IMG/VR virus record: IMGVR_UViG_3300028883_000003 | Location: 32,001-96,000 of that record | Length of the DNA stretch: 64,000 nucleotides | Source: a virus | Direction: 5' to 3' (one strand) | In this document: piece by piece, positions 1-64,000 of the stretch | Layout of the letters: every line of letters starts with the position of its first letter | Position numbering within the stretch: the first letter of the stretch is position 1 | Made by a program: the position numbers and the translations under genes | Notes under the pieces: model-generated | Told to the model about the DNA's origin: nothing | Seen by the model: only the letters and a program-made list of their open reading frames with translations | Databases searched by the model: none

Positions 1-205
1 AGGCTATGGTAGTTTTCCGGAAATAACTAAATATCTAGCCAAGAAAGCTGTAGAGTGAAAGAATTAGAAAAACGAATTAAACTTTTGGAAAAATTGTTGG
101 AACAATCATTGAATTATTTGGGTTTAGAGGTAGTAGGCTCTGATGATCAATTTCATAAAGAGTTTATACATGAATTTTTGGAAAGAGGAAGGAAGGTTTT
201 AAAAA

Positions 206-412
206 ATGACAAGTGAAGCAAAATGGTTTGCGTTATATTTTTACCCATTGATTGGTGTTGTTGTATTGGGGTTTTTATTTAGTTGCTTAATAAATAATAC
301 AGTACCATTTATAATCTGTTTGGTAATAGCGTTTTTAGGTATGCCAATGTGGGCAATATATACAGTAAATAGAGAACAGAAAGAAGAGCGTAATAAGCAT
401 AATAAAAGATAA
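206..412 (+). CDS. small membrane protein, hypothetical
   Basis: 68 aa with two hydrophobic segments and a basic C-terminus; its stop abuts tRNA-Gln. Confidence 0.5.
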   Translation: MTSEAKWFALYFYPLIGVVVLGFLFSCLINNTVPFIICLVIAFLGMPMWAIYTVNREQKEERNKHNKR

Positions 413-482
413 GCCCCATGATGTAATAGTAGCATAGCAGGCTTTGAACCTGTTAGTTTTGGTGCAAGTCCAGATGGGGCTG
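412..482 (+). tRNA. tRNA-Gln(TTG)
   Basis: Acceptor AGCCCCA/TGGGGCT, anticodon arm GCAGG-CTTTGAA-CCTGT, T-loop variant TGCAAGT; no encoded CCA. Confidence 0.85.
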
Positions 483-487
483 TAAAT

Positions 488-916
488 TTGAAAGGAATGG
501 TTATGAAAGTACCACAGTTGACAGAGAAAGAAAAAGAAATATTTCAGTTGGCATTGGAAGGGAAACAACTCTTATATAATAGTTCCTTAGATATTAAAGA
601 TGAAATAGAAAACGCAGCTACTGATATTATTACTCCGGAGTCTATTAAAAATAACACAATTTCTAAAACGCTTAAACAAAAAATAAGACGACAGGTTTTA
701 AATATTATAACGGTGTATTTTTTAAATGACGGTTTTTGTTATGATAAAGGTAATGATTTTTGTGAAGTAAAATACATAAAAACCCTCGATTTAGACAAGT
801 TCAATATGGAAGTAAGCAAAGGTATTGAATCTGTAATTGGATATAGGTTACGAACTTTGGTAGCACAAAAAGAAGGAAAAAAAGTGTGCCCTACTTGTGG
901 GCAAACTATTAAATAA
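488..916 (+). CDS. hypothetical protein with C-terminal CPTCG zinc-knuckle
   Basis: 142-aa ORF ending in VCPTCGQTIK. Confidence 0.5.
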   Translation: MKGMVMKVPQLTEKEKEIFQLALEGKQLLYNSSLDIKDEIENAATDIITPESIKNNTISKTLKQKIRRQVLNIITVYFLNDGFCYDKGNDFCEVKYIKTLDLDKFNMEVSKGIESVIGYRLRTLVAQKEGKKVCPTCGQTIK

Positions 917-921
917 ATAAC

Positions 922-994
922 GGGCCGGTAGCTCAATTGGGAGAGCGTTGGCCTTGCAAGCCAGAGGTTCAGGGTTCGATCCCCTGCCGGTCCA
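922..994 (+). tRNA. tRNA-Ala(TGC)
   Basis: Canonical cloverleaf GGGCCGG...CCGGTCC-A with the G3:U70 Ala identity pair, loop CTTGCAA, TTCGATC T-loop. Confidence 0.97.
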
Positions 995-1151
995 AAAACT
1001 AATAGGAGTAAACCGTGGAAGAAAAGTTAAGAGACAAAGGAAAGATATACAAATCTGTTAAAAAAGGAACAACTATTGATATGCTCTCTTCTTTCAAAGT
1101 TGTGCAGTCACTAATTAAAAAAGTATCAAATATTTTTAAAAAGGAGAAAAA

Positions 1152-1568
1152 ATGAAGAAAACCTTAATCACCCTGTTTTTTGTAGTAGCCTTAATGGGGA
1201 CAGCTTTTGCCGAAGATGTAACTGTTGAATGGACTGCTGTTCATGAAGATGGGAATACTGGTGGTCCAGCTACTGGTTATGTTCTTTGCTATGGTCCAGA
1301 CAGTACAGCTATTATAAATTCGAGTGTAGTAGACGGTTTTGCTGTAGCAGATTCATTAACAACTATTGTGGAACAAGACAATGTACCCGGCAATGTAGGA
1401 GACACGCTGCAATACACGGTTAGTGGATTAGTTAGTGGAATTAAATATTACTTCACCATGAAGGCTTTTGATGATGTAGACAATTATTCTGATTTAGGGA
1501 ACATTGTCAGTCATGTTGTTGTTGATGTAATAAAGCCGGGTGTTGTGGACATTATTAAGTTGTATTAA
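1152..1568 (+). CDS. exported fibronectin type III-like protein
   Basis: Signal peptide MKKTLITLFFVVALMGTAFA; FN3-like pattern VEWTA...GYVLCYG...YTVSGLVSGIKYYFTMKAFD; AGGAG RBS. Confidence 0.7.
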   Translation: MKKTLITLFFVVALMGTAFAEDVTVEWTAVHEDGNTGGPATGYVLCYGPDSTAIINSSVVDGFAVADSLTTIVEQDNVPGNVGDTLQYTVSGLVSGIKYYFTMKAFDDVDNYSDLGNIVSHVVVDVIKPGVVDIIKLY

Positions 1569-1579
1569 AAGGAGTTAAT

Positions 1580-1750
1580 ATGGAAAAGCACTATGATGTT
1601 AAGTTAAATTCAGACAATAAGTTTGATATTTACGAAGTTAGTACTGGGGATGTTTTTTGTACGTGTGACACGGTGGACAAAGCTTCCCAAGTAGCTAGGG
1701 CTTTGGAATTGGCTTATGCAATGAAAATTGTAATGCAGTTAATATTTTAA
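1580..1750 (+). CDS. small hypothetical protein (56 aa, below ORF-track cutoff)
   Basis: AAGGAG RBS, ATG at 1580, TAA at 1748-1750 (MEKHYDVKLN...). Confidence 0.45.
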   Translation: MEKHYDVKLNSDNKFDIYEVSTGDVFCTCDTVDKASQVARALELAYAMKIVMQLIF

Positions 1751-1755
1751 CTAAT

Positions 1756-1828
1756 GGGGCCATCGTTTAATTGGTTAGGATGTGGGACTTTCATTCCCTC
1801 GATGTCGGTTCGATCCCGGCTGGCCCTA
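1756..1828 (+). tRNA. tRNA-Glu(TTC)
   Basis: Acceptor GGGGCCA/TGGCCCT, anticodon loop CTTTCAT, T-arm GTCGG-TTCGATC-CCGGC. Confidence 0.92.
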
Positions 1829-1856
1829 CTAAATTTGTAATAAATTTAGGTTGTTT

Positions 1857-1929
1857 GCCCCTGTAACTCAATTGGTAGAGTAGCTGACCTGTAATCAGCT
1901 TGTTCTAGGTTCGAGTCCTAGCGGGGGCT
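1857..1929 (+). tRNA. tRNA-Thr(TGT) with non-canonical C33
   Basis: Acceptor GCCCCTG/CGGGGGC, stem GCTGA/TCAGC closing loop CCTGTAA, T-arm CTAGG-TTCGAGT-CCTAG, short variable loop. Confidence 0.85.
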
Positions 1930-1950
1930 AAAATAAAGGAAACAAAAACA

Positions 1951-2274
1951 GTGAAAGATAAAACTTATACAGAAGCTGATCTTGTTAAGATAAGAAAAGA
2001 TTATCTTGCAAAGAGAAAAGAGGAGGAGGAGGCGAAAAGAAAGGAATTCGAAGAAATAACTACTAAAAGACAAAAGTGTAACCACGAATATAAACTTTTA
2101 CACGAAGTAGACGACCAAAATGCGTCAGGTTACATTAGTCGTTATAAAACATTTGAGTGCTCTAAATGTGGAAATATTAGTATGATTAATTTGTTAACAC
2201 CAGAAGAAGAAGCGGGAAACAGGGATACTATTTCTATTGAAAACCAAACGTATGGTTTACGCATAAAACAATAA
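1951..2274 (+). CDS. hypothetical protein, probable zinc ribbon
   Basis: CNH...CSKCG motif after a charged helical N-terminus. Confidence 0.5.
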   Translation: MKDKTYTEADLVKIRKDYLAKRKEEEEAKRKEFEEITTKRQKCNHEYKLLHEVDDQNASGYISRYKTFECSKCGNISMINLLTPEEEAGNRDTISIENQTYGLRIKQ

Positions 2275-2285
2275 GGAGACAAAAA

Positions 2286-2648
2286 ATGACTGAATGGTTT
2301 AGTACCCCAAGGTACACATCAATAGGTGCTGTTACACCTGAGATTAATATGTTTAGAAAAAATGGCGTAATTACTATTGAAGCTAAAGTTCCGGGTTTTT
2401 CAAAAGAGGAATTAGGTGTCAATATCAAGGATAATGTTCTTACCATACGCGGCACTAAAAACCAAGGCAGAGGTTCTGAAAGTGCCGTTTTTGAAGAATT
2501 TGAACATATTGACTTCAATCGTTCGTTTAGTATACCTAACGAAATTAATTTGGATACAGTCAAATCCTCATTAAAAGATGGCATACTTACTATTACTATG
2601 GAGCTTAGTGATAAAGAGGCTGAAGGTAAAACTGTGGAGATTGAATAG
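2286..2648 (+). CDS. Hsp20/alpha-crystallin small heat-shock protein
   Basis: IEAKVPGFSKEELGVNIKDNVLTIRG...FNRSFSIP...VKSSLKDGILTITM alpha-crystallin signature; AAGGAG RBS. Confidence 0.92.
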   Translation: MTEWFSTPRYTSIGAVTPEINMFRKNGVITIEAKVPGFSKEELGVNIKDNVLTIRGTKNQGRGSESAVFEEFEHIDFNRSFSIPNEINLDTVKSSLKDGILTITMELSDKEAEGKTVEIE

Positions 2649-2833
2649 TGAACAAAGGAACTATTGACAGCAAACCGGGTGGGCCGGGCTGTGCAGCCTA
2701 TTGTAATTGTATGCTTTGTAGACACGATAGAAAAGACAAATTTACAATAAGATTTTTACACAAATGGCATCGTAGACAAGGTAAAAAAATAATTGAAAAG
2801 GAATTAGAAAACATAATGGGTGGTGGAAAATAG
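2648..2833 (+). CDS. small Cys-rich basic hypothetical protein
   Basis: CAAYCNCMLC motif; start overlaps the Hsp20 stop. Confidence 0.4.
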   Translation: MNKGTIDSKPGGPGCAAYCNCMLCRHDRKDKFTIRFLHKWHRRQGKKIIEKELENIMGGGK

Positions 2834-2846
2834 ACACACATTCAGA

Positions 2847-2997
2847 GATGGACACGTACCTCCGTGGCGGTTGTGGGTTTCCAAGACCCCGGTAAAATAT
2901 CAAGCACTCTTGAGGCTGGTGAGTAAATTATCCCTACAACTTCAACAGCGGAAGGTCGGAATCGTGTCGTGCTAAGGTGAGAGTCCTTAGCCCCATT
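2847..2997 (+). ncRNA. candidate structured ncRNA (long rod plus T-loop hairpin)
   Basis: Nested helices GACACG/CGTGTC, ACCTCCG/CGGAAGGT, GTTGTGGG/CCCTACAAC, TCAAG/CTTGA, then GCTAAGG-TGAGAGT-CCTTAGC; GC-rich island between tRNAs with no ORF. Confidence 0.45.
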
Positions 2998-3006
2998 ATA
3001 TAATTT

Positions 3007-3077
3007 GCCCTAATGGTGTAATGATAGCATCTTTGGCTTCCAACCAAACGGTTTGGGTTTGAATCCCAATTAGGGCT
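3007..3077 (+). tRNA. tRNA-Gly(TCC)
   Basis: Acceptor GCCCTAA/TTAGGGC, U73 discriminator, TTTGG-CTTCCAA-CCAAA anticodon arm, T-loop TTTGAAT. Confidence 0.9.
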
Positions 3078-3120
3078 AAAAGATAGAAGAGCCTGTAGTA
3101 GATAGAAAGAGAGAAAGACA

Positions 3121-3435
3121 ATGTTTTTAAAGATTATTTATGGAATAGGAACTCCAACGGTTTCTAACACGCCAGATGACTGGCCAGCCCGAAATGAACA
3201 AATAACAATAAAAGAATGTAAAGAGATTGATTCTGATTATTGTTACTCCAAAACCGATAAATGTGAAAAAGGAGAACGGGAAGAACACTTGTTTATAAGT
3301 GTGGATAACGGATCACAATATTTTAAAGTTCCAACTGGTAAAATAATTACTAAAGGTGGGGCTAAAAGTGAACCCAGCGGTAATAGTATATATGTTATGA
3401 GCGACGAAGGTAAAACAATAGATAGATTATTATAA
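3121..3435 (+). CDS. hypothetical protein
   Basis: 104-aa ORF in the co-oriented block; no recognised motif. Confidence 0.45.
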   Translation: MFLKIIYGIGTPTVSNTPDDWPARNEQITIKECKEIDSDYCYSKTDKCEKGEREEHLFISVDNGSQYFKVPTGKIITKGGAKSEPSGNSIYVMSDEGKTIDRLL

Positions 3436-3462
3436 ACCAATCTTTACAGGCTCTTCTAAATT

Positions 3463-3654
3463 ATGACAAAACATTTTAACAAAAAACAAACAATTATTGG
3501 TACATGCAAATGTGGTGGACCAATAACAAAAAATGAATTTGATGGTTTAACTTCATGCTTATCTTTAACAAAGATATACTGTTTAAAATGCTTTAAGGAG
3601 TACAACGACCAATGCCAACTCCCAAAAAGAATGAAACTAAAAAAGAATTCATAA
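3463..3654 (+). CDS. small Cys-rich hypothetical protein
   Basis: CKCGG...CLKC motif. Confidence 0.4.
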   Translation: MTKHFNKKQTIIGTCKCGGPITKNEFDGLTSCLSLTKIYCLKCFKEYNDQCQLPKRMKLKKNS

Positions 3655-3705
3655 AGCGATGTATGGCTTATCCTGATCTTCAAGATAAGAAACCAGATCA
3701 AAGAT

Positions 3706-4011
3706 ATGCAATCTGCCAATCAATGTGGAAGGAGCGTAAAAAAGGTGAGACCGAGAAATAAGCAAGAGAGAAAAAGAATTGGGCTGAAAAAAGCTAAAAA
3801 AGCGTATAGAGTGTACCAGTTTGATAGCGTTGACCAAGATAAGAGACTTTTAGGAATCTATAGTAAAACTAGAACGTTCTGTTCTAATCCAGATTGTTGT
3901 GGCAATCCAAGAAAAAGCAAAAGGGGTGGGAATAGGCTAACACAACAAGAAATAGCTGCTGAATTAAAGTTAGCAGAGGAACTAGAAGAAATCGAGGAAA
4001 CTATTGAATAA
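3706..4011 (+). CDS. conserved-looking phage hypothetical protein
   Basis: Basic N-terminus, CSNPDCCGNPRK motif, acidic C-terminus; true start uncertain. Confidence 0.45.
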   Translation: MQSANQCGRSVKKVRPRNKQERKRIGLKKAKKAYRVYQFDSVDQDKRLLGIYSKTRTFCSNPDCCGNPRKSKRGGNRLTQQEIAAELKLAEELEEIEETIE

Positions 4012-4570
4012 ACCAAAAGGCTATCCCCCGTATGTTACATACAATCCTAAGTATAAAAGATTTTTGGTTACTGTTCCGAAAGAGAAAATAGATAAGATAA
4101 ATAAATTTGCTGTGAAGTTAGCAAAAAAGAAAATGGAGGAAGCACATTACAAAGTAGACGGTAATAGTTTGGTTAAGCGTTTAGTAACAGGCTTGACTGG
4201 AGAAGCGGCGGTAGAAGAGTTACTAGGTATAAAGATCATTGATTGGACAATTGGAAACTCGCGTAAATATAACGTAGCCGATATACAAGAATTAGGGATT
4301 GGAGTTAAGACTGTTGAATATGGTCTTCATCCATTAGTTCCTATTAATCCAGCTATGCCCCAAATCATTTGTGTAAAGATGTCTGAGAATGAAGTTATTA
4401 TTTGTGGGCTAGCTTCTATTAAAGTGTTGAAGAAATATCAGGATTTTAGTTTAGTTAGAGCAAAAGGGGCTAGGATTAGGGGAACTAAGTCAGGCTTTTT
4501 CGGGTTCAAGTATTTAGATATGTTTAGTTCGTTGAAACAGTTAAAAAAGATTTTGAATAGCAGGGTGTAG
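4004..4570 (+). CDS. hypothetical protein, possibly PD-(D/E)XK-like
   Basis: GLTGEAAVEELLG...AD...GVKT pattern loosely resembles PD-(D/E)XK nuclease cores; the stop overlaps tRNA-Pro. Confidence 0.4.
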   Translation: MNKPKGYPPYVTYNPKYKRFLVTVPKEKIDKINKFAVKLAKKKMEEAHYKVDGNSLVKRLVTGLTGEAAVEELLGIKIIDWTIGNSRKYNVADIQELGIGVKTVEYGLHPLVPINPAMPQIICVKMSENEVIICGLASIKVLKKYQDFSLVRAKGARIRGTKSGFFGFKYLDMFSSLKQLKKILNSRV

Positions 4571-4633
4571 CTCAATTGGTGGAGTTCTCGGTTTGGGGCC
4601 GAGAGGTTGAAGGTTCGAGTCCTTCCATCCTGA
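4561..4633 (+). tRNA. tRNA-Pro(TGG)
   Basis: C1:G72 and A73 Pro identity, CTCGG-TTTGGGG-CCGAG anticodon arm, GAAGG-TTCGAGT-CCTTC T-arm. Confidence 0.95.
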
Positions 4634-4640
4634 TAAAACT

Positions 4641-4713
4641 TGGGCAGAAGCTTAAGTGGATAAGCCATGTCCTTATAAGACATAGATAGAGAGTTCGAGT
4701 CTCTCCTGCCCGA
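4641..4713 (+). tRNA. tRNA-Ile(TAT)
   Basis: Acceptor TGGGCAG/CTGCCCG, A73, D-arm GCTT/AAGC, anticodon arm ATGTC-CTTATAA-GACAT, T-arm GAGAG-TTCGAGT-CTCTC; position 8 is A. Confidence 0.88.
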
Positions 4714-4867
4714 TTATAAAAGGACTAAAAGATGTGCAAACACGATTATACATGTGACAGTAATAGATTAGGTGGAGGGGAAGAATACACATGTAAAAAA
4801 TGTGGTAAAAAATTGTTACTAAGTACTAACACACACCCATTTTGGGTCGAAATACCAAGGAGCATCA

Positions 4868-5062
4868 ATGCATTTAAAAAGACGATCACTAGACACGACT
4901 AAAAAGCAAATTACAAACATGCACAAGCTTAGAGATTTGACACCAGAAAAGTTGACGGATAAACTAAATCAATTGTTCAAAGGAGATGTTTTGTACAGAA
5001 CTAGAAATGGCAGCGTGGTAGATTTTAGTGGGAAAACAAATAACAAGGTAAGGAGTTTTTAA
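4868..5062 (+). CDS. hypothetical protein
   Basis: 64-aa ORF with AGGAG RBS; stop overlaps the next start. Confidence 0.35.
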   Translation: MHLKRRSLDTTKKQITNMHKLRDLTPEKLTDKLNQLFKGDVLYRTRNGSVVDFSGKTNNKVRSF

Positions 5063-5343
5063 TGCCATATATTACTGAGGAAGAAAAAAATTTTTTGGAA
5101 GCCAAGATTAAAGCATTGTCAGAAGACATTCATAAGGGTGGTCCGGGGGTATTAAATTATGTAATGACTCAACTAATTACATTATATCTAGTAGATGGAA
5201 TGTTTGGTTACAACTACGTCGATTTAAATGAAATTATGGGCGTATTAGAATCAGTTAAAGCAGAGTTCTACCGCAGAGTAGTTGTTCCATATGAGGAAAA
5301 GAAAAAGAATGAAAATGGAGATGTTTATAAATTACCTTCATAG
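5062..5343 (+). CDS. conserved phage protein (DUF6899-like)
   Basis: MPYI...GVLNYVMTQL...LNEIMGVLESVKAEFYRRVVVPYEEKKKNENGDVY matches a widespread phage family from recall. Confidence 0.65.
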   Translation: MPYITEEEKNFLEAKIKALSEDIHKGGPGVLNYVMTQLITLYLVDGMFGYNYVDLNEIMGVLESVKAEFYRRVVVPYEEKKKNENGDVYKLPS

Positions 5344-5804
5344 CTCATAAAAGCCATGCCTATGGCATCGGCTTCATGGTCATGTCTAGGTAATATCCCC
5401 CTCTTTTTACATTCAGCAATCATATCTTTTTTAGAGGCTCCACCATCTCCGGTGAAGCTTTTTTTAATGGCTGTTGGTGATATTAGAAACACTTTGTGGG
5501 GTTCGGCTACATAACTTAGGGCGATTAAGTAAACACCTTTAAGCTCAACTAATTTTCTACCATTACCAATTGTGTGCCCAATACAATCTTCCAACACAAT
5601 AGTCCCAGTAATGTTGTTTTCTTTAAAATGCCTGATAAGACGATCATGGTACAGGCGGTATCTTTCAACCGGTAAATGTTTTGGAGCAAGTTTAAAAGGG
5701 TCGTTGTATTCACTACCAAAATGTTCTTTGTACAAGACTTTACCATTATCATCTAATGTCACCACTGCTGTTACTTTTAATCCGGGGTCGATTCCTGTGT
5801 GCAT
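5325..5804 (-). CDS. ruvC: RuvC-like Holliday junction resolvase
   Basis: GIDPG, VLED, PTAIKKSFTGDGGASKKDM, DHEADAIGMA catalytic motifs. Confidence 0.9.
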   Translation of the reverse strand: MHTGIDPGLKVTAVVTLDDNGKVLYKEHFGSEYNDPFKLAPKHLPVERYRLYHDRLIRHFKENNITGTIVLEDCIGHTIGNGRKLVELKGVYLIALSYVAEPHKVFLISPTAIKKSFTGDGGASKKDMIAECKKRGILPRHDHEADAIGMAFMSYEGNL

Positions 5805-6139
5805 TCATCTTCCTTTGTTAGGTCTCTTATATCTGCTTGAATTTTTGTATTGTATCTAAATTTAGGGATAAGACAGGGAGGAATATATCTAGAGTGCTTT
5901 TCTTGTGTGTGTTTCATATACACGGGCATAACCCTGCTTTTTCTTCTGAATAAAGTAAATGCACCAAATTTTGGAATTCTAACTTCTTCTTTTCTATACA
6001 GATGTACCTTAATAGATGCAAAGACTATTTGTATAATTTCATGAGCTTGTTTTACTGAGATATCCGCTGCATGAGCAACATCATGAGCCAAATCATACGC
6101 ACGAACGATGTTTACCGCTCCATTACTTCCTTTTTGCAT
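5777..6139 (-). CDS. HU/IHF family DNA-binding protein
   Basis: EEVRIPKFGAFTLFRRKSR...PKFR HU signature. Confidence 0.85.
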   Translation of the reverse strand: MQKGSNGAVNIVRAYDLAHDVAHAADISVKQAHEIIQIVFASIKVHLYRKEEVRIPKFGAFTLFRRKSRVMPVYMKHTQEKHSRYIPPCLIPKFRYNTKIQADIRDLTKEDECTQESTPD

Positions 6140-6150
6140 AATTACCTCTT

Positions 6151-6176
6151 TTAAATTAGGGGCCCGAAGGCCCCCT
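6151..6176 (-). terminator. probable intrinsic terminator
   Basis: On the - strand GGGGCC-TTCG-GGCCCC followed by TAATTT, downstream of 6195-6755. Confidence 0.55.
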
Positions 6177-6194
6177 TTCCCGTCCAGAATTACA

Positions 6195-6755
6195 CTAAAA
6201 TATTAGTGAAAAATCAAATTGAACAGCAAATGTACTAGCCTCTCCATTACGTGGGATAATATGGCCACCAGTATTTAACTGCAAACCACTAATGGGCTGT
6301 ATATTGTAACCAACATAATAACCATCAGCTACACCGTCTTTTATAGTGCTCTCTTCACTTGTTGCTCGAAGATGCCACAAGGTAACTCCAGCCTCAAAAT
6401 AAGAGCTAAGAACACCTAATGACTTACGAACTTTGGTAACAATTAATTCACCCTCAAGCTCTTGATACTTATCAAATTTGAAATTGCTGTAAACTGTTAT
6501 TGCCTCAGTCAACACTTCAAAAGTAACAGTGGTATCACTAACAACTACACCGGACGCATTGGTTGTAGAGGAAATTGATTTTGAATTAACTCCCCAAGGA
6601 AATCGTCCTTTAATCAAGTAACCAAAGGAAGGATGTTTGCCCTTCTCCATGATAAACATACTGCCACCACCAAATCCCACATCCGAGATAGCAGAAGCCG
6701 ATCCTGTAAATACAAAAATCAGCAATAAACAAATTGCAATTAATTTAGAAGTCAT
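6195..6755 (-). CDS. exported outer-membrane beta-barrel-like protein
   Basis: Signal peptide ending ASA, alternating hydrophobic beta-strand pattern, C-terminal VQFDFSLIF with terminal Phe (BAM beta-signal-like). Confidence 0.6.
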   Translation of the reverse strand: MTSKLIAICLLLIFVFTGSASAISDVGFGGGSMFIMEKGKHPSFGYLIKGRFPWGVNSKSISSTTNASGVVVSDTTVTFEVLTEAITVYSNFKFDKYQELEGELIVTKVRKSLGVLSSYFEAGVTLWHLRATSEESTIKDGVADGYYVGYNIQPISGLQLNTGGHIIPRNGEASTFAVQFDFSLIF

Positions 6756-7400
6756 TTAACTTCTCCTTTTAAAAAGTTTGTCAGGATGTAGAAACATATC
6801 CCCATGTTCTGTTTGCGTATCGGGAGTGTCTACACCTGCTCTGTGTAATATGTTTTTAATTTGTTTCCATTGCACCAAACCAATTGTATCAATATTTACC
6901 AACTTAAAATCGTTAGGGTGGTAAACAGCATATTTAACTGTGTTAATTGACTCCCTTTCTGGATTAAACGGCATAATAGCATGACTTTCAGCTTCAATTC
7001 TAACACATGGTATTGTTCCTAAACCAAATTTGGTTTTAATGGAATAATGATAAATTGTAGCTAAGTCATAACCACCATGAAGTTTAGACCACCTTATACA
7101 GAAAGATTCGGTGTCATAAGTATGGGAATCTAGTTTTCTAATAAAACCAAGCTTGGAACTGCTCCAATCAAACGGATGAAAAACCATATAGAAAGCATAA
7201 AAGTAATCATTGTCTTCACTCATTCTGAAGTAAAGAGATGGGGTGTTAATAGCCCATACTAAATTAGCTTCCATGGTCTTTTCTTCATCAAATATCAAAC
7301 TAGTAGGAAAATCTTTAATAGATTTCCATTCTTGATAAATGAAGGGCTGGAACCTTCTAGCAAGATTCTCAGCCCTTGTCACGTCTTTAACTAGTTCCAT
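6756..7400 (-). CDS. hypothetical protein
   Basis: 214-aa ORF coupled to its neighbours; FHPFDW...HTYDTE motif. Confidence 0.5.
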   Translation of the reverse strand: MELVKDVTRAENLARRFQPFIYQEWKSIKDFPTSLIFDEEKTMEANLVWAINTPSLYFRMSEDNDYFYAFYMVFHPFDWSSSKLGFIRKLDSHTYDTESFCIRWSKLHGGYDLATIYHYSIKTKFGLGTIPCVRIEAESHAIMPFNPERESINTVKYAVYHPNDFKLVNIDTIGLVQWKQIKNILHRAGVDTPDTQTEHGDMFLHPDKLFKRRS

Positions 7401-7767
7401 TAGCCTTTATTGCCCTTCTATCTTGAACTACCTTTACACCAGTTCTAGCAACTATCCATCCTTGTACAGCATACAAGGAGTCAGCTGGCATGTCTGGAAA
7501 AACGGTAACCAATAAAGAATAAACAATAGTCAGCCAAAATTCAGATGTTTGCCAAGCAGGTTTTCCCGAAACCGGGTCAACAAAACCAAACATCTTTTGT
7601 CCGCTTCTGGCTACAACCCAAGTTGCAATCGCAAAGAATGCATCTTTTGGAAAATCTGGCCACACTACCAATAAAATTGTGGATATTACACCAACCCACA
7701 ACTCGGTAGTCTTTACACCAGCTTTTACCGCTGTAACAGCACCATTTGTTTTAACTTCTTCTGGCAT
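7387..7767 (-). CDS. membrane protein with internal duplication, holin-like
   Basis: Two copies of [KQ]T[TS]E[LF]W-TM-PD[FM]P-TM-W[VI]VAR[ST]G. Confidence 0.5.
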   Translation of the reverse strand: MPEEVKTNGAVTAVKAGVKTTELWVGVISTILLVVWPDFPKDAFFAIATWVVARSGQKMFGFVDPVSGKPAWQTSEFWLTIVYSLLVTVFPDMPADSLYAVQGWIVARTGVKVVQDRRAIKANGTS

Positions 7768-7771
7768 GTTA

Positions 7772-8416
7772 TTATAACACTCCTTTTTCTTTCAGCGTTC
7801 TTTTTAACATTTCAATACCCTCCCTTTTTATTTTATATAACCACCCTGCCTCACTACTAAATCCATATTGAACAGATAGTTCTTGAATAGACTGTCTTAG
7901 GATATAATACCCCAAAATAACAGTTAAGCAAGCTTCTGGTAATTTAGCTAAGGATTCAACTATTTCATACCCATTTTCATAACGGGATAGATCAAGCATT
8001 AAATCTTCTATTTGACAGTTAGTTAACCCCAATTTTTCAACTTCCAAACTTATCTGCTGTTGTGGCAAGTCCACCATTGAGCGTATTTTAGAAGCAAAAA
8101 TTTCTATTGCAAACTCATTATCCGGCTCTTGTCTTTTTAATATATTACCAATGTGGTCTTTCATAAAACCAGTAATGCGAGGAGTTAAATAAGTAGATAA
8201 TTTATATCCTTTGCACGGTTTAAACTTATTATTAACTACCTCAATCATTTCTACATAGCAGTCCTGCTTCATATCTTCAAGATCTTCTTTAGACAAAAAA
8301 GCCTTTAATCTGTGGGTATGCACAAACGAATTAAATAATTTATTAACTATTACAATACCTTCTTGGATAAGGTTATTCTTCTGACACTGGTTCGCCATAT
8401 ACATCATCGGACTCAT
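7772..8416 (-). CDS. phage RNA polymerase sigma-70 family factor (FliA/sigma28-like)
   Basis: Region 2-like KFKPCKGYKLSTYLTPRITGFMKD; region 4-like LAKLPE...YYILRQSIQELS...IKREGIEMLK. Confidence 0.8.
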   Translation of the reverse strand: MSPMMYMANQCQKNNLIQEGIVIVNKLFNSFVHTHRLKAFLSKEDLEDMKQDCYVEMIEVVNNKFKPCKGYKLSTYLTPRITGFMKDHIGNILKRQEPDNEFAIEIFASKIRSMVDLPQQQISLEVEKLGLTNCQIEDLMLDLSRYENGYEIVESLAKLPEACLTVILGYYILRQSIQELSVQYGFSSEAGWLYKIKREGIEMLKRTLKEKGVL

Positions 8417-8672
8417 TTTGCATTATTCTGATCTCTCCAGTCTGTTCAAAGAAGGCTACCCTATCTTCAGAATCTAAAATATAATTATTATCTAATAAAA
8501 AATCATTTAAAAGTGTGCTCCTTTTAGACATTATTTTTGCTATAGCTTTTTTGCTTTGTGCCATAATAACATGATTTACAATAAGGTCTGATTGTAGGCC
8601 ACACAGGTCGGCATAGGTTTTATCCTCTTTGCTAATTTGAAAAGATCGTTTCAATTTTAAAGCCATAGACAA
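8373..8672 (-). CDS. hypothetical protein
   Basis: 99-aa ORF with AAGGAGG RBS. Confidence 0.45.
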   Translation of the reverse strand: MSMALKLKRSFQISKEDKTYADLCGLQSDLIVNHVIMAQSKKAIAKIMSKRSTLLNDFLLDNNYILDSEDRVAFFEQTGEIRIMQNESDDVYGEPVSEE

Positions 8673-8713
8673 GTCCTCCTTTATTTATTATCGGCTTTTT
8701 GGGTCAATTTTGT

Positions 8714-9247
8714 CTACGGATTTCTAGGTATTTTTATAAAATTATGGTTGTCCTTATTCTGAATTGTTCTAACTAATTGGGACACTTGAGGATAGCAATC
8801 TTTACATATTTTCAAGCTATGCTCATTTTTTAGTCCTTTTCTTAGTCTGCCACAAAAAGAGCAGGTAGGATGGTATTTTTTCATAAATTCTTGTAATTCA
8901 GCAACACTATAACAAATTGGTATCCCGTGCTTTTTAGCACAATCATGCTCTTTTATAGCTCCTTTTGATTCTTGCCAATTAGTAAGCATCAGCATTATAT
9001 CTACTTTTTGCATAAAATCCAAATCAGCCTGAAGAATTGTGTCATAAGGCTCTGTTTTAAATACACTTAGAAGTTCTTTCTGGTTTCTCCATGGGCTGTT
9101 TAAATGAGGGAGAAATACATATATTCCGGGTATTCCCCAAACCTTTAAGGCTACTTGTCTAGCATGTTCAATATTCTTATTTTCTTCTTTTTGAGGAGAC
9201 TTCCCACCATTGGCAATTTTACCTGAAATATAAACTAGTTTTCTCAT
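8714..9247 (-). CDS. DUF4406/nucleoside deoxyribosyltransferase-like protein with C-terminal zinc finger
   Basis: VYISG...FLPH...D...WQESKGAIKEH core plus CSFCGR...ICKDC. Confidence 0.65.
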   Translation of the reverse strand: MRKLVYISGKIANGGKSPQKEENKNIEHARQVALKVWGIPGIYVFLPHLNSPWRNQKELLSVFKTEPYDTILQADLDFMQKVDIMLMLTNWQESKGAIKEHDCAKKHGIPICYSVAELQEFMKKYHPTCSFCGRLRKGLKNEHSLKICKDCYPQVSQLVRTIQNKDNHNFIKIPRNP

Positions 9248-9627
9248 TTTACTCCCTTACGTTTTGCTTCCAGCCTTTTAAAACTTTGTTCAACAGCTAA
9301 ATCCATTCCTAATGGAAGCTCGTCAAGATCAGTAGTCTCATAGACCTTACCTGTTGGACTTATAAAACTATAACCGTAAACACCCTCCTCTAAATCCCAA
9401 ATTATGCCATATTGACATTTCCAACCTGAAACCAAAGCATTTCGTAAAACTTTGTGTGTGTAGTCTTTTTTCATTAAATCCAAGCTAATACATGTTAAGT
9501 CTTCTCGAATTTCAAGTTCATCAAGATAATCTTTAATCTCTCTAAACAACATCAGTGTATTAGTATCAGTACCTTTATACATGTCTGAGTATGCAACTAA
9601 TTTAGCCTTTAGTGTTTTGGTGTCCAT
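9244..9627 (-). CDS. hypothetical protein
   Basis: 127-aa ORF coupled to polA. Confidence 0.45.
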   Translation of the reverse strand: MDTKTLKAKLVAYSDMYKGTDTNTLMLFREIKDYLDELEIREDLTCISLDLMKKDYTHKVLRNALVSGWKCQYGIIWDLEEGVYGYSFISPTGKVYETTDLDELPLGMDLAVEQSFKRLEAKRKGVK

Positions 9628-11492
9628 TACTTCTTTACCTTTGCGAAATTCTTTTTTACTTCAATATCTACGGGCAATAGTACATTGTCTATTGTTACAT
9701 TCATACAAGACAACAAAATATCTTTGACCTGTTCTTCTAAACCTTCTTTAGCTTCCACAACAACCGAGTCATGAGTTGTGGTTATTAAATGTGCATCTAA
9801 GTTTAGTTCAGCAAATTTACGCGTTATTTTAACCATGGAATACTTAAGTAAGTCAGCAGATGTCCCTTGTATAATATGATTAGTTAATTCTCTAACGGCT
9901 CCTTCCCATTTCCACTTCTCCCTCATTTCAGGATATATGTTGTAGGGAAGATACCTACGCCTGCCATAAAACGTTTTAGTATACCCATTTTTAATAATGT
10001 CCTTTTCTACTCTTTGTTTCCATTTGAGTACTCCGGGATAAACCCTAAAGAACATGTTGAGGTATTCTTTGGCTCTTTCTTTAGAACAATTCAATGTTTT
10101 TGAAATGCTGTATTCAGTAGCCCCATATATAATTGAGAAATTAATGGTTTTACCTATATGTCTGATAACGTTCATAGCATCAGCAGTTGTAGTATGTAGA
10201 TCAGCATGCCTTGGGTCATTAATAAAAGCATCTAACATTTTTTTATCTTTAGACGCAATAGCAACCATTCTTAATTCACAACCAGACCAATCAGCCTCAA
10301 TGAAATTATAGCCTTCTCTAGCAACAAACCCCTTACGGATGCTGATGATGTTGTTGTCTCTAGTTATATTCTGTATATTAGGGGAACTAGACAAACGACC
10401 ACTATTTTTAATTTGATCAAAGTTGGTGTGTAAGATGTATTCGATCTTTTCATCATCTAAAAAGTGTTGATGAGCAACTTTAGGGTATTTATCAATATAA
10501 GTGGTTAACGCTTTGTTTATACCACGATGGAACAGAATATGTCCGGCTAATTTGTGTAATTTTTTGTTTTTGGTTCTACGCTGAATAGTTTGCAGGGCCT
10601 CTACGTCAGTTTGCACTAGATTTGTTCTAGTATACATTAGCTCATTATTAGCAGCATATTTTTTTAATAGCTCGCCTACTTGCTTTGGGGAAGCCACATT
10701 AGTTTTGTATTTAGTTTCAAATATCTCAGTCATTTTGTCACGACACTTAACAAGAGGTATCTTTGCCTTTTCGTAAAAATCAACATCTATCATAATACCC
10801 CTCATCTCCATTTGAGCTAAAATAGGGGTTAATAAAGCTTCAGCATTATAAAATAAGTCTCTATATTGCTTATCTATTTGTGGTTTCATACCTTTGTACA
10901 GATAATAAGTGTAGATAACGTCATCAATACAATAACTACCAAATTGTACAGGGTCTTGTTCGGCAGCGTTTTCTTGTGAAGCGTCTTTAAAGGTTTTAAT
11001 TAATTTAGTATATGGGATATCAACATATTGTTTAATAACATCTTTAAGTTTAGCTGTTTGTTTAGTGTCCCCATTCAACATTTTTATAGCAATCATGGTA
11101 TCCCAAAAATTTGGGTATAAATATATTCCAGCTTGCCACAAGAACTTGTAGTCAAACTTAGAATTATGCATCAGCCAAACTCCGCCGGTAGACACCACTG
11201 AGTTTAACTTGTCCACAATTAAGTTTAAAGGAAGTTGCTCTTTTCGTAATATCCCCTTTTTGGTGTGTTTTATAGGAATATAATAACCCTCATCAATACC
11301 CAAGGCAATACCAATACCTAACAGCCAACCATGATACGGATCAAGACCAGACTTATCCGTAACACCAGTAGTCTCTACATCAATGGCTATTGGCTTATCG
11401 TTACTAATATTTTCTTGTATTAGTTGGCATAGCAAATCTAATCGTTCTTTTGTGTCAACCAATTTATATGTAGGTTCTTTCCAAATAAACAT
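9627..11492 (-). CDS. polA: family A DNA polymerase with 3'-5' exonuclease
   Basis: Exo motifs AIDVETTG, HNSKFD, YCIDD; SGRLSSSPNIQNI; motif A EADWSGCELR; motif B KTINFSIIYG; motif C HDS. Confidence 0.97.
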   Translation of the reverse strand: MFIWKEPTYKLVDTKERLDLLCQLIQENISNDKPIAIDVETTGVTDKSGLDPYHGWLLGIGIALGIDEGYYIPIKHTKKGILRKEQLPLNLIVDKLNSVVSTGGVWLMHNSKFDYKFLWQAGIYLYPNFWDTMIAIKMLNGDTKQTAKLKDVIKQYVDIPYTKLIKTFKDASQENAAEQDPVQFGSYCIDDVIYTYYLYKGMKPQIDKQYRDLFYNAEALLTPILAQMEMRGIMIDVDFYEKAKIPLVKCRDKMTEIFETKYKTNVASPKQVGELLKKYAANNELMYTRTNLVQTDVEALQTIQRRTKNKKLHKLAGHILFHRGINKALTTYIDKYPKVAHQHFLDDEKIEYILHTNFDQIKNSGRLSSSPNIQNITRDNNIISIRKGFVAREGYNFIEADWSGCELRMVAIASKDKKMLDAFINDPRHADLHTTTADAMNVIRHIGKTINFSIIYGATEYSISKTLNCSKERAKEYLNMFFRVYPGVLKWKQRVEKDIIKNGYTKTFYGRRRYLPYNIYPEMREKWKWEGAVRELTNHIIQGTSADLLKYSMVKITRKFAELNLDAHLITTTHDSVVVEAKEGLEEQVKDILLSCMNVTIDNVLLPVDIEVKKNFAKVKK

Positions 11493-11564
11493 AATTTTTC
11501 TTTTTTAGTAGGGGTAGGGTTTATCACCCCACCCCGTTCAAACAAACCGCTATGGAATAGGTTG

Positions 11565-11954
11565 TTAAAATGGCAAATCATCTGAAGGAACTGTGGGCTC
11601 AGATGAGTCACCATTATCTTCTACTGGCAGTTCAGTTTTCTGTCTTTGTGGACGCTGAATCAATTGGGCCTTTTGGCCGATCACATTAAGGTACTTTTTG
11701 CCTTCGTATTCACGCTGGTTAAGTTTCCCAACAACTAGAACAGTATCACCAGTTTTAATTCCGGCTTTTTCAATTCTGGCACACACGGGGCCAAAAAAGA
11801 TAACATCTACCCAAACAGTATTTTCGATCCATTCGTCAGGTGCTTCTTTTTTAGTATATGACTCATTACAAGCCACAGCAATATATGTACTTTTTTCATT
11901 GGTTGTAATTTTGCCAACGTTACCAATAATTCTAACTTCGTTCAATCGTTCCAT
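11565..11954 (-). CDS. ssb: single-stranded DNA-binding protein
   Basis: LNEVRIIGNVG OB-fold start, GDTVLVVGKL, acidic tail DDLPF. Confidence 0.93.
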   Translation of the reverse strand: MERLNEVRIIGNVGKITTNEKSTYIAVACNESYTKKEAPDEWIENTVWVDVIFFGPVCARIEKAGIKTGDTVLVVGKLNQREYEGKKYLNVIGQKAQLIQRPQRQKTELPVEDNGDSSEPTVPSDDLPF

Positions 11955-11962
11955 AATAGCTC

Positions 11963-12202
11963 CTAAATTAGTGGTTTGTAAACAACGAGCACTGTCATTA
12001 CCTCATTATTTATTGTGTATGTTTCTTTAACACTGGCTCGAAAGTCTACAGGTATTACATTTCTTAATTTTTCATTCCAAATAGTTTCAATAGCATTTCT
12101 AAACGTTAACAATTCTAAACTTTTTGAGCATCCTGAAGGAATTCTGCACTTATATTCTTCACTGTATTCCTTACGCGGGTCAAAATTAGGGCAATGGTCC
12201 AA
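11963..12202 (-). CDS. hypothetical protein
   Basis: 79-aa ORF coupled to its neighbours. Confidence 0.4.
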   Translation of the reverse strand: MDHCPNFDPRKEYSEEYKCRIPSGCSKSLELLTFRNAIETIWNEKLRNVIPVDFRASVKETYTINNEVMTVLVVYKPLI

Positions 12203-12515
12203 GATAATCTTTATCTCCTATTTTAGGTCCAATTTTTCTTTTATAGTCTTTGTCTCCGGGAACTTCTCCAAAAGGAATTCCACCATCTAACGGTCTATCC
12301 TCTGGTTTTAACTTTTGTATTTCTTTCACCCTTTTATCATAGGGGCTTTGAAATTTGTTGTTCTTTCCTTTCACTTTAATGGCTGGTGCACCAAAAAACT
12401 TTCTTCTAAATGCTATACTATTACAACAAGGAGAGGTTATGCGAAGTTCCCAAAATTTAGCAAATTCTTCAAATATTTTCTTACATTCTGAGCATTGAAA
12501 TGTATATAATGGCAT
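12186..12515 (-). CDS. FmdB-family zinc ribbon protein
   Basis: MPLYTFQCSECKKIFE...PCC...AP signature. Confidence 0.75.
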   Translation of the reverse strand: MPLYTFQCSECKKIFEEFAKFWELRITSPCCNSIAFRRKFFGAPAIKVKGKNNKFQSPYDKRVKEIQKLKPEDRPLDGGIPFGEVPGDKDYKRKIGPKIGDKDYLGPLP

Positions 12516-13040
12516 TTAAACCCTTCTTTCTATTGCAATTTGGTCACAAACACTCAAAAGCCACGCCTCATGAACAAGCTCAATAATATTGTATTCTTTA
12601 GATGGGACCCAAAAATTAAGACTACCTAGTTGTCGCAAAGGGTTGTTACTATTGAAACCCGTTAAGGTAACAGTATATATTCCATGCTCATTAGCTTTTT
12701 TACACCCATTAATAATGTTTGGTGAAGTACCACTGCTACTAATAAAAATACCAACAGTATTTTTTTCAGAATATAATTGTATTGCCTGTTCTACCCATTT
12801 ATCCCAACCATAGTCATTGGCTAAACAAGACATTAGTGAAACATCGTTGTATGTTTTCATGCAAACTCCGGCTACTTTGGTAAAGTCTTCAGCAACATGA
12901 CTGGCTATCGCCGCACTCCCGCCATTACCAACAATAAAAGCGGGTCTAGTTATGGTCTTTAAATTAGCAATAAGACTTTTTGTTTCTTCTTCTGGGTACA
13001 TTGATAATTTTTCAATTAAGTCATCATAAAACGTTTTCAT
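12516..13040 (-). CDS. gmhA: SIS-domain phosphoheptose isomerase (GmhA-like)
   Basis: GNGGSAAIASH, LANDYGW, ISSSGTSPNII, E..H motifs; start set at MKTFY (13040), ATGA overlap with the upstream gene. Confidence 0.85.
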   Translation of the reverse strand: MKTFYDDLIEKLSMYPEEETKSLIANLKTITRPAFIVGNGGSAAIASHVAEDFTKVAGVCMKTYNDVSLMSCLANDYGWDKWVEQAIQLYSEKNTVGIFISSSGTSPNIINGCKKANEHGIYTVTLTGFNSNNPLRQLGSLNFWVPSKEYNIIELVHEAWLLSVCDQIAIERRV

Positions 13041-14353
13041 AAAATTGCTTTTCCCATCTTTTTCATTACAAAAGGGGTTAACGCATCTTGGGTGCACAAG
13101 TGCTGTGTGTTAGCTGCCGCTGCTAACGATGCCAAAAATAAAACCTCTTCCGGTTTGTATTGCAAATAATAAGCTAAAGATGCAATAGTAAAAAATGCAT
13201 CTCCGGCACCAATAGAATCAACAATATTATTTACTGCTAGAGCCGGAAATTCCACGTAACAATCATTTTTGTCAAAATAAACACTTCCATATTTATGCAT
13301 TGTTAAAATAACGGCTTCAGTATTTAATTTTTGATATATAGTATTCATTAATTCTTTGTCAAATTTCTCTATTTGCCAGCCAAGTAATAATGATGCTTCT
13401 GTTCTGTCTAAACAAACTAATTTTGATTTATACTTGTTCCATTTATTAGCTTTATTATACCCAAAGTTAGATGAATTTGTTTGAACCATCAAATAAATAT
13501 TGTCCACCAATTCTTTGTTATCAAACAAACCGTGGCCAAAGTCGGCTATTAAAAGCAACTCGGTGTTAGATGATATCTCGTGCAGCATTTGTTTAAATAG
13601 TGCTTCGTCTATATTTATTTTATGTTTATATTTAATTTCCAAATGTTTTTGTCCGTTATGATAATCTAAAAACCTTTTTTTAATAACTGCATGCATTTTA
13701 TAATTAGGAAACATGTTATATTTTTTGCAAAAATTTTGTACATGTCTTAATACATAGTGTGCTCCACCAAGTTGTGTTATCTCATCTTCTTGTGTTGTAA
13801 AGCTGGGACAATATGATTTTGCCGATTGACCATCTAATATAACCTTTTGAAAAATATCAATAATTGGTTCTCCGATTATACCAACGTAAAGATTAGAACA
13901 ATCCTCAATAAACCTACGTATAACAGATTGATTTAATTCTATTTTTAGATTTAAAAATGGTCCGTTTTGATTTCTTAATTTGGTTGACGAATAAACCACA
14001 TCAGGATCTATGATAACCAAAGCACCACCAAACGATTCAACTTTTTCTTTTTCAATATCTAAAACTTTGTCCCCATTTAGATAATCAGAACCCTTAATAA
14101 GAAAATTAGGCTTGAATTTATCTATTGCTGGTAAACCAGTCTTGTCATTACAAATATACACTTCATCTACCCAAGGTAATAACTCTAACGTTTGTTTTCT
14201 AATATCTTGGGTAAATACTGGGGGTTCTGGTAAGTATGGGTCTGCCGTGATAACAACAACTAAATAATCACCATATTTTTTAGCCTCTTTTAAATGATAC
14301 AAATGGCCAGTGTGCAAAACGTCAAACTTGCCTAAACACATAACTGTTTTCAT
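13037..14353 (-). CDS. bifunctional nucleotidyltransferase + PfkB sugar kinase (HldE/RfaE-like, transferase domain first)
   Basis: GKFDVLHTGH (HxGH) and KGSDY at the N-terminus; DSIGAGDAF PfkB signature at the C-terminus. Confidence 0.85.
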   Translation of the reverse strand: MKTVMCLGKFDVLHTGHLYHLKEAKKYGDYLVVVITADPYLPEPPVFTQDIRKQTLELLPWVDEVYICNDKTGLPAIDKFKPNFLIKGSDYLNGDKVLDIEKEKVESFGGALVIIDPDVVYSSTKLRNQNGPFLNLKIELNQSVIRRFIEDCSNLYVGIIGEPIIDIFQKVILDGQSAKSYCPSFTTQEDEITQLGGAHYVLRHVQNFCKKYNMFPNYKMHAVIKKRFLDYHNGQKHLEIKYKHKINIDEALFKQMLHEISSNTELLLIADFGHGLFDNKELVDNIYLMVQTNSSNFGYNKANKWNKYKSKLVCLDRTEASLLLGWQIEKFDKELMNTIYQKLNTEAVILTMHKYGSVYFDKNDCYVEFPALAVNNIVDSIGAGDAFFTIASLAYYLQYKPEEVLFLASLAAAANTQHLCTQDALTPFVMKKMGKAIL

Positions 14354-15330
14354 TAATTACCCTTTAGTACCAATATATTATTGTATTTTGGAGTTTTATA
14401 ATGCTGAAAAAAACCATAGTTCATTACATTCTTTAATTCCTCAATTGCATCGTCCACAGTAAAAAATGGGTATTTGCTGTAGAGGGGGCCAAAACCTAAT
14501 TCTTTTTCAATTTTTTTGGAACAAATATGGTAATCTCTAACATCTTTTGTAGGTTTTACAATAATTGGAACATAAAAATGTTTGTTTACTTTATGTGCCA
14601 ACTCCAAAATTGTAGAATTTTCCCACCCAGCATTAAACACCTGTTGGTTAATTCTATCACTAGAAATAGTTAAAAGCAACAAATAAATACTTAACATATT
14701 TTCCATTGTTAAGTTGGGGCGTCTTTGGTCTCCACCATAAACTGTTATTACATCATCAAAATATGCACTACCACATAACGCATTAACAGCTAAATCAAAT
14801 CGTTGTCTTGGGCTGACCCCACAAATTGTGGCTGGGCGTATTGCTACAGTAACAAAACCTTGTTGCCCTAAAACCATCTGTTCTGCTTCTAATTTTGTTT
14901 TTGAATAAACGGTAATGGGTTTCGGTATAGTTTCTTCTGTTACGTTTTCACTTGGTTGAATTCCAAATACACTACTTGATGAAGCGTATACAAATCTTTT
15001 AATCCCAGATTTGTTACACTCTTTCAATAAAACTTCTGTTCCACCACTATTTACGTCTATGGTAGTTTGTGGATTTAAATCTCCGGTAGGATCGTTGGAT
15101 ATGGCGGCTAAGTGATACACAACATCAATATTTTGTAGTGCCTTGTTCACATCTTTTTTAGACCTAATATCCCCTTGAATAATTGTAATCGAAGAATCTG
15201 ATTTAAAATCTTTAATAGCACACCCATAAGTAAGTGTATCCAAAACTACTACGTTATGTTTATGCTTAGTCAATTTTTGAACTAACCTAGTTCCAACATA
15301 CCCGGCACCACCAGTTACCAAAATATTCAT
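14353..15330 (-). CDS. NAD-dependent nucleotide-sugar epimerase/dehydratase (extended SDR)
   Basis: TGGAGYVG, HLAA, ASSSSVFG, YSKTK, GDQRRP. Confidence 0.92.
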   Translation of the reverse strand: MNILVTGGAGYVGTRLVQKLTKHKHNVVVLDTLTYGCAIKDFKSDSSITIIQGDIRSKKDVNKALQNIDVVYHLAAISNDPTGDLNPQTTIDVNSGGTEVLLKECNKSGIKRFVYASSSSVFGIQPSENVTEETIPKPITVYSKTKLEAEQMVLGQQGFVTVAIRPATICGVSPRQRFDLAVNALCGSAYFDDVITVYGGDQRRPNLTMENMLSIYLLLLTISSDRINQQVFNAGWENSTILELAHKVNKHFYVPIIVKPTKDVRDYHICSKKIEKELGFGPLYSKYPFFTVDDAIEELKNVMNYGFFQHYKTPKYNNILVLKGN

Positions 15331-16076
15331 TTACAAACCTTTCTAAAATGATCATAGCCAGCCTCTAGTTCTTCAACTACATTAAACAAGCCCTCATATT
15401 CGATACTAAATGATTTAGTATAGCAAAATAGATCAGTAACTAAACTATCAAATAATTTTCCTTTTCCAAAAGAACATAGTTCAATCCCTGAATACCCCTT
15501 TAAATGCACATGTTTAATGTATTCCCCTGTTTCTTTTAACATTTTGTGTGGGTCATTTCCATCTAAGATAATGTTGACAGGATCAAAAACAATACCTACA
15601 TTAGTTCTGTTAATTGACACCATCAAATCCCGTACACCAACAGGGTGTGTACCAATTCCTTTATGTGTTTCAAATAAAAAATTGGTACTTGGATAAGCAT
15701 CAGCAAACAACTGTATATTATAAACAATATTGAATATTTGTTTATCCGATAATTCATTATAACATAAAGGAGTAAAGAATAACCTAATATTACTTATCTT
15801 TAGTTTTGTTATAATATTTAACTGTTTGGATATTTCCATAATTTGATTTTTTGCAAAATCACACCATCCACCATCAGCAATACTAATATTAAGGGGTACT
15901 AACTCGTCAAACACTTTTGATACATCCATTTTGTCTTCAACAAAGTATTTAAGATGTAGTTCAGGCGTTCTGTTGGTGCGTTTGGAATAATCAAGCATTT
16001 CATCGAAAGTAAATGCCTTAGTTACAAAAAATGGTGTTATACTACTCATAATAATATTTAAAGCTCTCATGTGCAT
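15327..16076 (-). CDS. sugar phosphate isomerase/epimerase (xylose isomerase-like TIM barrel)
   Basis: FETH, FDPVN, HVHLK, IEYE metal-binding pattern. Confidence 0.8.
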   Translation of the reverse strand: MHMRALNIIMSSITPFFVTKAFTFDEMLDYSKRTNRTPELHLKYFVEDKMDVSKVFDELVPLNISIADGGWCDFAKNQIMEISKQLNIITKLKISNIRLFFTPLCYNELSDKQIFNIVYNIQLFADAYPSTNFLFETHKGIGTHPVGVRDLMVSINRTNVGIVFDPVNIILDGNDPHKMLKETGEYIKHVHLKGYSGIELCSFGKGKLFDSLVTDLFCYTKSFSIEYEGLFNVVEELEAGYDHFRKVCK

Positions 16077-16926
16077 GCATATGAACTGGGTGCTGTTCCT
16101 TTTTTAAATTCACAACTGATAATTCAAATGTCCAACGTTGTTGAATTTCAGAACTTAATCTATAGGCTAAGTTTTTCGGTTTTGTTCTGATTAAATCTCT
16201 AGCTTTTATAAACTCATCAGACCATTCTCTTGGAACCTGCTCAACTCTCATAGTAAAATACTTATCAGGTCGCACCCACTCATAATGAAAAGTTCTAAAA
16301 TCGTGGATTGGTAAAATCTTACAATACTCTGGTTCCCATAAAAACTTTTCCATAACTTGTTTGTAGAAACTACCATCACCATATCTAAACGCAACTTTTC
16401 TACCAAACCTAATAATCTTTTGGACTTTAGGGGACTCAAAGAAATTTAAATAAGAACTACCAAATCCTCTATTTGGAGGTAAGAGGTCAATTAGATTATT
16501 ACATTTAATGGCTTGTTCTTTAGTAAAAAACATATCTGCTTCAGATGGGATAATTATATCGTCCGGGCCAACTTCTACCAACCCGTTAATAAAAAAGGTA
16601 AATAATTCATAATAAGTTTTATCGGTGGTTTGTCCAGTTGGATAAGACATCTCTATTAAATGAAATTCTGTGTTAGGATATTCAACTTTACATTTCTCTA
16701 TCTCTTGTTTCAATTCTTCAAAATCAAAGGAACGAACACCATCAAGAGTGTATTTATTAACAAAAGCATTGTATGCTTTTTTGTCCATTTTGTTCTCAGG
16801 GCCTGCTGGAAATATGCCCTCTGCAATAATATATACATCAGGTTTAAAATAATCACATAAATTTCTTATATGCAGTTTTTCCATATGTACTTCATTGAAA
16901 CATGGTTCAATAACTATTCTTTTCAT
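16042..16926 (-). CDS. putative GT-A fold glycosyltransferase
   Basis: FNE...VYIIAEG...SEADMF DxD-like motif; lies within the glycan cluster. Confidence 0.5.
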   Translation of the reverse strand: MKRIVIEPCFNEVHMEKLHIRNLCDYFKPDVYIIAEGIFPAGPENKMDKKAYNAFVNKYTLDGVRSFDFEELKQEIEKCKVEYPNTEFHLIEMSYPTGQTTDKTYYELFTFFINGLVEVGPDDIIIPSEADMFFTKEQAIKCNNLIDLLPPNRGFGSSYLNFFESPKVQKIIRFGRKVAFRYGDGSFYKQVMEKFLWEPEYCKILPIHDFRTFHYEWVRPDKYFTMRVEQVPREWSDEFIKARDLIRTKPKNLAYRLSSEIQQRWTFELSVVNLKKEQHPVHMHAHESFKYYYE

Positions 16927-18216
16927 TTAAAACCTTTCCTCAACTAATTCATAGGCAGATTGAACGGTTTCGGGCATTCCAATATATCTAAATTCAGCGT
17001 GACGACCACAATGAATTATCGTCGGCCAGTACTTTTTGCTCTTTTCAAGTATCTGCTGGTATCTTTGTAACCCCTTTTCTGATTGCTGGGCGTATGCTTT
17101 TTTAGCATATAAGTTATTTGTTTTGGCATAACTGGTGACGTTCTCTGGAAAAGTCTCATCATTTATTAAGGAAGTAATAGGAACCTCAATCAGCATTAGT
17201 CTACCACCGTTGTTATATTTAGTAATTTGAGACATGTCTGTAACTCTAGTTTGAAACTCTTTACCAGAAAAATGAAAAGATTCAGCATTATTTGGAAATA
17301 AAGAATTGGTATGGTCAGGCATTAGCATTGGAATCATTATACGACCAGTATAAGGAAGACTATCACCTACAGGATCAATAAAGTCATCAATATCTAAAGT
17401 AGAAATAACATAATAATAGTCTTTTATACTTATTGTGTGCTGATACCCTTTAGTGTCCATATAAAAGATTTTATTATAAGTTTGTGATAAACCCCGTACA
17501 GTACCTTTTATGACTGTAGCTGCCTCTGTCATTTTGCTCCAAACAACATTCCATCCATTTTTCGGATATATCTGAAAAGATAAATCTTGCCCCAGCGTAT
17601 GGTCTTCAAATTTAACTGGGTCGTATCCTATTTTGCCTTTTTCATTTTCTCCTCTATCATAATTACTCTTAATTCTATCTGCCCAAACCATAGATGTTTG
17701 CAATTCCGACGGGTGTATATTCCACATCTTCCATGAATAGTCCTTCATAAATTTATTAAACAATGGCTTTCCAACCACGGCATTAAAGTACTCTTCAAAT
17801 GTGCACTTACCAATAATTGGTAATTCTTTTTCTTTTAATTTAAGTGCAGCATCACGATTCTTTTTCAAAAATTGGAGACATAGTTCTTTATCCGGCATAT
17901 CTTTTATGTCGTCAAAGTGTATTGGATATCGGTAATACGCATTATCGGATTCAATATAACTATAAAGTCTTCTATCAATATGATAGAGATTGTTATTAGT
18001 TAATTCTCTAATTATATCATTAATTGGCGATGGGTCAGGCCAAAACCAAATATGTGGGCCAAACTCATAAGGATGGCCAGAATAATAACAAGTTCTAGCC
18101 AAACCACCCAAGCCCTGTTTTTCAATCAGGGTTACTTTATACCCCTTTTTTTGTAAAAAATAAGCCAAAGAACAACCAGCTACACCGCCACCAAGAACTA
18201 ATACTTTTTTGGTCAT
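16927..18216 (-). CDS. glf: UDP-galactopyranose mutase-like flavoprotein
   Basis: GGGVAG FAD motif, GG..RT...YEFGPHIWF, YSWKMW, GRHAEFRYIGM C-terminal UGM pattern. Confidence 0.75.
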   Translation of the reverse strand: MTKKVLVLGGGVAGCSLAYFLQKKGYKVTLIEKQGLGGLARTCYYSGHPYEFGPHIWFWPDPSPINDIIRELTNNNLYHIDRRLYSYIESDNAYYRYPIHFDDIKDMPDKELCLQFLKKNRDAALKLKEKELPIIGKCTFEEYFNAVVGKPLFNKFMKDYSWKMWNIHPSELQTSMVWADRIKSNYDRGENEKGKIGYDPVKFEDHTLGQDLSFQIYPKNGWNVVWSKMTEAATVIKGTVRGLSQTYNKIFYMDTKGYQHTISIKDYYYVISTLDIDDFIDPVGDSLPYTGRIMIPMLMPDHTNSLFPNNAESFHFSGKEFQTRVTDMSQITKYNNGGRLMLIEVPITSLINDETFPENVTSYAKTNNLYAKKAYAQQSEKGLQRYQQILEKSKKYWPTIIHCGRHAEFRYIGMPETVQSAYELVEERF

Positions 18217-18217
18217 T

Positions 18218-19306
18218 CTATATTCCTATTTCTTTTACTCTATCAATTATTTGTTTGGCGTTAACAGAAGATGGTGTCACATTCGTGTCCCCACGCATAA
18301 AAGCTTCAATGGTTTTATTTTCCGCTAATGATTGGCCAACTGGTTTTATAATTTCAGCATCTATCGTTTCCGCCATTTCTTCTATTTGGTTATGTTGAAA
18401 AATTGGAAAAAATGTAGTTTTATAATCATCTTTGTTAAATGCAAAATTATACCTCATAAATTTATCAAAATCTGGTAAATCATCTGTGGGCTGATTTTCA
18501 ATCACAATTGGAAATGATCCTAACAAAGCAGCCTCAATAGGCGGCATGGCCCCCATTGCAAAAACAAATAATTTTGATCTCATCATTTCATAATATCTGG
18601 ACCAACCCCATTTGGAACCCATAATTTCCAAGGTCACGTTAGGATTTGTAACTTTTTGTTTAATTACCTCAAGCATTGGGCCATCACCAATAATTGCCCA
18701 TGTTACTTTTGTTTGCACTTGATTCATTACTTGAATCAGCAAATCATATCGTTTAATTGAGGTAGCTCTGGATACAGTTAAAATTCTATTCTCAATATGT
18801 TTAGGACTATACATATTTTTTGCTTTATTAATTGAGGTTACATCAATAGAGGGGTAACGTAAAGGAATATCTTCAGTTATATTTAGAAGTTTTTTATGGT
18901 AATCAATTCTAGAATGGTTGCTCAATGTTTTTATTGCAGCATTTTTCCAAGCTTTACCAACCCTTTCGTAATAAGGAATGGTATAATTTAACTGTTGTTG
19001 AGAAATCTCAGGATCATTTTCAGTTAGGCCATAATTAAAAAAATCTATATTACGTTTTATACGCCAAGGGGGAATAGTTTCTAAATGTGAAACTAAAGGA
19101 ATGCACAATTTTTGTGCAGCAGCTTCACCTACAAATAAAGCTGTCTCGTATGGTGCCCAAACAAAATCAAATTTTTTGGCTGGAACATCGTCTAGCGTTT
19201 CAATAATTGTAACATTGTGACCTAACATTTCTAATTCTCTAGCTACGGCATCACTTGGGGTACTTACCCAATCATAACCTTGCATTCTTGCATACAGTAT
19301 ATTCAT
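18218..19306 (-). CDS. GT4 (GT-B) glycosyltransferase
   Basis: ILTVSR...IKRYDLLI, IIGDGP, PPIEAALLG. Confidence 0.8.
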   Translation of the reverse strand: MNILYARMQGYDWVSTPSDAVARELEMLGHNVTIIETLDDVPAKKFDFVWAPYETALFVGEAAAQKLCIPLVSHLETIPPWRIKRNIDFFNYGLTENDPEISQQQLNYTIPYYERVGKAWKNAAIKTLSNHSRIDYHKKLLNITEDIPLRYPSIDVTSINKAKNMYSPKHIENRILTVSRATSIKRYDLLIQVMNQVQTKVTWAIIGDGPMLEVIKQKVTNPNVTLEIMGSKWGWSRYYEMMRSKLFVFAMGAMPPIEAALLGSFPIVIENQPTDDLPDFDKFMRYNFAFNKDDYKTTFFPIFQHNQIEEMAETIDAEIIKPVGQSLAENKTIEAFMRGDTNVTPSSVNAKQIIDRVKEIGI

Positions 19307-19662
19307 TAGTGTTCCCTTATTTCTATAGATGTGTTATCTTTAGGAAAATAAGCCATCCATTTTAAATTTTTATTTTTGTCAAAAGACTTTATGCTTCTAT
19401 ACAATGTGCTATCTTTTGGAGAAACTATCCATGCTAACTCAATATTTTCACCAATTAGTGTATCGCACTGATGAAATGTTGAATAAAAAATCCAAGTATC
19501 CACAGTATCCACCACAGGTTCTTGCCAATTTACAATTACCGTGTCCATAATTATTTCTTTACTAATTTTTATTGGTATGGCATTTGGAAAAAGCAAATTA
19601 GCCCCAACGACCAAAATAATAAGAATTGCTATAAATAAAGTAACACAATATTTGTCTTTCAT
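19306..19662 (-). CDS. membrane-anchored exported protein rich in D-T/S sequons
   Basis: N-terminal TM helix followed by DTV, DTV, DTL, DST. Confidence 0.55.
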   Translation of the reverse strand: MKDKYCVTLFIAILIILVVGANLLFPNAIPIKISKEIIMDTVIVNWQEPVVDTVDTWIFYSTFHQCDTLIGENIELAWIVSPKDSTLYRSIKSFDKNKNLKWMAYFPKDNTSIEIREH

Positions 19663-19716
19663 AAATTCTCCTATTTAATATTATTTTCCGCTATCCACTT
19701 GAAACTATGTAAATGT

Positions 19717-20259
19717 TCATACCTTAACTCCTTGTACACCTAAATCAAAATAGTAAGCATTCTCTCTTGGCTCATTACCAACAATTTTAAATCCATTCAT
19801 CTCTAACAAAATAGTTAACCGTTCTTTGTCATACGCAGCACGATGTAAATTAACCAACTCAGCCAAATCATCATCAGATTTTTCTATACCCGGCTGATTT
19901 TCATAAGATTGAGCACCAAAGATTAAAGCACTAAACCTCTCAATGGTTATTTGTCCCATTGTGTATGCCTTTGCAATCTTTTCAGCATCAGGACAATAAA
20001 CACGCAATAATCCAGATGGAATTAAAATACGACGCCACTCTCCTATTGCAGCATCAACTTTGTCAGGATGAATGTGCTCAATGATATGAGAAGCCCTTAT
20101 TTCTTCAACTGATTCATCTTCAACGGGAACATGTGTGGAGACATCACACACTAGTTCAACACCTTCAATCTTTCGGATATCAGCATGTGTAAACCCAACT
20201 AATGGAGATGAACCTTCTCCACCTTCAAATTGTTCATTACCACCTAAATTTAATTTCAA
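19717..20259 (-). CDS. class I SAM-dependent methyltransferase (type 11-like)
   Basis: KLNLGG, D..K, CDV, SHIIEHI, EWRRILIPSG...PD. Confidence 0.8.
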   Translation of the reverse strand: MKLNLGGNEQFEGGEGSSPLVGFTHADIRKIEGVELVCDVSTHVPVEDESVEEIRASHIIEHIHPDKVDAAIGEWRRILIPSGLLRVYCPDAEKIAKAYTMGQITIERFSALIFGAQSYENQPGIEKSDDDLAELVNLHRAAYDKERLTILLEMNGFKIVGNEPRENAYYFDLGVQGVKV

Positions 20260-20528
20260 AACAACCCTTTCTTTACTTCTACAACATAGCGTGGGTTAAC
20301 ATCCCGGCCAGCAAATTGGAATAAATCAGATTCATCAACACAATTAGTAACACAAGCATAATCTTCGTCACGTTCTTCTTGTGTAGCGTATTTTTCTGTT
20401 AAAACTGTATTATCATACAACCTTATTGATACAAACCAATTCATTTTTATCTTTATATCTCCTTTTTCGCAACATATATTCAGCTTTAATAGAAGCTGTA
20501 ATAATACCTGTGGCTTTATCTGAATCAA
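20256..20528 (-). CDS. hypothetical protein
   Basis: Short ORF; true start probably at MNWFV. Confidence 0.35.
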   Translation of the reverse strand: MIQIKPQVLLQLLLKLNICCEKGDIKIKMNWFVSIRLYDNTVLTEKYATQEERDEDYACVTNCVDESDLFQFAGRDVNPRYVVEVKKGLF

Positions 20529-20582
20529 CTCCAGCTTTACGAAGTATCTTACGAAATCGTTTAGATGTCATAAAACGATAAG

Positions 20583-20879
20583 TCAATTTTTTTCCTTTTC
20601 CCTATGGTAAATCATCATTGCATAATTTGCAACATCAACCATTCGTCCTTCATCCATTGCAATTTGCATATCAGCTTTAAATTGTTTTACTTCATTTTCA
20701 GATTGCTTTAAGGGATCAATTGAGCCGGGTCGATGCCAACCACCTTTACCTTTTTGTCTGCATTCAGTTAATCGTTGATTCATAGCGAATGAGAAGGAAA
20801 GAATGCCTAAAACATCGGCTTGTTCATCTGTTAATTTTGGTGTAATTTCCGCACACTCTAAATATTTTTGTTCACTCAT
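20583..20879 (-). CDS. conserved phage protein, possibly all-alpha NTP pyrophosphatase-like
   Basis: KGKGGW...VDVANYAMMIYHR motif recalled from phage proteins; GAGG RBS. Confidence 0.45.
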   Translation of the reverse strand: MSEQKYLECAEITPKLTDEQADVLGILSFSFAMNQRLTECRQKGKGGWHRPGSIDPLKQSENEVKQFKADMQIAMDEGRMVDVANYAMMIYHREKEKN

Positions 20880-20893
20880 TTTTTACCTCTTTA

Positions 20894-21100
20894 CTATCCA
20901 TTATTTATTCTCCTTACTGCATATCTGCTAGTTACAACAGTAAACCCATCCACAAACTCTACAAGTATTGAATTCATACGACCACGAACAATAACACGAC
21001 ACGGCTGACCTTTACGCTCAGGTAATTTGCTACGCCAGAACCATATATGATCAAACTTCGCGTCAGTCATTTCTTTTTTCTTTTTAAATTGTTTGAGCAT
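20894..21100 (-). CDS. small hypothetical protein
   Basis: WFWRSKLPERKGQPCRVIVRG..NSILVEF small beta-barrel-like pattern. Confidence 0.45.
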   Translation of the reverse strand: MLKQFKKKKEMTDAKFDHIWFWRSKLPERKGQPCRVIVRGRMNSILVEFVDGFTVVTSRYAVRRINNG

Positions 21101-21250
21101 TTTGTTGAGGTCAACAAAATGGTTAGTTCTTCCTCACTTATTTTTTTCAATCGTCCATTTTTGTCGGTAGGATGTGGAATAACATCTGGCCATTCTTTAA
21201 CAATACCCGGAGCTAAACCTCTTTCTTGTGCTATATAAAAATCCATTTAG

Positions 21251-22096
21251 TTACTCCTTTGTAACAACAGCTAACAAATCCAAACAATTGTCATTATTTA
21301 TTAACCCAACATTAAACATATAAGTTCCATATTTTTTTTCATTGAACCCAACTAATGTCCAGAAAATTCTTCTGAGGTCCTTTCGTAACTTAGGCCCCCT
21401 TACCCTATTATACTCTATCTTTGTCACTTTAGTGGTTCCAGTTAGCCCATACATTTTAATTGTTTTAAACTGCAAAGATAATAATTTATTTAAACTCTTG
21501 TAATTATATTCGCGTATATGATCTTTATTCCATGGTTTTTGGTTGTCTTTTAATCTGTAGGTTCTATTTATAGTTGCAACAAATGCAACACCACCAACTT
21601 TTAAAATGCGATTCAAGTGAGTGACAAAAGATTTATCGTCAGGCATATGTTCCACCGTTTGAAAACACAAAACAAAGTCATAAGTGTTGCTAGGCTCGTC
21701 TTCAATTAGCCCATGCTCAAAAGTAATTAAAGGAGAAGTATATTTAAGTCTGGCCAAATCAATAATTGTTGCTGCTTCTCTACGAACCCCTATCTCTGCA
21801 TCAGTAGCTCTGATTGGTTTTCGTAACTTGTCAACTAAAATTTGTGTTCCATACCCAATACCACATCCTATTTCAAGAATACTAGGAGTATGTGAGTTAG
21901 TTGGCAGTTTAGCTGATATGTAATCAGCAACAAATTCATACATTTTTTGAAAGCGTAAATACAATAAATAATCTTCCTTAGTAACAATGTTACCGGGAAT
22001 ACTTCTTTTACTTATCCATATTTGTCCTTTAATTGCACGATATAATAGCAGACCTAAAAAACAAACAAAGATAACAAAACAAAATAAATTAATCAT
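21251..22096 (-). CDS. class I SAM-dependent methyltransferase with N-terminal TM
   Basis: LEIGCGIGYG, YDFVLCFQTVEH, RILKVGG, HIREY. Confidence 0.85.
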   Translation of the reverse strand: MINLFCFVIFVCFLGLLLYRAIKGQIWISKRSIPGNIVTKEDYLLYLRFQKMYEFVADYISAKLPTNSHTPSILEIGCGIGYGTQILVDKLRKPIRATDAEIGVRREAATIIDLARLKYTSPLITFEHGLIEDEPSNTYDFVLCFQTVEHMPDDKSFVTHLNRILKVGGVAFVATINRTYRLKDNQKPWNKDHIREYNYKSLNKLLSLQFKTIKMYGLTGTTKVTKIEYNRVRGPKLRKDLRRIFWTLVGFNEKKYGTYMFNVGLINNDNCLDLLAVVTKE

Positions 22097-24215
22097 CTAA
22101 AATCCTTTTTAATGCATGAGACAACGTATATTTTTCTAAATACAGTTTTAAACCTTGTTCTGATATATATTTTCTCTTTTTATCATTTTTCAACAATTCA
22201 TTAATCTGTTCTAAACATTGTTGTTCAGTAGCAAAAAACACCATATGTTTTCCATCAGTAAACATATCTTCTAAATTGGGAACATATTGGTTTAGCCCTA
22301 CTCCGCCAACAGCCATGGCTTGCAAATAACGATCAGAAAAGTACAATGGAACATCATTAACAATGTTGGTATTCAAAATAATTTTTGCCCTATTTAAAAC
22401 TTTAACATGGTCAGCATTAAATACACCATCTTTTGCATATGGTTTAAGTTTGTCAGGCCAAGCACCATTACCAAATATTTTTATTTTTACCCCATTATCA
22501 ACCAAATACTCAAGTAATTTTAGTCTTGGTTCACTGTGTGGTGTGCCAACAAAAACTACGTCAATATCCTTTTCAATTTCAGGAATTGGTTTATATGTGT
22601 TTGGATCAGGAGCAATAATACCAAATTCACAAGGTCGTTGGGTTTGTGCAAAAACTCTAGATAAAAGCTCTGGTGCCCCGGTATGCCAAAATGATTTATG
22701 ACAAACCCTGCTTAATTCAGCAAACCACTGTTCTACTTGTCTTCGGTTATCAACATACCAACAAGCCAATTTAATCTTAGGCATAAGTTGGTTAATACTA
22801 TTTAAAACTTGAGGATGAATATTTTGTCCACCACATATCAAAACCATCTCCGGTTCATTGTGTAGGGTGTCATTAACCAATTTATAAGTAGCTTCAATTG
22901 GGTTGTTGTTGCACTTCTTCAAAGTAACACGATAGTCATGAGTTAAGACTTTGTATCCAAAATCCTTTTCTAATGTTCTTTTTATAAAGTGTTCATTTCT
23001 AAATGCTCCTAATGGGCCACTACTATCAAAAGAACCCACTAAAAGAATTCTTTTCTTTTTAGGGTTTTTGTCAGCAAAGAAAATTTCGTTGTAAACTTCC
23101 TGTGCTGTATGATAGGCCATACATTCGCAGTTATTAAATTTTTCTGTATATTGGCAAGGAGAACATGGCATTCTTTTGTTTAAAATGGTGACATCTTTAC
23201 CTAATGGTAAATTCTTTGCAACCATCGTCGGAGCAAAAATAGCATAAGTTTTAGCTCCTACTGAAGACGCGATATGCGTGGGGCCAGTATCATTGCCAAT
23301 ATACATTTTGCAATTTTGTAAAACAGTAGCTAATTGAGGAATAGAAAGTTTACCCATTAAACCAAGCTCAACATTAGGTGGCCATTCCTTTTCTTTAGCT
23401 TCTTTATAATCTTCTTCATCTCCAATCATCACTATTTTGTAATGGGAGAATTTCTTGTTAATCAACTCTGCCAACTCAACGTAGTGTGGCCAACGCTTAA
23501 CATCCCACGTTCCATTACCAAGACGCAAAGCAGTATCACCAAACACAATGTAAGGAGCATATTTAGCTTTATCAACATTGCCCATCTCTTGAATTGGTCT
23601 TTTGTACAAGTCAAGTTTCTCCATTAGAAGCTGGAGCTTATCTAATTCTTCATCCTTAGCTGTTTCACAATGAGTAGGTGGTAAATCTCCACTGCAATCA
23701 AGAAAATCATTAATACCCATATGCTGTAAAGACTCATGAAACATTTTAAACTCAGCTGTAATAATAGCTTTTGAATATTGAGTTAACAATTGACCATATT
23801 GGTTTAAAGTGTTAGCACTCCAAATAGTGGCATAGACTAAATCATAATGTTTGTAATCAAAATCAGTTATTACATTGTCAACGCATTCCCAACCACGGAT
23901 TACGCTCGCCGCCGGTTCTTTACACCAAACTGTGATCTTAAGCAACGGATGTTCATGTTTCAAACTACGGATGGCAGGAGTAAGCATAACCATGTTACCA
24001 ATGCCTTCTTCCATAATTATTAACAGCGAACTAACTTTAGTATTTTGGTACAAAGAATATAAATTCTGACTAAGCATGTTAGCCAAATTAATACCTTGAG
24101 ATTCTAATTCATGTCTTTTCTCAGGAGAAATCGACAGATATTGTTTTAACAAATCTCCGGTCAGCTTGTCAACTTGTTCTTTTACTGCAAAAGATAATTT
24201 TATTTGTTTTCCCAT
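22089..24215 (-). CDS. GT9 (heptosyltransferase-like) fused to a CgeB/Glyco_trans_1_2-type glycosyltransferase
   Basis: GIGNMVMLTPAIRSLK, KRWPHY, GNDTGPTHIA (GT9); DVVFVGT, KIFGNGAW, AKIILN, SDRYLQAMAVGG (CgeB-like). Confidence 0.85.
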   Translation of the reverse strand: MGKQIKLSFAVKEQVDKLTGDLLKQYLSISPEKRHELESQGINLANMLSQNLYSLYQNTKVSSLLIIMEEGIGNMVMLTPAIRSLKHEHPLLKITVWCKEPAASVIRGWECVDNVITDFDYKHYDLVYATIWSANTLNQYGQLLTQYSKAIITAEFKMFHESLQHMGINDFLDCSGDLPPTHCETAKDEELDKLQLLMEKLDLYKRPIQEMGNVDKAKYAPYIVFGDTALRLGNGTWDVKRWPHYVELAELINKKFSHYKIVMIGDEEDYKEAKEKEWPPNVELGLMGKLSIPQLATVLQNCKMYIGNDTGPTHIASSVGAKTYAIFAPTMVAKNLPLGKDVTILNKRMPCSPCQYTEKFNNCECMAYHTAQEVYNEIFFADKNPKKKRILLVGSFDSSGPLGAFRNEHFIKRTLEKDFGYKVLTHDYRVTLKKCNNNPIEATYKLVNDTLHNEPEMVLICGGQNIHPQVLNSINQLMPKIKLACWYVDNRRQVEQWFAELSRVCHKSFWHTGAPELLSRVFAQTQRPCEFGIIAPDPNTYKPIPEIEKDIDVVFVGTPHSEPRLKLLEYLVDNGVKIKIFGNGAWPDKLKPYAKDGVFNADHVKVLNRAKIILNTNIVNDVPLYFSDRYLQAMAVGGVGLNQYVPNLEDMFTDGKHMVFFATEQQCLEQINELLKNDKKRKYISEQGLKLYLEKYTLSHALKRILDD

Positions 24216-24505
24216 TATTTACCTAGATTTTTTAAAAGTTCGCGATTCAAATGCCACTCTAATGCTTCATTCCATCTAAAGTCTGTCTTTTTTAATAACG
24301 GACTTAGTATGTCTATATTAGAAATCTTATTCATTGAAACCAAATGATGGTGTCGTTGGCACAAACAAATTAGGTTCCATGGTTCATCCGGCCCTCCCTG
24401 TCCTTTTGGCACAATGTGGTGTACTTCAACGTTCAATCTGGAACCACAACCAAACACTCTACACTGATGTTTATCTAATTTTCTTACCTCTGTGTAAACG
24501 CTCAT
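24215..24505 (-). CDS. HNH endonuclease
   Basis: CRVFGC...EVHHIVPKGQGG...NLICLCQRHH. Confidence 0.88.
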   Translation of the reverse strand: MSVYTEVRKLDKHQCRVFGCGSRLNVEVHHIVPKGQGGPDEPWNLICLCQRHHHLVSMNKISNIDILSPLLKKTDFRWNEALEWHLNRELLKNLGK

Positions 24506-25278
24506 ACTTTGATATTAAAAGATTTTAAGTCATCATCTGTAAAAAAGTTAACACTCTTTAGTTTCCTAATTAAATTTGAGCCGGAAAGCAATAACAATTC
24601 TTTCCAATCTGACTTATGTTCATTCACCACTGTAAAAAACCAATCGTCCGTTACATCTAAATCAACTTCGGAAACATGGCCTTCTCCTGCCTCAATGGTT
24701 GGCTTGTCAATACGAACAATTTTTACAGCTTTGCCATTGTTGCTTTCAATAAACTCTTTTTCATTTTTGAATCTTACGTCTGTTATAATATAAATAGAGT
24801 CATCCGTAATTTGTTTAGCAGCATAATTAATCCAAATGTTTTGATCTATTCCACCTGATACTTCAACAAATTCTTGAGTCTTTTCAGAGAACATATTGAA
24901 GATACCATTAAAAACTTGTTTGTTATATTTTAGTTTTCGTTTTAGATTAACTTCCTCAATACCAAACTCAGACACTGCTATCTTTTCAACCCAAACAGGA
25001 AACCCGGAATCTCCAATTAATTTTCTCTCATCATCTGTCAGGTTTGCAACAGTTGTTATACAATTACGAACGCTACTACCAATACCTTGAAGAATCATTC
25101 TCGATGTTTTTGTTTTCGTTTCATAGCATTCCTCATGGCCTAATTCAAAATACTTCATTCCAAAATGCTTTACTTTATCTGCGAATGATAAATGTTTGAA
25201 CCCATAAGTTTCTTTTAAAACTTTAAAGAATTCATCTTTACCGGATCGTGCTTTACCATGGAGTCCAATTAATCTCAT
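24502..25278 (-). CDS. deoxynucleoside monophosphate kinase
   Basis: GKARSGKD P-loop, FAD, RMILQGIG, TDVRFKNE, HVSE. Confidence 0.88.
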   Translation of the reverse strand: MRLIGLHGKARSGKDEFFKVLKETYGFKHLSFADKVKHFGMKYFELGHEECYETKTKTSRMILQGIGSSVRNCITTVANLTDDERKLIGDSGFPVWVEKIAVSEFGIEEVNLKRKLKYNKQVFNGIFNMFSEKTQEFVEVSGGIDQNIWINYAAKQITDDSIYIITDVRFKNEKEFIESNNGKAVKIVRIDKPTIEAGEGHVSEVDLDVTDDWFFTVVNEHKSDWKELLLLSGSNLIRKLKSVNFFTDDDLKSFNIKV

Positions 25279-25634
25279 TACCTATTATCTCCTTCACTTT
25301 TAATAACTCCACGTTTTTGTCGATCTTGCAATTTGGCAATGTTACTAACAGCGATGTTGTCTAATGATATTTTAAATTCTTTTGCAACAGCTTGGATATA
25401 CCAAAGAACATCACCAAGTTCCTTTTTAATCTCTTCTATGTCCTGTAACGTATAGTTGCCCTTTTTGTTCCTGATTATTTTTTTTATTTTTTCAGCAACT
25501 TCTCCAGCTTCACCAACCAACCCAAGAACTGGGTATAAATAATTGGCTTCGGTGTCTTTGTCGCCAGCATCAACTAAGATAATCGGATATTCAACTGTTT
25601 CTTGTGCTTTCTTTTCATACTCATCAAATGTCAT
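25278..25634 (-). CDS. mazG: MazG-like nucleotide pyrophosphohydrolase
   Basis: LGLVGEAGEVAEKIKK...ELGDVLWY...NIAKLQDR. Confidence 0.9.
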   Translation of the reverse strand: MTFDEYEKKAQETVEYPIILVDAGDKDTEANYLYPVLGLVGEAGEVAEKIKKIIRNKKGNYTLQDIEEIKKELGDVLWYIQAVAKEFKISLDNIAVSNIAKLQDRQKRGVIKSEGDNR

Positions 25635-25641
25635 GTTTACC

Positions 25642-25857
25642 TCAACTTTGGTTTAACTTGTTTAGTTTCAAAGAGATAGCATTAGCTAATTCTTTATTTG
25701 TTTTCACAATTCCCTTCAAAATCCTAGGGGGCTGAACTGCGTAGTGTTTAATCCTATGAGCCAGTTTATTTGCTTTGTGCTTTAGTCTTCTTCCCTCGGC
25801 TCGATACGATGTGTATCTTGTTTTTCTTTGTTTGCTTGTCGCTCTCTTCTTTGCCAT
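25642..25857 (-). CDS. small basic hypothetical protein
   Basis: Arg/Lys-rich 71-aa ORF with GAGG RBS. Confidence 0.4.
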   Translation of the reverse strand: MAKKRATSKQRKTRYTSYRAEGRRLKHKANKLAHRIKHYAVQPPRILKGIVKTNKELANAISLKLNKLNQS

Positions 25858-26140
25858 TTTTTTCCTCTAAGCTAAAGTCAATTAATTCAGTTGCACCAGA
25901 ACGCATTAAGTAATCAATCAAGGTTTTTGGATCAACCGTTGCCTTGTGGTAGTAAAGCTGATCATATTTTTTAGTTGGGACTGGAATATCCTCAATTTTT
26001 GTCCCATATTTAACTACCCGAATCTTAAAAAGGTCTGGATATTTTGACAAGGTAATATATCGTTTTCGCATTTTTGCCAAAACTTCCCGACTTGAAAGAT
26101 CTGTGTTATGTATAGCTAATATCCGAATCACTTGATCCAC
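25766..26140 (-). CDS. hypothetical protein
   Basis: ORF coupled to its neighbours. Confidence 0.4.
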   Translation of the reverse strand: MDQVIRILAIHNTDLSSREVLAKMRKRYITLSKYPDLFKIRVVKYGTKIEDIPVPTKKYDQLYYHKATVDPKTLIDYLMRSGATELIDFSLEEKNGKEESDKQTKKNKIHIVSSRGKKTKAQSK

Positions 26141-26588
26141 CTCGCATAAGTTTAGCAGTTTCAGCCTTCATAATACTCTGGATTATTGTTACTCTTTTGT
26201 CTAACTTTTCAGCAGCATTTGCCAAATAGGATACAATTTGAGTTTGGCGAATCGTCATAGTTTGAGTGTATAGTTTTCGATCAGCCTCAGACAAGCCTTG
26301 ACTCTTTTTTGTGTGATGCAAAGCTTGAAATATTTGCAGGTGGGTTTTAGCGTCAGATAAATACTGTCCCACCGTATAGGAAATAGTTGAATACTCAGAC
26401 ATAAGCTCAGGCAAGAGCCCTAAGTCGTTGTCAATTGGTATCTTAATCTTCTCGGCCACAGTTTTTAACAAGGGCTCGGCGGCGGCTAGAAACTCTTTGA
26501 AGTTTACTTCGATCTCATCTTGCTGGTCTTTGAGCATTTTTTGAATTGAGAATATATTCTCATCAACTGCTAGTGGTAACTTAATCAT
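26106..26588 (-). CDS. helical hypothetical protein, first gene of the leftward arm
   Basis: 160 aa, coiled-coil-like. Confidence 0.5.
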   Translation of the reverse strand: MIKLPLAVDENIFSIQKMLKDQQDEIEVNFKEFLAAAEPLLKTVAEKIKIPIDNDLGLLPELMSEYSTISYTVGQYLSDAKTHLQIFQALHHTKKSQGLSEADRKLYTQTMTIRQTQIVSYLANAAEKLDKRVTIIQSIMKAETAKLMRGGSSDSDISYT

Positions 26589-27010
26589 ATTTTCTTTAAC
26601 TCCAAAAGGTAGGGTATTGTTCCCGAAAGATCGACTTTTTTTGAAAAAATTTTAAATTTCGCGATAATTATTAATTCTTGAATACAGTTAGTAATATAAT
26701 ATATTTAAATCTAGAATACAGTAATTATAATAATATTATATATATAATAATATATTAATATATATATATATATATATAATTATATTATCTAGTATTTAAT
26801 ACTAACAGTATTATAATATTATTAGTATTAAGATAAGGGGTATTAAGTAATAATTTTTTGTTTTTTGACATAACAACAATTTAAAAATTAAAAAGTTCCC
26901 GAAAAAAATAATTTTTTTGCTTTTTTTAAAAAAAATTTAAAAAAGTTGATTTTTTTAGTACAAAATTCCTCCAAAGGGCCGATATATACTTAGGACGAAG
27001 GGAGATGTAA
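26589..27010. promoter_or_regulatory. AT-rich divergent intergenic region; candidate replication origin or bidirectional control region
   Basis: Coding strand switches here; 67-nt pure A/T run (26722-26788) with a (TA)n tract; direct repeats GTTCCCGAAA (26619, 26895) and GAATACAGT (26680, 26714). Confidence 0.55.
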
Positions 27011-27832
27011 ATGGAAAAGAAGGTTTTATTTCGTATCAAGGACAACGATGCTAATGGTTTTTTGAGGGTCTTAGAAGACTTTTACCGGTTTTACAAAAAT
27101 AAACCAGAAGTGGAGGCTAAGTCTTTAGCAGCAGCCGGATTTGCTAACCTTATATCGGGGAATGACTTAGATGGCAAAAAGATTACCAATCCAAATTTGG
27201 TGTATTTTGACGAAATTTTATCCGTTGTTACCGAGAATTACTATACCCCATCACAAACAGCCAGATACCGTTACAAAAAGGCCAGTCGTTCAACTTTTGG
27301 CAGGCCGAAGAAAACAACAAAAACATCGACACAAATACTTTCTCCTGAAGAAAGTAAAGAAACCGAAAAGAAAATAGACAGAATCAAACATAACCTTTTG
27401 ACGGAATATCCTACTCTGGATAGGATAGATTTAGAAGAAAATATTGATAATTATTGCAAGTTGATTGTCAAAATAAATGAGTTAATGTCTGAGGCTGCGG
27501 CAGATAACACTATGGCAATCAAGAACTTAACTGATACACAAATTAAATTAGGTAGTTTTTTGGGAATTGACGAGGGAGAAAAGGCAAAGCAAAAATCAAT
27601 CGACGATCAGCAAAGTGTTGCCTCTTTGTCCTCCAAGTTCCAGAGAACCATTGATGAATTTCCAGAAATAATGGACAGAATGCGGTATAAGGAACTAAGG
27701 ATTTTATTGGAAAAGTATGATAGGCAAGAGATTAGCAGGGAACTTTTTGAAAACAGTGCTTACGCCGGTGTCACAGTAGATGCTGCTAGGGAGTTTATTA
27801 AGAAGCGTGAAGCAAAGTATGAGGCTAGTTAA
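27011..27832 (+). CDS. candidate terminase small subunit
   Basis: Immediately upstream of TerL, helical, GGGAG RBS; positional inference only. Confidence 0.45.
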   Translation: MEKKVLFRIKDNDANGFLRVLEDFYRFYKNKPEVEAKSLAAAGFANLISGNDLDGKKITNPNLVYFDEILSVVTENYYTPSQTARYRYKKASRSTFGRPKKTTKTSTQILSPEESKETEKKIDRIKHNLLTEYPTLDRIDLEENIDNYCKLIVKINELMSEAAADNTMAIKNLTDTQIKLGSFLGIDEGEKAKQKSIDDQQSVASLSSKFQRTIDEFPEIMDRMRYKELRILLEKYDRQEISRELFENSAYAGVTVDAAREFIKKREAKYEAS

Positions 27833-27834
27833 TT

Positions 27835-29646
27835 TTGGCAAAACCACAGTTTACAGCACGGGAACTAACTGATCGACTGTTCCCAATTTATTGGTATCGA
27901 AAGCATTTAGATGTTGCTTGTCGTGATTTATTGGGACTAGAATTAAGCCCACACCATTCCCTTATTTTGCGTGATTGGGGAAGGGGCAAACCTGTTAACC
28001 TATTATTTTCAAGTCGTGGTATGGGTAAATCGGTTTTAATGGCTATATTTTATCTTTTGATGGCTGTGCTATACCCAAATTTGAAAATGATTGCTGTAGC
28101 TGGTCAGGGTTATCGTGGCAGTAAATTTATTTTGATGGAATGTGAAAGAATTATTGAAGGCTATTTATCTGGGCAAAAAAGAGTAAAGTATATAAAAAAA
28201 TCGTTAAGGGATCGTACCAGAATAATTTTTAAAGACCCGGCTTATTGGTCAATTCAATTTTCTAATGGTTCAATAATTTATGGTATTCCTTTGGGGGCTA
28301 GTACTGATGGTTCTAATATTCGTGGTTTACGTGCACACATAATTGGTCAGGATGAGGCATTTTTGATTCCAACCAAACTTTATCAATCTGTTCTTGATCC
28401 TATGTCCAATGTTTTGTATGATCCCACTAAACCTGCTGATAAACAACAGATTAAAAATATGACGTTGGCCGTTTCAACTGCTGATTATTCGTTCAGAGAT
28501 TTTTATTTACAGTACGAATATTACAAATCAGTACTTGAGACCGAAGAACAAGTTGAAGTTGGTTTGAAAAAGCTAACTAAAGAAGACATATCAGTTTTTG
28601 AGTTCAACATTGATGACGCATACTATACGAGAAATGGAGAAAGAGTTCCTACGTGGGGTTTAGATTATGACCGAATGTTGAAGAAAAGAAATTCTCCAAC
28701 GACTGATATTAATTTATGGAATGCTGAAAATAAAAATATACCCCTTAACTTACAAGGTGGTTATTTTCCATTTGAATCAATTGAAGCAGGACAGAATGTA
28801 GTTTTAAAAACAGCTACTGAACAATATCCAGAGGCTTTAGATTCTTGTTCGGGGCAATGTATACTTGGAATTGATACCGCTCCAAGTGGTGACAACACAG
28901 CATTTGTTGTGATAAAAGCTGGCCCTTACAACTATGTGGACAAAGACGTAGAAAAATGTAAGACAGCAAATATGGGTAAACCTTGTCCGATCTTAGGAGT
29001 GGGGAGAGGCTGTACATTAACCTCCCATGCCCAAGTTATATTTGCCTACGAAGAGAACAAGATGAGCCAGCAGGATAGAATCAAGCTTATTTATGAATTG
29101 ATGAGTCGATACAACATCATATCAATCGCTATGGATGCCCGTGGCGGTGGGCTTGAACTATCCGATTTGTTAGCGGACCCGGAGTTTATTAAACAGTCTA
29201 TTCATTTTGATGCTAAACCGATCTTCGATCCGGAACGAAGACCAGAAGGAAAAGGCATGCCAATCCTTACTTTGTATAGCACCACTCAAGAACAGAACAT
29301 GTTGTTTAATGGCTATCTGAAGGGCATTATAACAAATCAGGTTCTTCTTTTCCCTAAGCCTTTGCGAGACCGGCCAGACAATCCAAGAATTTTAGAGATT
29401 GCTGGCCATGTGGAAACACTTACTAATCAAGTTGCCAGAATTAAAGCAATACCGTCTGGCAAAGGGATTAAATTTGACATAGAGAGTATAGACCCAAATA
29501 CCGGACGACGTGTGCCGGGTAAAAAAGATTTATATAGTGCGTTGTTGTACGCTTGTGGTAAGATGAGAGATTTGGTAGAGGTTCAATTAAGTCAAAGTGA
29601 CTTTTCCGTTGATGACCTACCATTACCAGCTGCTTTTAACATGTAA
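27835..29646 (+). CDS. terminase large subunit
   Basis: Walker A SRGMGKS, IRGLRAHIIGQDEAF Walker B, nuclease ILGIDTA...DNTA, IAMDARGGG, KDLYSA. Confidence 0.92.
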   Translation: MAKPQFTARELTDRLFPIYWYRKHLDVACRDLLGLELSPHHSLILRDWGRGKPVNLLFSSRGMGKSVLMAIFYLLMAVLYPNLKMIAVAGQGYRGSKFILMECERIIEGYLSGQKRVKYIKKSLRDRTRIIFKDPAYWSIQFSNGSIIYGIPLGASTDGSNIRGLRAHIIGQDEAFLIPTKLYQSVLDPMSNVLYDPTKPADKQQIKNMTLAVSTADYSFRDFYLQYEYYKSVLETEEQVEVGLKKLTKEDISVFEFNIDDAYYTRNGERVPTWGLDYDRMLKKRNSPTTDINLWNAENKNIPLNLQGGYFPFESIEAGQNVVLKTATEQYPEALDSCSGQCILGIDTAPSGDNTAFVVIKAGPYNYVDKDVEKCKTANMGKPCPILGVGRGCTLTSHAQVIFAYEENKMSQQDRIKLIYELMSRYNIISIAMDARGGGLELSDLLADPEFIKQSIHFDAKPIFDPERRPEGKGMPILTLYSTTQEQNMLFNGYLKGIITNQVLLFPKPLRDRPDNPRILEIAGHVETLTNQVARIKAIPSGKGIKFDIESIDPNTGRRVPGKKDLYSALLYACGKMRDLVEVQLSQSDFSVDDLPLPAAFNM

Positions 29647-29655
29647 GGATTTATT

Positions 29656-31797
29656 GTGGCTTTATACGGGAATCGAACCAGATATAAGACTGGAAAAAAA
29701 CATAAAACTATTATTCGTTCATCCAAGCCAGTAAAAAACGTTGTTGCTGATGTAGATAAAAATATAGCTAATGCTGTAGCTATTCATACAGTTGTTAATT
29801 CGCGTACTGCTACGTCTGTTTTGACAACAGTTAATGATTATCAAAATCCTGACCTAAACAACAGAACAACAGTTGTTAATTTGTCCAGACAGTTGCGTTC
29901 TATTGAGGGCATATGTGCTTCAGTAGCAGACCTGTTGGCAGATTTTGGTGTGACCAAAGGTGCCTATTATTCTGACAGCGAAGAATTAAAACTTATGTTA
30001 AACAAGTGGGCTAATTTTGTAAATGGTCCAATTGCTTTGTCCAAACAAAAAGGAGTGGTTTTTCCTGTTCCCGGAATAAGATCATTGTCACGTAAAATTT
30101 TTGATGATTATATTACGGATGGTGATGCTGTCTTTACTTTGTTTTGGAAAAATGGTGTGAAGATGGACCCTAATGACACAGAGTCTTATTTCATACCTGT
30201 GTCCATAAAAACATTAGACACCGCTTCTTTGACAATTGATCCTGATTTAGCTAGTCTTGGTGTTGAGCGAATTGAGTTAAAATTCAGCAACGACACTTTA
30301 AAGCGTATTAAAGAACCTACTACGGATGCCGATAAGTTTTTAAGGGATAGTTTGCCTAAAGAGTGGTTAAAATTTATCAATAGTGGTGAGTCAATTATTT
30401 TGGATGCAAACGTAACTTATCATTTAAAGCGTAATGGGAAAGATTGGAAGGCATGGGGAGAGCCTTTATTCTTAAAGGCATTTAGTGCTGTTGCAGCTAA
30501 ACGAAGATTACAAGCCGTAGACGATGCAACTATTGATGGTCTTATTAATCGTTTTACTGTTTTTAAGTTAGGTCTTGAAGATAAAGATAAAAATCCGGCT
30601 TATCACATTCCTTCTAATGCTCGTACTCAAGCACTAATTGAAATTTTAACTAGTTCAAAAAGAACTAATGCTATCGTTTGGCCGGGTCCAGATTTGGATA
30701 TTATGGATATTGGTCCAGACGGTAAAATTTTGGAGTTTGACCAAAAGTATAAACAAGCTGATATTGATATCTTAAGAGCCCTGCACGTATCTCCTCTTTT
30801 GATTGATGGAGGTTCTACTGGACAATCTGCCAGAGACTGGGCTGCTTTTGTGAGTACTGAAGTTGGACTTGATGCTATTCGCAATGAATTAGAGCAGACC
30901 TTTACACAAATCGGTAAAGAAATAGCATTGGCCAATAAAATGGATTATGAGCAGCTTTATTACAAATTTGATACCCAAATGTTGAAGGATGAAAAAGCCG
31001 TAAGAGACTTTGCATTAAAAGTTTTTGAGCTTGGTGGTTTATCTGTGGAAACATTTGTTCGCACCATGGGGTATGATTTTAACACCGAGAAAACACTCAA
31101 AGAACGAGAGCAGTCAAGTGGTGTTTCTGATTTGTTTGTTAATCCTAATGTTCCGGGGTTTACTGGAAAAACACCAGATGGCGGCGATGGTCGTCCGCCG
31201 GGGAGTACTGATGACGAACCAAGGGAAGATAAAGATAAGTCTGCTGCTTCTAACCCGTTGGATAATGTTACTGTTTTTTATGGGATGTACAAACGAACAT
31301 TTGATTCTGTTATAAAAAACGTTAACTATCACTTGGCCATTAACCAAAAAAACATGGCCACTATGACTCTTATAGCAGGCTTTAACCAATTTAAACTTTT
31401 GGTTGATTCACAATTAAACAATACATTTTTGAAATATTCTGGTGGTAATGTAACGGGGTATTTGGAAAAGTTATTGCAGTGGAATGAAAATTATATTACT
31501 CGTTTTTATCAACAGGCAGCAACGGCTTTAGAAACAAGTCAAGAAGATTTCAATTTGTTGGCTAAAAAAAGCGATGAGCGTATTTTGATGTATGCACAGG
31601 AAAGTTTTAGAAAGGCCAAGTGGGTTGGTTTGATGGCATTGGCTAAACTAGAAGGCAAAACCAAAGCTATTTGGTCTTGTGATAACCCGCAAAATATAAC
31701 ATGTGTTGAAAACAATGGAAAATCTTTTGATTTGGATATTTTGGTTGGCATGTTTCCAAGTCATCCTAATTGCAAGTGCACATTGGAGTTTATGTAA
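29656..31797 (+). CDS. portal protein with C-terminal gpF/SPP1 gp7-like head morphogenesis domain
   Basis: Follows TerL; portal-like helical body; G/P/D-rich linker; C-terminal C...HPNCKC motif. Confidence 0.7.
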   Translation: MALYGNRTRYKTGKKHKTIIRSSKPVKNVVADVDKNIANAVAIHTVVNSRTATSVLTTVNDYQNPDLNNRTTVVNLSRQLRSIEGICASVADLLADFGVTKGAYYSDSEELKLMLNKWANFVNGPIALSKQKGVVFPVPGIRSLSRKIFDDYITDGDAVFTLFWKNGVKMDPNDTESYFIPVSIKTLDTASLTIDPDLASLGVERIELKFSNDTLKRIKEPTTDADKFLRDSLPKEWLKFINSGESIILDANVTYHLKRNGKDWKAWGEPLFLKAFSAVAAKRRLQAVDDATIDGLINRFTVFKLGLEDKDKNPAYHIPSNARTQALIEILTSSKRTNAIVWPGPDLDIMDIGPDGKILEFDQKYKQADIDILRALHVSPLLIDGGSTGQSARDWAAFVSTEVGLDAIRNELEQTFTQIGKEIALANKMDYEQLYYKFDTQMLKDEKAVRDFALKVFELGGLSVETFVRTMGYDFNTEKTLKEREQSSGVSDLFVNPNVPGFTGKTPDGGDGRPPGSTDDEPREDKDKSAASNPLDNVTVFYGMYKRTFDSVIKNVNYHLAINQKNMATMTLIAGFNQFKLLVDSQLNNTFLKYSGGNVTGYLEKLLQWNENYITRFYQQAATALETSQEDFNLLAKKSDERILMYAQESFRKAKWVGLMALAKLEGKTKAIWSCDNPQNITCVENNGKSFDLDILVGMFPSHPNCKCTLEFM

Positions 31798-32195
31798 TGG
31801 AATTAGATCATACTAAAAGAGAGCAAGCAATACAGGAGTTAGAAAATATCAGTTTTGTTCGAGAGTCTGGCCAATACCAGATGTCCACTGGACATATTAT
31901 AACTAGGCTTTTACCAAATCTTTTAACATCCTCTTATTGCCAAATATTTGAATCAGTTTACAATGAGTATAGTAATAAACCGAATGGAATGCCTGTTCAT
32001 ACTCATTCAGAATCGCGTGAAGTATTTTATCAATTAAAAGGGCAATCTAATTTTTCAGATGGTTCAGTTTTGAATCAGGGGGAAATAAAAATTATCGAAG
32101 CGGGGGAAGAGCACGGTGTTGTCTTAAGTGCTGGTTCAGCATTAGTAATTATAGCTCATCCACCCATTAAATCATTACCAAAAGGGAGTGACTAA
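31797..32195 (+). CDS. cupin-domain protein
   Basis: PVHTH...EVFYQLKG...G...IEAGEEH cupin motifs; start 31797 overlaps the portal stop. Confidence 0.8.
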   Translation: MELDHTKREQAIQELENISFVRESGQYQMSTGHIITRLLPNLLTSSYCQIFESVYNEYSNKPNGMPVHTHSESREVFYQLKGQSNFSDGSVLNQGEIKIIEAGEEHGVVLSAGSALVIIAHPPIKSLPKGSD

Positions 32196-32554
32196 TGGTT
32201 GATTCTCAAGTTTTACTTAAGTTTCAAGAAGACATCAATGAATTGAGATCAAAGGTACAGGCTATAGAAATTCAAGTTGCATTAATTCCGCCTGCTGAAC
32301 TGTTGCAGTTTAAGGGAAAAGTATTACAGGCTTTAAAAACAATTAATGATGATATAAAAAAAATAAGTAGTGGATATGCAGAATTATCTAAAGCACAAGT
32401 GCAGCAAGATAGTTCTTTTATAGAAAAAATTGGTAAGCTGGACACTAGAATTGTGGTGTTGACTACTAAAGTAGCAATTTATGCCACTATTTTGGCAACC
32501 ATTCTTACTGTAGTTTTTAGTTCTTTGATTCAATATATGATAGGTAAATTTTAA
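32195..32554 (+). CDS. coiled-coil protein with C-terminal TM (holin/XhlA-like)
   Basis: Coiled coil followed by a single hydrophobic helix VAIYATILATILTVVFSSLI. Confidence 0.5.
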   Translation: MVDSQVLLKFQEDINELRSKVQAIEIQVALIPPAELLQFKGKVLQALKTINDDIKKISSGYAELSKAQVQQDSSFIEKIGKLDTRIVVLTTKVAIYATILATILTVVFSSLIQYMIGKF

Positions 32555-35500
32555 ATGCACAAACTAATTGTTTTGTCAGCAATGTTTTTGGCTTTATTGT
32601 CGTTGTTTTTAGCTGTACCATCTTTGGCTACAGTAAATGTTTCGTTGACAATTAGTCAAGCAGATGCTACATATTTACGAGCCATACCAATTCAGGACTC
32701 GGCAGGTCGAGGAGTTTCTGAAAATTGGGGGTTAGCCCTAAATGCCACCAAAGATACTTTAATTTGGGTAGACTTATCTGGTGCTGCTCTTGGCTCCAGC
32801 ATTTCTGCATCAGAGTTAGCTGATGAGGATTGGGGAGATGTCTCGATTTCCTCTGGCGTGGCTAGTGTTGAAGATTTAACAATTTCTGGCGAAACCGCTG
32901 GTGATATTTTACATTTTAATGGTTCTAATTGGGTACGTTTAGCCATTGGTACTGTTGGCCAAGTGTTAACTGTCAATAGTGGAGAAACTGCTCCAGAGTG
33001 GGATGCTGCTGGTGGTGGAATTGCCGATCTTGCTACGCTATTTGCTTATTTCCATCGAGATTACTTTGATACTACTTCGGATATTGTTGGTGATTCAATT
33101 ACGGTTTTATTGGCTGACTCTGCTGGTATTTCTTTGAAGGCTGTTCAAGATGCTAGTGGCAATACAATAACAACTACTTATGCCCCAGTTGCTACTCCTA
33201 CGTTTACTACTTCAATTGGAATTGGTTCGACAACCATAACTGAAGCTGAATTGGCTGCTTTGGATAGTGTTGCCAGTGTTGACGGGTTGGCTATAACTGG
33301 TCAGACAGCTGGTGACATTCTGTGTTTCTATGGTGGAGCTTGGAATTTAGTAAATGCTGGTTCGGCTGGTCAGGTTTTGGAGATGCAAACTGGCGACACG
33401 ACTGTTGGTTGGGGGACCGATGATGGTGCTGGTGCGGCCTCAATTGAAAACGATGTATATGGTTCTGGCTGGAACGATGATATTACAAATGGTGCTTCTC
33501 AAAATGCTATTTATGATTATTTACATCAAATGGACACAGATGATGATGGTGATATTGATAATTTAGATGGTACTTTTATTGATGCTGGTGGAACTCAAGC
33601 ATTAACAGGTAGCTGGGCTGCTGGTGATTTTAATATAACAGGTTTAAATAAGGTTGAAACTGATTCTATTCAGTTTACTAGCCACATGATTGTGGGAGCA
33701 ACGGCAATTACTCCGACTGAAGTTAGCTATTTATCTGGCGTTACGTCGGCTATTCAGACTCAACTTGATGGTCAGGATGAAATCACGGAGTTAGGTTCTG
33801 GAAACTGGAAGGTTTATTACTCCAATGGTTCAGGAGCAATTATAGAATTAGCACTTGGTACTAATGGGCAGGTTTTAACTTCCAATGGTACTACATCTGC
33901 TCCCACCTTCGAAACCCCTTCTGGTTCTGGTCTTACATATTTTACCGAAGGTGATGATAACGATACTTCAACATTTACAGCCACTGCCCCGAATACTGTT
34001 ATAGGTTTTGCCAGTTCAATAACTATGCAGGGAAACTCTGTTGATGGTGCTCAGCATATTACTGCGGACACTGTTTTTGCTGATGTCTATTTATCTACGG
34101 GTGATGTGTCTGGTAGTATTACACTTGAAGGAATTACTTCGGGTGGCTTTACCTTGGGAGTTCTCGATGTTGCTGGTAGTCTTGTTGATGTGTATCTTCC
34201 TACGGTAGATGGTACTCAAAACCAATTTTTGATGTCGGATTCCGGGGCCGGTACTGATAGTTTGGTGTGGGCAACAATAGATTTTTCATTTGTTAGTGGA
34301 GAGATTGCCGATACTCAGATTGCTGATGGTGCTGTAGATGGTGGTTCAGGTGGCGAGATTGCCGATCACACAATTGATGCTAATGATATTAAGTGGACTT
34401 CCACACCGGGTTCGGGAGAAGATGATTATCTTGTTTCTTACGACTATGCCAGTGAAAGTTTTACAGCCGTCGCAGGAGGAGCGGGTGAAATTAACACAGC
34501 CTCTAACCAAGGAGCTGGTTATAAATTATATGAACAAAAAACAACTTATGATCTTGAATTCAAAACCATTACAGCGGGTACTGGCATTTCTTTAGATACG
34601 GCCACTGCTAATCAGTTAAATATTTCGATTAGTTCAATTGATTCCACTTTGTTTAACCAAACTCAAACTGATGCCTATGTGAATTTATTAGTAAATGGTT
34701 ATATTGACACTACAACTTTGGACACTATTGAATATTCCCATAAAGCAATTGCTGATGCGAGTGGTAACACGATAACAACCACTTATGCTCCTATAGATAA
34801 CCCGACGTTTACTACCGCAATTACGATAGGTTCGGCTGGTATAAGTGAAACAGAGTTGGAGATTTTGGATGGTGCCACTGTTACAACTACGGAACTTAAT
34901 GTGCTTAGTGGCATTCCCGGAACCTTGACAGTTACCGAACTTGGGTATGTTGATGGTGTTACTTCATCAATACAAAATCAGATAAATGCAATTGCTGTGT
35001 TTTGGGACACTGTTACTAATGCTAATACTTTGCAAGCTACGGGTACTACTGATTCTGCATTTTTGCGAATAATAAATGATGGTGACTCTGTTACTAGATT
35101 TAGTGCTCCTACTGGGGCTAAGTTTAGTTTTGAGGGAGACGGAATTTGGACAAATATACCATATTTAAGTTCGGATACAGTTGCTGCGGCTGTGTTTGAT
35201 ATGACTGGTGGTAAGATACTTGATGGTTCTGACGATATACAAAGTTTTTCTGCTGGGGACTTAGAGGTTTTGAGCAATTCTTTATATATAAAACAGGATG
35301 CTGTTGATACAACCGAATTAAATATGGGGCTATCTGGAATCTTTACTGGGAGTATTTTATATAGTGGTTCATTAGAAATTCCTAATAGTGACAACCCTAC
35401 TACTGATGCATCCGGCGAACTTGCAGTTGACCAAAATGCTTCTGCTCTTGAGGTTTATGACAGTACACAAACAGTTTCTGTTTTAATACCGTTGTACAAC

Positions 35501-35854
35501 CCTATTCAAGCTGCAATTGCTTCTCCTGATTTACTAGAGGATACCATTACTATTTTTCAGGTTAATTCTTTATTATATCCGTATGGTATTGGTTTGTTGC
35601 AGGCAGAATTAATTGTTAATGATACTGGAACCGCTTATTCAATTCAGCTTGAAGAATGGACAGGAAAGCAACACAGAGCAAGAGCGGGATATATAGATAC
35701 ACTAACAACAACATCTGATTCTTCTTATACGAGTTCTATTTCGTTTAATGATGGTGACTTTGCTACGGGTAACCAAATTAGAGCAATAGTGCCATCTACC
35801 GAAGTTGACGAAATATACCTTTCTTTAGTATTCTTTGTCAAAGAGGGTGATTAA
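32555..35854 (+). CDS. exported 1099-aa fibre-like protein
   Basis: Signal peptide MHKLIVLSAMFLALLSLFLAVPSLA; repeated G..GQVL...W modules, VTS[AS]IQ.Q[LI] and TEL..L motifs typical of phage fibres; duplicated DASGNTITTTYAP. Confidence 0.7.
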   Translation: MHKLIVLSAMFLALLSLFLAVPSLATVNVSLTISQADATYLRAIPIQDSAGRGVSENWGLALNATKDTLIWVDLSGAALGSSISASELADEDWGDVSISSGVASVEDLTISGETAGDILHFNGSNWVRLAIGTVGQVLTVNSGETAPEWDAAGGGIADLATLFAYFHRDYFDTTSDIVGDSITVLLADSAGISLKAVQDASGNTITTTYAPVATPTFTTSIGIGSTTITEAELAALDSVASVDGLAITGQTAGDILCFYGGAWNLVNAGSAGQVLEMQTGDTTVGWGTDDGAGAASIENDVYGSGWNDDITNGASQNAIYDYLHQMDTDDDGDIDNLDGTFIDAGGTQALTGSWAAGDFNITGLNKVETDSIQFTSHMIVGATAITPTEVSYLSGVTSAIQTQLDGQDEITELGSGNWKVYYSNGSGAIIELALGTNGQVLTSNGTTSAPTFETPSGSGLTYFTEGDDNDTSTFTATAPNTVIGFASSITMQGNSVDGAQHITADTVFADVYLSTGDVSGSITLEGITSGGFTLGVLDVAGSLVDVYLPTVDGTQNQFLMSDSGAGTDSLVWATIDFSFVSGEIADTQIADGAVDGGSGGEIADHTIDANDIKWTSTPGSGEDDYLVSYDYASESFTAVAGGAGEINTASNQGAGYKLYEQKTTYDLEFKTITAGTGISLDTATANQLNISISSIDSTLFNQTQTDAYVNLLVNGYIDTTTLDTIEYSHKAIADASGNTITTTYAPIDNPTFTTAITIGSAGISETELEILDGATVTTTELNVLSGIPGTLTVTELGYVDGVTSSIQNQINAIAVFWDTVTNANTLQATGTTDSAFLRIINDGDSVTRFSAPTGAKFSFEGDGIWTNIPYLSSDTVAAAVFDMTGGKILDGSDDIQSFSAGDLEVLSNSLYIKQDAVDTTELNMGLSGIFTGSILYSGSLEIPNSDNPTTDASGELAVDQNASALEVYDSTQTVSVLIPLYNPIQAAIASPDLLEDTITIFQVNSLLYPYGIGLLQAELIVNDTGTAYSIQLEEWTGKQHRARAGYIDTLTTTSDSSYTSSISFNDGDFATGNQIRAIVPSTEVDEIYLSLVFFVKEGD

Positions 35855-37119
35855 TGCGGTATATATTATATTTATTGTTATTGTGTTTGCTTGTACCAAC
35901 TATTGACGGTGCGGATTGGTCTTTTACTATTTCAGGGGATGATACCGCCGACGTTGACGATGCTGATTTATGGAGCACGTCATCTACGTTACTTCGTGGT
36001 GATACTTCTACAACGATGTGGGTAGGGACCAATAGTGGGGAACGTTGCGGTTGGGTTCATTTCGTAAATTTAGATGATAGTCTTGCCACATATCCGGGAG
36101 TTGTTGATTCTATCCTTTTGATTGCTGCTATTGGTGCAGGCGAGCCACTGATTGACACTACCGGGGATGACGATTCTCTCTGGTTACTTGTGTCCCCTGT
36201 CAGAAAAATCCCGGTTGAGGCAGAGGTTTCGTGGGACACTTGTAACAGCGGGGAGGAATGGACAACTGCTGGTGCTAAAGATATTTCGGATGCGTATCAG
36301 ACGGCCTTAGATACGACAGGCCCTATTGTGTTTGAAGACTATTCATCTCTTGACACTGTGCATTTATGGGTGGACCCACAAAGCTTACTGAACAGCAATA
36401 ACGGCTGGATTATTCGCCCACTTTGCGAAGGTGATGGTAATATTCAGGTGGTTTTTGCAACAAGTGAGGATGGTAATCCGGGGTTTTCTTTGGTTGTTTA
36501 CGGGCATACAGAGGCAATAGTAAGTGCAACAACAGATACAGTTTCTTATAGCTATAATGATGCTGGTTTTACAACAGTGTGGAGTACGACTGGTACGACT
36601 GGCAGGCTTGGAGAAACTGGGATGGGTGATTGGTATAAGTCCTGTATAAGGTTTACAAGTATTAATGTTGACACAAATGCCACGGTTGATTCGGCTTTTA
36701 TATATGTTACCGGTGGTGGTTTAGGGTCGGGATTTGGGAGTATATATGCCAGAATTTATGCTGTTAATGTAGGCGATGCTGATCCATTTACTACAGCGGT
36801 ATTTTATGATAGTTTGCTTACTAATCATAAAACGTCTGCATATGTTAATTGGACTACCGACTTCAATTGGTCACCGACTGGGTCAAATAAAAGTCCTGAT
36901 ATTAAAACTGTTGTACAAGAAGTATTTGATAGGCCTGATTGGGTTATGAGCAATGCTCTTGCTTTTTTGTTTGCTGCTAATGGGACTACTACTACCAACG
37001 GCGAATATGTTGTTTACAAAACTTATGATGGTAGTGCGTCAACGGCACCATCGTTAGTTTTGTACTTAACTAACCCAGTAACTGGACGTTCTACAATAAT
37101 TCGAATTAATGCGGGCTAA
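35854..37119 (+). CDS. exported protein with two DNRLRE/CBM96-like domains
   Basis: Signal peptide MRYILYLLLLCLLVPTIDG; AEVSW...WTTAG, NNGWII, ATVDSAFIY, PSLVLY patterns. Confidence 0.6.
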   Translation: MRYILYLLLLCLLVPTIDGADWSFTISGDDTADVDDADLWSTSSTLLRGDTSTTMWVGTNSGERCGWVHFVNLDDSLATYPGVVDSILLIAAIGAGEPLIDTTGDDDSLWLLVSPVRKIPVEAEVSWDTCNSGEEWTTAGAKDISDAYQTALDTTGPIVFEDYSSLDTVHLWVDPQSLLNSNNGWIIRPLCEGDGNIQVVFATSEDGNPGFSLVVYGHTEAIVSATTDTVSYSYNDAGFTTVWSTTGTTGRLGETGMGDWYKSCIRFTSINVDTNATVDSAFIYVTGGGLGSGFGSIYARIYAVNVGDADPFTTAVFYDSLLTNHKTSAYVNWTTDFNWSPTGSNKSPDIKTVVQEVFDRPDWVMSNALAFLFAANGTTTTNGEYVVYKTYDGSASTAPSLVLYLTNPVTGRSTIIRINAG

Positions 37120-37120
37120 T

Positions 37121-38581
37121 ATGAAACTTTTTTTTATTTTGTTTTTTATGCTGTTGTTTCCTTCGTTGCTATTTGCAGAAGTTGACACGGTTTATGATAC
37201 AATTTATACTTCCACAGATGACGCCCAATTTTTTACTAGTTTGGTAACGGATAGCAATTACTTACGAGCCGGTCAAGCTTCTAGCGGGTATTTTTTTAAC
37301 GCTTTGTTACGTTTTGACAATTTACCTATGAAACAAGGTGAGTATCTTGTTAGTGTTGATTTATACTTGTTTGATTTGGCGTCAGACACAACCATTGGAG
37401 AGCCAAGTTTAATAATTAAGTTAGAAGACACAGGCAATTCAACAACTTTTAGTGATTCGGCTGATTATGTTAGTAGGCATTGGACAACTGATAGTGTAAA
37501 TTGGACTGTTACAAGGCCGGAGGGGCTTTATGGTTGGGAATTTGACCCTCGTTACAACAATTATACTGCTGTAACGTCTTTAGCTCCTTTGTTTCAGACT
37601 ATTGTGGATAGAGCAGATTTTGATTCTAGTCAGGCAATAACAGTTCGAATTTTTGATAGGCCTTTATATGAGGATGCTTATACTACTTTTTATTCCTTTG
37701 ATGGTGATTCTGCAAAAGCCCCATATTTAGTTATCGTTAGGGTAATACCAAGCACTGATAGTTGTAAAACATACATATGTATGTGTGACACAACCTCAAT
37801 AAGAGACACCTATATACCAGATGGTGAAACTGTTTCTGATACAATGCGGGTTATTTTTTATGTTGCATGCACTCCCGATAGTGTGCCAAAAGTGTCAGAT
37901 TCAATTATTGCAGCAGCAGTGGACTCTCTAAATGGTAGTCGACTCTTAGGAAGAGCAAAAATTTATATAAAGTATGATATTTTACATATTTATTCTTCTT
38001 ATTTTACAAACCACGTAATAAATTCTATTGATGCTGAAGCGTTTAAGGGGCTGTATAGTGTACATTTAGATTCTGCGGCAGCTCACTATTCTGTGGATAT
38101 AAATGTTGGGGTTTACACGTTTGGTACGTACCCGTGGGACGCGGCTTCTAATCCTTACGATGGCACTTATGGAGCGTGGAACGGTGCAACCCCACAAAGA
38201 ATTTCACATGAGCTTTTGCATACGTTTGGGCTTATGCATACAAACATTGGTACTTTTAGTGAAGTGCTTGGCCCACCTATAGATGATGATTTTTTATGTG
38301 GCCCATGTTGGGAGTACCCTGTTGAGTATGGACAAAGTGATTCTGTTAGAAATGAGATTGGGGATAAATGCTCAGATACTGATCCTAGCCCAAAAGTAAC
38401 ACCGGGATTTGTGTGTGGGAGTGATGCATATGATAGTACAAAGTCTGATTCTTTGATTATGCGATCTGTACCACACTCTACGCTTGGATTGGCAATTACA
38501 GCACAACAGGCTGGTAGAGTACGATGTCATACAAGGTATTGGTTTCCGGGTTGGTATATTTTTATGGGAGAAACACAATAA
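37121..38581 (+). CDS. exported DNRLRE-like domain + metzincin (M43 pappalysin-like) zinc protease
   Basis: Signal peptide MKLFFILFFMLLFPSLLFA; HELLHTFGLMH zinc motif; GDKCSDTDP; Met-turn-like LIMRS. Confidence 0.78.
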   Translation: MKLFFILFFMLLFPSLLFAEVDTVYDTIYTSTDDAQFFTSLVTDSNYLRAGQASSGYFFNALLRFDNLPMKQGEYLVSVDLYLFDLASDTTIGEPSLIIKLEDTGNSTTFSDSADYVSRHWTTDSVNWTVTRPEGLYGWEFDPRYNNYTAVTSLAPLFQTIVDRADFDSSQAITVRIFDRPLYEDAYTTFYSFDGDSAKAPYLVIVRVIPSTDSCKTYICMCDTTSIRDTYIPDGETVSDTMRVIFYVACTPDSVPKVSDSIIAAAVDSLNGSRLLGRAKIYIKYDILHIYSSYFTNHVINSIDAEAFKGLYSVHLDSAAAHYSVDINVGVYTFGTYPWDAASNPYDGTYGAWNGATPQRISHELLHTFGLMHTNIGTFSEVLGPPIDDDFLCGPCWEYPVEYGQSDSVRNEIGDKCSDTDPSPKVTPGFVCGSDAYDSTKSDSLIMRSVPHSTLGLAITAQQAGRVRCHTRYWFPGWYIFMGETQ

Positions 38582-38582
38582 A

Positions 38583-39362
38583 ATGAACAAAAGCTTTTTT
38601 GTGTGTTTATTGTTTTTTTTGATAATTTTTACAGAATTTTCACTTGGTTATGATTCTGCAATAGTTTCGGTTAGTAACGACGTGTCTTTAATGGCCAGAG
38701 CCGATGCTAATTATACATTCGGTTTGGGGTCTGTATTAAACGTTTATGAAGATGGTATAGGTGCTAATAGAATGACATCTTTAATAAATATTAATCCAGA
38801 TTCAATACCTAGTGGTGTTATTCGTCAAGTCAAATTATTTTTGTATAGTTCTACAAATCAGTTAACAACTTTGTACCCAAGGCTTGATAGTGTAACTGTG
38901 GAGGCCCATCGAGTAAAAGAGAATTGGGATTATTATGACACGATTGGCACACTTGCTTCAGGATATAATTTTTCTCCTAGTTGGCATTATAGAGACACGA
39001 CTGATATCACAGACACTTTTCCCGTATTGGGTGGAACTCCTTGGTCTGACACCGCTGCTTTTTACCCAACGTCTTCGTATATATTACCAGAAGGCTCAGT
39101 AGTGGTGGATTCTTCTTCTGACGCAGAATTTGAACTTACATTGTCCCCTCATACAATGACATATTATAGAGATAATCCAGATTTTTGTAATGGGTGGGTA
39201 CTTACAGCACAGAGCACAGGTAACCAAGGGGAACATTGGAAGAGGCAGTTTTATAGCTCTAAATCGCAAGAACCCTCTAAGCAACCTTATTATTTAATTG
39301 TATATGATGGGTCTGCCCCAAAATTCAAAAATGTTGATGTGTCAGGGGACATAGAATTTTAA
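38583..39362 (+). CDS. exported DNRLRE-like protein
   Basis: Start reset to MNKSFFVCLLFFLIIFTEFSLG; VKLFLY, AHRVKENW, W...GG..W, NGWVL, FYSSK...QPYYLIVY. Confidence 0.65.
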   Translation: MNKSFFVCLLFFLIIFTEFSLGYDSAIVSVSNDVSLMARADANYTFGLGSVLNVYEDGIGANRMTSLININPDSIPSGVIRQVKLFLYSSTNQLTTLYPRLDSVTVEAHRVKENWDYYDTIGTLASGYNFSPSWHYRDTTDITDTFPVLGGTPWSDTAAFYPTSSYILPEGSVVVDSSSDAEFELTLSPHTMTYYRDNPDFCNGWVLTAQSTGNQGEHWKRQFYSSKSQEPSKQPYYLIVYDGSAPKFKNVDVSGDIEF

Positions 39363-39393
39363 TATGGCGTACAATTTTAATGGAGTAGAATAA

Positions 39394-41262
39394 ATGAATA
39401 GGTTAGTTTTTGTTTTAGTTTTTGTTTTGTTGTTGTGTGTGAGTCCAGTTGTGGCAAGGAATTTAGTGACACTTACTTCTGGCGATTTACCATACAGTGC
39501 CAGTTCTAACGATAGTATTCAGATTGATGGCAATCACATCACATCCAATGGCACAGCCATAAACGTGGAGAGTGTGAATAATGTTTATTTTGATTTTGGC
39601 ACAGACACACTTGAGTACGGGGCTAATGGTGGCAATAACGAATATGGGTTGCGTTTTCAAAACGCCTATAACTGTACTGTTAATGGTGGTACGATTATGC
39701 GTGCCGTTGGACCGGCTTCGACAGACGGTGAGAGTAATCACACTATTTATATGCACGGAACTTGTTATGGGCTAACCTTCAACGACGTAGACCTTATCAC
39801 CGACGGATACAACGGACACTGCGTTCTTGGTTATGGTCCTCACTATTCAATAAATTTTGATGGTGGAACATGGCGAAGTGATTCTAGAAGTTTTTCCGAT
39901 AGACATAATTATACCGGGGCTGTTGCATGGTTGGGAACACCCGGTAGCGGAGGTGATTACGCATATTGGATTCATGGTGTTTCTATTGTCGATGGACCAG
40001 CACAGGGAATAATAACCATAAGTGGCCGCACCATTATTGATAGCTGTGATATTAGCACCGATCATATAAATACTGGACCAACCGGCTCCGACGGGAACCA
40101 ATATCTTATTCTATTAACTGGTTGTACCAACCCAACATCCGTCACTAATTGTACACTTGTCAGCGGCAGTGATAGGGGAGGGAGTCGGGGAGTTCTTATA
40201 GAAAATTCAAACGGTACAGCAGATGAAAGAATAGTAGTACGTAACAATTATTTTGACATACACAACGGTCCTGACAGCGAAGGGGGGATGGGTGTTTATG
40301 GTTCGTGTAGAATAATTAGATTGCGGACGCTTCATTCCGGTTCTCAAAGATGGTCGAGTTATATAGATATTCGTAAAAATACTGTATATGGGACATCAGA
40401 TTTTAATGAGAGCACAACACATATAGGCCGAGAGGTGATTGGCATTGACTGTAACATGGCGTCTCAAGGATTAGGTGGGGCACACCATATTAGGGTTGAT
40501 AGCAATAAGGTTTATATGAGAACTTTAGGGACCAATGTGTATAACAAGGCAGCCGCTCTATACTCATATGTTAATCCCGATACAACGGGGATGTCTTGTT
40601 CTTACAATGAGTTTTATGGTTCAGATGTTGTTGTCCGACTTGCTGATGGGGGGGAAGATGGTAACTCTGGCAACGGGATTGGCTGTACTGAATTTTTTAT
40701 GCATAACAATATTTTAGGTTTTCTTGATACAACGGGCAATGACTCCCTTACGTATGACACTGGATACACTACGTGGAGTGTTGCCGTTGGTAACGGTGAC
40801 GCGACCCCAATTGCTGTCGACAACGTATCACGGGACGCAACATATCTCAATGGAGCATCTGACACTGATATTTTATTTAGGGTTGCCCCCGGCCCCACCG
40901 ATATAGCTATGCAAAAGACCGTTGGTGTCTATGTTAAAGATTCCGATGCTGACCCTATTGTTGGAGCTACTGTTCGGCTTATAGATGACGGCGGTTCTGT
41001 GGTTTGGAGTAATATAACCGACGTAAACGGCTACGTGGCTGAGGCTGCTACTTATTTATATGATTCCGTTGGTACTTCGGTTGATAGTAATTACAACCCC
41101 TTTACACTTAGGGCGATCTACGGCACCGACTCCACTGATGTTTCCCGTATTGTGGCATGTAATAATGGGGATACAACAGTAGTATTGGATATTGAAGGGG
41201 AGCCAAATATTGTTCCAGTTAATATTTCAGGTAAAGTGGTAATTAAAGGAAAGAAAAAATGA
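39394..41262 (+). CDS. exported right-handed beta-helix (pectin lyase-like) protein with C-terminal carboxypeptidase-regulatory-like Ig domain
   Basis: Signal peptide MNRLVFVLVFVLLLCVSPVVA; Asn/Gly ladder repeats (VRNNYF, IRKNTV, VDSNKV, MHNNIL); VKDSDADPIVGATVRL...TDVNG. Confidence 0.65.
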   Translation: MNRLVFVLVFVLLLCVSPVVARNLVTLTSGDLPYSASSNDSIQIDGNHITSNGTAINVESVNNVYFDFGTDTLEYGANGGNNEYGLRFQNAYNCTVNGGTIMRAVGPASTDGESNHTIYMHGTCYGLTFNDVDLITDGYNGHCVLGYGPHYSINFDGGTWRSDSRSFSDRHNYTGAVAWLGTPGSGGDYAYWIHGVSIVDGPAQGIITISGRTIIDSCDISTDHINTGPTGSDGNQYLILLTGCTNPTSVTNCTLVSGSDRGGSRGVLIENSNGTADERIVVRNNYFDIHNGPDSEGGMGVYGSCRIIRLRTLHSGSQRWSSYIDIRKNTVYGTSDFNESTTHIGREVIGIDCNMASQGLGGAHHIRVDSNKVYMRTLGTNVYNKAAALYSYVNPDTTGMSCSYNEFYGSDVVVRLADGGEDGNSGNGIGCTEFFMHNNILGFLDTTGNDSLTYDTGYTTWSVAVGNGDATPIAVDNVSRDATYLNGASDTDILFRVAPGPTDIAMQKTVGVYVKDSDADPIVGATVRLIDDGGSVVWSNITDVNGYVAEAATYLYDSVGTSVDSNYNPFTLRAIYGTDSTDVSRIVACNNGDTTVVLDIEGEPNIVPVNISGKVVIKGKKK

Positions 41263-41276
41263 AAGAAAGAACACTA

Positions 41277-41858
41277 ATGAAAACATTATTTATCTTTTTG
41301 TGTTTGTCACTTTTACCAGTTATGCTAAATGCTGATGCCACATATAGTTATGGTGGTGTTTTTTATTACAATGGCAATCTGACTACGCCAGATTCTTTGC
41401 ATGTGTATGTGTCTTATCAGCCGTCTGGAGATACTGTCAGTTATGTATCCCTTCCTGATTCGGCAGTATGGGATACAACTATAGATACAACTGATGTTAC
41501 TGACAATTATGCAATATTAAGTTACCATATATATTTTGGGACTAATTTGTTAATTACTCAAGAAACTATTAATTTACGATTAGATACAAGTAGTATTTCT
41601 CCACAAGTATACGCAATGACAGGTGATTCTGTAAAGACAGCGATAGAAGCACAAGGTAGTCAATTATGGGGCTTATCAGTTTTTTGGGGTACGTTGGATA
41701 GTTCACTTATGCTGATGTACCCACTTGATGGTACTACCCCAAAGGACAGTGTTCAAATTACAGACAGTTCTGGTACAGTTTTGATGTCTATAATTTATAA
41801 GCACAGTAATACAAATACAGTATTAGACTCAACTATTGTTTATCATAGGGTTCCATAA
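41277..41858 (+). CDS. exported D-S/T-rich hypothetical protein
   Basis: Signal peptide MKTLFIFLCLSLLPVMLNA; 8 sequons by hand count. Confidence 0.6.
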   Translation: MKTLFIFLCLSLLPVMLNADATYSYGGVFYYNGNLTTPDSLHVYVSYQPSGDTVSYVSLPDSAVWDTTIDTTDVTDNYAILSYHIYFGTNLLITQETINLRLDTSSISPQVYAMTGDSVKTAIEAQGSQLWGLSVFWGTLDSSLMLMYPLDGTTPKDSVQITDSSGTVLMSIIYKHSNTNTVLDSTIVYHRVP

Positions 41859-42061
41859 TGGCTTTTACTTGGGATGACAGGTTTGATGCTAAGCCGGGGA
41901 CGTTTGATCCTAGGTTTCAAGGAGGAGAAACAACTTCTTCTAGTTTGACTATAGGCACTTTAACTATGGTTGGGGTAGTTATAAACTCAAGGGCGGCTTG
42001 TTCTTACGTTACTAATTTAACTATATATAGATCAGAAATAGGTTCTGTTTCTGTGTATTAA
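41858..42061 (+). CDS. small hypothetical protein
   Basis: 67-aa ORF coupled to the upstream gene. Confidence 0.45.
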   Translation: MAFTWDDRFDAKPGTFDPRFQGGETTSSSLTIGTLTMVGVVINSRAACSYVTNLTIYRSEIGSVSVY

Positions 42062-42070
42062 GGAGTTAAT

Positions 42071-42487
42071 ATGTCCTCATCTGTTCAATATTTGGATGAA
42101 GATAATAGTTACAAATTTGTTTTTTCTTTAACAAATTCAGAAACTGGTGCTAAAATTGCATTGGCTTCCATCTCTTCGGTGCAGTGTACTGAATTTTATT
42201 ATAATCCTAATTTGTTGACTAGTGACAGAAATCACTTGGCTACAATAAACAGTAGATATAACCAAAACGTAAAGAATGCCAATGATGTAACTATAACTTC
42301 TTCTGGCACAATAAGTTGGGTGGTTCAACCTGAAGATACTGTGTTCCTTAATTCTTCAAATGCCAATGCCGAAGAGGAATTACATATTGCTCTTTTTATG
42401 TGGACCTATGGAACTGGTGGAAGCAAACAAAACTCACATACATTTTTTAATTATGTTCGCCATGTACCTTATATTTCGAGTATGTAA
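42071..42487 (+). CDS. beta-sandwich protein, possibly BppU-N/adaptor-like
   Basis: AGGAG RBS; GTISWVVQPEDT...HIALFMWTY pattern; no signal peptide. Confidence 0.4.
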   Translation: MSSSVQYLDEDNSYKFVFSLTNSETGAKIALASISSVQCTEFYYNPNLLTSDRNHLATINSRYNQNVKNANDVTITSSGTISWVVQPEDTVFLNSSNANAEEELHIALFMWTYGTGGSKQNSHTFFNYVRHVPYISSM

Positions 42488-42906
42488 TGTTTAAATTTGG
42501 CAAAAATTCTGAAAAAAAATTAGAAAAAGTTCACTTTTTACTACAAAAAGTTTTGAAAAGGGCGATAATAAGTACAAGAGTGGATTTTTCTATTGTGTCT
42601 GGATATAGGGATAAGGAGATGCAAGATTCTTTATTTCGAAGTGGGCACAGTAAATTACGATGGCCAAATAGTAAGCATAATTCTGACCCATCATTAGCCG
42701 TTGACATAGCGGTTTATAGAAATGGTAAGTTGGATTGGCAGGACTTAAATAGCTATTATTATTTGGCCGGGTTAATTCAAGCTATCGCCGATAGTATGAA
42801 TATTACTTTGAGATTTGGGTTGGATTGGGATAGAGATGGTGATTTTAATGACCAAACTTTTTTAGATGCGGGGCATATAGAGTTAGTTAATGAGGACACA
42901 GAATGA
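42487..42906 (+). CDS. M15-family peptidoglycan endopeptidase (endolysin)
   Basis: SGYRDKEMQ, SKHN..PSLAVDI, DWD.DG, DAGHIEL (L-Ala-D-Glu peptidase pattern). Confidence 0.88.
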   Translation: MFKFGKNSEKKLEKVHFLLQKVLKRAIISTRVDFSIVSGYRDKEMQDSLFRSGHSKLRWPNSKHNSDPSLAVDIAVYRNGKLDWQDLNSYYYLAGLIQAIADSMNITLRFGLDWDRDGDFNDQTFLDAGHIELVNEDTE

Positions 42907-44384
42907 AATTAAAAGGTAAACGGCGTAAATTTGTAATGACGGCTATTTCGGGTAATGAGGAAAAATGGGTTAAACAGTGGGCTGAATCTGTAATGAAGGC
43001 AAATCCAGATTTAGTTATTATTAATCTGACCCAGTATGACGACAATTCAGAGGAACTATTTAGAAAACATATACCAGAAGATAAATTAAAGCTGGTTAAA
43101 TATCCTTGGAAAAAAGACTTTAGCGAAGCTAGAAACCATACTCTGGACTTAGTTCCAGATGATACAGACATGGTAATGTTTTTGGATTTAGACGAAGTAT
43201 TTACTCCAGAGTCTTACTCCGCTTTGGAAGAAGTTTTACATAATACTGAGTTAGATATCCAAATAATGACAACTATTTATAATAAAGTGAGCAAGGAGTC
43301 AATGCTTGCTAGTCTTTATTACCCTAGGTTGTTTCCGTGGCGTAATCGTAAGGGTGAGTTACTTCACCCTCATTTTGAAAGTGAAGTACACAATCAATTA
43401 GTGTACCCATCTGGCGTCAAACAGGAGGCGATACGTAGCAAAATTGGAATTTTTCATTATGGCTACGCATTGGACGCCAAAGCTATGGCGGCTAAGCATA
43501 AGCGTTCGGAAGAGCTTATACGACAACAACTTAGCAAAAATCCCGATGACTACTTCGGTCATTTAAACTTGGCTCAATTATTGCGGGCTAAGGGGGATGC
43601 TAAAGGAACAGCTAAACACGCTCAAAAAGTTGTTGATTTGGTAAGTCCAAAGGTTAATTCTGGTGACCCAAGAATGCTTCATGCCTATTTAATGGCCAAA
43701 GAACAATTGGCTACTGCTTATTTGGTTTTAAAGAGATTTCAGGAAGTTATCAAAGTTTCTGAGGAAGCTCTGGAGAAAAAGCCGGATTACTTAGACGCAC
43801 AGATGAATTTAGCTAATGCTTATTTGGAACTAAGAGATTTAGATAAAGCAGAATTTTGGTTAAAGAGATATTTGTTTGTGCGTAGTCAGTATGATGAATT
43901 AAGGGATAATACTAACCTAATCTTAAATCATCTTAATTCAACTTTTATGGCTTTATATCATTTGGGCTCTATTGAAATAGCCAGAGGAAATATAGACAAG
44001 GCTAAAGATTACTTTGAAAGAAGCTATAAGGCTGAGCCAAAGTTTGCAGATGTATTTATCAGATATCTTGATTGTGTGCGTAGATTAACTAATAAAATAG
44101 ATTCTGAATTAGTTAATAAATATATTGTTGAAAATTCTGATAAAGCTCATATGCTATATGAGTATTTTGGTGATTTAGAATTAGAGCGTTCAAATATTGA
44201 AAATGCAAAGTTTAATTATTACCAAGCGTATTATTTAAACGAAAAAAGTGAAGAGCACGGTAGAATAGAGAGTAAATGGAAATCCATAGAGGATGCCTTT
44301 GGTGGTGTTTCACAGATATTTTTTAATTCTGCTGGTAAACACCAAGAGTTAAAACAACGATTAGGAGACAAAAATGGTTCCTGA
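42903..44384 (+). CDS. GT2 glycosyltransferase with TPR repeats
   Basis: NEEKW, DDNS, WKKDFSEARN, FLDLDE, FE..VHNQ, HYGY, followed by TPRs. Confidence 0.88.
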   Translation: MKLKGKRRKFVMTAISGNEEKWVKQWAESVMKANPDLVIINLTQYDDNSEELFRKHIPEDKLKLVKYPWKKDFSEARNHTLDLVPDDTDMVMFLDLDEVFTPESYSALEEVLHNTELDIQIMTTIYNKVSKESMLASLYYPRLFPWRNRKGELLHPHFESEVHNQLVYPSGVKQEAIRSKIGIFHYGYALDAKAMAAKHKRSEELIRQQLSKNPDDYFGHLNLAQLLRAKGDAKGTAKHAQKVVDLVSPKVNSGDPRMLHAYLMAKEQLATAYLVLKRFQEVIKVSEEALEKKPDYLDAQMNLANAYLELRDLDKAEFWLKRYLFVRSQYDELRDNTNLILNHLNSTFMALYHLGSIEIARGNIDKAKDYFERSYKAEPKFADVFIRYLDCVRRLTNKIDSELVNKYIVENSDKAHMLYEYFGDLELERSNIENAKFNYYQAYYLNEKSEEHGRIESKWKSIEDAFGGVSQIFFNSAGKHQELKQRLGDKNGS

Positions 44385-46212
44385 GATTACAGATAAATAT
44401 ATTATCATCAGGATCACCGACCCCGATTCTTTTATAGCAGAGTCTTTTAAAACCATTTGGGTAGATAAAGATGCTGGTATTCAAGAGGTTATGGGTAAAA
44501 AACAAAAGTCAAATACTAACGAGGTTCAGTCTTATATTTTTGATAAAAATTTGTGGACCATAGAAGATGCCCGTGCGTGGGTCAGGTCTATGAAGCATGA
44601 ACAAAAATCAACAGTAGCTGAACAATTTGGTAAAAAGCGTACATTTGTCACAGCTAAAGTAGCTCTTTGTGCACAGAAACCCAATTTATCAGTGGGCACA
44701 AAAATTGTACCATTAACGAAAGAAGTGTTTGACAAAAACCAATCAGAAGCAGCTCTAAACGACAAATACTTTTTCTATGTGGAAGGAGTACATGAGGGGA
44801 AAAATCTGAATGGTGATGTTTTTACCCGTGATGAGCTTGTAAAAACTTACAAGTCCGCAGGTTACCAACTTATTGACTGGGAACATGTTAGAGATCAGGT
44901 TATTGGTTTTTCTTTAGAATCAGAGCTTATTTCTAATGGTGATGAGCCAATGGCTGTAGCTTTTTCTGGTATTTTAAACAGGCTTTCTCCATATATGCAA
45001 ATAGAAGAACGTGTTGGTGATACGGTTACCAGTCGTGATGAACTGATTCGCCAACGGTTTTTTGAAGATAAATTAGCAGTTAGTATGGAGTGCTTATTTG
45101 ATAGCATGAGATGTGCAGAATGTGGTTATCATACAGATGATGCTTTTGATTTTGAATTTCATGTTATGATGAATCATAGTAATATCTTGGAATCTGGTCA
45201 ACGAGTGGGTAGAGAATTAGTTGGGGTTGATTTTACTGGCTGGGGTATTATAGAATTCCCGGCAGATCGACAAGCTTTTGTTGTTTCTTTACGTACTTCT
45301 GATGATGGTACTATCAAGGATATTGTTAGTGCTGATATAGAAGAACAGTATGGGAAGCTGGCAGAGAATATTATGTTCTCAAAACGGGTAATTGAGGCTT
45401 CTCCAACTGACATTTTTATAAAAAATGACGAAAAAATGACATTTGCTTCAGAAATTAGTACAAAAATTAACAAAACTACCGATAATAAAGTAGATAAAAA
45501 AGAAAATAAACAAATTGATGATATAGTAGGAGGAAAACAGATGTTTAATCTTGCAGAAAAAATATCTGCTGATATGAAACTTTCTGACGTTTTTGTGGTG
45601 GCACAACGAGTGCTTCGTGACTTACAGGGAGATAAAGCATTAGACGCTGAACAGGCAGAAGCTTTTATTTCTGAGTTAGGCGAAGTGGTTAAAGCTACAA
45701 TCACCGCAGATAAGTTCAAAGTAGAAAATATTTATACCTTAACTGACGAGCAGAAGCTCAATGCTATTGATGCTGCTCGCCAAGAAGAGCAGGATATTGC
45801 AAAGACAGCATTGTCCGAAGCTACTTCCAAATATGAAGCTTTAGAGGCAAGTAAGGGTGAAGTTGAAGCCCAGTTAGCTACTATCCAGAAAGAATTGGAT
45901 GAATTAAAGACTGCTGAAGCTAAGAAAGAAACCGATAAGCAGGTTGATACATTTATGGAAGAACTCAAGACAGCAGGAGTAGTTTTATCCGCTGGTTCTT
46001 TTGAGACGGGTATTCGTAGTATGGTTGAGGCCAATATTGGCAATCAAGAGGGACTTTCAACCCTTCGTTCTGAGCTTATTGCCTCATTCAAACAGTCAGT
46101 GTTGACTAATGCTTCCGATAACGCAGGTGCTTCTGCTGGCAACCCCGGCGGAAATGATGCATCTACGTTAGAGAGTAAGCTCAAAAAAGTTAAAGAAGAA
46201 CATAATAAATAA
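44374..46212 (+). CDS. prohead protease-scaffold protein
   Basis: NLNGDVF, DWEH..VIG, VSMEC, FTGWG, PAD protease-like motifs; coiled-coil C-terminal third; lies upstream of the capsid genes. Confidence 0.7.
   Translation: MVPEITDKYIIIRITDPDSFIAESFKTIWVDKDAGIQEVMGKKQKSNTNEVQSYIFDKNLWTIEDARAWVRSMKHEQKSTVAEQFGKKRTFVTAKVALCAQKPNLSVGTKIVPLTKEVFDKNQSEAALNDKYFFYVEGVHEGKNLNGDVFTRDELVKTYKSAGYQLIDWEHVRDQVIGFSLESELISNGDEPMAVAFSGILNRLSPYMQIEERVGDTVTSRDELIRQRFFEDKLAVSMECLFDSMRCAECGYHTDDAFDFEFHVMMNHSNILESGQRVGRELVGVDFTGWGIIEFPADRQAFVVSLRTSDDGTIKDIVSADIEEQYGKLAENIMFSKRVIEASPTDIFIKNDEKMTFASEISTKINKTTDNKVDKKENKQIDDIVGGKQMFNLAEKISADMKLSDVFVVAQRVLRDLQGDKALDAEQAEAFISELGEVVKATITADKFKVENIYTLTDEQKLNAIDAARQEEQDIAKTALSEATSKYEALEASKGEVEAQLATIQKELDELKTAEAKKETDKQVDTFMEELKTAGVVLSAGSFETGIRSMVEANIGNQEGLSTLRSELIASFKQSVLTNASDNAGASAGNPGGNDASTLESKLKKVKEEHNK
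45541..46212 (+). CDS. nested scaffolding protein (internal in-frame start)
   Basis: AGGAGG at 45528-45533 precedes an in-frame ATG at 45541; 223-aa Ala/Glu-rich coiled coil. Confidence 0.6.
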   Translation: MFNLAEKISADMKLSDVFVVAQRVLRDLQGDKALDAEQAEAFISELGEVVKATITADKFKVENIYTLTDEQKLNAIDAARQEEQDIAKTALSEATSKYEALEASKGEVEAQLATIQKELDELKTAEAKKETDKQVDTFMEELKTAGVVLSAGSFETGIRSMVEANIGNQEGLSTLRSELIASFKQSVLTNASDNAGASAGNPGGNDASTLESKLKKVKEEHNK

Positions 46213-46241
46213 ACGCATCTTTCGCATATAGGAGGATATAG

Positions 46242-46745
46242 ATGCTTAAGTTTCAGCCAATCGTTTATAACGATTCTGACTTACGTGCGTTTAAATACGT
46301 TGGTACAAGTTCCTGTTTAGAGGGTCAGTTCGTTAAGGCCACTTCTGGAACTTCGCAACATATAATGACAGCTACTTTGTACAATGGTACGAAGGGCTCG
46401 ATTGCTACGGTTCCCCTTGCTGTTGGTTCGGGTACTGTGGCCATTTTCAAAGATCAGATTTTCCCGATTTTCCGTGAGAACCCTGATCCTGAAACTGTTG
46501 CTGCTACCATCGCTAAAAACGATTACGTAGTTGGTTTTCGTATGACTCCGGGGAACGAATTTCAGGTTCATAAATCTGTTACTGAATCTGGATATGCTTC
46601 CACATTTACTGCTGTAGGCGGAAACGTCTGTCTTGGTAGTACCGGTAAATTGACCTATACAGGGGCAAAGAACTCTACTGGTTATGTAGTTGGTATCTGC
46701 CTTGGAACCTTCAATGCGGCTTGGGTCCGTGTTAGAGTTATCTAA
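46242..46745 (+). CDS. head decoration/cement protein candidate
   Basis: Small beta-rich protein between scaffold and capsid; AGGAGG RBS. Confidence 0.55.
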   Translation: MLKFQPIVYNDSDLRAFKYVGTSSCLEGQFVKATSGTSQHIMTATLYNGTKGSIATVPLAVGSGTVAIFKDQIFPIFRENPDPETVAATIAKNDYVVGFRMTPGNEFQVHKSVTESGYASTFTAVGGNVCLGSTGKLTYTGAKNSTGYVVGICLGTFNAAWVRVRVI

Positions 46746-46755
46746 GGAGTAAACA

Positions 46756-47751
46756 ATGTTAAACAAAACTAAGAGTGTTGGTTATATTTCCCCTTCTGGT
46801 ATTTCCGTAGGTTCCAATAGCATAAATAGTAATGATCGTTATACTTTGTATGCTAATGAGAAGAAAGCCGTTAAGGAAGACTTTGCCGCTTTAGGAAACA
46901 ACTTCAATTACAACGATCCCGCAGTAAAGAAGAAATATGAAGACTTTGCTCGTTACGTTATCAAGGAAACGTCTCAGACGGTTCTTGGTACTCCTGACTT
47001 GCTTTCTTCGCTTCTTCCTACTGAGTCCATTCAACCCGGTGACACGTTTAAACTTCGTGAACTGCACGGTGTGAGCATTTACTACGGCACTTATGGTGCT
47101 TCGGTTAGAATGTCACGTCCGCAATTTACTGAGTACAGTGCAACCACGAACCTTAAAGAGGTTGGGTTGAAGTTAGAGCTTACGCAGATTCGTACTGGTA
47201 AGTATTCTCCTTCTGAGCTTGCAGACTATACTTCTAGTCTGATCACAGCATGGAGAAACCACTTACTGTTTGTAACGACTCTTGCTGGCATGACTGTATA
47301 TCAGACTGGTGGTTCATATTACCAAGCAGGTACTAATGTTGCTTTTGGTACTATGAATACAGCCTTTAACAAATTGACCGACGAAGGCGATATTAAGATG
47401 ATTATAGGACGGCGTACTGCTATCCATTATTTGTCTAATATGTCTGGTTGGGGTGAATCTGCTAAAGATGAATTCCAGAATCTTGGTCAAGTCGGTAAAT
47501 ATGCTGGTGTTCCGGTTATTAAGGTTAATTCCTTTACTGACCCGGATTATGGTACTGTTTACCCGATGCCTGCTAACGAGCTTTGGGTAGTCTCCCAGCT
47601 TCCGGCAGGTCGTGCAGTTGTTGCTGACCAGCTTCGTACTGCTGATGAGATGATCTTGCAAAACGAGACCATGAACATTTATTTCCGTTGGGACGATGGA
47701 ATTGGTATTTTCCATCCCAATAGAATAGTACGTGTTGCTGCAATAACTTAA
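46756..47751 (+). CDS. major capsid protein (HK97 fold, inferred)
   Basis: 331 aa, AAGGAG RBS, followed by a strong hairpin; GKYAGVPVI and HPNRIVRV-type C-terminus; canonical position. Confidence 0.8.
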   Translation: MLNKTKSVGYISPSGISVGSNSINSNDRYTLYANEKKAVKEDFAALGNNFNYNDPAVKKKYEDFARYVIKETSQTVLGTPDLLSSLLPTESIQPGDTFKLRELHGVSIYYGTYGASVRMSRPQFTEYSATTNLKEVGLKLELTQIRTGKYSPSELADYTSSLITAWRNHLLFVTTLAGMTVYQTGGSYYQAGTNVAFGTMNTAFNKLTDEGDIKMIIGRRTAIHYLSNMSGWGESAKDEFQNLGQVGKYAGVPVIKVNSFTDPDYGTVYPMPANELWVVSQLPAGRAVVADQLRTADEMILQNETMNIYFRWDDGIGIFHPNRIVRVAAIT

Positions 47752-47765
47752 TTGTAGTTAATAAT

Positions 47766-47789
47766 TAAGGGGGGAGAAATCCCCCCTTA
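47766..47789 (+). terminator. hairpin after the capsid gene
   Basis: TAAGGGGGGA-GAAA-TCCCCCCTTA. Confidence 0.7.
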
Positions 47790-47821
47790 TAATAATCTAG
47801 AAAAGAGTAGAGGAGGCTGTT

Positions 47822-48526
47822 ATGCCAGAGGAAAACAAACAAGAAACGGTATCTAAAGATGTATATCTTGCTTTGCTTAAAAAGCTAGAAGAAGCAAGAA
47901 CTGAAAATGAAGCGTATAGATCAAAAAGTCCCTTAGTTGGCATTAGGTGGTTTGGAGATGGTGGCTTTGGTGCCCCATTAACTTACCCAATTTCTGGTGT
48001 TAATAAGCTTTTGTTGAATGGCTATGGGGACAAAGGAGTAATGGATAACTCAACTTGGGTTAGGCTTCGTAAAGGTGAACATGCTGGATTTGGTTTATTA
48101 GTACGGGATGACTCCGTTATTGAAGAATTAGGAGTAGTTGGAGCCGTAGCACCCCCTGACCCGGAAAAAGACATCAGCCCAAATAGTTTCACACCCGCAC
48201 AAGCTAGGGAAATCTTAACCAACTATACCCTGCCTAAATTTAAAGGGGTTGTTCGTGACCTCACATCCCATTGGGGTGCTATTCATTTAATTCGTGAAGC
48301 CGAAGCTTTGATTGATGAAAAAATAAAAATTGATTTAACTAGGGTTTCTTATCTTAAAGAGCGAAGGGATTATTTACAGTCCGAGTTTAGGTTTAGTTTG
48401 ATGCACCCTCATGACATGAGAGCTTGTTGTGAGCAGTATGGGATTCGTAACTGGGAAGATATGCAGGTTGAAGAGATGATTGAGGCTTTAACCAATGCTG
48501 AAATTGAAATGCTAACCCGTGAGTAA
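47822..48526 (+). CDS. hypothetical head-associated protein
   Basis: GAGGAGG RBS; lies between capsid and adaptor. Confidence 0.5.
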   Translation: MPEENKQETVSKDVYLALLKKLEEARTENEAYRSKSPLVGIRWFGDGGFGAPLTYPISGVNKLLLNGYGDKGVMDNSTWVRLRKGEHAGFGLLVRDDSVIEELGVVGAVAPPDPEKDISPNSFTPAQAREILTNYTLPKFKGVVRDLTSHWGAIHLIREAEALIDEKIKIDLTRVSYLKERRDYLQSEFRFSLMHPHDMRACCEQYGIRNWEDMQVEEMIEALTNAEIEMLTRE

Positions 48527-48532
48527 TAGAAT

Positions 48533-49282
48533 ATGTCAATAACAGCTACGGCTCAAGAATTAGTTAATTGGGCAAGACAGTATATTCCTGACAGAAAAAC
48601 TCAACTATTCTCTGTTAGGAATGAAGAAATCGGACGCACTGCTTTGCCAACTTCTCAACGCGAATCATTTTATTTGAAAAGACCAGCTGTTGGTTCGGTA
48701 TTTTTATATGTTGATCCTTATAAATATTCGGCAGCTTCTACTTTATTGACAGCGGCGGCTACCGATAAGGTATTTTTGTATAATGCAACATTACAAAAAT
48801 GCACTTTTCCGGGAGGGTCTGATCCTTCAATTAGGCCTGCCCAATTTAAAGCTGTTCTGGCCGACTATGAATATACAAAGAGTATTCCATATGTGTATTC
48901 AGATGATGAACTAGTTGGTTTTGCTCCAGCTGCTATTGCATATTTGAATAATAATCATTCAACTAGTTATTCTTATACGGGTACAGGAAGTACTTTTGAA
49001 CAAACATTTACATCGGATAGTGATAATGACTTGGTTGCACGAAGTTTAGCAATACTTGTCAGGCGAACATTTGTTAGTGAACAAATGAGGCATGGATTAG
49101 GTGTAGCCTTTAGAGGTCCAATGGCTGCTATTGATAGCAAAAGCCAACTTAAGGCTTATCAAGATGAAACTAAAAAATTGGAACAGAGCATTGTAGATAA
49201 AATTGAAAATGACAAAATAAGTTCGGCTTCGGGATCGGGTGGTTCAGTTGATCTCTATGATGAATCTGTAGTGACCGGCTAA
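48533..49282 (+). CDS. head-tail adaptor/connector candidate
   Basis: Positional; YSDDEL..F...AIAYLN pattern. Confidence 0.5.
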   Translation: MSITATAQELVNWARQYIPDRKTQLFSVRNEEIGRTALPTSQRESFYLKRPAVGSVFLYVDPYKYSAASTLLTAAATDKVFLYNATLQKCTFPGGSDPSIRPAQFKAVLADYEYTKSIPYVYSDDELVGFAPAAIAYLNNNHSTSYSYTGTGSTFEQTFTSDSDNDLVARSLAILVRRTFVSEQMRHGLGVAFRGPMAAIDSKSQLKAYQDETKKLEQSIVDKIENDKISSASGSGGSVDLYDESVVTG

Positions 49283-49749
49283 TGGATTTTGATTATATTC
49301 AGTCAATGTATGACGAGTTGTCTAATGAGTTATTGGTTAGTTCTTTCGTAGTTAACGCAACAATTCATATACGTGGTAGTGATATCACACATGAGTCTTC
49401 CGGTATAGGTGATTCTTTAGACGGAAGACATACGGCACCGGTGCAGGTTAATTTTCCTTTGGATTTACCAAGATTTGTTCGGATTAAGGTTTTTCCAATG
49501 GAGCGAAATTACTTGCGATATCAAAATAGCAGCATTGAAAATACTGTTGCCGGTAAATATGAACCATTTGACAGGTGGGTTTCTTGCTTAGAAACCGACG
49601 TAGCCATTAGATTAGACGAAACCTATTATGACTACGTGGACTATATTAGTATAGAAGGCATTAGGTATAAACTTAAGGCAACATATAAAGAGTCTTTTGG
49701 TATCAAGCCAATTATACATGCTTTCTTGGTGAAGGAAAGTGATGAGTAA
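49282..49749 (+). CDS. head closure/stopper candidate
   Basis: Positional; beta-rich, ISIEGIRYKL. Confidence 0.45.
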   Translation: MDFDYIQSMYDELSNELLVSSFVVNATIHIRGSDITHESSGIGDSLDGRHTAPVQVNFPLDLPRFVRIKVFPMERNYLRYQNSSIENTVAGKYEPFDRWVSCLETDVAIRLDETYYDYVDYISIEGIRYKLKATYKESFGIKPIIHAFLVKESDE

Positions 49750-49939
49750 CATTCAACAGCAAATTCATGGGCTTAATAGGAAGATATTGAGTCTAGTTGA
49801 AACAGAATTAAATGTGCTAAAAGATAATCATCCTAGTGTTACTGATGATGCAAATGGCATGTATAAAAGATTAAGAAAAAACATATTGGATACAATTGGT
49901 GATTGTGAAAGGTCTACTCTAGAAAATGGCGAAGTATAG
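49739..49939 (+). CDS. small hypothetical protein
   Basis: 66-aa coupled ORF. Confidence 0.4.
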   Translation: MMSNIQQQIHGLNRKILSLVETELNVLKDNHPSVTDDANGMYKRLRKNILDTIGDCERSTLENGEV

Positions 49940-50549
49940 TAATATTCGATGGGGTGTTCGCCCCCAGTTAGCGTTGGCTAATTTAAGAGCTTTTGACCGT
50001 GCTTTTACATTATCTGATGAATTACCTACTCGATTATTACAAACACACCACCAAATTGAGGAGATAGTTAGAAATCATCTAACTACCCAATCAACTAGAG
50101 ACCCTTCGAGGACTACTCCAACGGGAGTTAATGAATCAAAAGTTGCCGATATAATTAGGTCGTCTGTAACTAAACGTCCCCATGGTTTAATTGGTGGGAC
50201 TGGTAATATAAAGTATATGGATCAAAATGATCCTTTGCTTACGTTGCAAGATAGAACCCCGTCCAGTGATAATGTTAGGCTTTGGCGTATTTTAGAATGG
50301 GGTGTTGAAGAGATATATACACTTCAGGCCAGAAATCCACAAAAGCCTATGGTTTTTTGGTGGAAACGGGAAAACAAGTTATTTGTTGGTGTTCCGGGAA
50401 AAGCTCCACATAATTTACCTATTTCTGAGCATCCCGGTCAGAGAGGTCGTCAATATTGGGAAACATCAATGTATGTTTCTGAGGGTATTTTTAGAACTAA
50501 TATGCACGCACAAATGCAACTTATTGTAAGTAGGTATTCTAACAGGTAA
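49926..50549 (+). CDS. neck/tail completion protein (HK97 gp10-like)
   Basis: ILEWG, HPGQRGRQYW motifs; positional. Confidence 0.55.
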   Translation: MAKYSNIRWGVRPQLALANLRAFDRAFTLSDELPTRLLQTHHQIEEIVRNHLTTQSTRDPSRTTPTGVNESKVADIIRSSVTKRPHGLIGGTGNIKYMDQNDPLLTLQDRTPSSDNVRLWRILEWGVEEIYTLQARNPQKPMVFWWKRENKLFVGVPGKAPHNLPISEHPGQRGRQYWETSMYVSEGIFRTNMHAQMQLIVSRYSNR

Positions 50550-51052
50550 TGGACCAAATAGATAACATAACTTTTGCAATAGTTTCTTTGAAAGAAGTTA
50601 TTGAAGCGTATTTAGATTCTCAAGGATGGAAGAATAAGTATTCCATGTATGTTTCTGGAGACCCAGCGTTGAAAGGAAAAGAAATTTCGTTAAGTCCGGG
50701 TCGTAACAAAGTAGTTCTTCCGTTGATAATTTTGAGAAGTGGGTTTACACGAAACCAAATTGAACAATTAGGAGATGAGTATGGTCGTGATGTGGTTTCT
50801 TTGTCGTTACACATTATGGCAGTAGATTCTATTCAATTGTTAACTTTGGGTAATTTGTTAAGGCGTAAACTAGAAAGGTTTACATTTAATGTCCTGAACT
50901 ATAAAAACTCTCTTAAGAGTTCTATAGGTTTAGGGGAGACTTACCGTGCTGAATTAGTGGACATATCTGATCCTAATTCCGACAGAATACAAGATCAAAA
51001 TAGTTCGCTTTTAAATGTTACATTAGAATTAAATTCTGAAAGTTTTATATAA
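50549..51052 (+). CDS. tail terminator candidate
   Basis: Directly upstream of the tail tube; LPLIIL pattern. Confidence 0.5.
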   Translation: MDQIDNITFAIVSLKEVIEAYLDSQGWKNKYSMYVSGDPALKGKEISLSPGRNKVVLPLIILRSGFTRNQIEQLGDEYGRDVVSLSLHIMAVDSIQLLTLGNLLRRKLERFTFNVLNYKNSLKSSIGLGETYRAELVDISDPNSDRIQDQNSSLLNVTLELNSESFI

Positions 51053-51064
51053 AGGAGACATAAT

Positions 51065-52624
51065 ATGGCAGTCAAACCAGTTAGAACACAAGCTAAACAG
51101 GTTGCTGCTTACATCAATGGTGTTCCTACTCGTAGGGTGCAATCTTTTGATTGGGCTTCTAACTTTACAACTGACGACGTATTTGAGTTAGGTAATGCTG
51201 GTGTTGTGGAGAGTTCTGTTACTCTTGTTGAATCCAGTGTTACTGTTAACTCCAACGAATGGGGTACAACTGATCTTGAGGCAATGATATTTGGTATTTA
51301 TGAACAGCGAAACTGTGTTGGCGACAATGCAGGAAACAGTTGGGCTAATACCATAGCCACTATTTATATTGCTACTACTGGTGCTGGTGGTGGCTGGGGT
51401 GCAACTGCAACTGCTGGTGATTATTTACAAGTAATTCGTGTTAATTCCACGGCTACTACAAATGATACCGAATATGTAGTTATTTCTGCGGTAGATGCCC
51501 CTGATGGTAATGGTGCTCAAGCTATTACGTTGGCATCTGGAAACAGATTGACAGCAGCTTGTGCTACCTCGGATATGGTATGTTTGGTCAACAAATATAC
51601 TATCGACCAAGATACAGTTGATTCAAACCCTGTGCATTTAATTTTGCCGCATCGTTATTCGAATACGGCGACTACTATTATGCATAGTGTTATTTTACCT
51701 CGTTGTTTTGTTGATAACTTAACTTATAATTTTGATACGGGTGGAGCTTCGGAACAAAACTATACTATGGTGGGTGAAGAAGAACGTTTAGTGTTGGGTA
51801 ATTGGAAAGAAACAGTTTCAACTACTGGTTCTTTTATGAGTTACAACAACACAACAGGTTCTTTGACTTTCCGTGTACCATTGAATAGCAGAGCATGTTT
51901 GGCCACTCCTTATGCTGTTTATGCAGATTCTAACTTAGTTACGTGGACTGGTGCTCCGGGTGGGACAATAAACCATTCGTCTGGTGCTGTTACTGTCCAT
52001 GCTTATATTGGCGGTGGTCTTAGCATTACCAGTGCGGCTCAACTAATTTATTATGCTGCAATTCCAACAGCACATCGTGTTGGTTTTAAAGGACTAACTA
52101 ATATTGATAGTTCTATTGGTAAATTAACCAAAGGTTTTGTTGATGTTTATCTTGGCTTATCATCTGGCGGAACAGGGAGCGAGAAATTACTTCGTTGTAC
52201 TGGTATCAATGTTAGTATCCCTCTTACCCGTGAATCAATTGATGAGTTAGGTGAATCTCGATCTATTTCGAAGCCTCTTGAGGGTAACCTTCGAAATGAA
52301 GTAACAGTTACGTTTAACAGAAATGATTTACGTGAATATGCTAAATTGTTAGGTAGTGAAGCAGCTTTTGATGCTGGTACATTAAAGGAAATTTTAATGA
52401 CCAGTTTGAAGGATGTTAAGACTGGTGTTATTACAGTTTACTTTTATGCTTCCCAAACTACACACGATGCAACAACGTTACTCAAGACTATGACATTTAC
52501 TAATTGCAACTTTATTGGGGATAATTCTACTACTCCTATCAGTGGTGCTTCCAGTGTAGAACTTACGTTCTCTACTCAGTCTGTTGATATTGTTGGTAGC
52601 GGGTTAGCTCCTGTGTATGTTTAA
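51065..52624 (+). CDS. major tail tube protein
   Basis: AAGGAG RBS; RVQSFDW..NFT.DDVFELG tube-like N-terminus; followed by terminator, chaperone and tape measure. Confidence 0.75.
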   Translation: MAVKPVRTQAKQVAAYINGVPTRRVQSFDWASNFTTDDVFELGNAGVVESSVTLVESSVTVNSNEWGTTDLEAMIFGIYEQRNCVGDNAGNSWANTIATIYIATTGAGGGWGATATAGDYLQVIRVNSTATTNDTEYVVISAVDAPDGNGAQAITLASGNRLTAACATSDMVCLVNKYTIDQDTVDSNPVHLILPHRYSNTATTIMHSVILPRCFVDNLTYNFDTGGASEQNYTMVGEEERLVLGNWKETVSTTGSFMSYNNTTGSLTFRVPLNSRACLATPYAVYADSNLVTWTGAPGGTINHSSGAVTVHAYIGGGLSITSAAQLIYYAAIPTAHRVGFKGLTNIDSSIGKLTKGFVDVYLGLSSGGTGSEKLLRCTGINVSIPLTRESIDELGESRSISKPLEGNLRNEVTVTFNRNDLREYAKLLGSEAAFDAGTLKEILMTSLKDVKTGVITVYFYASQTTHDATTLLKTMTFTNCNFIGDNSTTPISGASSVELTFSTQSVDIVGSGLAPVYV

Positions 52625-52630
52625 CTAAAT

Positions 52631-52658
52631 AGGGGGCACTAATGTGCCCCTTATTTTC
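52631..52658 (+). terminator. intrinsic terminator after the tail tube gene
   Basis: GGGGCAC-TAAT-GTGCCCC followed by TTATTTT. Confidence 0.75.
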
Positions 52659-52672
52659 ATAAGAGGTTAGGT

Positions 52673-53488
52673 ATGGATGAATTTGAAGACAAATTGGAAA
52701 CAACTAAAGAAGTTGAAGAAGAACAGCAAGTTGTTGAGGATAGTGAAAAACTAGAAGAAGTATATATTGGTCGGCAGGAACTTTATATCAAATCTTATGG
52801 CACTGTCATTTTTGATATGCCGTCCCCCGGTTTATCAATCAAAGGTGATCAGGTTGCTGCTAAATTCAAAGCATATAATCTAAGACATAATGAATTATTA
52901 ACGGATGCTCAATTAAGGGCTATTTATAACCAGCCTATTACTATCATGGTGGATGGTAAAGAAGTAAAGGTTGGTAATGGAGAATGGCCTGAAAAGAATG
53001 ACGCTGAACTTGAAGAGCTTCCAAAAAAAATTTCAGCTAGTTTAGAAATGTTTGACGCCTATCGTGCTGATTACCATGCGGCTAAAGAACAAGTTACTGC
53101 CTTGACTGCTTCTGGCAAAACTAAATCCTCTAAGGTATTTAAAGATGCCGAAGCTAAAATGGAAAAAGCTAAAGAGCAGGCCAGAAAAGAATACGACAAT
53201 ATTCTTGCCCTTCGTTCTCGACAAATGAGTTTAACGTCTTTACGTGTTCGTTTGTTTGCCGATTCTTTAGAAGAACAAGCCTTTTTAGAAAAAGTAAAAT
53301 TGTTTGCCCCTTCTTGTATTAAGAAAAAAGACAAGGATGGCAATATTGTTCCGTGTTGGAAGACTATTGAAGAGTTCGAGAACGACACATTTGGAGCTAT
53401 TCAAATTATAGCTTACTTCAATCTGTTTCTCAGGGGGTTGGATGTAAGTTTTTTCGGAGATGTGCCAGAAGAGGCGATACCCTCTTAA
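52673..53488 (+). CDS. tail assembly chaperone (gpG equivalent)
   Basis: Lies between tail tube and tape measure; in-frame slippery heptamer T TTT TTC near its 3' end. Confidence 0.75.
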   Translation: MDEFEDKLETTKEVEEEQQVVEDSEKLEEVYIGRQELYIKSYGTVIFDMPSPGLSIKGDQVAAKFKAYNLRHNELLTDAQLRAIYNQPITIMVDGKEVKVGNGEWPEKNDAELEELPKKISASLEMFDAYRADYHAAKEQVTALTASGKTKSSKVFKDAEAKMEKAKEQARKEYDNILALRSRQMSLTSLRVRLFADSLEEQAFLEKVKLFAPSCIKKKDKDGNIVPCWKTIEEFENDTFGAIQIIAYFNLFLRGLDVSFFGDVPEEAIPS

Positions 53489-53763
53489 AGTATCGTTATT
53501 CAATTGATTCTGGCAACCCTCTTTTTTATTTCCCCGACAATTCTCCTCGTTCTCCCCACGAAATAACAATCCATCAATCGTTTCTTTTACACTGGTTAAG
53601 ATTTTATGATTGGCTACTTTCCGGCAAAGGCCCTAAAATTCCGGATGATGATATTTTAAATCATGATTCCGAATTGGATGACTACGTTGAACAATGGAAA
53701 GAAAATCTTGAAAAGCAGGAAAAAGAAGCTAACAAAAACAAACATAATTTTACTGTTGGATAA
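53449..53763 (+). CDS. -1 frameshift extension of the tail chaperone (gpT equivalent)
   Basis: T TTT TTC at 53449-53455; the -1 frame is open for 102 codons to TAA 53761-53763 and has no upstream start of its own after the TGA at 53368. Confidence 0.8.
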   Translation, partial: FFRRCARRGDTLLKYRYSIDSGNPLFYFPDNSPRSPHEITIHQSFLLHWLRFYDWLLSGKGPKIPDDDILNHDSELDDYVEQWKENLEKQEKEANKNKHNFTVG

Positions 53764-53768
53764 ATATT

Positions 53769-56700
53769 ATGGCTGATGCTCCTTTTATTATAACTACCCA
53801 AATAGATACTAAAGGTATTAAAGCTGGGCTTGCAGAGATTGAGGCTTTGTTAGTTAAGTTTAATCCTAAGGGTTCGTTTAATAGTCTTATAAACACTAAA
53901 GAATTAGATGTTGCTAAGTCAAAAGTTAAACAATTAACTCTTGAATTAAACAAAACCAAGGCTGCTCTTGAGAAGGCAGCAACTAATACTGGTAGGCTTG
54001 CCACAAACACTAAAAAGACCTCTAATGCTTTGGCAGATGTGTCTAGACGTGTGTTTGTTTGGGGGTCGATGTCAGCTTTAATTTTTGGGGCATTACAAAA
54101 TCTTAAAGAGTTTTATGATTTAACAATTCAAGTTAATACTTCTCTTGCAGAACTAAGAAAGGTTTTACCTAGTGATACTGACTTTGGTGCATTAAAAGGT
54201 GAAGCATTTAAATTATCCATTGATTTTGGTACTGATCCTTTAGATGTTCTTCAGGTTTTAAAGCGTTTTGGCCAAGCTGGTTTGTCTGCTCAAGAAGCTG
54301 TTGAGGCTACCAGAACGGCTTTGCTTGCTTTAAATACTACTGGTGCTGATACTGAACAAGTGTTCAATGCTATCATTGGTGCCAACAGAATTTTTGGTAT
54401 TGCTTTTGAAGATTCTGGTCGCGTGATTGACAAAATCATGAGATTACAGGCGGATCTCGCTGTTGATTCTAAAGATTTAATTGCTTCCATTCAGGCTATT
54501 GGTCCTGCTATTACTTCGTTAGGTGGTGATATTGACGATCTTCTTTCCAACATTGCAGCTTTAGCTGAAGCGGCTCGTGTATCAGGTAAAGAAGCAGCCA
54601 ACTCCTTAAAACGTGTACTTGCTCGTTTAGTATCTAAGGAAGGTATTACTGCTCTAGAAAAATTAGGTGTTACGGTTTTTGACACAGCTAAAAACTTCAG
54701 ACCTTTAAGAGACATTCTAGAAGACGTTTCAACTAAATATAAAGAAGCTTCACAGGTTGAGCAACAGCAATTAGCAGTTGTACTTGCTCAGGTTCGTCAG
54801 TATCCTAAATTAATTGCTTTGTTAAACAACATGGATAGACAGCAGGAAGCATTAGCCAAATCACAAAACGCTTATGGTGATGCAACTATTGCTAATCAGG
54901 TTCAGTTGGATAGCTATGCAAAACAATTAAGTATTGCACAAAACCAAGTTAAAGAGTTTGGCGAGACAGCTATTTTAAAGGGTGAAATAGTAGAAAACTG
55001 GGTTGCATTTCATCAAGTTATAGGGGATTTAGCAACGGCTCTAACGTCTGTCGCCGGTCCTCTTACCAAGTTTCTTAGTTTGGCTGGTACTGCTGCTGGT
55101 GTTATTTTCTTGTCTAAGTGGGTATTGCAATTAAAATATTCATTAGCATTAACAGCAGCTGAAATGAAGGCTACTGCTGTAGCGGCAAATTTGGCTACTA
55201 GAAATGTACAAATATTTGGGTTGGCAGTGCAGTTTACTGCTAATACTTTGCGTTTGTTAACTGGTATTGGCATTGCTGTGTCTGCTCTCTTTTTAGCAAT
55301 TGAAGTTGGTCGTCGTAAAGCCAACAAAGAAGAAATTCGTTATAACAAACTGATTGAACAAAGTACGGAATCTATTAAGAAGTTTAAGGATTCTCTTCGT
55401 GGGATTGCTGTTAACAATATTATTACTACGGACGTTGAGGAAAAATTTAATTCATTAACTAAATCTTTGGCAGCATATACAAGGGCTCTTAGTATTGGAC
55501 AGGCTTCTACCGAGGAATTTGTAAAATCGCTTGGCAAAACATTTGGCGTGGATGTTAGTTTGTTAAGTGAACAGCAATTAAAAGATTTACTTGAGACATT
55601 AAAGGATGTTGAAAGAGAACTTGATCCTAATATTTTACTTCCGTTCTACGATGTTGTAAATCGTGGTACAGAGGTTATGATTAGCAATATAAATACTGGT
55701 ACAGATGAATACAAAAAATTTAGAGCTGCTTTAGCCGAATATTTTGAGCCCAAAGGAATTAAAAATTATGCTGATCAATTAGCCGAATTAGAAAAACTGG
55801 AAGCTAAGAGAAGACAACAACAACTTGATACAGGAAGAACTAGTGTTTATCTACCGTCTGATTTGTCGGGTACTGGAAGAAACTTAGCTGCTTTTATTGA
55901 TGGTGTTAAAGGAAGTCAGGAATCTGTTACAGCGTTATGGTTTATTGTATCTGGTTTACGTCGTACGTTAGGGTTGTCAGCTAAATCTTTTGAAGAGGTT
56001 GCTGCTTCTTCCGGTAAACTACAAGATGTCATTGGAAGATTAGACGAATTAAATACCAAATTAACAGTTTATAATGACCAAATAAAAAGAACCGGCGTTG
56101 TTTCTGCTGACTATAAAAAAACACAACAAGATTATGATGATGTATTAAAGGGTGGTGTTGATATTTTTGGCGATCTTGTTGGTATTCAAGATATTTACAA
56201 AAAAGCTTTGGATGGCCTAGTTAAGTCACAAAGTGGTGCTATCGTTCAGATAGATGCCTATTCTGGTAGAGCAAAACAGTTTGCTGTCATTATTTCTAAA
56301 TTAGCTGGTGGTTTCAAAGAATACGCGGAATCGGAATTAAAGAGTTCGGGTAACGCAGCTGCTTTTGCAATTAATATTAAGGAAGGACAAAAGGCTGTTC
56401 TTGCAATGTTAAAAGCCATTGAAGCTGGAAAGGGTGGTATATTTTCTATTGACTTCAACCAGCATGCTTATTTGAAGGCTGTTAAAGCTAGCACTGCTGT
56501 TGTTTTGTCTAACTTTGAGGCACAGTTTAAGGCTATTGATGTTGTGCGTAGGGTGTTAAAGGATACAGGTTCGGCTTTTGATATAAACCAGCAAGGATTG
56601 AATACTGTTGATACTGCTCTTAACCAATTGAACAGGCAATTAGGGTCCAACGAAGAAGAGTTAGCTAATATTAAGGTTCAAATTCAAGCCTTAATAACTG

Positions 56701-58568
56701 CCCAGTCAGAATTAACGAATGAGGCTGTTAGAGAGGGAAGTGCCAGAACTCAAAACGAGGAGACCGTTAAAAGACTCCAAACAGAGATGATTGCTCTGGA
56801 GCATGTTCAGCAGCAGTCCATTGCGGACTATGAGGAAATGGTTAAAAAGCTGCTTAAGCTTAGAAATGCCTTCGAACAATATGTAAATGAGAGTAAGAAA
56901 TTAGCTACTGCATATTCGTCTTATGCCGATTTATTTGATCAGATTATTCGTAAACAAATTTCGTTAAATAATTTATCAGTTGGTGGTAACCTTAAGAAAA
57001 CATTAGTTGAAAACGAAAAACTTTATCGTAGAATTTTAGCTGTTCAATTACAGGCTATTGAAAATGAAGGAAAATTATTAAATAAATCACAAGAAGATGT
57101 TAAAGCTTTACAAGGTAAAGCTAGGGCTCAAGCCGAGAATGAAATTATTCTTCAAAGAGTTGCTGCTATAACTCAGGATTTTGAAGAGGGTTATGACAGA
57201 GTAAACAGTGCGGTTGATTCAGTAAGGTCTTCTTTTGCTGATTTGTTAGGGGACTCTGAACAATTTTTTGATATACTGACCAATAGTGCCAGTGGTTTTG
57301 AGATAATCAAAAAAGGCGTATCTGGCATATCCGATGCTATTGCTAAGGTAGACGCAGAGATTATTGCTAAAAAGATTGCTGAGGTTACTCGCAAGGCTTT
57401 CCCCAAACCAGAAGATGTTAGTGGCCAACTGGAAGAACTTTTACAAAAGCGTGGTCCTGAATTAGCAACTCTTATAGAGGACCATCTTAAAAGTGGTGGC
57501 TCTAAGGCCGCAAGCAATCTTCAAGAGGCTATGAGGTTAGGTTCTGATCATTTTGTTGACAAAGTAACACAAGGTTTTACTTCGGCAATGCAAAAGGTGA
57601 TTGCAACTATTAGAGATACTTTGAAAAAAGAGTTCGCCCCAACCGATCAAGAGCTTGAGGTTACTTTAAAAGGTGCTGATAAAATTCAAGAATTACCCAA
57701 TAACCTAGACCAAACATTTAAAGAGGGTGGCACTACTTTACAAGATGCAATTAAAGAAGGATGTAAACAAGGTGCTGAATATTTTGCATTCACCAATGGA
57801 GTAACTAATAAAACTATATCACAAAGCGATTTTGAAAAGCTTAGTAAATCCTTTACTGATTGGCGAATACAACCCGATTTGATATCCGTTGTTGAAAAGC
57901 CGAATGAGGCTGGTAGTGTAAAAGCTATTGGTCAGGATAAGTGGGAAGCTCGTCTTTATTCTATGATGGACAAAAAGCAGAATCAACTTATTTCCATTTC
58001 AGCAGCTGCACTATTACAGGCACAAGCTATAGTTAGAAAACAACAAGAACAAATTAAGTCCGACGGCGACTTATCTAAAAAAGATAATACTGTTAGAGAT
58101 GCTGCCTTTCGTAGACTGGGAACTATGTTTGCTCAAGCAGTAGGGATTAATATTGCTAAGTCTTTAGGTAAGCGACCTGAAGATGTGCAATTTGGGTCAA
58201 ATTTAGGTACTACTGCTGGTTCGACTTTTGGTCTTACTGGTGCTTTAGTTGGTGGAATTGCTGGTTCTATTTTAGGTGGCTTTTTTGGTAGAGATAAAGA
58301 GCGTGAGAACCAAGAAAAGCAAATACAGCAATTAGAAACTATATCAAGAAACACAGCACAATTAGTTGACCTTCTTTCCCCCGAAATTATTAATGCCCCA
58401 GCAAGATTTGTTTTGCCTTCTGGTACAGGCTCAGCTGGTGGGATTAACATAACTAATAATATTACAACGTCTGGTGGTTCGATTTCCAACAATGATATAG
58501 CTGGGTTGGAACGACAGCTTGAAGATGTGTATGTTAGAACAAACAGATCAAATAGTCCTTTGAGGTAA
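53769..58568 (+). CDS. tape measure protein (TP901-like core)
   Basis: 1599 aa helical Ala/Leu-rich; LAELRKV, RFGQAG, NSLKRVLARL; Gly-rich C-terminal helices. Confidence 0.9.
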   Translation: MADAPFIITTQIDTKGIKAGLAEIEALLVKFNPKGSFNSLINTKELDVAKSKVKQLTLELNKTKAALEKAATNTGRLATNTKKTSNALADVSRRVFVWGSMSALIFGALQNLKEFYDLTIQVNTSLAELRKVLPSDTDFGALKGEAFKLSIDFGTDPLDVLQVLKRFGQAGLSAQEAVEATRTALLALNTTGADTEQVFNAIIGANRIFGIAFEDSGRVIDKIMRLQADLAVDSKDLIASIQAIGPAITSLGGDIDDLLSNIAALAEAARVSGKEAANSLKRVLARLVSKEGITALEKLGVTVFDTAKNFRPLRDILEDVSTKYKEASQVEQQQLAVVLAQVRQYPKLIALLNNMDRQQEALAKSQNAYGDATIANQVQLDSYAKQLSIAQNQVKEFGETAILKGEIVENWVAFHQVIGDLATALTSVAGPLTKFLSLAGTAAGVIFLSKWVLQLKYSLALTAAEMKATAVAANLATRNVQIFGLAVQFTANTLRLLTGIGIAVSALFLAIEVGRRKANKEEIRYNKLIEQSTESIKKFKDSLRGIAVNNIITTDVEEKFNSLTKSLAAYTRALSIGQASTEEFVKSLGKTFGVDVSLLSEQQLKDLLETLKDVERELDPNILLPFYDVVNRGTEVMISNINTGTDEYKKFRAALAEYFEPKGIKNYADQLAELEKLEAKRRQQQLDTGRTSVYLPSDLSGTGRNLAAFIDGVKGSQESVTALWFIVSGLRRTLGLSAKSFEEVAASSGKLQDVIGRLDELNTKLTVYNDQIKRTGVVSADYKKTQQDYDDVLKGGVDIFGDLVGIQDIYKKALDGLVKSQSGAIVQIDAYSGRAKQFAVIISKLAGGFKEYAESELKSSGNAAAFAINIKEGQKAVLAMLKAIEAGKGGIFSIDFNQHAYLKAVKASTAVVLSNFEAQFKAIDVVRRVLKDTGSAFDINQQGLNTVDTALNQLNRQLGSNEEELANIKVQIQALITAQSELTNEAVREGSARTQNEETVKRLQTEMIALEHVQQQSIADYEEMVKKLLKLRNAFEQYVNESKKLATAYSSYADLFDQIIRKQISLNNLSVGGNLKKTLVENEKLYRRILAVQLQAIENEGKLLNKSQEDVKALQGKARAQAENEIILQRVAAITQDFEEGYDRVNSAVDSVRSSFADLLGDSEQFFDILTNSASGFEIIKKGVSGISDAIAKVDAEIIAKKIAEVTRKAFPKPEDVSGQLEELLQKRGPELATLIEDHLKSGGSKAASNLQEAMRLGSDHFVDKVTQGFTSAMQKVIATIRDTLKKEFAPTDQELEVTLKGADKIQELPNNLDQTFKEGGTTLQDAIKEGCKQGAEYFAFTNGVTNKTISQSDFEKLSKSFTDWRIQPDLISVVEKPNEAGSVKAIGQDKWEARLYSMMDKKQNQLISISAAALLQAQAIVRKQQEQIKSDGDLSKKDNTVRDAAFRRLGTMFAQAVGINIAKSLGKRPEDVQFGSNLGTTAGSTFGLTGALVGGIAGSILGGFFGRDKERENQEKQIQQLETISRNTAQLVDLLSPEIINAPARFVLPSGTGSAGGINITNNITTSGGSISNNDIAGLERQLEDVYVRTNRSNSPLR

Positions 58569-58571
58569 CTT

Positions 58572-58973
58572 ATGGCTCTACAACGAATTAGATTTAGTAG
58601 TAATTCAGATGGCTCATCCCCATACACCTTAGTTCTAAACCCAAGTAAATTAAGTATACCAACCAATTCTGAATCTTCATCTATGCGGTCTTTAGATGGT
58701 GGGCAAGTTATTCAACAATCTTATTTTGATGCCAGAGAAGTTATTTTAGGTTGGGCGAGAATACCTTTAGACTATACTGGTTATCAGACAATGGCCTCAA
58801 CACTAAAGGGATATATTGGCAGCACAAAGTATGTTAATTATGGCACTGTCGAATATAGAATTGGTACTATTGCTACATGGCAAAAAGTAACTGTTGCCGA
58901 TGTTCAAATGGACATTGAATCGGGTGGGAAACTAAAGGGCAATTTAACTGTAACATTGATACCGGAACCATAA
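58572..58973 (+). CDS. distal tail protein candidate
   Basis: Small beta protein directly after the TMP; LVLNPS...RSLDGG. Confidence 0.55.
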   Translation: MALQRIRFSSNSDGSSPYTLVLNPSKLSIPTNSESSSMRSLDGGQVIQQSYFDAREVILGWARIPLDYTGYQTMASTLKGYIGSTKYVNYGTVEYRIGTIATWQKVTVADVQMDIESGGKLKGNLTVTLIPEP

Positions 58974-58974
58974 T

Positions 58975-61900
58975 ATGTCTATAGCTACTCTTTGGGATCA
59001 ACAAACAACTAAACCTTATAAAGCTATTTATTTCTTTGACACACCATATACTGTAAAGTCTCATGGTCCAGTTGCTGAGTGGTATACGTTTGCAACCACT
59101 TCGGCAAATCCTGTTTTTGATTCTTCTGATATACGATGGGTATCCAATGTCCCGTTTATTAAATGGTATTCCGGTGCTTCTTATCCATTAGAGTTGAGCC
59201 CTAATTTTAACAACAGTAACCAATTTGGTGTTGTTTATACTGGAAAGTTTCAAGCTCAATCTGCATCAGCCACTTTCTTTTTAGCTGGTTATGGAAAAAG
59301 TAAAATAGAACTTCAGGGCCAATCTGCGTCAGCTACGATATTATTAGGAGATACTGAAAGTGAAATAGCAAGTTACCATGTATCTGGTTTGACACCAGAT
59401 GATTATTATACATTGACCATTCATTACTGGTCATTAGGAAAAGACACTACTGCTAAAAATTCTTTTGTGGTTACATGGATAGATTCCACATTACCAAAGG
59501 CCATGCCATTATCTGCTGGTTATTATTTCTCACCAAATGACGTAGCTTTAGGGGTGAGTTCATATAAGCTTGAGGATATTGGTGATGCCGAGGTTCTTAT
59601 TGACAAAAATCAAACCAATAAATTATCATTCACTATACCACTGGGGACACTATCTGAACGTGGTTATAGGTATGTTTCTTCTGGTGATTACTTTCAACAT
59701 AACGTTTCCTCAAATGTTCAAATCAAACGACATCGTATGGTGGAATTACATACCGGGTATGTAAATTCTATTGGTGCCATTGCTACAACAAAACGATTTG
59801 TTGGTCAGATTAGAGACTGGACTATAAATAGAAGTACTAACGAGCAAAAAGTAATTATTGAGTGTTATGATTGGACAATATTTTTGTCTGACGCAATTAA
59901 TTTAGGATACCCCAATGTAAGTGATTATTTGGCTTTTGGTTATACTTCCACAGACACCAATGGAGTAAGTTTGCAAAGACCAAGGGCTTACGATGGCTGG
60001 CTAATGGAAGATGTAGTTGATAGTTTATTAGTTAATGCCTATATAGATCCAAAAACTTTATTACAGAAGAAAACACATACTACAGTAGACGGGGTTTCTG
60101 TTACTGGTGGTTATCTGTTTTTTGATAGAAATCAAGCTACTAAGATTTATTTGGATCGAAATATTAACTATGGCAACCCATTAACAATTTATAATGAGGA
60201 TGCTGACGACAGATATGTTTGGCAGTTTAGTATTGGGGAGTCGTTAAATGACAACCTGTCTAAAGTAATGAATAATTACGGGTTTAATTATGGTTTTAAT
60301 GACAACGGTAATTTTTATGTAGATTCTGTAGAGAACCCATTTCAAATTAAATCAATTGACGAGATGACTTTTTATGGGTCATGGACAGAAACTACCAATA
60401 CTAGGGGTTTGTTTGCTGTCTATAAACAAACCAGTGTGGCTAATGCCAGTGTATTGGCAACTTTTATTGGCACTTCGGCTGAATTGGTTGTTGGTGTTGG
60501 TAGTACATTTGGTACGTTACATGTTGCTGTTTCTAACCCTACTCTTGGTGTAGTTGCGACTGGTACGTTTTGGTTAAAGGCAAATTCCGATCATTTTTAT
60601 TATGATGGTGTGGACGATTCTTTAGGTTACAATCCTTCAAAAATTCAAATTGGTTCTAATTGGAGTTATGGTTCGTATGAGGTAAAGGTTGTACAAAAAA
60701 ATGGGAATATAAATGTAAATGGATTGGTTGTTTATGATTCCGATTTCTTAACCCCTGCTCATTCTTTTTATACTGGTGCTACTTTGTCTAAAAGAGGGGT
60801 GATAGTTAACAATTATGATGTTAGTTTTTTGAAGGACAGCGTACGTAATGATGTGTTGGTTGTGGGTAGACTCTTAGGGATACAGTCCAGTTTATCTGTT
60901 GCCGAGGATAATCGTGATCAGTTACCAATCAACCCTAACAATCCAGTAGCTGAGCATATTGTTTCTAGAGCAATAGATCGTTCTTCTATTGGTTCTATTT
61001 CTGCCTCAAACTATGTTGGTAGACCACTTCAAATGATTATTGTGGAGCCTAGTATAGCTGAAGCAGATAGGGCTAATTGGTTGGCTTCGGAAACTGTTAA
61101 AAGGTACAATAATAACTTACGCAATGCTACACCTAGGATTACAGTACCGGGTAATCCTCTTGTTAAATTAAACGATTTAATTAGGGCCTATGATATTAAA
61201 TTAGCTGTGTTGAGTACAACTTATTGGGTTTCAGGCATTAGGGAATCGTTTTTTGGAAATGGAAAATATTCTACTCAACTAACATTAGAGGGACAAAAAC
61301 CGTGGCAAAGCTATTACAGATACCCTTTCCCTAGTTTGGGTAGATTTAATAGCCAAGTGTTTCAAAATGTAAAAACGTACAACACTGGACTGCCATATAA
61401 ATCAAATACTGATCCTGTAACTTTCTATACAATAGATGGTGCTACCCCAACTTGGTATTTTCATTATCATAACAAAGATAATAACCCTAGTTTATCAGCC
61501 CAAGATGTAAAGGACTTATTCCCCAATGATGGTTATATCCAGCTTATCAGACCACCTATTACTAATAATATTGGTATCCCAATTACTGCAACCATTCAAG
61601 AAATTGTTAAGTATGATGGCAAACCAACAGTAGAGAAAAGTACTTTGGTTAACAATGGTTGGAGATATACTTTGGGATTTAAAGTAGCACGTAGAGGTAT
61701 TTATTCAACTGCTACTCAAGCAAATACTACGCATTGGGAAGGGCAGCCAGCTAATTTATCTATAAGTCCCTTTATTTCTGAAGAGACTGGTCAAGTTCCG
61801 GGAGTTCAGTTTGATTTAATCATGCCCGGTTTTATTAGGGTTAGTGTGAATGACAAAGCTAACAATTTATTAGACGTACTTACAGCTAATGTTGTTCCTG

Positions 61901-63045
61901 AAGATAATTCTGGTTGGGTATTTGTTAAGCCGGGAAGATATTATTATTCTTGGGGTATGTTTGATCGGGTTGGAGATCACAATGTTGCAAACACTAAAAA
62001 ATACAGGAATAAAGGAATTGAATATAAAATTGGTGCTGGCTATTATGTCGAAAATGATTTGAAATCTTCAAACGTCAGAACTGATAGCCAATTTAATTTT
62101 TTGTTACAATTTAGGGACAACAGGAGAGAACTAATCTTAGACCAGCAAAGTAGTACTGCTGGTCCGATTGCAATATCAAAGTACTATGAAAATGATTCAA
62201 GTCTGAGCCCGGATATTGACGGGTCAGTTATTATAAGGGGCAGTTTTCAACATCCTTCTACTTATATTCATGACTTATCCAACGCCTATGGTTCTTCGGG
62301 GGTTTTAACATCTAAGGCATGTCCCTATTACACTGGTAGTGAAAACAATGGATCGGGAGCTAGGTTTTATTTATGGAATGTAAGTCCCTCCCCTTCTTCT
62401 GAGCACAAAAGAATTGTTGATGTGCAAATTAATAGATACATTTATTTATTTGGGTCGGCAATTGTACACGGCGATTACACTCCAGATGAAATGGGTACAA
62501 CAGGTTTAGTTTATTCCGGAAAAGAAGAAATTTTTAATGACACCTTAGTTTTTTCTGGAGATGTAAAAACAGTTTTTATTCAGCCCCCAAGAAGTTTGCC
62601 TTTTGTTACTGAAAAGGCATGGCAATTTTTAAGTTTTTATCCTAAGCAGGCAGCAGCAATATCACACATTCATATATTTGATGTATTAACAACTGATATG
62701 TCTGGAAGAAAGTCAAATTGCCAATTTGCAACTTGTTGGATACCAGTGCCATTTGCAAGTGGGGGAATAAGCCAGTTTGGTGGTCCTGACCCTGCTGTAA
62801 GTTACTATTATGACGTAATAAGATTTTCAGATTTTGATTTAGGTGCTAAAAACATAGATTTAAGTGGGTATGAGAATCCCTATCCGTCTAGAGATATTAC
62901 GGGGCCTTTTGTTCAAGGACCAATAAAAGTACAAACCGAGTATACAATAAATAATAATGGGGGGATTATTAGTACTGTTACAGCCCCCGGACTATACGCC
63001 GTTATACAAAATATGGCTGCATGTGTTATGTATGGTAAAAAGTAA
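58975..63045 (+). CDS. large tail tip/baseplate hub protein with PA14-like N-terminal domain
   Basis: YTGKF...TFF...YYTLTIHYW PA14-like stretch; hub-like IECYDW..L, VRNDVLVVG, VPGNPLVKLND patterns. Confidence 0.65.
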   Translation: MSIATLWDQQTTKPYKAIYFFDTPYTVKSHGPVAEWYTFATTSANPVFDSSDIRWVSNVPFIKWYSGASYPLELSPNFNNSNQFGVVYTGKFQAQSASATFFLAGYGKSKIELQGQSASATILLGDTESEIASYHVSGLTPDDYYTLTIHYWSLGKDTTAKNSFVVTWIDSTLPKAMPLSAGYYFSPNDVALGVSSYKLEDIGDAEVLIDKNQTNKLSFTIPLGTLSERGYRYVSSGDYFQHNVSSNVQIKRHRMVELHTGYVNSIGAIATTKRFVGQIRDWTINRSTNEQKVIIECYDWTIFLSDAINLGYPNVSDYLAFGYTSTDTNGVSLQRPRAYDGWLMEDVVDSLLVNAYIDPKTLLQKKTHTTVDGVSVTGGYLFFDRNQATKIYLDRNINYGNPLTIYNEDADDRYVWQFSIGESLNDNLSKVMNNYGFNYGFNDNGNFYVDSVENPFQIKSIDEMTFYGSWTETTNTRGLFAVYKQTSVANASVLATFIGTSAELVVGVGSTFGTLHVAVSNPTLGVVATGTFWLKANSDHFYYDGVDDSLGYNPSKIQIGSNWSYGSYEVKVVQKNGNINVNGLVVYDSDFLTPAHSFYTGATLSKRGVIVNNYDVSFLKDSVRNDVLVVGRLLGIQSSLSVAEDNRDQLPINPNNPVAEHIVSRAIDRSSIGSISASNYVGRPLQMIIVEPSIAEADRANWLASETVKRYNNNLRNATPRITVPGNPLVKLNDLIRAYDIKLAVLSTTYWVSGIRESFFGNGKYSTQLTLEGQKPWQSYYRYPFPSLGRFNSQVFQNVKTYNTGLPYKSNTDPVTFYTIDGATPTWYFHYHNKDNNPSLSAQDVKDLFPNDGYIQLIRPPITNNIGIPITATIQEIVKYDGKPTVEKSTLVNNGWRYTLGFKVARRGIYSTATQANTTHWEGQPANLSISPFISEETGQVPGVQFDLIMPGFIRVSVNDKANNLLDVLTANVVPEDNSGWVFVKPGRYYYSWGMFDRVGDHNVANTKKYRNKGIEYKIGAGYYVENDLKSSNVRTDSQFNFLLQFRDNRRELILDQQSSTAGPIAISKYYENDSSLSPDIDGSVIIRGSFQHPSTYIHDLSNAYGSSGVLTSKACPYYTGSENNGSGARFYLWNVSPSPSSEHKRIVDVQINRYIYLFGSAIVHGDYTPDEMGTTGLVYSGKEEIFNDTLVFSGDVKTVFIQPPRSLPFVTEKAWQFLSFYPKQAAAISHIHIFDVLTTDMSGRKSNCQFATCWIPVPFASGGISQFGGPDPAVSYYYDVIRFSDFDLGAKNIDLSGYENPYPSRDITGPFVQGPIKVQTEYTINNNGGIISTVTAPGLYAVIQNMAACVMYGKK

Positions 63046-64000
63046 TGAGTAAAAATATAATCCAAACAATTAAAGACCAGATAACTGGACAAACTAGAGA
63101 ACACGCTAATATAAATTTAGATAATGTGCCTATTGTTCCAATTGATAGCAGAACAAATGTGGATACCCCGGAAGTTTCTGTAGTTGGTGTTACACCTAAT
63201 TGGACACATATTGTGCAGCAGGTTTCTGGTTCCTATGTTGTTTCTCCTGATGAGCTTTTGAAATCTAGTTTTCGTAGATATGTGGAAGAGTTATCAGGTT
63301 CGTCTATTGTGGTAAAGCCACCTGAGATGACCGATGGCACCAGACATTTTTTTGGTACTGATATTTATACTGCTAACAAAGATGTTCAGGTGTCATTAAC
63401 GGTTGCTTCTTCTGGTGGGTATTTAGGTGTTTATTCCAAACAATCCGATGGGAGTGATTGGTCTGTTATTTATGAGCAGCCTATTGTTCAAACTGTTACC
63501 ACAACTAACCAAACTATTAGGTTAGCTATACCCCAATATTCGTGGCAAAGTATAGCAATAACTTTTGTTCCTTATGATTCAGACCCTGCTGTAGGGTTTA
63601 CTGGTGTGTGGACTGGTGTTGGTATGCAAAGGCCAACCAGTATTCGTTCTTATACTAATTCTTTAACTGCTCCTACGTGGGCAGCTAATCCTATGCAGCA
63701 GGAGCTTGACCCACAGACTGGTAAGTACTCGGTATTATTATCATGGAACAAAAGCACAAATGAAGACATAGCTGGTTATGGCGTTTACAGAGAGGCTGTT
63801 GTATCTTCTGGTGTTACAGTTGCTGCTTTTATTCCCGGAACTTTATTTTCAGCTACGGGTAAACCAAGAAGTTTTAGAAGTAATTGGTTTGCTTATTTTG
63901 GTGGTTTGGGAACTATCAGCCCATTTGATACCATTTATTTTGGTGACCCAACCGCTACATTAGGTATTTCGGATGTTGTGCTGCGTAAACCAAATAAAAT
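63045..64000 (+). CDS. tail tip/host-specificity protein, truncated by the window end
   Basis: ATG at 63045 overlaps the upstream TAA; frame open to the end of the window; FN3-like VLLSWNKSTNEDIAGYGVYR. Confidence 0.7.
   Translation, partial: MSKNIIQTIKDQITGQTREHANINLDNVPIVPIDSRTNVDTPEVSVVGVTPNWTHIVQQVSGSYVVSPDELLKSSFRRYVEELSGSSIVVKPPEMTDGTRHFFGTDIYTANKDVQVSLTVASSGGYLGVYSKQSDGSDWSVIYEQPIVQTVTTTNQTIRLAIPQYSWQSIAITFVPYDSDPAVGFTGVWTGVGMQRPTSIRSYTNSLTAPTWAANPMQQELDPQTGKYSVLLSWNKSTNEDIAGYGVYREAVVSSGVTVAAFIPGTLFSATGKPRSFRSNWFAYFGGLGTISPFDTIYFGDPTATLGISDVVLRKPNK

What the first reader, a model, noticed from the sequence alone, without database searches (positions are those of the whole stretch)
1152..41858. 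Bacteroidota/FCB O-glycosylation sequon D-(S/T)-(A/I/L/V/M/T) is strongly enriched only in exported proteins
Hand counts from the translations: about 22, 10, 15, 6, 8 and 8 sequons in the six cassette proteins (about 69 in ~3100 aa, about 1 per 45 aa; about 70% of D-S/T sites have a permitted +2 residue). The exported FN3 protein at 1152 has 3, the membrane-anchored protein at 19306 has 4 and the beta-barrel at 6195 has 1. Cytoplasmic or virion controls have far fewer: TMP about 5/1599, tail tube 1/519, tail tip about 7/1356, PolA 2/621. Established: Bacteroidota have a general periplasmic O-glycosylation system that modifies this motif on exported proteins. Inference: the host is FCB-group and the phage has evolved its exported proteins as glycoproteins, possibly a glycan shield or receptor mimic.
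Basis: partly seen in the sequence, partly recalled or inferred. Interest (0 to 1): 0.85.

Follow-up and report, generated by a model that had tools for sequence, protein, structure and literature searches.

The report
Exported phage proteins packed with glyco-sequons
A complete 118-kb marine-sediment phage carries six secreted proteins holding three times the chance number of the sugar-attachment motif known only from Bacteroidota, and selection maintains those motifs, yet the phage's own gene-expression signals do not look like those of a Bacteroidota phage.

Summary
The six cassette proteins (32555-41858) carry 22, 10, 15, 6, 8 and 8 D-[ST]-[AILVMT] motifs, 69 against 22.6 expected from composition (Poisson 3e-15).

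The signal is motif-specific. Only Asp is enriched at -1, Glu, Asn and the reversed motif are not, and the +2 residue set matches the published one. It follows export, and selection maintains it. In the one close relative, sequon Asp is conserved 43/47 against 59/123 for other Asp.

Homologues with signal peptides are 2.1x enriched and those without are 1.07x. Three related phages hold non-exported proteins in the same slot, and four of those five proteins show no enrichment.

The host inference is only partly supported. This phage uses Shine-Dalgarno sites (50% of genes, against 3-23% in five Bacteroidia phages). It lacks the TAnnTTTG promoter enrichment, and none of its 8 predicted signal-peptide cleavage sites exposes Gln. 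An SD-using FCB lineage outside Bacteroidia and Chlorobia would fit all of this, but the host is unidentified.

Glycosylation itself is inferred. Protein 1 is tail-fibre-like and protein 3 has a metzincin motif.

The scan has noted exported, sequon-rich phage fibres before on other DNA (44 notes, at least 38 genomes). I found no published report.

The parts
32555..35854 (+). Cassette protein 1 (1099 aa). Sec signal peptide, repeated units of about 55 aa, C-terminal jelly-roll domain (residues ~915-1099). Tail-fibre-like. 22 sequons against 9.8 expected.
   Evidence: The C-terminal domain model has pLDDT about 90 in its core. Foldseek matches phage collagen-like, tail-fibre and Mtd_N proteins (E about 1e-6) and the phage KHP40 cement trimer (E 2e-4).
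35854..37119 (+). Cassette protein 2 (421 aa). Signal peptide, no known family. 10 sequons against 3.5 expected; all 10 are at conserved positions in the relative.
37109..38581 (+). Cassette protein 3 (490 aa). Signal peptide. Invariant HELLHTFGLMH at residues 367-377 (metzincin HExxHxxGxxH). 15 sequons against 3.1 expected (z = 7).
   Evidence: (weak hit P0003 carries Peptidase_M43 + PKD)
38583..39362 (+). Cassette protein 4 (259 aa from Met34 of the ORF that opens at 38484). Signal peptide. Weak DNRLRE/CBM96-type domain. 6 sequons against 1.3 expected.
   Evidence: (the orthologue starts at the equivalent Met)
39394..41262 (+). Cassette protein 5 (622 aa). Signal peptide. Weak bMG3/CarboxypepD_reg-like beta-sandwich at residues 510-553. 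8 sequons against 3.4 expected.
41259..41858 (+). Cassette protein 6 (199 aa). Signal peptide. 90% identical to its orthologue. 8 sequons against 1.6 expected.
19306..19662 (-). 118-aa protein with an N-terminal membrane anchor, at the upstream end of the sugar operon. 4 sequons against 0.43 expected (p = 0.0005).
1152..1568 (+). 138-aa exported FN3-domain protein. 3 sequons against 0.9 expected.
27835..31797 (+). Large terminase (27835-29646) and portal (29656-31797), immediately upstream of the cassette. Both at expectation for the sequon.
42487..42906 (+). Endolysin, single-domain, 139 aa, two ORFs downstream of the cassette.
   Evidence: phrog_465, E 5e-40
42903..44384 (+). Cytoplasmic GT2 glycosyltransferase fused to TPR repeats. 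Candidate protein or peptide glycosyltransferase. Also present in relatives that lack the cassette.
   Evidence: (weak SunS-like match)
12516..24215 (-). Sugar cluster: SIS (GmhA-like), cytidylyltransferase+PfkB (HldE-like, reversed domain order), epimerase, TIM barrel, FAD/GLF-like, GT1, methyltransferases, GT9+GT1 fusion. Conserved in relatives with or without the cassette.

Best explanation
The six-gene cassette encodes Sec-exported, very acidic, lysine-poor proteins. One is tail-fibre-like with a jelly-roll tip domain, one carries a metzincin zinc-binding motif, and one resembles a carbohydrate-binding module.

Their many D-S/T-hydrophobic tripeptides are kept by selection as acceptor sites for a host-encoded, periplasmic, sequon-directed O-glycosylation system of the type described in Bacteroidota. 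After Sec export and signal-peptide cleavage, the host would attach its O-glycan about once every 43 residues, giving the phage heavily glycan-coated extracytoplasmic proteins.

The phage encodes no polytopic membrane protein that could act as a flippase or oligosaccharyltransferase, so it must rely on the host's.

The host is probably not a member of class Bacteroidia. It is an SD-using lineage without the Q-rule, possibly another FCB lineage of marine sediment.

Shown: the enrichment, its specificity, its link to export and its conservation. Inferred: glycosylation itself, the source of the transferase, the host, and the role of the proteins (virion appendage added after or during lysis, or secreted enzymes and binders).
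For: 1. The enrichment is 3x and motif-specific, with Asp only at -1 and a +2 spectrum of T, V, A, L, I, S, as in glycoproteomes (review PMC12871550).
2. Purifying selection. Against an orthologous cassette that is 41-62% identical in five of six pairs, sequon Asp is conserved 43/47 against 59/123 for other Asp (p = 6e-8). The motif is retained at 34/46 sites against 30/95 for control tri-motifs (p = 2e-6). The relative itself has 55 sequons against 13.7 expected.
3. The enrichment follows export, not fold. Among the top 150 remote homologues of protein 1, the 57 with signal peptides have 846 against 405 expected, and the 81 without have 469 against 439.
4. It recurs in three unrelated phage contigs: SP proteins 34/8.5, 62/15.5 and 75/19.8, while the other genes sit at expectation.
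5. Three syntenic relatives hold non-exported proteins in the same slot: 7/8.6, 6/5.4, 0/2.8 and 3/7.6, with one at 13/5.3.
6. Positive control: membrane-anchored lysis-module proteins of Bacteroides phages B40-8 (5 against 0.8) and crAss001 (4 against 0.3).
7. Negative control: E. coli exported beta-rich proteins, 12 against 9.6.
8. No ORF in the phage has more than 3 predicted TM segments.
Against: - No glycan has been observed, so glycosylation is inferred from sequence statistics alone.
- The system is described only in Bacteroidota, yet SD usage, promoter motif and Q-rule all argue against a Bacteroidia host. The explanation therefore needs either an undescribed host range for the system or an atypical phage.
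- A cultured Bacteroidia phage with exported virion proteins (phi18:3 gp085-087) is sequon-depleted (3 against 9.6). Export into a glycosylating periplasm does not by itself produce enrichment.
- Surface exposure of the sequons could not be tested.
- The comparative test rests on one close relative.
Confidence: 0.6

Rival explanations
1. The host is an ordinary Bacteroidia bacterium. The phage simply departs from its host's usual translation, promoter and signal-peptide habits.
For: - The sequon is known only from Bacteroidota.
- 21 of the SP-bearing homologues of protein 1 expose Gln as Bacteroidetes proteins do, and they are equally sequon-rich (2.06x).
- crAss001 shows some SD usage (0.23 against 0.12 random).
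- The phage encodes its own sigma-like factor, which could explain missing host-type promoters for later genes.
- Earlier notes of this scan attribute similar fibres to Bacteroidota phages.
Against: - SD core upstream of 50% of 111 genes (p = 5e-35), against 0.03-0.23 in five Bacteroidia phages.
- No phage bS21 that could remodel the ribosome.
- TAnnTTTG is enriched 3-4x upstream of genes in all five Bacteroidia phages but not here (5 against 3.5).
- 0/8 Gln at +1 here and 0/5 in the relative. In Bacteroidetes, 332 of 334 species exceed 48%, and phi18:3 shows 3/3.
Confidence: 0.12
2. The phage glycosylates these proteins itself in the cytoplasm before Sec export. It would use its ADP-heptose pathway with the GT9-GT1 enzyme, or the GT2-TPR enzyme, in the manner of autotransporter heptosylation (Aah/AIDA-I, TibC/TibA) or SunS-type peptide glycosylation.
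For: - The phage encodes SIS, HldE-like and epimerase enzymes and a GT9+GT1 fusion.
- A GT2-TPR protein sits one gene beyond the cassette's neighbours, with a weak SunS-family resemblance.
- A sequon-rich membrane-anchored protein heads the sugar operon.
- Cytoplasmic heptosylation followed by Sec export is an established route (own knowledge).
Against: - The sugar cluster occurs in relatives whose slot proteins have no signal peptide and mostly no sequon enrichment, and the GT2-TPR gene in at least one of them (L019).
- The same link between export and sequon is seen in unrelated phage contigs and in about 50 homologues.
- The motif is exactly the Bacteroidota sequon, which no BAHT or SunS enzyme is known to use (own knowledge).
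- Non-exported phage proteins show no enrichment, although a cytoplasmic enzyme could reach them.
Confidence: 0.1
3. The tripeptide has a function unrelated to glycans in extracytoplasmic beta-rich proteins, for example a turn or capping motif, calcium binding in seawater, or processing sites for the cassette's own metzincin.
For: - The proteins are unusually rich in Asp, Ser and Thr and poor in Lys.
- Asp conservation would also fit metal binding.
- Ag43 of E. coli shows a mild excess (9 against 4.6).
- One non-exported slot protein in a relative has 13 against 5.3.
Against: - Homologues sharing the same domains but lacking signal peptides are at 1.07x.
- The flanks of the 69 sites share no wider pattern.
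- Glu does not substitute (0.69x), and aromatic or charged +2 residues are depleted exactly as in the glycosylation sequon.
- E. coli exported controls are at 1.25x overall.
Confidence: 0.12
4. Fossil sequons: the cassette was recently acquired from a Bacteroidota phage, and the motifs are no longer used in the present host.
For: - The cassette has higher GC (0.39-0.41) than its surroundings (about 0.35).
- It occupies a variable cargo slot.
- Q-rule-type homologues exist.
Against: - The sequons are conserved well above background between two phages whose cassette proteins have diverged to 41-62% identity.
- There are 13 gains as well as 13 losses, so density is actively maintained.
- The signal peptides carry no Gln relic.
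- Small exported proteins elsewhere in the genome are also enriched (15 against 6.4).
Confidence: 0.05

Closest known systems
Substrates of the general protein O-glycosylation system of Bacteroidota (review PMC12871550; glycoproteomes of Tannerella, Porphyromonas, Flavobacterium)
   Same: The same three-residue sequon, with strict Asp at -1, Ser slightly preferred over Thr, and hydrophobic, Thr or Ser at +2. Restricted to non-cytoplasmic proteins. Site density is comparable to heavily glycosylated surface proteins.
   Different: The proteins are phage-encoded. The density (1 per 43 aa across six proteins) is extreme. The phage's expression signals and signal-peptide cleavage sites do not match Bacteroidia. 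No glycan has been shown.
Cellulophaga phage phi18:3 gp085-gp087 (NC_021794)
   Same: Consecutive phage late proteins with classical Sec signal peptides. The record annotates them as virion proteins found by MS/MS, which is a precedent for SP-bearing proteins ending up in particles.
   Different: Their cleavage sites expose Gln (3/3), the phage has little SD usage, and the proteins are sequon-depleted (3 against 9.6). They are not homologous to the cassette proteins (no BLAST match for the jelly-roll domain among deposited phages).
Signal-peptide genes of Porphyromonas gingivalis phages that obey the Q-rule (PMC10367356)
   Same: Phage genes adapted to the host's Sec/SPI export pathway, proposed to modify the cell envelope.
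   Different: Those follow the Q-rule, and that paper does not mention glycosylation at all (0 occurrences).
Mycobacteriophage virion glycosylation by phage-encoded glycosyltransferases (own knowledge; listed)
   Same: Phage proteins coated with glycans. The phage carries glycosyltransferase genes in or near the structural module.
   Different: That modification is cytoplasmic, placed on capsid and tail-tube C-termini by phage enzymes, with no sequon and no export.
Autotransporter heptosylation (Aah/AIDA-I, TibC/TibA; own knowledge)
   Same: ADP-heptose supply plus a GT9-like transferase. Substrates cross the inner membrane through Sec after modification.
   Different: Different acceptor sites. 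Here the heptose cluster occurs in relatives without the exported cassette.

Membership tests
Substrate of Bacteroidota-type general O-glycosylation | Presence of the D-(S/T)-(A/I/L/V/M/T) sequon above chance | tested here: met
   69 against 22.6 expected, p = 3e-15
Substrate of Bacteroidota-type general O-glycosylation | Asp at -1 is not replaceable by Glu; +2 is hydrophobic, Thr or Ser | tested here: met
   E-[ST]-permitted 0.69x. D-[ST]-aromatic 0.82x and D-[ST]-charged/polar 0.70x. +2 spectrum T19 V16 A12 L11 I10 S8
Substrate of Bacteroidota-type general O-glycosylation | Non-cytoplasmic location (signal peptide or membrane anchor) | tested here: met
   All six have n-h-c type signal peptides by a hydrophobicity heuristic and by inspection. 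No dedicated predictor was available.
Substrate of Bacteroidota-type general O-glycosylation | Host belongs to Bacteroidota | tested here: inconclusive
   Host unidentified. Three Bacteroidia markers are not met. SD-using FCB classes exist.
Substrate of Bacteroidota-type general O-glycosylation | O-glycan actually attached to the sequon Ser/Thr | not testable with these tools
   Needs glycoproteomics
Phage of class Bacteroidia | Little or no Shine-Dalgarno usage | tested here: not met
   0.50 here against 0.03-0.23 in five Bacteroidia phages and 0.62-0.64 in two other phages. Literature: PMC3155529.
Phage of class Bacteroidia | TAnnTTTG -7 promoter element enriched upstream of genes | tested here: not met
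   5 against 3.5 here. All five controls are enriched: 9/2.2, 6/1.7, 8/2.1, 8/1.9 and 3/1.1.
Phage of class Bacteroidia | Gln at +1 of signal peptidase I sites (Q-rule) | tested here: not met
   0/8 here and 0/5 in the relative, with cleavage sites predicted by eye. phi18:3 shows 3/3. Bacteroidetes mean 71%.
Phage tail fibre / receptor-binding protein (protein 1) | Fibre-type tip domain and repeats shared with phage fibre proteins | tested here: met
   Jelly-roll C-terminal domain matches phage collagen-like, tail-fibre and Mtd_N proteins. 3,867 remote homologues, and the contexts examined are phage contigs.
Phage tail fibre / receptor-binding protein (protein 1) | Present in the virion | not testable with these tools
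   Needs virion proteomics. A signal peptide is atypical for fibres, but phi18:3 is a precedent.
Metzincin metallopeptidase, M43-like (protein 3) | HExxHxxGxxH zinc-binding motif | tested here: met
   HELLHTFGLMH at residues 367-377, invariant in the orthologue
Metzincin metallopeptidase, M43-like (protein 3) | Significant match to the family profile or fold | tested here: not met
   No Pfam, PHROG or PDB-sequence match. The only link is a 27%-identical hit that carries Peptidase_M43. The model failed.
BAHT-type protein heptosylation system | The transferase and heptose pathway co-occur with the substrate | tested here: not met
   The cluster is present in relatives L018-L020 that lack the exported cassette

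The most novel reading that the evidence does not exclude
Sequon-directed O-glycosylation at D-S/T-hydrophobic is not confined to Bacteroidota as currently described. It also operates in SD-using sediment lineages that lack the Q-rule, possibly other FCB phyla. Several unrelated phage lineages exploit it by routing fibre-like proteins, a protease and binding modules through the periplasm, so that they acquire a dense host glycan coat before release or attachment to the particle.
Probability: 0.35. Interest if true: 0.8.

Novelty: new variant of a known kind. Interest (0 to 1): 0.62.

Why it matters
If the motifs are used, a tailed phage has proteins that mature outside the cytoplasm and are coated with the host's own glycan. 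That could hide them from host proteases or glycan-reading defences, mimic the host surface, or stabilise them in sediment pore water.

It would also make phage genomes a sequence-only reporter of which bacterial lineages possess this glycosylation system. The transferase of that system is still undiscovered (PMC12871550). Here the reporter points outside class Bacteroidia.

Comparing host genomes that do and do not impose sequon enrichment on their phages could narrow the search for the missing oligosaccharyltransferase.

Tried and rejected
- AlphaFold2 of protein 3 from a two-sequence alignment failed (mean pLDDT 31), so sequons could not be mapped onto a surface.
- In the successful C-terminal domain model, one sequon lies in the low-confidence N-terminal stretch, one in a loop, one at a strand start and one within a strand. 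This is not informative.
- No relatives of cassette proteins 2 or 6 were found in IMG/VR or JGI metagenome contigs.
- The jelly-roll domain has no match among deposited phages.
- PDB sequence searches for proteins 1 and 3 found nothing.
- There were no Pfam or PHROG families for the cassette beyond weak hits, and no NCBIfam sorting signal (T9SS, PEP-CTERM, LPXTG) that could mark the host.
- No phage bS21.
- TerL, PolA and the 519-aa protein have no close cultured relatives.
- Named homologues of the HldE-like enzyme appear only at 30-35% identity and are taxonomically scattered.
- One distant relative's portal lies in a MAG labelled Candidatus Dojkabacteria. It is a single bin label and I did not use it.
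- The PglB N-glycosylation sequon [DE]xNx[ST] is only 8 against 3.9, so I rejected it as the main signal.
- Sequencing runs: one DNA holder (a marine sediment metagenome, probably the source) and no RNA holder listed.
- Atlas neighbours scored below 0.9 and I treated them as leads only.

Full report
**Setting.** The window is bases 32,001-96,000 of a complete 118,180-bp virus record with 127-bp direct terminal repeats and 35% GC. The only sequencing run that holds it is a marine sediment metagenome. Its large terminase is only about 25% identical to those of cultured phages. PolA and the 519-aa protein have no close cultured relatives either. The cassette (32555-41858, + strand) follows the terminase (27835-29646), the portal (29656-31797) and two small ORFs. 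After it come a 138-aa ORF, the endolysin (42487-42906) and a GT2-TPR glycosyltransferase (42903-44384).

Every count in the finding was reproduced.
- The six cassette proteins have 22, 10, 15, 6, 8 and 8 sequons, 69 in total.
- The FN3 protein has 3, the membrane-anchored protein at 19306 has 4, and the protein at 6195 has 1.
- The tape measure has 5/1599, PolA 2/621, the 519-aa protein 1 and the 1356-aa protein 7.

Residue shuffles give per-ORF z-scores of 2.7 to 7.0. Pooled over the mature proteins, 69 are observed against 22.6 expected (Poisson 3e-15), one per 43 aa. Each flank contributes on its own. Of 282 [ST]-permitted sites, 69 are preceded by Asp where 8.9% is expected (p = 8e-15). 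Of 97 D-[ST] sites, 69 are followed by a permitted residue where 40.5% is expected (p = 1e-9).

**The signal is motif-specific.** Among the twenty residues at -1, only Asp is enriched (3.07x). Glu is at 0.69x and Asn at 0.87x, the reversed motif is at 0.98x, and D-[ST] followed by a non-permitted residue is at 0.87x. In an unbiased scan of all dipeptides, DS ranks first and DT third, just behind GE. The +2 spectrum (T19, V16, A12, L11, I10, S8) matches the order reported from glycoproteomes, which includes Ser (PMC12871550). The 69 sites share no wider sequence context, so they are not copies of one domain motif.

**Selection maintains the motifs.** Only one close relative of the cassette exists in the collections searched: Logan contigs from two SRA runs, with a syntenic cassette.
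- The relative's cassette proteins carry 55 sequons against 13.7 expected, while its neighbouring non-exported genes are near expectation.
- In the five pairs that are 41-62% identical, sequon Asp is conserved 43/47 against 59/123 for other Asp (Fisher 6e-8).
- The sequon Ser/Thr is kept as Ser or Thr 38/47 against 208/349 elsewhere (p = 0.006).
- The whole motif is retained at 34/46 aligned positions against 30/95 for seven control tri-motifs (p = 2e-6).
- There are 13 losses and 13 gains, so density is maintained and not merely inherited.

**The enrichment follows export, not fold.**
- Across the whole genome, ORFs with an SP-like N-terminus have 84 sequons against 29 expected, and all others have 84 against 78. 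Outside the cassette, SP-like ORFs still have 15 against 6.4 (p = 0.0025).
- Protein 1 has 3,867 remote homologues. They match a repeated unit of about 55 aa and a C-terminal domain of about 170 aa.
- Among the best 150, the 57 with signal peptides have 846 against 405 expected (2.09x). The 81 with a Met start and no signal peptide have 469 against 439 (1.07x).
- The three homologues whose contexts I fetched lie in phage contigs of 46%, 59% and 49% GC. Their SP-bearing large proteins have 34/8.5, 62/15.5 and 75/19.8, and their other genes 10/7.9, 5/4.6 and 6/5.9.

**A natural experiment in the phage's own family.** About 40 phages share the portal at 46-78% identity. Three relatives on long contigs have the same sugar cluster and gene order. 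In the slot after the portal they carry large proteins that have no signal peptide and are not homologous to the cassette. Four of the five are not sequon-rich (7/8.6, 6/5.4, 0/2.8, 3/7.6), and one stands at 13/5.3.

**Controls.**
- Positive: the membrane-anchored lysis-module proteins of Bacteroides phages B40-8 and crAss001 have 5 against 0.8 and 4 against 0.3.
- Negative: exported beta-rich and periplasmic proteins of E. coli K-12 (Ag43, part of YeeJ, LdtA, DacD) total 12 against 9.6.

**What the proteins are.** None matches Pfam, PHROGs or PDB sequences at a meaningful level.
- Protein 1: the C-terminal domain folds confidently (pLDDT about 90 in the core) as a jelly-roll sandwich. Its best matches are phage collagen-like, tail-fibre and Mtd_N-containing proteins and a trimeric phage cement protein. 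Its atlas neighbours are all viral, including a 'tail fiber-like' cluster, but the scores are below 0.9.
- Protein 3: it has an invariant HELLHTFGLMH, the metzincin zinc-binding signature. Its one distant hit carries Peptidase_M43 and PKD domains.
- Protein 4: it weakly resembles a DNRLRE (CBM96-type) domain.
- All six are very acidic and lysine-poor (Lys 1.8% against 7.8% elsewhere).

**Do such proteins reach the virion?** This cannot be decided here. Its gp085-087 have classical signal peptides, and the record annotates them as virion proteins from MS/MS. Signal-peptide proteins in particles therefore have a precedent. Those three proteins are, however, sequon-depleted (3 against 9.6).

**The host.** I calibrated each marker on known phages.
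- Shine-Dalgarno usage. An SD core at -20 to -5 precedes 50% of 111 genes here (7% by chance, p = 5e-35) and 58% in the relative. The values are 0.11, 0.23, 0.05, 0.03 and 0.10 in five Bacteroidia phages (two Bacteroides, plus Flavobacterium, Cellulophaga and Polaribacter) and 0.64 and 0.62 in Clostridium and Aeromonas phages. Bacteroidetes and Chlorobi are reported to lack SD (PMC3155529). The phage encodes no bS21.
- Promoter motif. TAnnTTTG is enriched upstream of genes in all five Bacteroidia phages but not here (5 against 3.5).
- Q-rule. None of the 8 predicted signal-peptidase sites here, nor the 5 in the relative, exposes Gln. In Bacteroidetes, 332 of 334 species exceed 48%, with a mean of 71% (PMC5837995). 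phi18:3 shows 3 of 3, and Porphyromonas phages also follow the rule (PMC10367356).

The three other phage contigs with sequon-rich exported proteins also use SD (0.46-0.50). This includes one where 4 of 5 predicted signal-peptide cleavage sites expose Gln. Published SD usage by class is 51% for Calditrichae, 37% for Fibrobacteria, 32% for Ignavibacteria and 13% for Chlorobia (PMC10783764), and Ignavibacterium has a Q-value of 77%. SD-using FCB lineages therefore exist and would reconcile the data, but nothing here identifies the host. The searches of named genomes found nothing.

**Rival: the phage glycosylates the proteins itself.** The phage encodes a GmhA-like SIS protein, an HldE-like enzyme with reversed domain order, an epimerase, several glycosyltransferases including a GT9-GT1 fusion and the GT2-TPR enzyme. 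The sugar cluster is conserved in relatives that lack the exported cassette, and the GT2-TPR gene is present in at least one of them, L019. The link between export and sequon also recurs in unrelated phages. I therefore rate this rival low. The phage has no polytopic membrane protein that could be a flippase or transferase.

**Novelty.** Full-text searches found no report of phage proteins carrying this sequon. The 2025 review calls the system unique to Bacteroidota and its transferase undiscovered. Within this scan the pattern has been noted before on other DNA (44 notes in at least 38 genomes), always with Bacteroidota assumed as host. What is particular here:
- a six-gene exported cassette that includes a putative protease and a binding module, not only fibres;
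- direct evidence of selection on the sites;
- a family-internal contrast with non-exported slot proteins;
- calibrated evidence that the host is not Bacteroidia-like.

**Verdict.** Glycosylation acceptor sites are the best explanation (about 0.6). A Bacteroidia host is unlikely (about 0.1-0.15). Whether the host is in the FCB group remains open.

Noticed in passing
window 42903-44384 (+): A cytoplasmic GT2 glycosyltransferase fused to TPR repeats sits inside the structural module, right after the endolysin. Its nearest curated family is the SunS peptide S-glycosyltransferases, far below cut-off, and it matches PHROG 13126. It is 67% identical in the close relative, and a homologous TPR-bearing ORF occupies the same position in L019. 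It may glycosylate a virion protein.
   Followed up: partly
window 12516-24215 (-): A nucleotide-heptose pathway in which the HldE-like enzyme has its domains in reversed order (cytidylyltransferase N-terminal, PfkB kinase C-terminal), plus a 708-aa GT9+GT1 fusion. Homologues at 50-70% identity occur only on unnamed metagenome contigs, and the two I fetched are syntenic relatives of this phage. The GT9-GT1 architecture is mainly viral in the protein atlas.
   Followed up: partly
L018 13384-19425; L019 13898-20513; L020 12562-22253: In this phage family the locus after the portal is a variable cargo slot. Relatives carry unrelated giant proteins there (2,013 aa with a BNR_4 hit; two of 1,046 aa; more than 2,000 aa) in place of the six-gene exported cassette.
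   Followed up: partly
NC_021794 (L025 1892-7584): Cellulophaga phage phi18:3 gp085-087, annotated as virion proteins by MS/MS, have Sec signal peptides with Gln at +1. They are depleted in the O-glycosylation sequon (3 against 9.6 expected), the opposite of the pattern here.
   Followed up: partly
NC_011222 15801-16406; MH675552 25066-25695: The membrane-anchored proteins in the lysis modules of Bacteroides phages B40-8 and crAss001 (gp27) are sequon-rich (5 against 0.8; 4 against 0.3). This suggests host O-glycosylation of phage lysis-module proteins.
   Followed up: no
window 38484-39362 (+): The longest ORF overlaps the end of the previous gene by about 100 bases. The real start is probably Met34 (about 38583), which gives a normal signal peptide and matches the orthologue's start.
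   Followed up: yes
genome 36640-36714 (window 4640-4714): Nine tRNA genes in the genome, seven of them in the first 5 kb of the window. They include a tRNA-Ile with anticodon UAU, which is uncommon in bacteria.
   Followed up: no
window 7772-8416 (-): A phage-encoded sigma-factor-like protein (Sigma70 region 2 only, E 2e-5), conserved in relatives L016 and L017. It could explain the absence of recognisable host-type promoters before later genes.
   Followed up: no
genome 29340-29654 (just upstream of the window) and genome 25061-25459: A 104-aa membrane-anchored ORF has 3 sequons against 0.22 expected. A 132-aa ORF without a signal peptide also has 3 against 0.37.
   Followed up: no
P0306 (94-kb contig): The portal of a distant relative (47% identity) is deposited in an NCBI MAG labelled Candidatus Dojkabacteria. 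It is probably a mis-binned phage contig, and at most a weak host lead.
   Followed up: no

Follow-up and report, generated by a model that had tools for sequence, protein, structure and literature searches.

Six consecutive leader-bearing proteins of a phage late operon as a candidate exported, O-glycosylated surface-binding and surface-cutting kit

A complete 118-kb phage genome from marine sediment carries, inside its late structural operon, a cassette of six consecutive genes whose products (P1-P6) begin with secretion leaders and are rich in the O-glycosylation sequon of Bacteroidota. Because secretion leaders coincide with a threefold sequon excess, the six proteins almost certainly mature outside the cytoplasm. 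We propose, with a probability of about 0.45, that they form an exported, periplasm-matured and O-glycosylated kit for binding and cutting surfaces, the fibre set of which docks on phage particles at lysis.

Results

A tightly packed cassette between portal and endolysin

The cassette occupies positions 32555-41858 of the window, i.e. the whole 64,000-nucleotide stretch of DNA that was analysed, with all six genes on the + strand. Neighbouring ORFs abut or share one base and the only gaps measure 31 and 14 nt, bearing out the close spacing or coupling described in the original prediction, which had been made from the sequence alone. P1 (32555-35854, 1099 aa) joins its leader to a mosaic of tail-fibre modules, P2 (35854-37119, 421 aa) has two beta-sandwich domains behind the leader, and P3 (37121-38581 with an alternative start at 37109, 486 aa) a CBM96/DNRLRE-like domain and a predicted M43 metzincin. 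The leader of P4 (38583-39362, 259 aa) is followed by a DNRLRE/CBM96-like domain, that of P5 (39394-41262, 622 aa) by a right-handed parallel beta-helix and a C-terminal beta-sandwich, and that of P6 (41277-41858 with an alternative start at 41259, 193 aa) by a domain of unknown fold.

Directly upstream of P1, a 119-aa protein (32195..32554, + strand) consists of a coiled-coil N-terminal part and a single C-terminal transmembrane helix; it has no family match, its ortholog holds the equivalent position in the related contig L003, and a holin-like role or one as a membrane platform is possible. On the other side, two proteins without leaders, P7 (41858-42061, + strand, 67 aa) and P8 (42071-42487, + strand, 138 aa), form the conserved right flank of the slot, P8 also being present in L001 immediately before the endolysin (E 3e-40). 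The endolysin gene of the window (42487..42906, + strand; phrog_465, E 5e-40) overlaps the one that follows, encoding a GT2 glycosyltransferase with TPR repeats (42903..44384, + strand) whose position is kept in L001 and L006. The portal expected upstream of the cassette was recovered (phrog_2739); the "prohead protease" placed at 44374 has no PHROG match and no meaningful Pfam match, and that label falls away. The cassette thus lies between portal and endolysin, in the head module and ~17 kb upstream of the tail-tip genes. Two large tail proteins of 1356 and 1816 aa are encoded elsewhere in the genome; PDB sequence searches with both came back empty, and PHROGs and Pfam searches of the tail-tip proteins were uninformative. 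A scan for promoters and terminators gave counts equal to those of shuffled sequence. Among sequencing runs, a search turned up one DNA data set containing the sequence, from marine sediment and perhaps the sample of origin, and listed no RNA data set.

As originally described, the six proteins are acidic and rich in S, T and D: their net charge ranges from -11 to -118, and D/S/T make up 8.6/9.8/10.8% of residues compared with 5.5/6.8/6.2% elsewhere, while K falls to 1.8% (8.3% elsewhere). The higher GC of the cassette (39.5-40.6% vs 35-37% in the flanks) follows from this Lys-poor composition.

All six proteins carry Sec-type leaders

Each of the six N-termini shows K/R, then 14-24 uncharged residues, mostly L/F/I/V, and then a small -3/-1 site, with predicted cleavage at SLA|T, IDG|A, LFA|E, SLG|Y, VVA|R and LNA|D for P1 to P6, respectively. 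A rule-based leader test took in P1-P3, P5 and P6, all five of which pass, against 0/43 of the other ORFs of at least 190 aa in the 118-kb genome; P4 was judged by inspection and has the least canonical leader of the six, with Glu at -5. P2 has Ile at -3. A lipobox Cys ([LVI][ASTVI][GAS]C) and twin-Arg (RR) are absent from the six N-termini. Orthologs in L006 and L003, 37-90% identical, keep the leader function though the leader sequence diverges, and their cleavage sites are more canonical (AFA|E, ATA|Y, GFA|D). The sequence evidence therefore confirms the leaders as being of the Sec/SPase-I type, and the claim of a Sec signal peptide on each protein stands, for all six by inspection and for five by rule.

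The T9SS sorting domain (TIGR04183/PF18962) was found in none of P1-P6, and secretion of the six by the T9SS was rejected on this ground. Bacteroidetes are known for a Q-rule, i.e. Gln at +1 of SPI substrates (PMC5837995). Here, the predicted +1 residues are T, A, E, Y, R and D (0/6 Gln), and no L006 ortholog has a +1 Gln either.

O-glycosylation sequons are enriched and conserved

General protein O-glycosylation in Bacteroidota is limited to non-cytoplasmic proteins, and Glu is not tolerated in place of the sequon Asp (review PMC12871550). We counted the Bacteroidota sequon D-(S/T)-(A/I/L/V/M/T) and observed 69 in the six cassette proteins vs 23.0 +/- 4.4 expected, a threefold excess (z 10.5) that is present in each protein individually. 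Seven control motifs gave ratios of 0.69-1.14, and the E[ST][AILVMT] variant is not enriched in the cassette. The remaining proteome holds 90 sequons vs 75.7 expected, with the large tail proteins flat. Enrichment recurs in L006 (z 11.7), in L003 (z 5.4), in five leader proteins of the unrelated contig L008 (z 7.8) and in the Zixibacteria homologs of P5. Sequon positions are also kept between orthologs, in 37/46 cases (80%) as compared with 17/47 (36%) for control tripeptides. P1 has 22 sequons, P2 has 10, all of them (10/10) conserved in its ortholog, and P6 has 8, which at 4.1 per 100 aa is the highest density. Glycosylation had only been guessed at in the first reading; an enriched, position-conserved and periplasm-specific sequon now lends it support.

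P1 resembles a trimeric tail fibre

Searches of Pfam, PHROGs and NCBIfam returned no significant family for any of the six proteins. The adhesin and hydrolase modules named at the outset were nevertheless all found: fibre modules, DNRLRE/CBM96-like domains, an HExxHxxGxxH M43 metzincin and a beta-helix. P1, which has no direct Pfam or PHROG match and for which a PDB sequence search was empty, has a GQVL..W module three times, a DASGNTITTTYAP module twice and, at its C-terminus, a conserved ~275-aa domain. Its modules are common to proteins carrying Mtd_N, PTR, Peptidase_S74 and T7 tail-fibre domains (PF18454, PF12789, PF13884, PF03906), the sharing being confined to short stretches (3-25% of the query). 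Its leader and the N-domain behind it are conserved in L003, and its C-domain recurs in P0007, a leader-bearing fibre of L008 (i-E 1.7e-24). The last 300 aa are predicted to form a homotrimer, with an ipSAE of 0.87 vs 0.00 for the best control and agreement between three runs; the C-terminus reaches a pLDDT of 83-84 as a trimer and 42 as an AF2 monomer. In calibration, the ipSAE mark was reached by 20/30 solved pairs and 1/23 single chains, a set-up unlike that of the trimer run, which used a 3-row alignment and three copies. The P1 gene is not among the tail and baseplate genes. A tblastn search of P1 against the cultured phage collection gave no relatives. That P1 is an exported decoy copy of the real tail fibre was considered and rejected, as the genome holds no P1 paralog.

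P2-P4 appear lectin-like and P3 adds a metzincin

P2, P3 and P4 appear from their sequences to be CBM96/DNRLRE-like and hence lectin-like. P4 aligns to NCBIfam NF033679 over profile positions 8-160 of 164 (E 1.5e-4, 21.9 bits) and P3 to NF033679/PF24517 with near full profile coverage (14.7 bits), both below the cut-off of 34. The C-terminal half of P2 and the CBM96/DNRLRE-like N-domain of P3 are paralogs, and CBM96 clusters are among the ESM Atlas feature neighbours of P2. In P3, this domain (residues ~20-215) precedes a metzincin of the M43 pappalysin/ulilysin type (~215-480), the protein containing 9 Cys in all. P3 itself has no direct Pfam match at E <=0.1 and a PDB sequence search was empty, but its C-domain matches proteins that pass Pfam PF05572 (E 1e-10 to 1e-11) and its zinc site, HELLHTFGLMH, fits HExxHxxGxxH; on this sequence evidence we assign it as an M43 metzincin. 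Orthologs of P2 (55% identical), P3 (P0002, 48-51%) and P4 (53%, with a canonical ATA|Y leader) all carry leaders. Elsewhere, the gene of a leaderless CBM96-like homolog of 196 aa immediately follows a tail-fibre gene next to baseplate genes. P6 gave no family match and no usable ESM Atlas match; it is 90% identical to its ortholog, compared with 37-56% for the neighbouring cassette proteins.

P5 is probably a depolymerase of host origin

The AF2 model of P5 (pLDDT 82, pTM 0.83) is a right-handed parallel beta-helix with 12 Cys in the protein. It matches the Sf6, Det7 and CBA120 tailspikes, AlgE4, RbmB and PL6 lyases with Z 25-29, superposing with an rmsd of 2.6-3.7 over 315-376 residues. Since the helix begins at residue 23, immediately after the leader, no space is left to accommodate a head-binding domain. 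Leaders are present on 12/12 P5 homologs, cellular ones included; those named belong to Zixibacteria. The cellular relatives add fn3 and a T9SS sorting domain, and P5 corresponds to such an enzyme minus these two parts, with the mature N-terminus conserved. One cellular homolog, P0063 (46% identical), lies in an exopolysaccharide/capsule biosynthesis locus. P5 is best explained as a polysaccharide depolymerase of beta-helix fold that the phage acquired from a host family of secreted enzymes associated with exopolysaccharide.

The cassette recurs in other phages

The whole block is conserved in one relative at 37-90% identity, sequons included, in a slot that is otherwise hypervariable among relatives. 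Leaderless homologs, which the original prediction would have counted against itself, do occur in L001: its slot holds leaderless proteins, one homologous to a leader-bearing protein of L002, and a homologous beta-helix protein there lacks a leader; the orthologs in L006 and L003, by contrast, retain theirs. Runs of leader proteins beside lysis genes are also found in the unrelated contigs L008 (five) and L010 (four) and in Cellulophaga phages. PHROGs and Pfam were uninformative for the leader proteins of L008, L009 and L010, and a blastn search with the terminase-portal region detected no relatives in the collection of cultured phages.

The original interpretation combined export with the statement that no described example was known. 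Export gains from the conserved leaders, the leaders on the P5 homologs and the enriched, conserved sequons, and we regard it as well supported by sequence. The second part calls for correction: in Cellulophaga phage phi18:3, three consecutive leader-bearing proteins, gp085-087 (GenBank KC821620), are annotated "structural protein, experimental MS/MS". Our literature search found no paper discussing leader-bearing virion proteins, those of Cellulophaga phages included.

The host probably belongs to the FCB group

The host is probably a member of the FCB group, yet not of classical Bacteroidia. The cellular P5 homologs carry Bacteroidota-like T9SS sorting domains. Shine-Dalgarno motifs precede 51% of the genes, which, like the lack of Gln at +1, is atypical of Bacteroidia, where the sequon system is established. 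The Zixibacteria origin of the named P5 homologs also counts against a Bacteroidota host. A first scan of genome contigs for P5 relatives found nothing, and a second gave only sorting-domain matches, in Bacteroidota MAGs.

Discussion

A possible route from periplasm to particle

Under our preferred reading, cleavable Sec leaders would take the six products across the inner membrane of their FCB-group host. They would then fold in the periplasm, P3 and P5 being rich in Cys, and be O-glycosylated there on D-(S/T)-(A/I/L/V/M/T) sequons. Being without a T9SS sorting domain, they should stay in the periplasm until lysis. The resulting kit would bind and cut host surfaces, with P1 as a trimeric fibre, P2-P4 as lectin-like proteins of which P3 brings the M43 protease, P5 as a depolymerase and P6 as a small, highly conserved glycoprotein. 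At lysis, permeabilisation of the membrane would bring at least P1, and maybe P2-P4 and P6 as well, into contact with the particles built in the cytoplasm; docking of this fibre set as host-recognition appendages is the next step that we judge most likely, with P5 and P3 riding along on the particles or acting free. The hypervariability of the slot resembles that of receptor-binding loci and counts for a surface-binding role. Against docking count the location in the head module beside the endolysin and the distance to the tail-tip genes. No docking partner or virion-binding domain was identified for the six proteins, and receptor binding could already be the task of the 1356- and 1816-aa tail proteins. 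The leaderless beta-helix protein of L001, the conflicting host signals, and the lack of sequence similarity to the sequon-poor Cellulophaga proteins weigh against our reading as well.

Alternative readings

It is also possible, and in our view a serious contender, that the six are exported and glycosylated but never enter the virion, serving instead as free periplasmic or released enzymes and adhesins that act together with the neighbouring lysis genes, help progeny escape by loosening envelope, capsule or the biofilm matrix of the sediment, and maybe destroy receptors on debris. P5 fits better as such a free enzyme because it equals a cellular enzyme stripped of fn3 and sorting domain with its mature N-terminus conserved; its fold is that of matrix and alginate lyases (RbmB, PL6), its cellular homolog sits in a polysaccharide locus, P3 is a secreted-type protease with a carbohydrate-binding domain, and no docking domains are seen. 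The cassette is placed between a small membrane protein and the endolysin, as the leader cassettes of L008, L010 and phi18:3 also adjoin lysis genes, and a leader in L002 that is missing from homologous L001 is easily explained if only release at lysis matters. P1, however, a 1099-aa trimeric tail-fibre mosaic with no enzymatic domain, is hard to see as a lysis helper; the slot varies as receptor-binding loci do, CBM96-like homologs stand beside tail-fibre genes elsewhere, and the analogous Cellulophaga proteins were found in virions by MS/MS.

A late-operon gene with a leader is, in the classical view, a moron (lambda lom, bor). We consider it unlikely that the cassette is of this kind, i.e. 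that it decorates or remodels the surface of the infected or lysogenic cell, for example in superinfection exclusion or as adhesins in the manner of PblA/PblB, with no role in particle function or release. Its place in the late operon, its raised GC and the host-derived family of P5 would agree with this, but the GC is accounted for by Lys-poor composition, the genes are tightly coupled to structural genes with no excess of promoters or terminators, and the whole block is kept in a relative with its sequons. Neither a sorting domain nor a lipobox is available for reaching the surface, and the tail module offers no P1 paralog for P1 to mimic. Finally, the hydrophobic N-termini might be membrane anchors or gene-calling artefacts of proteins acting in the cytoplasm or at the inner membrane. 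This is highly improbable: Glu in the c-region of P4 and Ile at -3 in P2 speak for it, but six short n-h-c leaders end in -3/-1 sites that are more canonical in the orthologs, the cellular P5 homologs are secreted T9SS cargo, and a cytoplasmic location would leave the enrichment and conservation of a periplasm-specific sequon unexplained.

Implications

Textbook tailed-phage assembly is wholly cytoplasmic. If a conserved late block does pass through the periplasm and gain host glycans, this would establish a new way for phage proteins of host recognition or release to mature, and would explain why predictors of structural proteins miss them. More generally, we find it plausible, as a tentative proposal, that some tailed phages of FCB-group bacteria build part of the virion outside the cytoplasm. 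Fibres, lectins and depolymerases would be exported by Sec, oxidatively folded and O-glycosylated by the general glycosylation system of the host, and would dock on finished particles only after the holin has breached the inner membrane, so that virions leave the cell with host-type glycans on their receptor-binding apparatus. Leader and sequon excess together would provide a sequence signature by which uncultured phages could be matched to hosts that have this glycosylation system, and the P5/P3/CBM96 set would supply glycan-active enzymes directed at the surface polymers of sediment bacteria not yet in culture.

Comparison with known systems

PblA and PblB of Streptococcus mitis phage SM1 are likewise phage fibre-like proteins acting outside the cytoplasm, in a monoderm host; holin and lysin set these leaderless proteins free, after which they attach to the cell wall. 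The closest parallel in architecture and position is offered by Cellulophaga baltica phages (phi18:3 gp085-087; phi46:3 gp079-083, KC821622), with 3-5 consecutive large Sec-leader proteins in the late region, where small membrane proteins and the endolysin follow immediately. RefSeq names these pectate lyase, tail fiber and virion structural protein, and the block is common to several phage genera of one host genus. Their sequences show no similarity to P1-P6 (phmmer, no match at E <=10); they follow the Q-rule, unlike the six proteins of the window with 0/6 Gln at +1, and contain 3 sequons where 15.6 are expected, a depletion that contrasts with the threefold enrichment in the cassette. Their presence in virions is documented by MS/MS annotation, though the detection may reflect co-purification; for the window's six it is a prediction.

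The cassette has the exact three-residue sequon of Bacteroidota O-glycosylation, and, just as Glu is not tolerated in that system, E[ST][AILVMT] is not enriched in the cassette. That system has been described for cellular proteins, whereas here the proteins are those of a phage, whose host shows no Q-rule (PMC5837995), uses Shine-Dalgarno sites and may thus lie outside classical Bacteroidia. With the matrix-degrading enzymes of exopolysaccharide loci (Vibrio RbmB, alginate lyases/epimerases) P5 shares the beta-helix and secretion, P0063 being encoded in such a locus; the phage protein differs in lacking fn3 and T9SS sorting domains and in belonging to a phage late operon. Known tailspikes (Sf6, HK620, Det7 and CBA120 TSPs) are cytoplasmic and leaderless and have an N-terminal particle-binding domain, whereas P5 has a leader, no particle-binding domain and its closest sequence relatives among cellular secreted enzymes. 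P5 nevertheless shares their right-handed beta-helix fold (Z 25-29) and, as in tailspikes and branched receptor-binding complexes, the cassette joins a fibre with several glycan-binding or glycan-cutting modules.

Layout of the late operon and its six leader-bearing proteins

The source record is listed in IMG/VR as complete (118,180 bp, with direct terminal repeats), and the stretch was found in a single sequencing run, a marine-sediment metagenome. On the plus strand, the large terminase (27835) and the portal (29656-31797; phrog_2739) are followed by a cupin-like protein (141 aa), a protein of 119 aa with a membrane helix at its C-terminus (32195-32554) and the cassette of six genes, P1-P6 (32555-41858). 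Then come, on the same strand, two small conserved proteins (P7, 67 aa, and P8, 138 aa), the endolysin gene (phrog_465, E 5e-40), a gene for a glycosyltransferase of the GT2-TPR type, one for a 612-aa protein without a family assignment, the genes of the capsid region, and those for the 1599-aa tape measure and for tail proteins of 1356 and 1816 aa. At its C-terminal end the portal reads FPGHPNC.C, an ending which is invariant across three relatives and would be compatible with a gpF/gp7-like fusion. Seven tRNA genes (Gln, Ala, Glu, Thr, Gly, Pro and Ile-tat) lie at 412-4714.

As the original prediction had it, six consecutive proteins start with a putative signal peptide: each N-terminus comprises K/R residues, a strongly hydrophobic segment and small residues at -3/-1, and neither a lipobox nor a twin-Arg motif is present in any of the six. 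When a simple leader rule was applied to the whole genome, the cassette proteins passed (P4 being judged by eye), as did 0/43 of the other ORFs of at least 190 aa. Leader-like N-termini were also seen on two more small proteins (1152-1568, plus strand, 138 aa; 6195-6755, minus strand, 186 aa), and lipoprotein-like ones on several very short ORFs in other parts of the genome. The acidic, D/S/T-rich character claimed for the six was borne out by a composition count, as was their close spacing by the gene boundaries, neighbouring genes abutting or sharing one base other than at two places, where 31 and 14 nt separate them. Lys is very scarce in all six, and this composition explains why GC is slightly higher in the block than around it.

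Sequons point to export and glycosylation

In Bacteroidota, O-glycosylation at the sequon D-(S/T)-(A/I/L/V/M/T) is found on non-cytoplasmic proteins only, and the Asp cannot be replaced by Glu (PMC12871550). P1-P6 contain 69 sequons where shuffles preserving composition give 23.0 +/- 4.4, and the excess holds for each protein individually. All control motifs (E/N/G-[ST]-hydrophobic, the reversed motif, D-[ST]-non-hydrophobic, D-[AG]-hydrophobic and N-x-S/T) lie at 0.7-1.1 of expectation. The rest of the phage proteome (103 proteins) has 90 sequons against 75.7 expected, with flat counts in the large tail proteins. The same excess is observed in the orthologs from a relative phage (L006; z 11.7), in the P1-like protein of a second relative (L003; z 5.4) and in five leader proteins of an unrelated contig (L008; z 7.8); none was found in L009, a contig of another phage, or in leaderless proteins. 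Moreover, when P2-P6 are each aligned pairwise with the corresponding ortholog, sequon position is kept in 37/46 cases compared to 17/47 for control tripeptides. Such a pattern would be difficult to account for without actual use of the sites, and use of the sites requires passage through the periplasm. Export and glycosylation of P1-P6, both proposed originally, are well supported by leaders and sequons, more so than the proposed destination, attachment to virions or decoration of the cell.

A sugar-pathway cluster on the minus strand (13037-24215) encodes an HldE-like kinase/nucleotidyltransferase (PfkB and CTP_transf_like), an NAD epimerase, a UDP-galactopyranose-mutase-like flavoprotein, a GT1, methyltransferases and a 708-aa protein in which a GT9 heptosyltransferase is fused to a GT1-like domain. 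Enzymes heptosylating beta-helix autotransporters belong among GT9. A link between this cluster and the S/T-rich exported proteins would be speculative.

The cassette slot in relatives

The entire block, in identical gene order, is present in one relative phage represented by two Logan contigs (L006/L007), with identities to the window of 55% for P2, 48% for P3, 53% for P4, 37% for P5, 90% for P6, 65% for P7, 70% for P8 and 58% for the endolysin. The leader is kept in every visible ortholog and its sequence has drifted; in n-h-c shape and cleavage site the orthologs come, if anything, closer to the canonical pattern than the window's proteins do. The identity of P6 (41277-41858) to L006:6257-6838 compares with 37-56% for its neighbours and could be due to strong constraint or recent exchange. 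An HNH endonuclease gene, which the window lacks, lies between endolysin and GT2-TPR (L006:7899-8630). In L003, whose portal is 56% identical, the cupin gene, a 118-aa membrane protein and the P1-like protein, with its leader and the conserved domain after it, are present.

In a second subgroup of relatives, other proteins occupy the slot: two leader-bearing proteins in L002, and two 1046-aa proteins without leaders in L001, one of the latter being a homolog (E 1e-22) of an L002 beta-helix protein with a leader. Cargo at this site thus varies, and not all of it bears a leader. The leaderless L001:17373-20513 product (1046 aa) consists of about 40 tandem repeats of about 20 residues each, with the core SQ(L/F)(I/V)WN(V/L)K.

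Predicted folds and homologs of P1-P6

P1 has short modules in common with proteins bearing Mtd_N, PTR, Peptidase_S74 and T7 tail-fibre domains. The canonical fibres that it matches are leaderless; its four closest matches (P0003, P0004, P0005 and P0007) bear leaders, and homology to the P0007 C-terminus covers its last ~275 residues. This C-terminal region is predicted to fold poorly as a monomer (pLDDT 42). Modelled in three copies, it forms a putative intertwined trimer on which runs agree (pLDDT 83-84), with an ipSAE of 0.87 (best control, 0.00), a mark reached in calibration by 20/30 solved pairs and 1/23 single chains, the P1 job differing from those of the calibration.

The C-terminal half of P2 and the N-terminal domain of P3 are paralogous, and the Atlas neighbours of P2 are viral proteins of ~200 aa, some with CBM96. 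P3 and P4 match the DNRLRE domain over its full length, below threshold. Exhaustive searching divides P3 into a DNRLRE-like domain and a C-terminal domain related (E 1e-10 to 1e-11) to proteins passing Pfam Peptidase_M43, with the HExxHxxGxxH and GD.C.DT.P motifs lining up. P5 is predicted to be a right-handed beta-helix with a beta-sandwich (pLDDT 82), its model giving Z 25-29 to phage tailspikes, AlgE4, RbmB and PL6 lyases. All homologs of P5 (12/12) have a leader followed by the same mature N-terminus. Cellular versions, Zixibacteria among them, are ~1020 aa long and 44-47% identical, and carry extra fn3 and T9SS-type sorting domains; one sits in an exopolysaccharide biosynthesis locus. Because phage P5 has no sorting domain, it should stop in the periplasm. 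Two secreted Zixibacteria homologs, P0068 and P0070, show a sequon excess (z 4.2 and 2.7), which hints that the O-glycosylation code may be wider than Bacteroidota. For P6, no relatives were detectable except its ortholog.

Possible fates of the putatively exported proteins, and a probable host

We propose that the fibre set would be exported and then dock on virions at lysis, with a probability of about 0.45. This reading is favoured by the fibre-like nature of P1, by CBM96-like genes adjoining tail-fibre genes elsewhere, by the variable behaviour of the slot and by the proteomics of Cellulophaga phage phi18:3. That the exported products are free enzymes and not virion parts is a tentative alternative that we rate only somewhat lower: P5 and P3 resemble captured secreted enzymes and have no docking domains, the cassette adjoins the lysis genes, and a homolog in L001 has no leader. 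A mixed outcome, in which the virion carries the fibre set and the enzymes are free, is plausible.

Two features, the sequon and the T9SS-type domains seen in cellular homologs, suggest a host within the FCB group. Gln occupies +1 at 0/6 of the predicted cleavage sites of the cassette leaders; the Q-rule is valid for Bacteroidetes, not for related phyla (PMC5837995). A Shine-Dalgarno motif is found in 51% of genes versus 8% of control sites. Judged from these sequence features, the host would be near classical Bacteroidia but probably outside.

Recurrence in other phages and comparison with known systems

Runs of leader proteins recur. P0007 lies on L008 (~35 kb) within the run of five, which directly precedes the genes for an Amidase_2 endolysin and a holin-like protein; P0003 and a second leader protein lie just after the capsid gene of an SU10-like phage (L009); and the P5 homolog P0061 lies within a run of four on L010. 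In phi18:3 (KC821620), the leaders of gp085-087 are classical and end S/A|Q; the three proteins carry the annotation 'structural protein, experimental MS/MS proteomics', and their genes lie just before those for small membrane proteins and the endolysin. The Cellulophaga leader block is common to 34 records of Cellulophaga phages, which belong to several genera, and its proteins are not homologous in sequence to the window's six. In phi46:3 (KC821622), the five consecutive leader-bearing structural/fibre proteins gp079-083 hold 3 sequons against 15.6 expected, an apparent avoidance where the window's cassette has an excess. A small single-pass membrane protein is encoded immediately upstream of the first leader gene in three unrelated phages (window 32195-32554; L010:6504-6758; phi18:3 gp084, L016:4672-4884), which may be chance.

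In the literature searched, we found no description of a conserved, sequon-rich, Sec-dependent late-operon block. Fibres, depolymerases and morons with leaders are all known from phages; the cassette appears to combine an exported fibre with a protease and a host-derived depolymerase.
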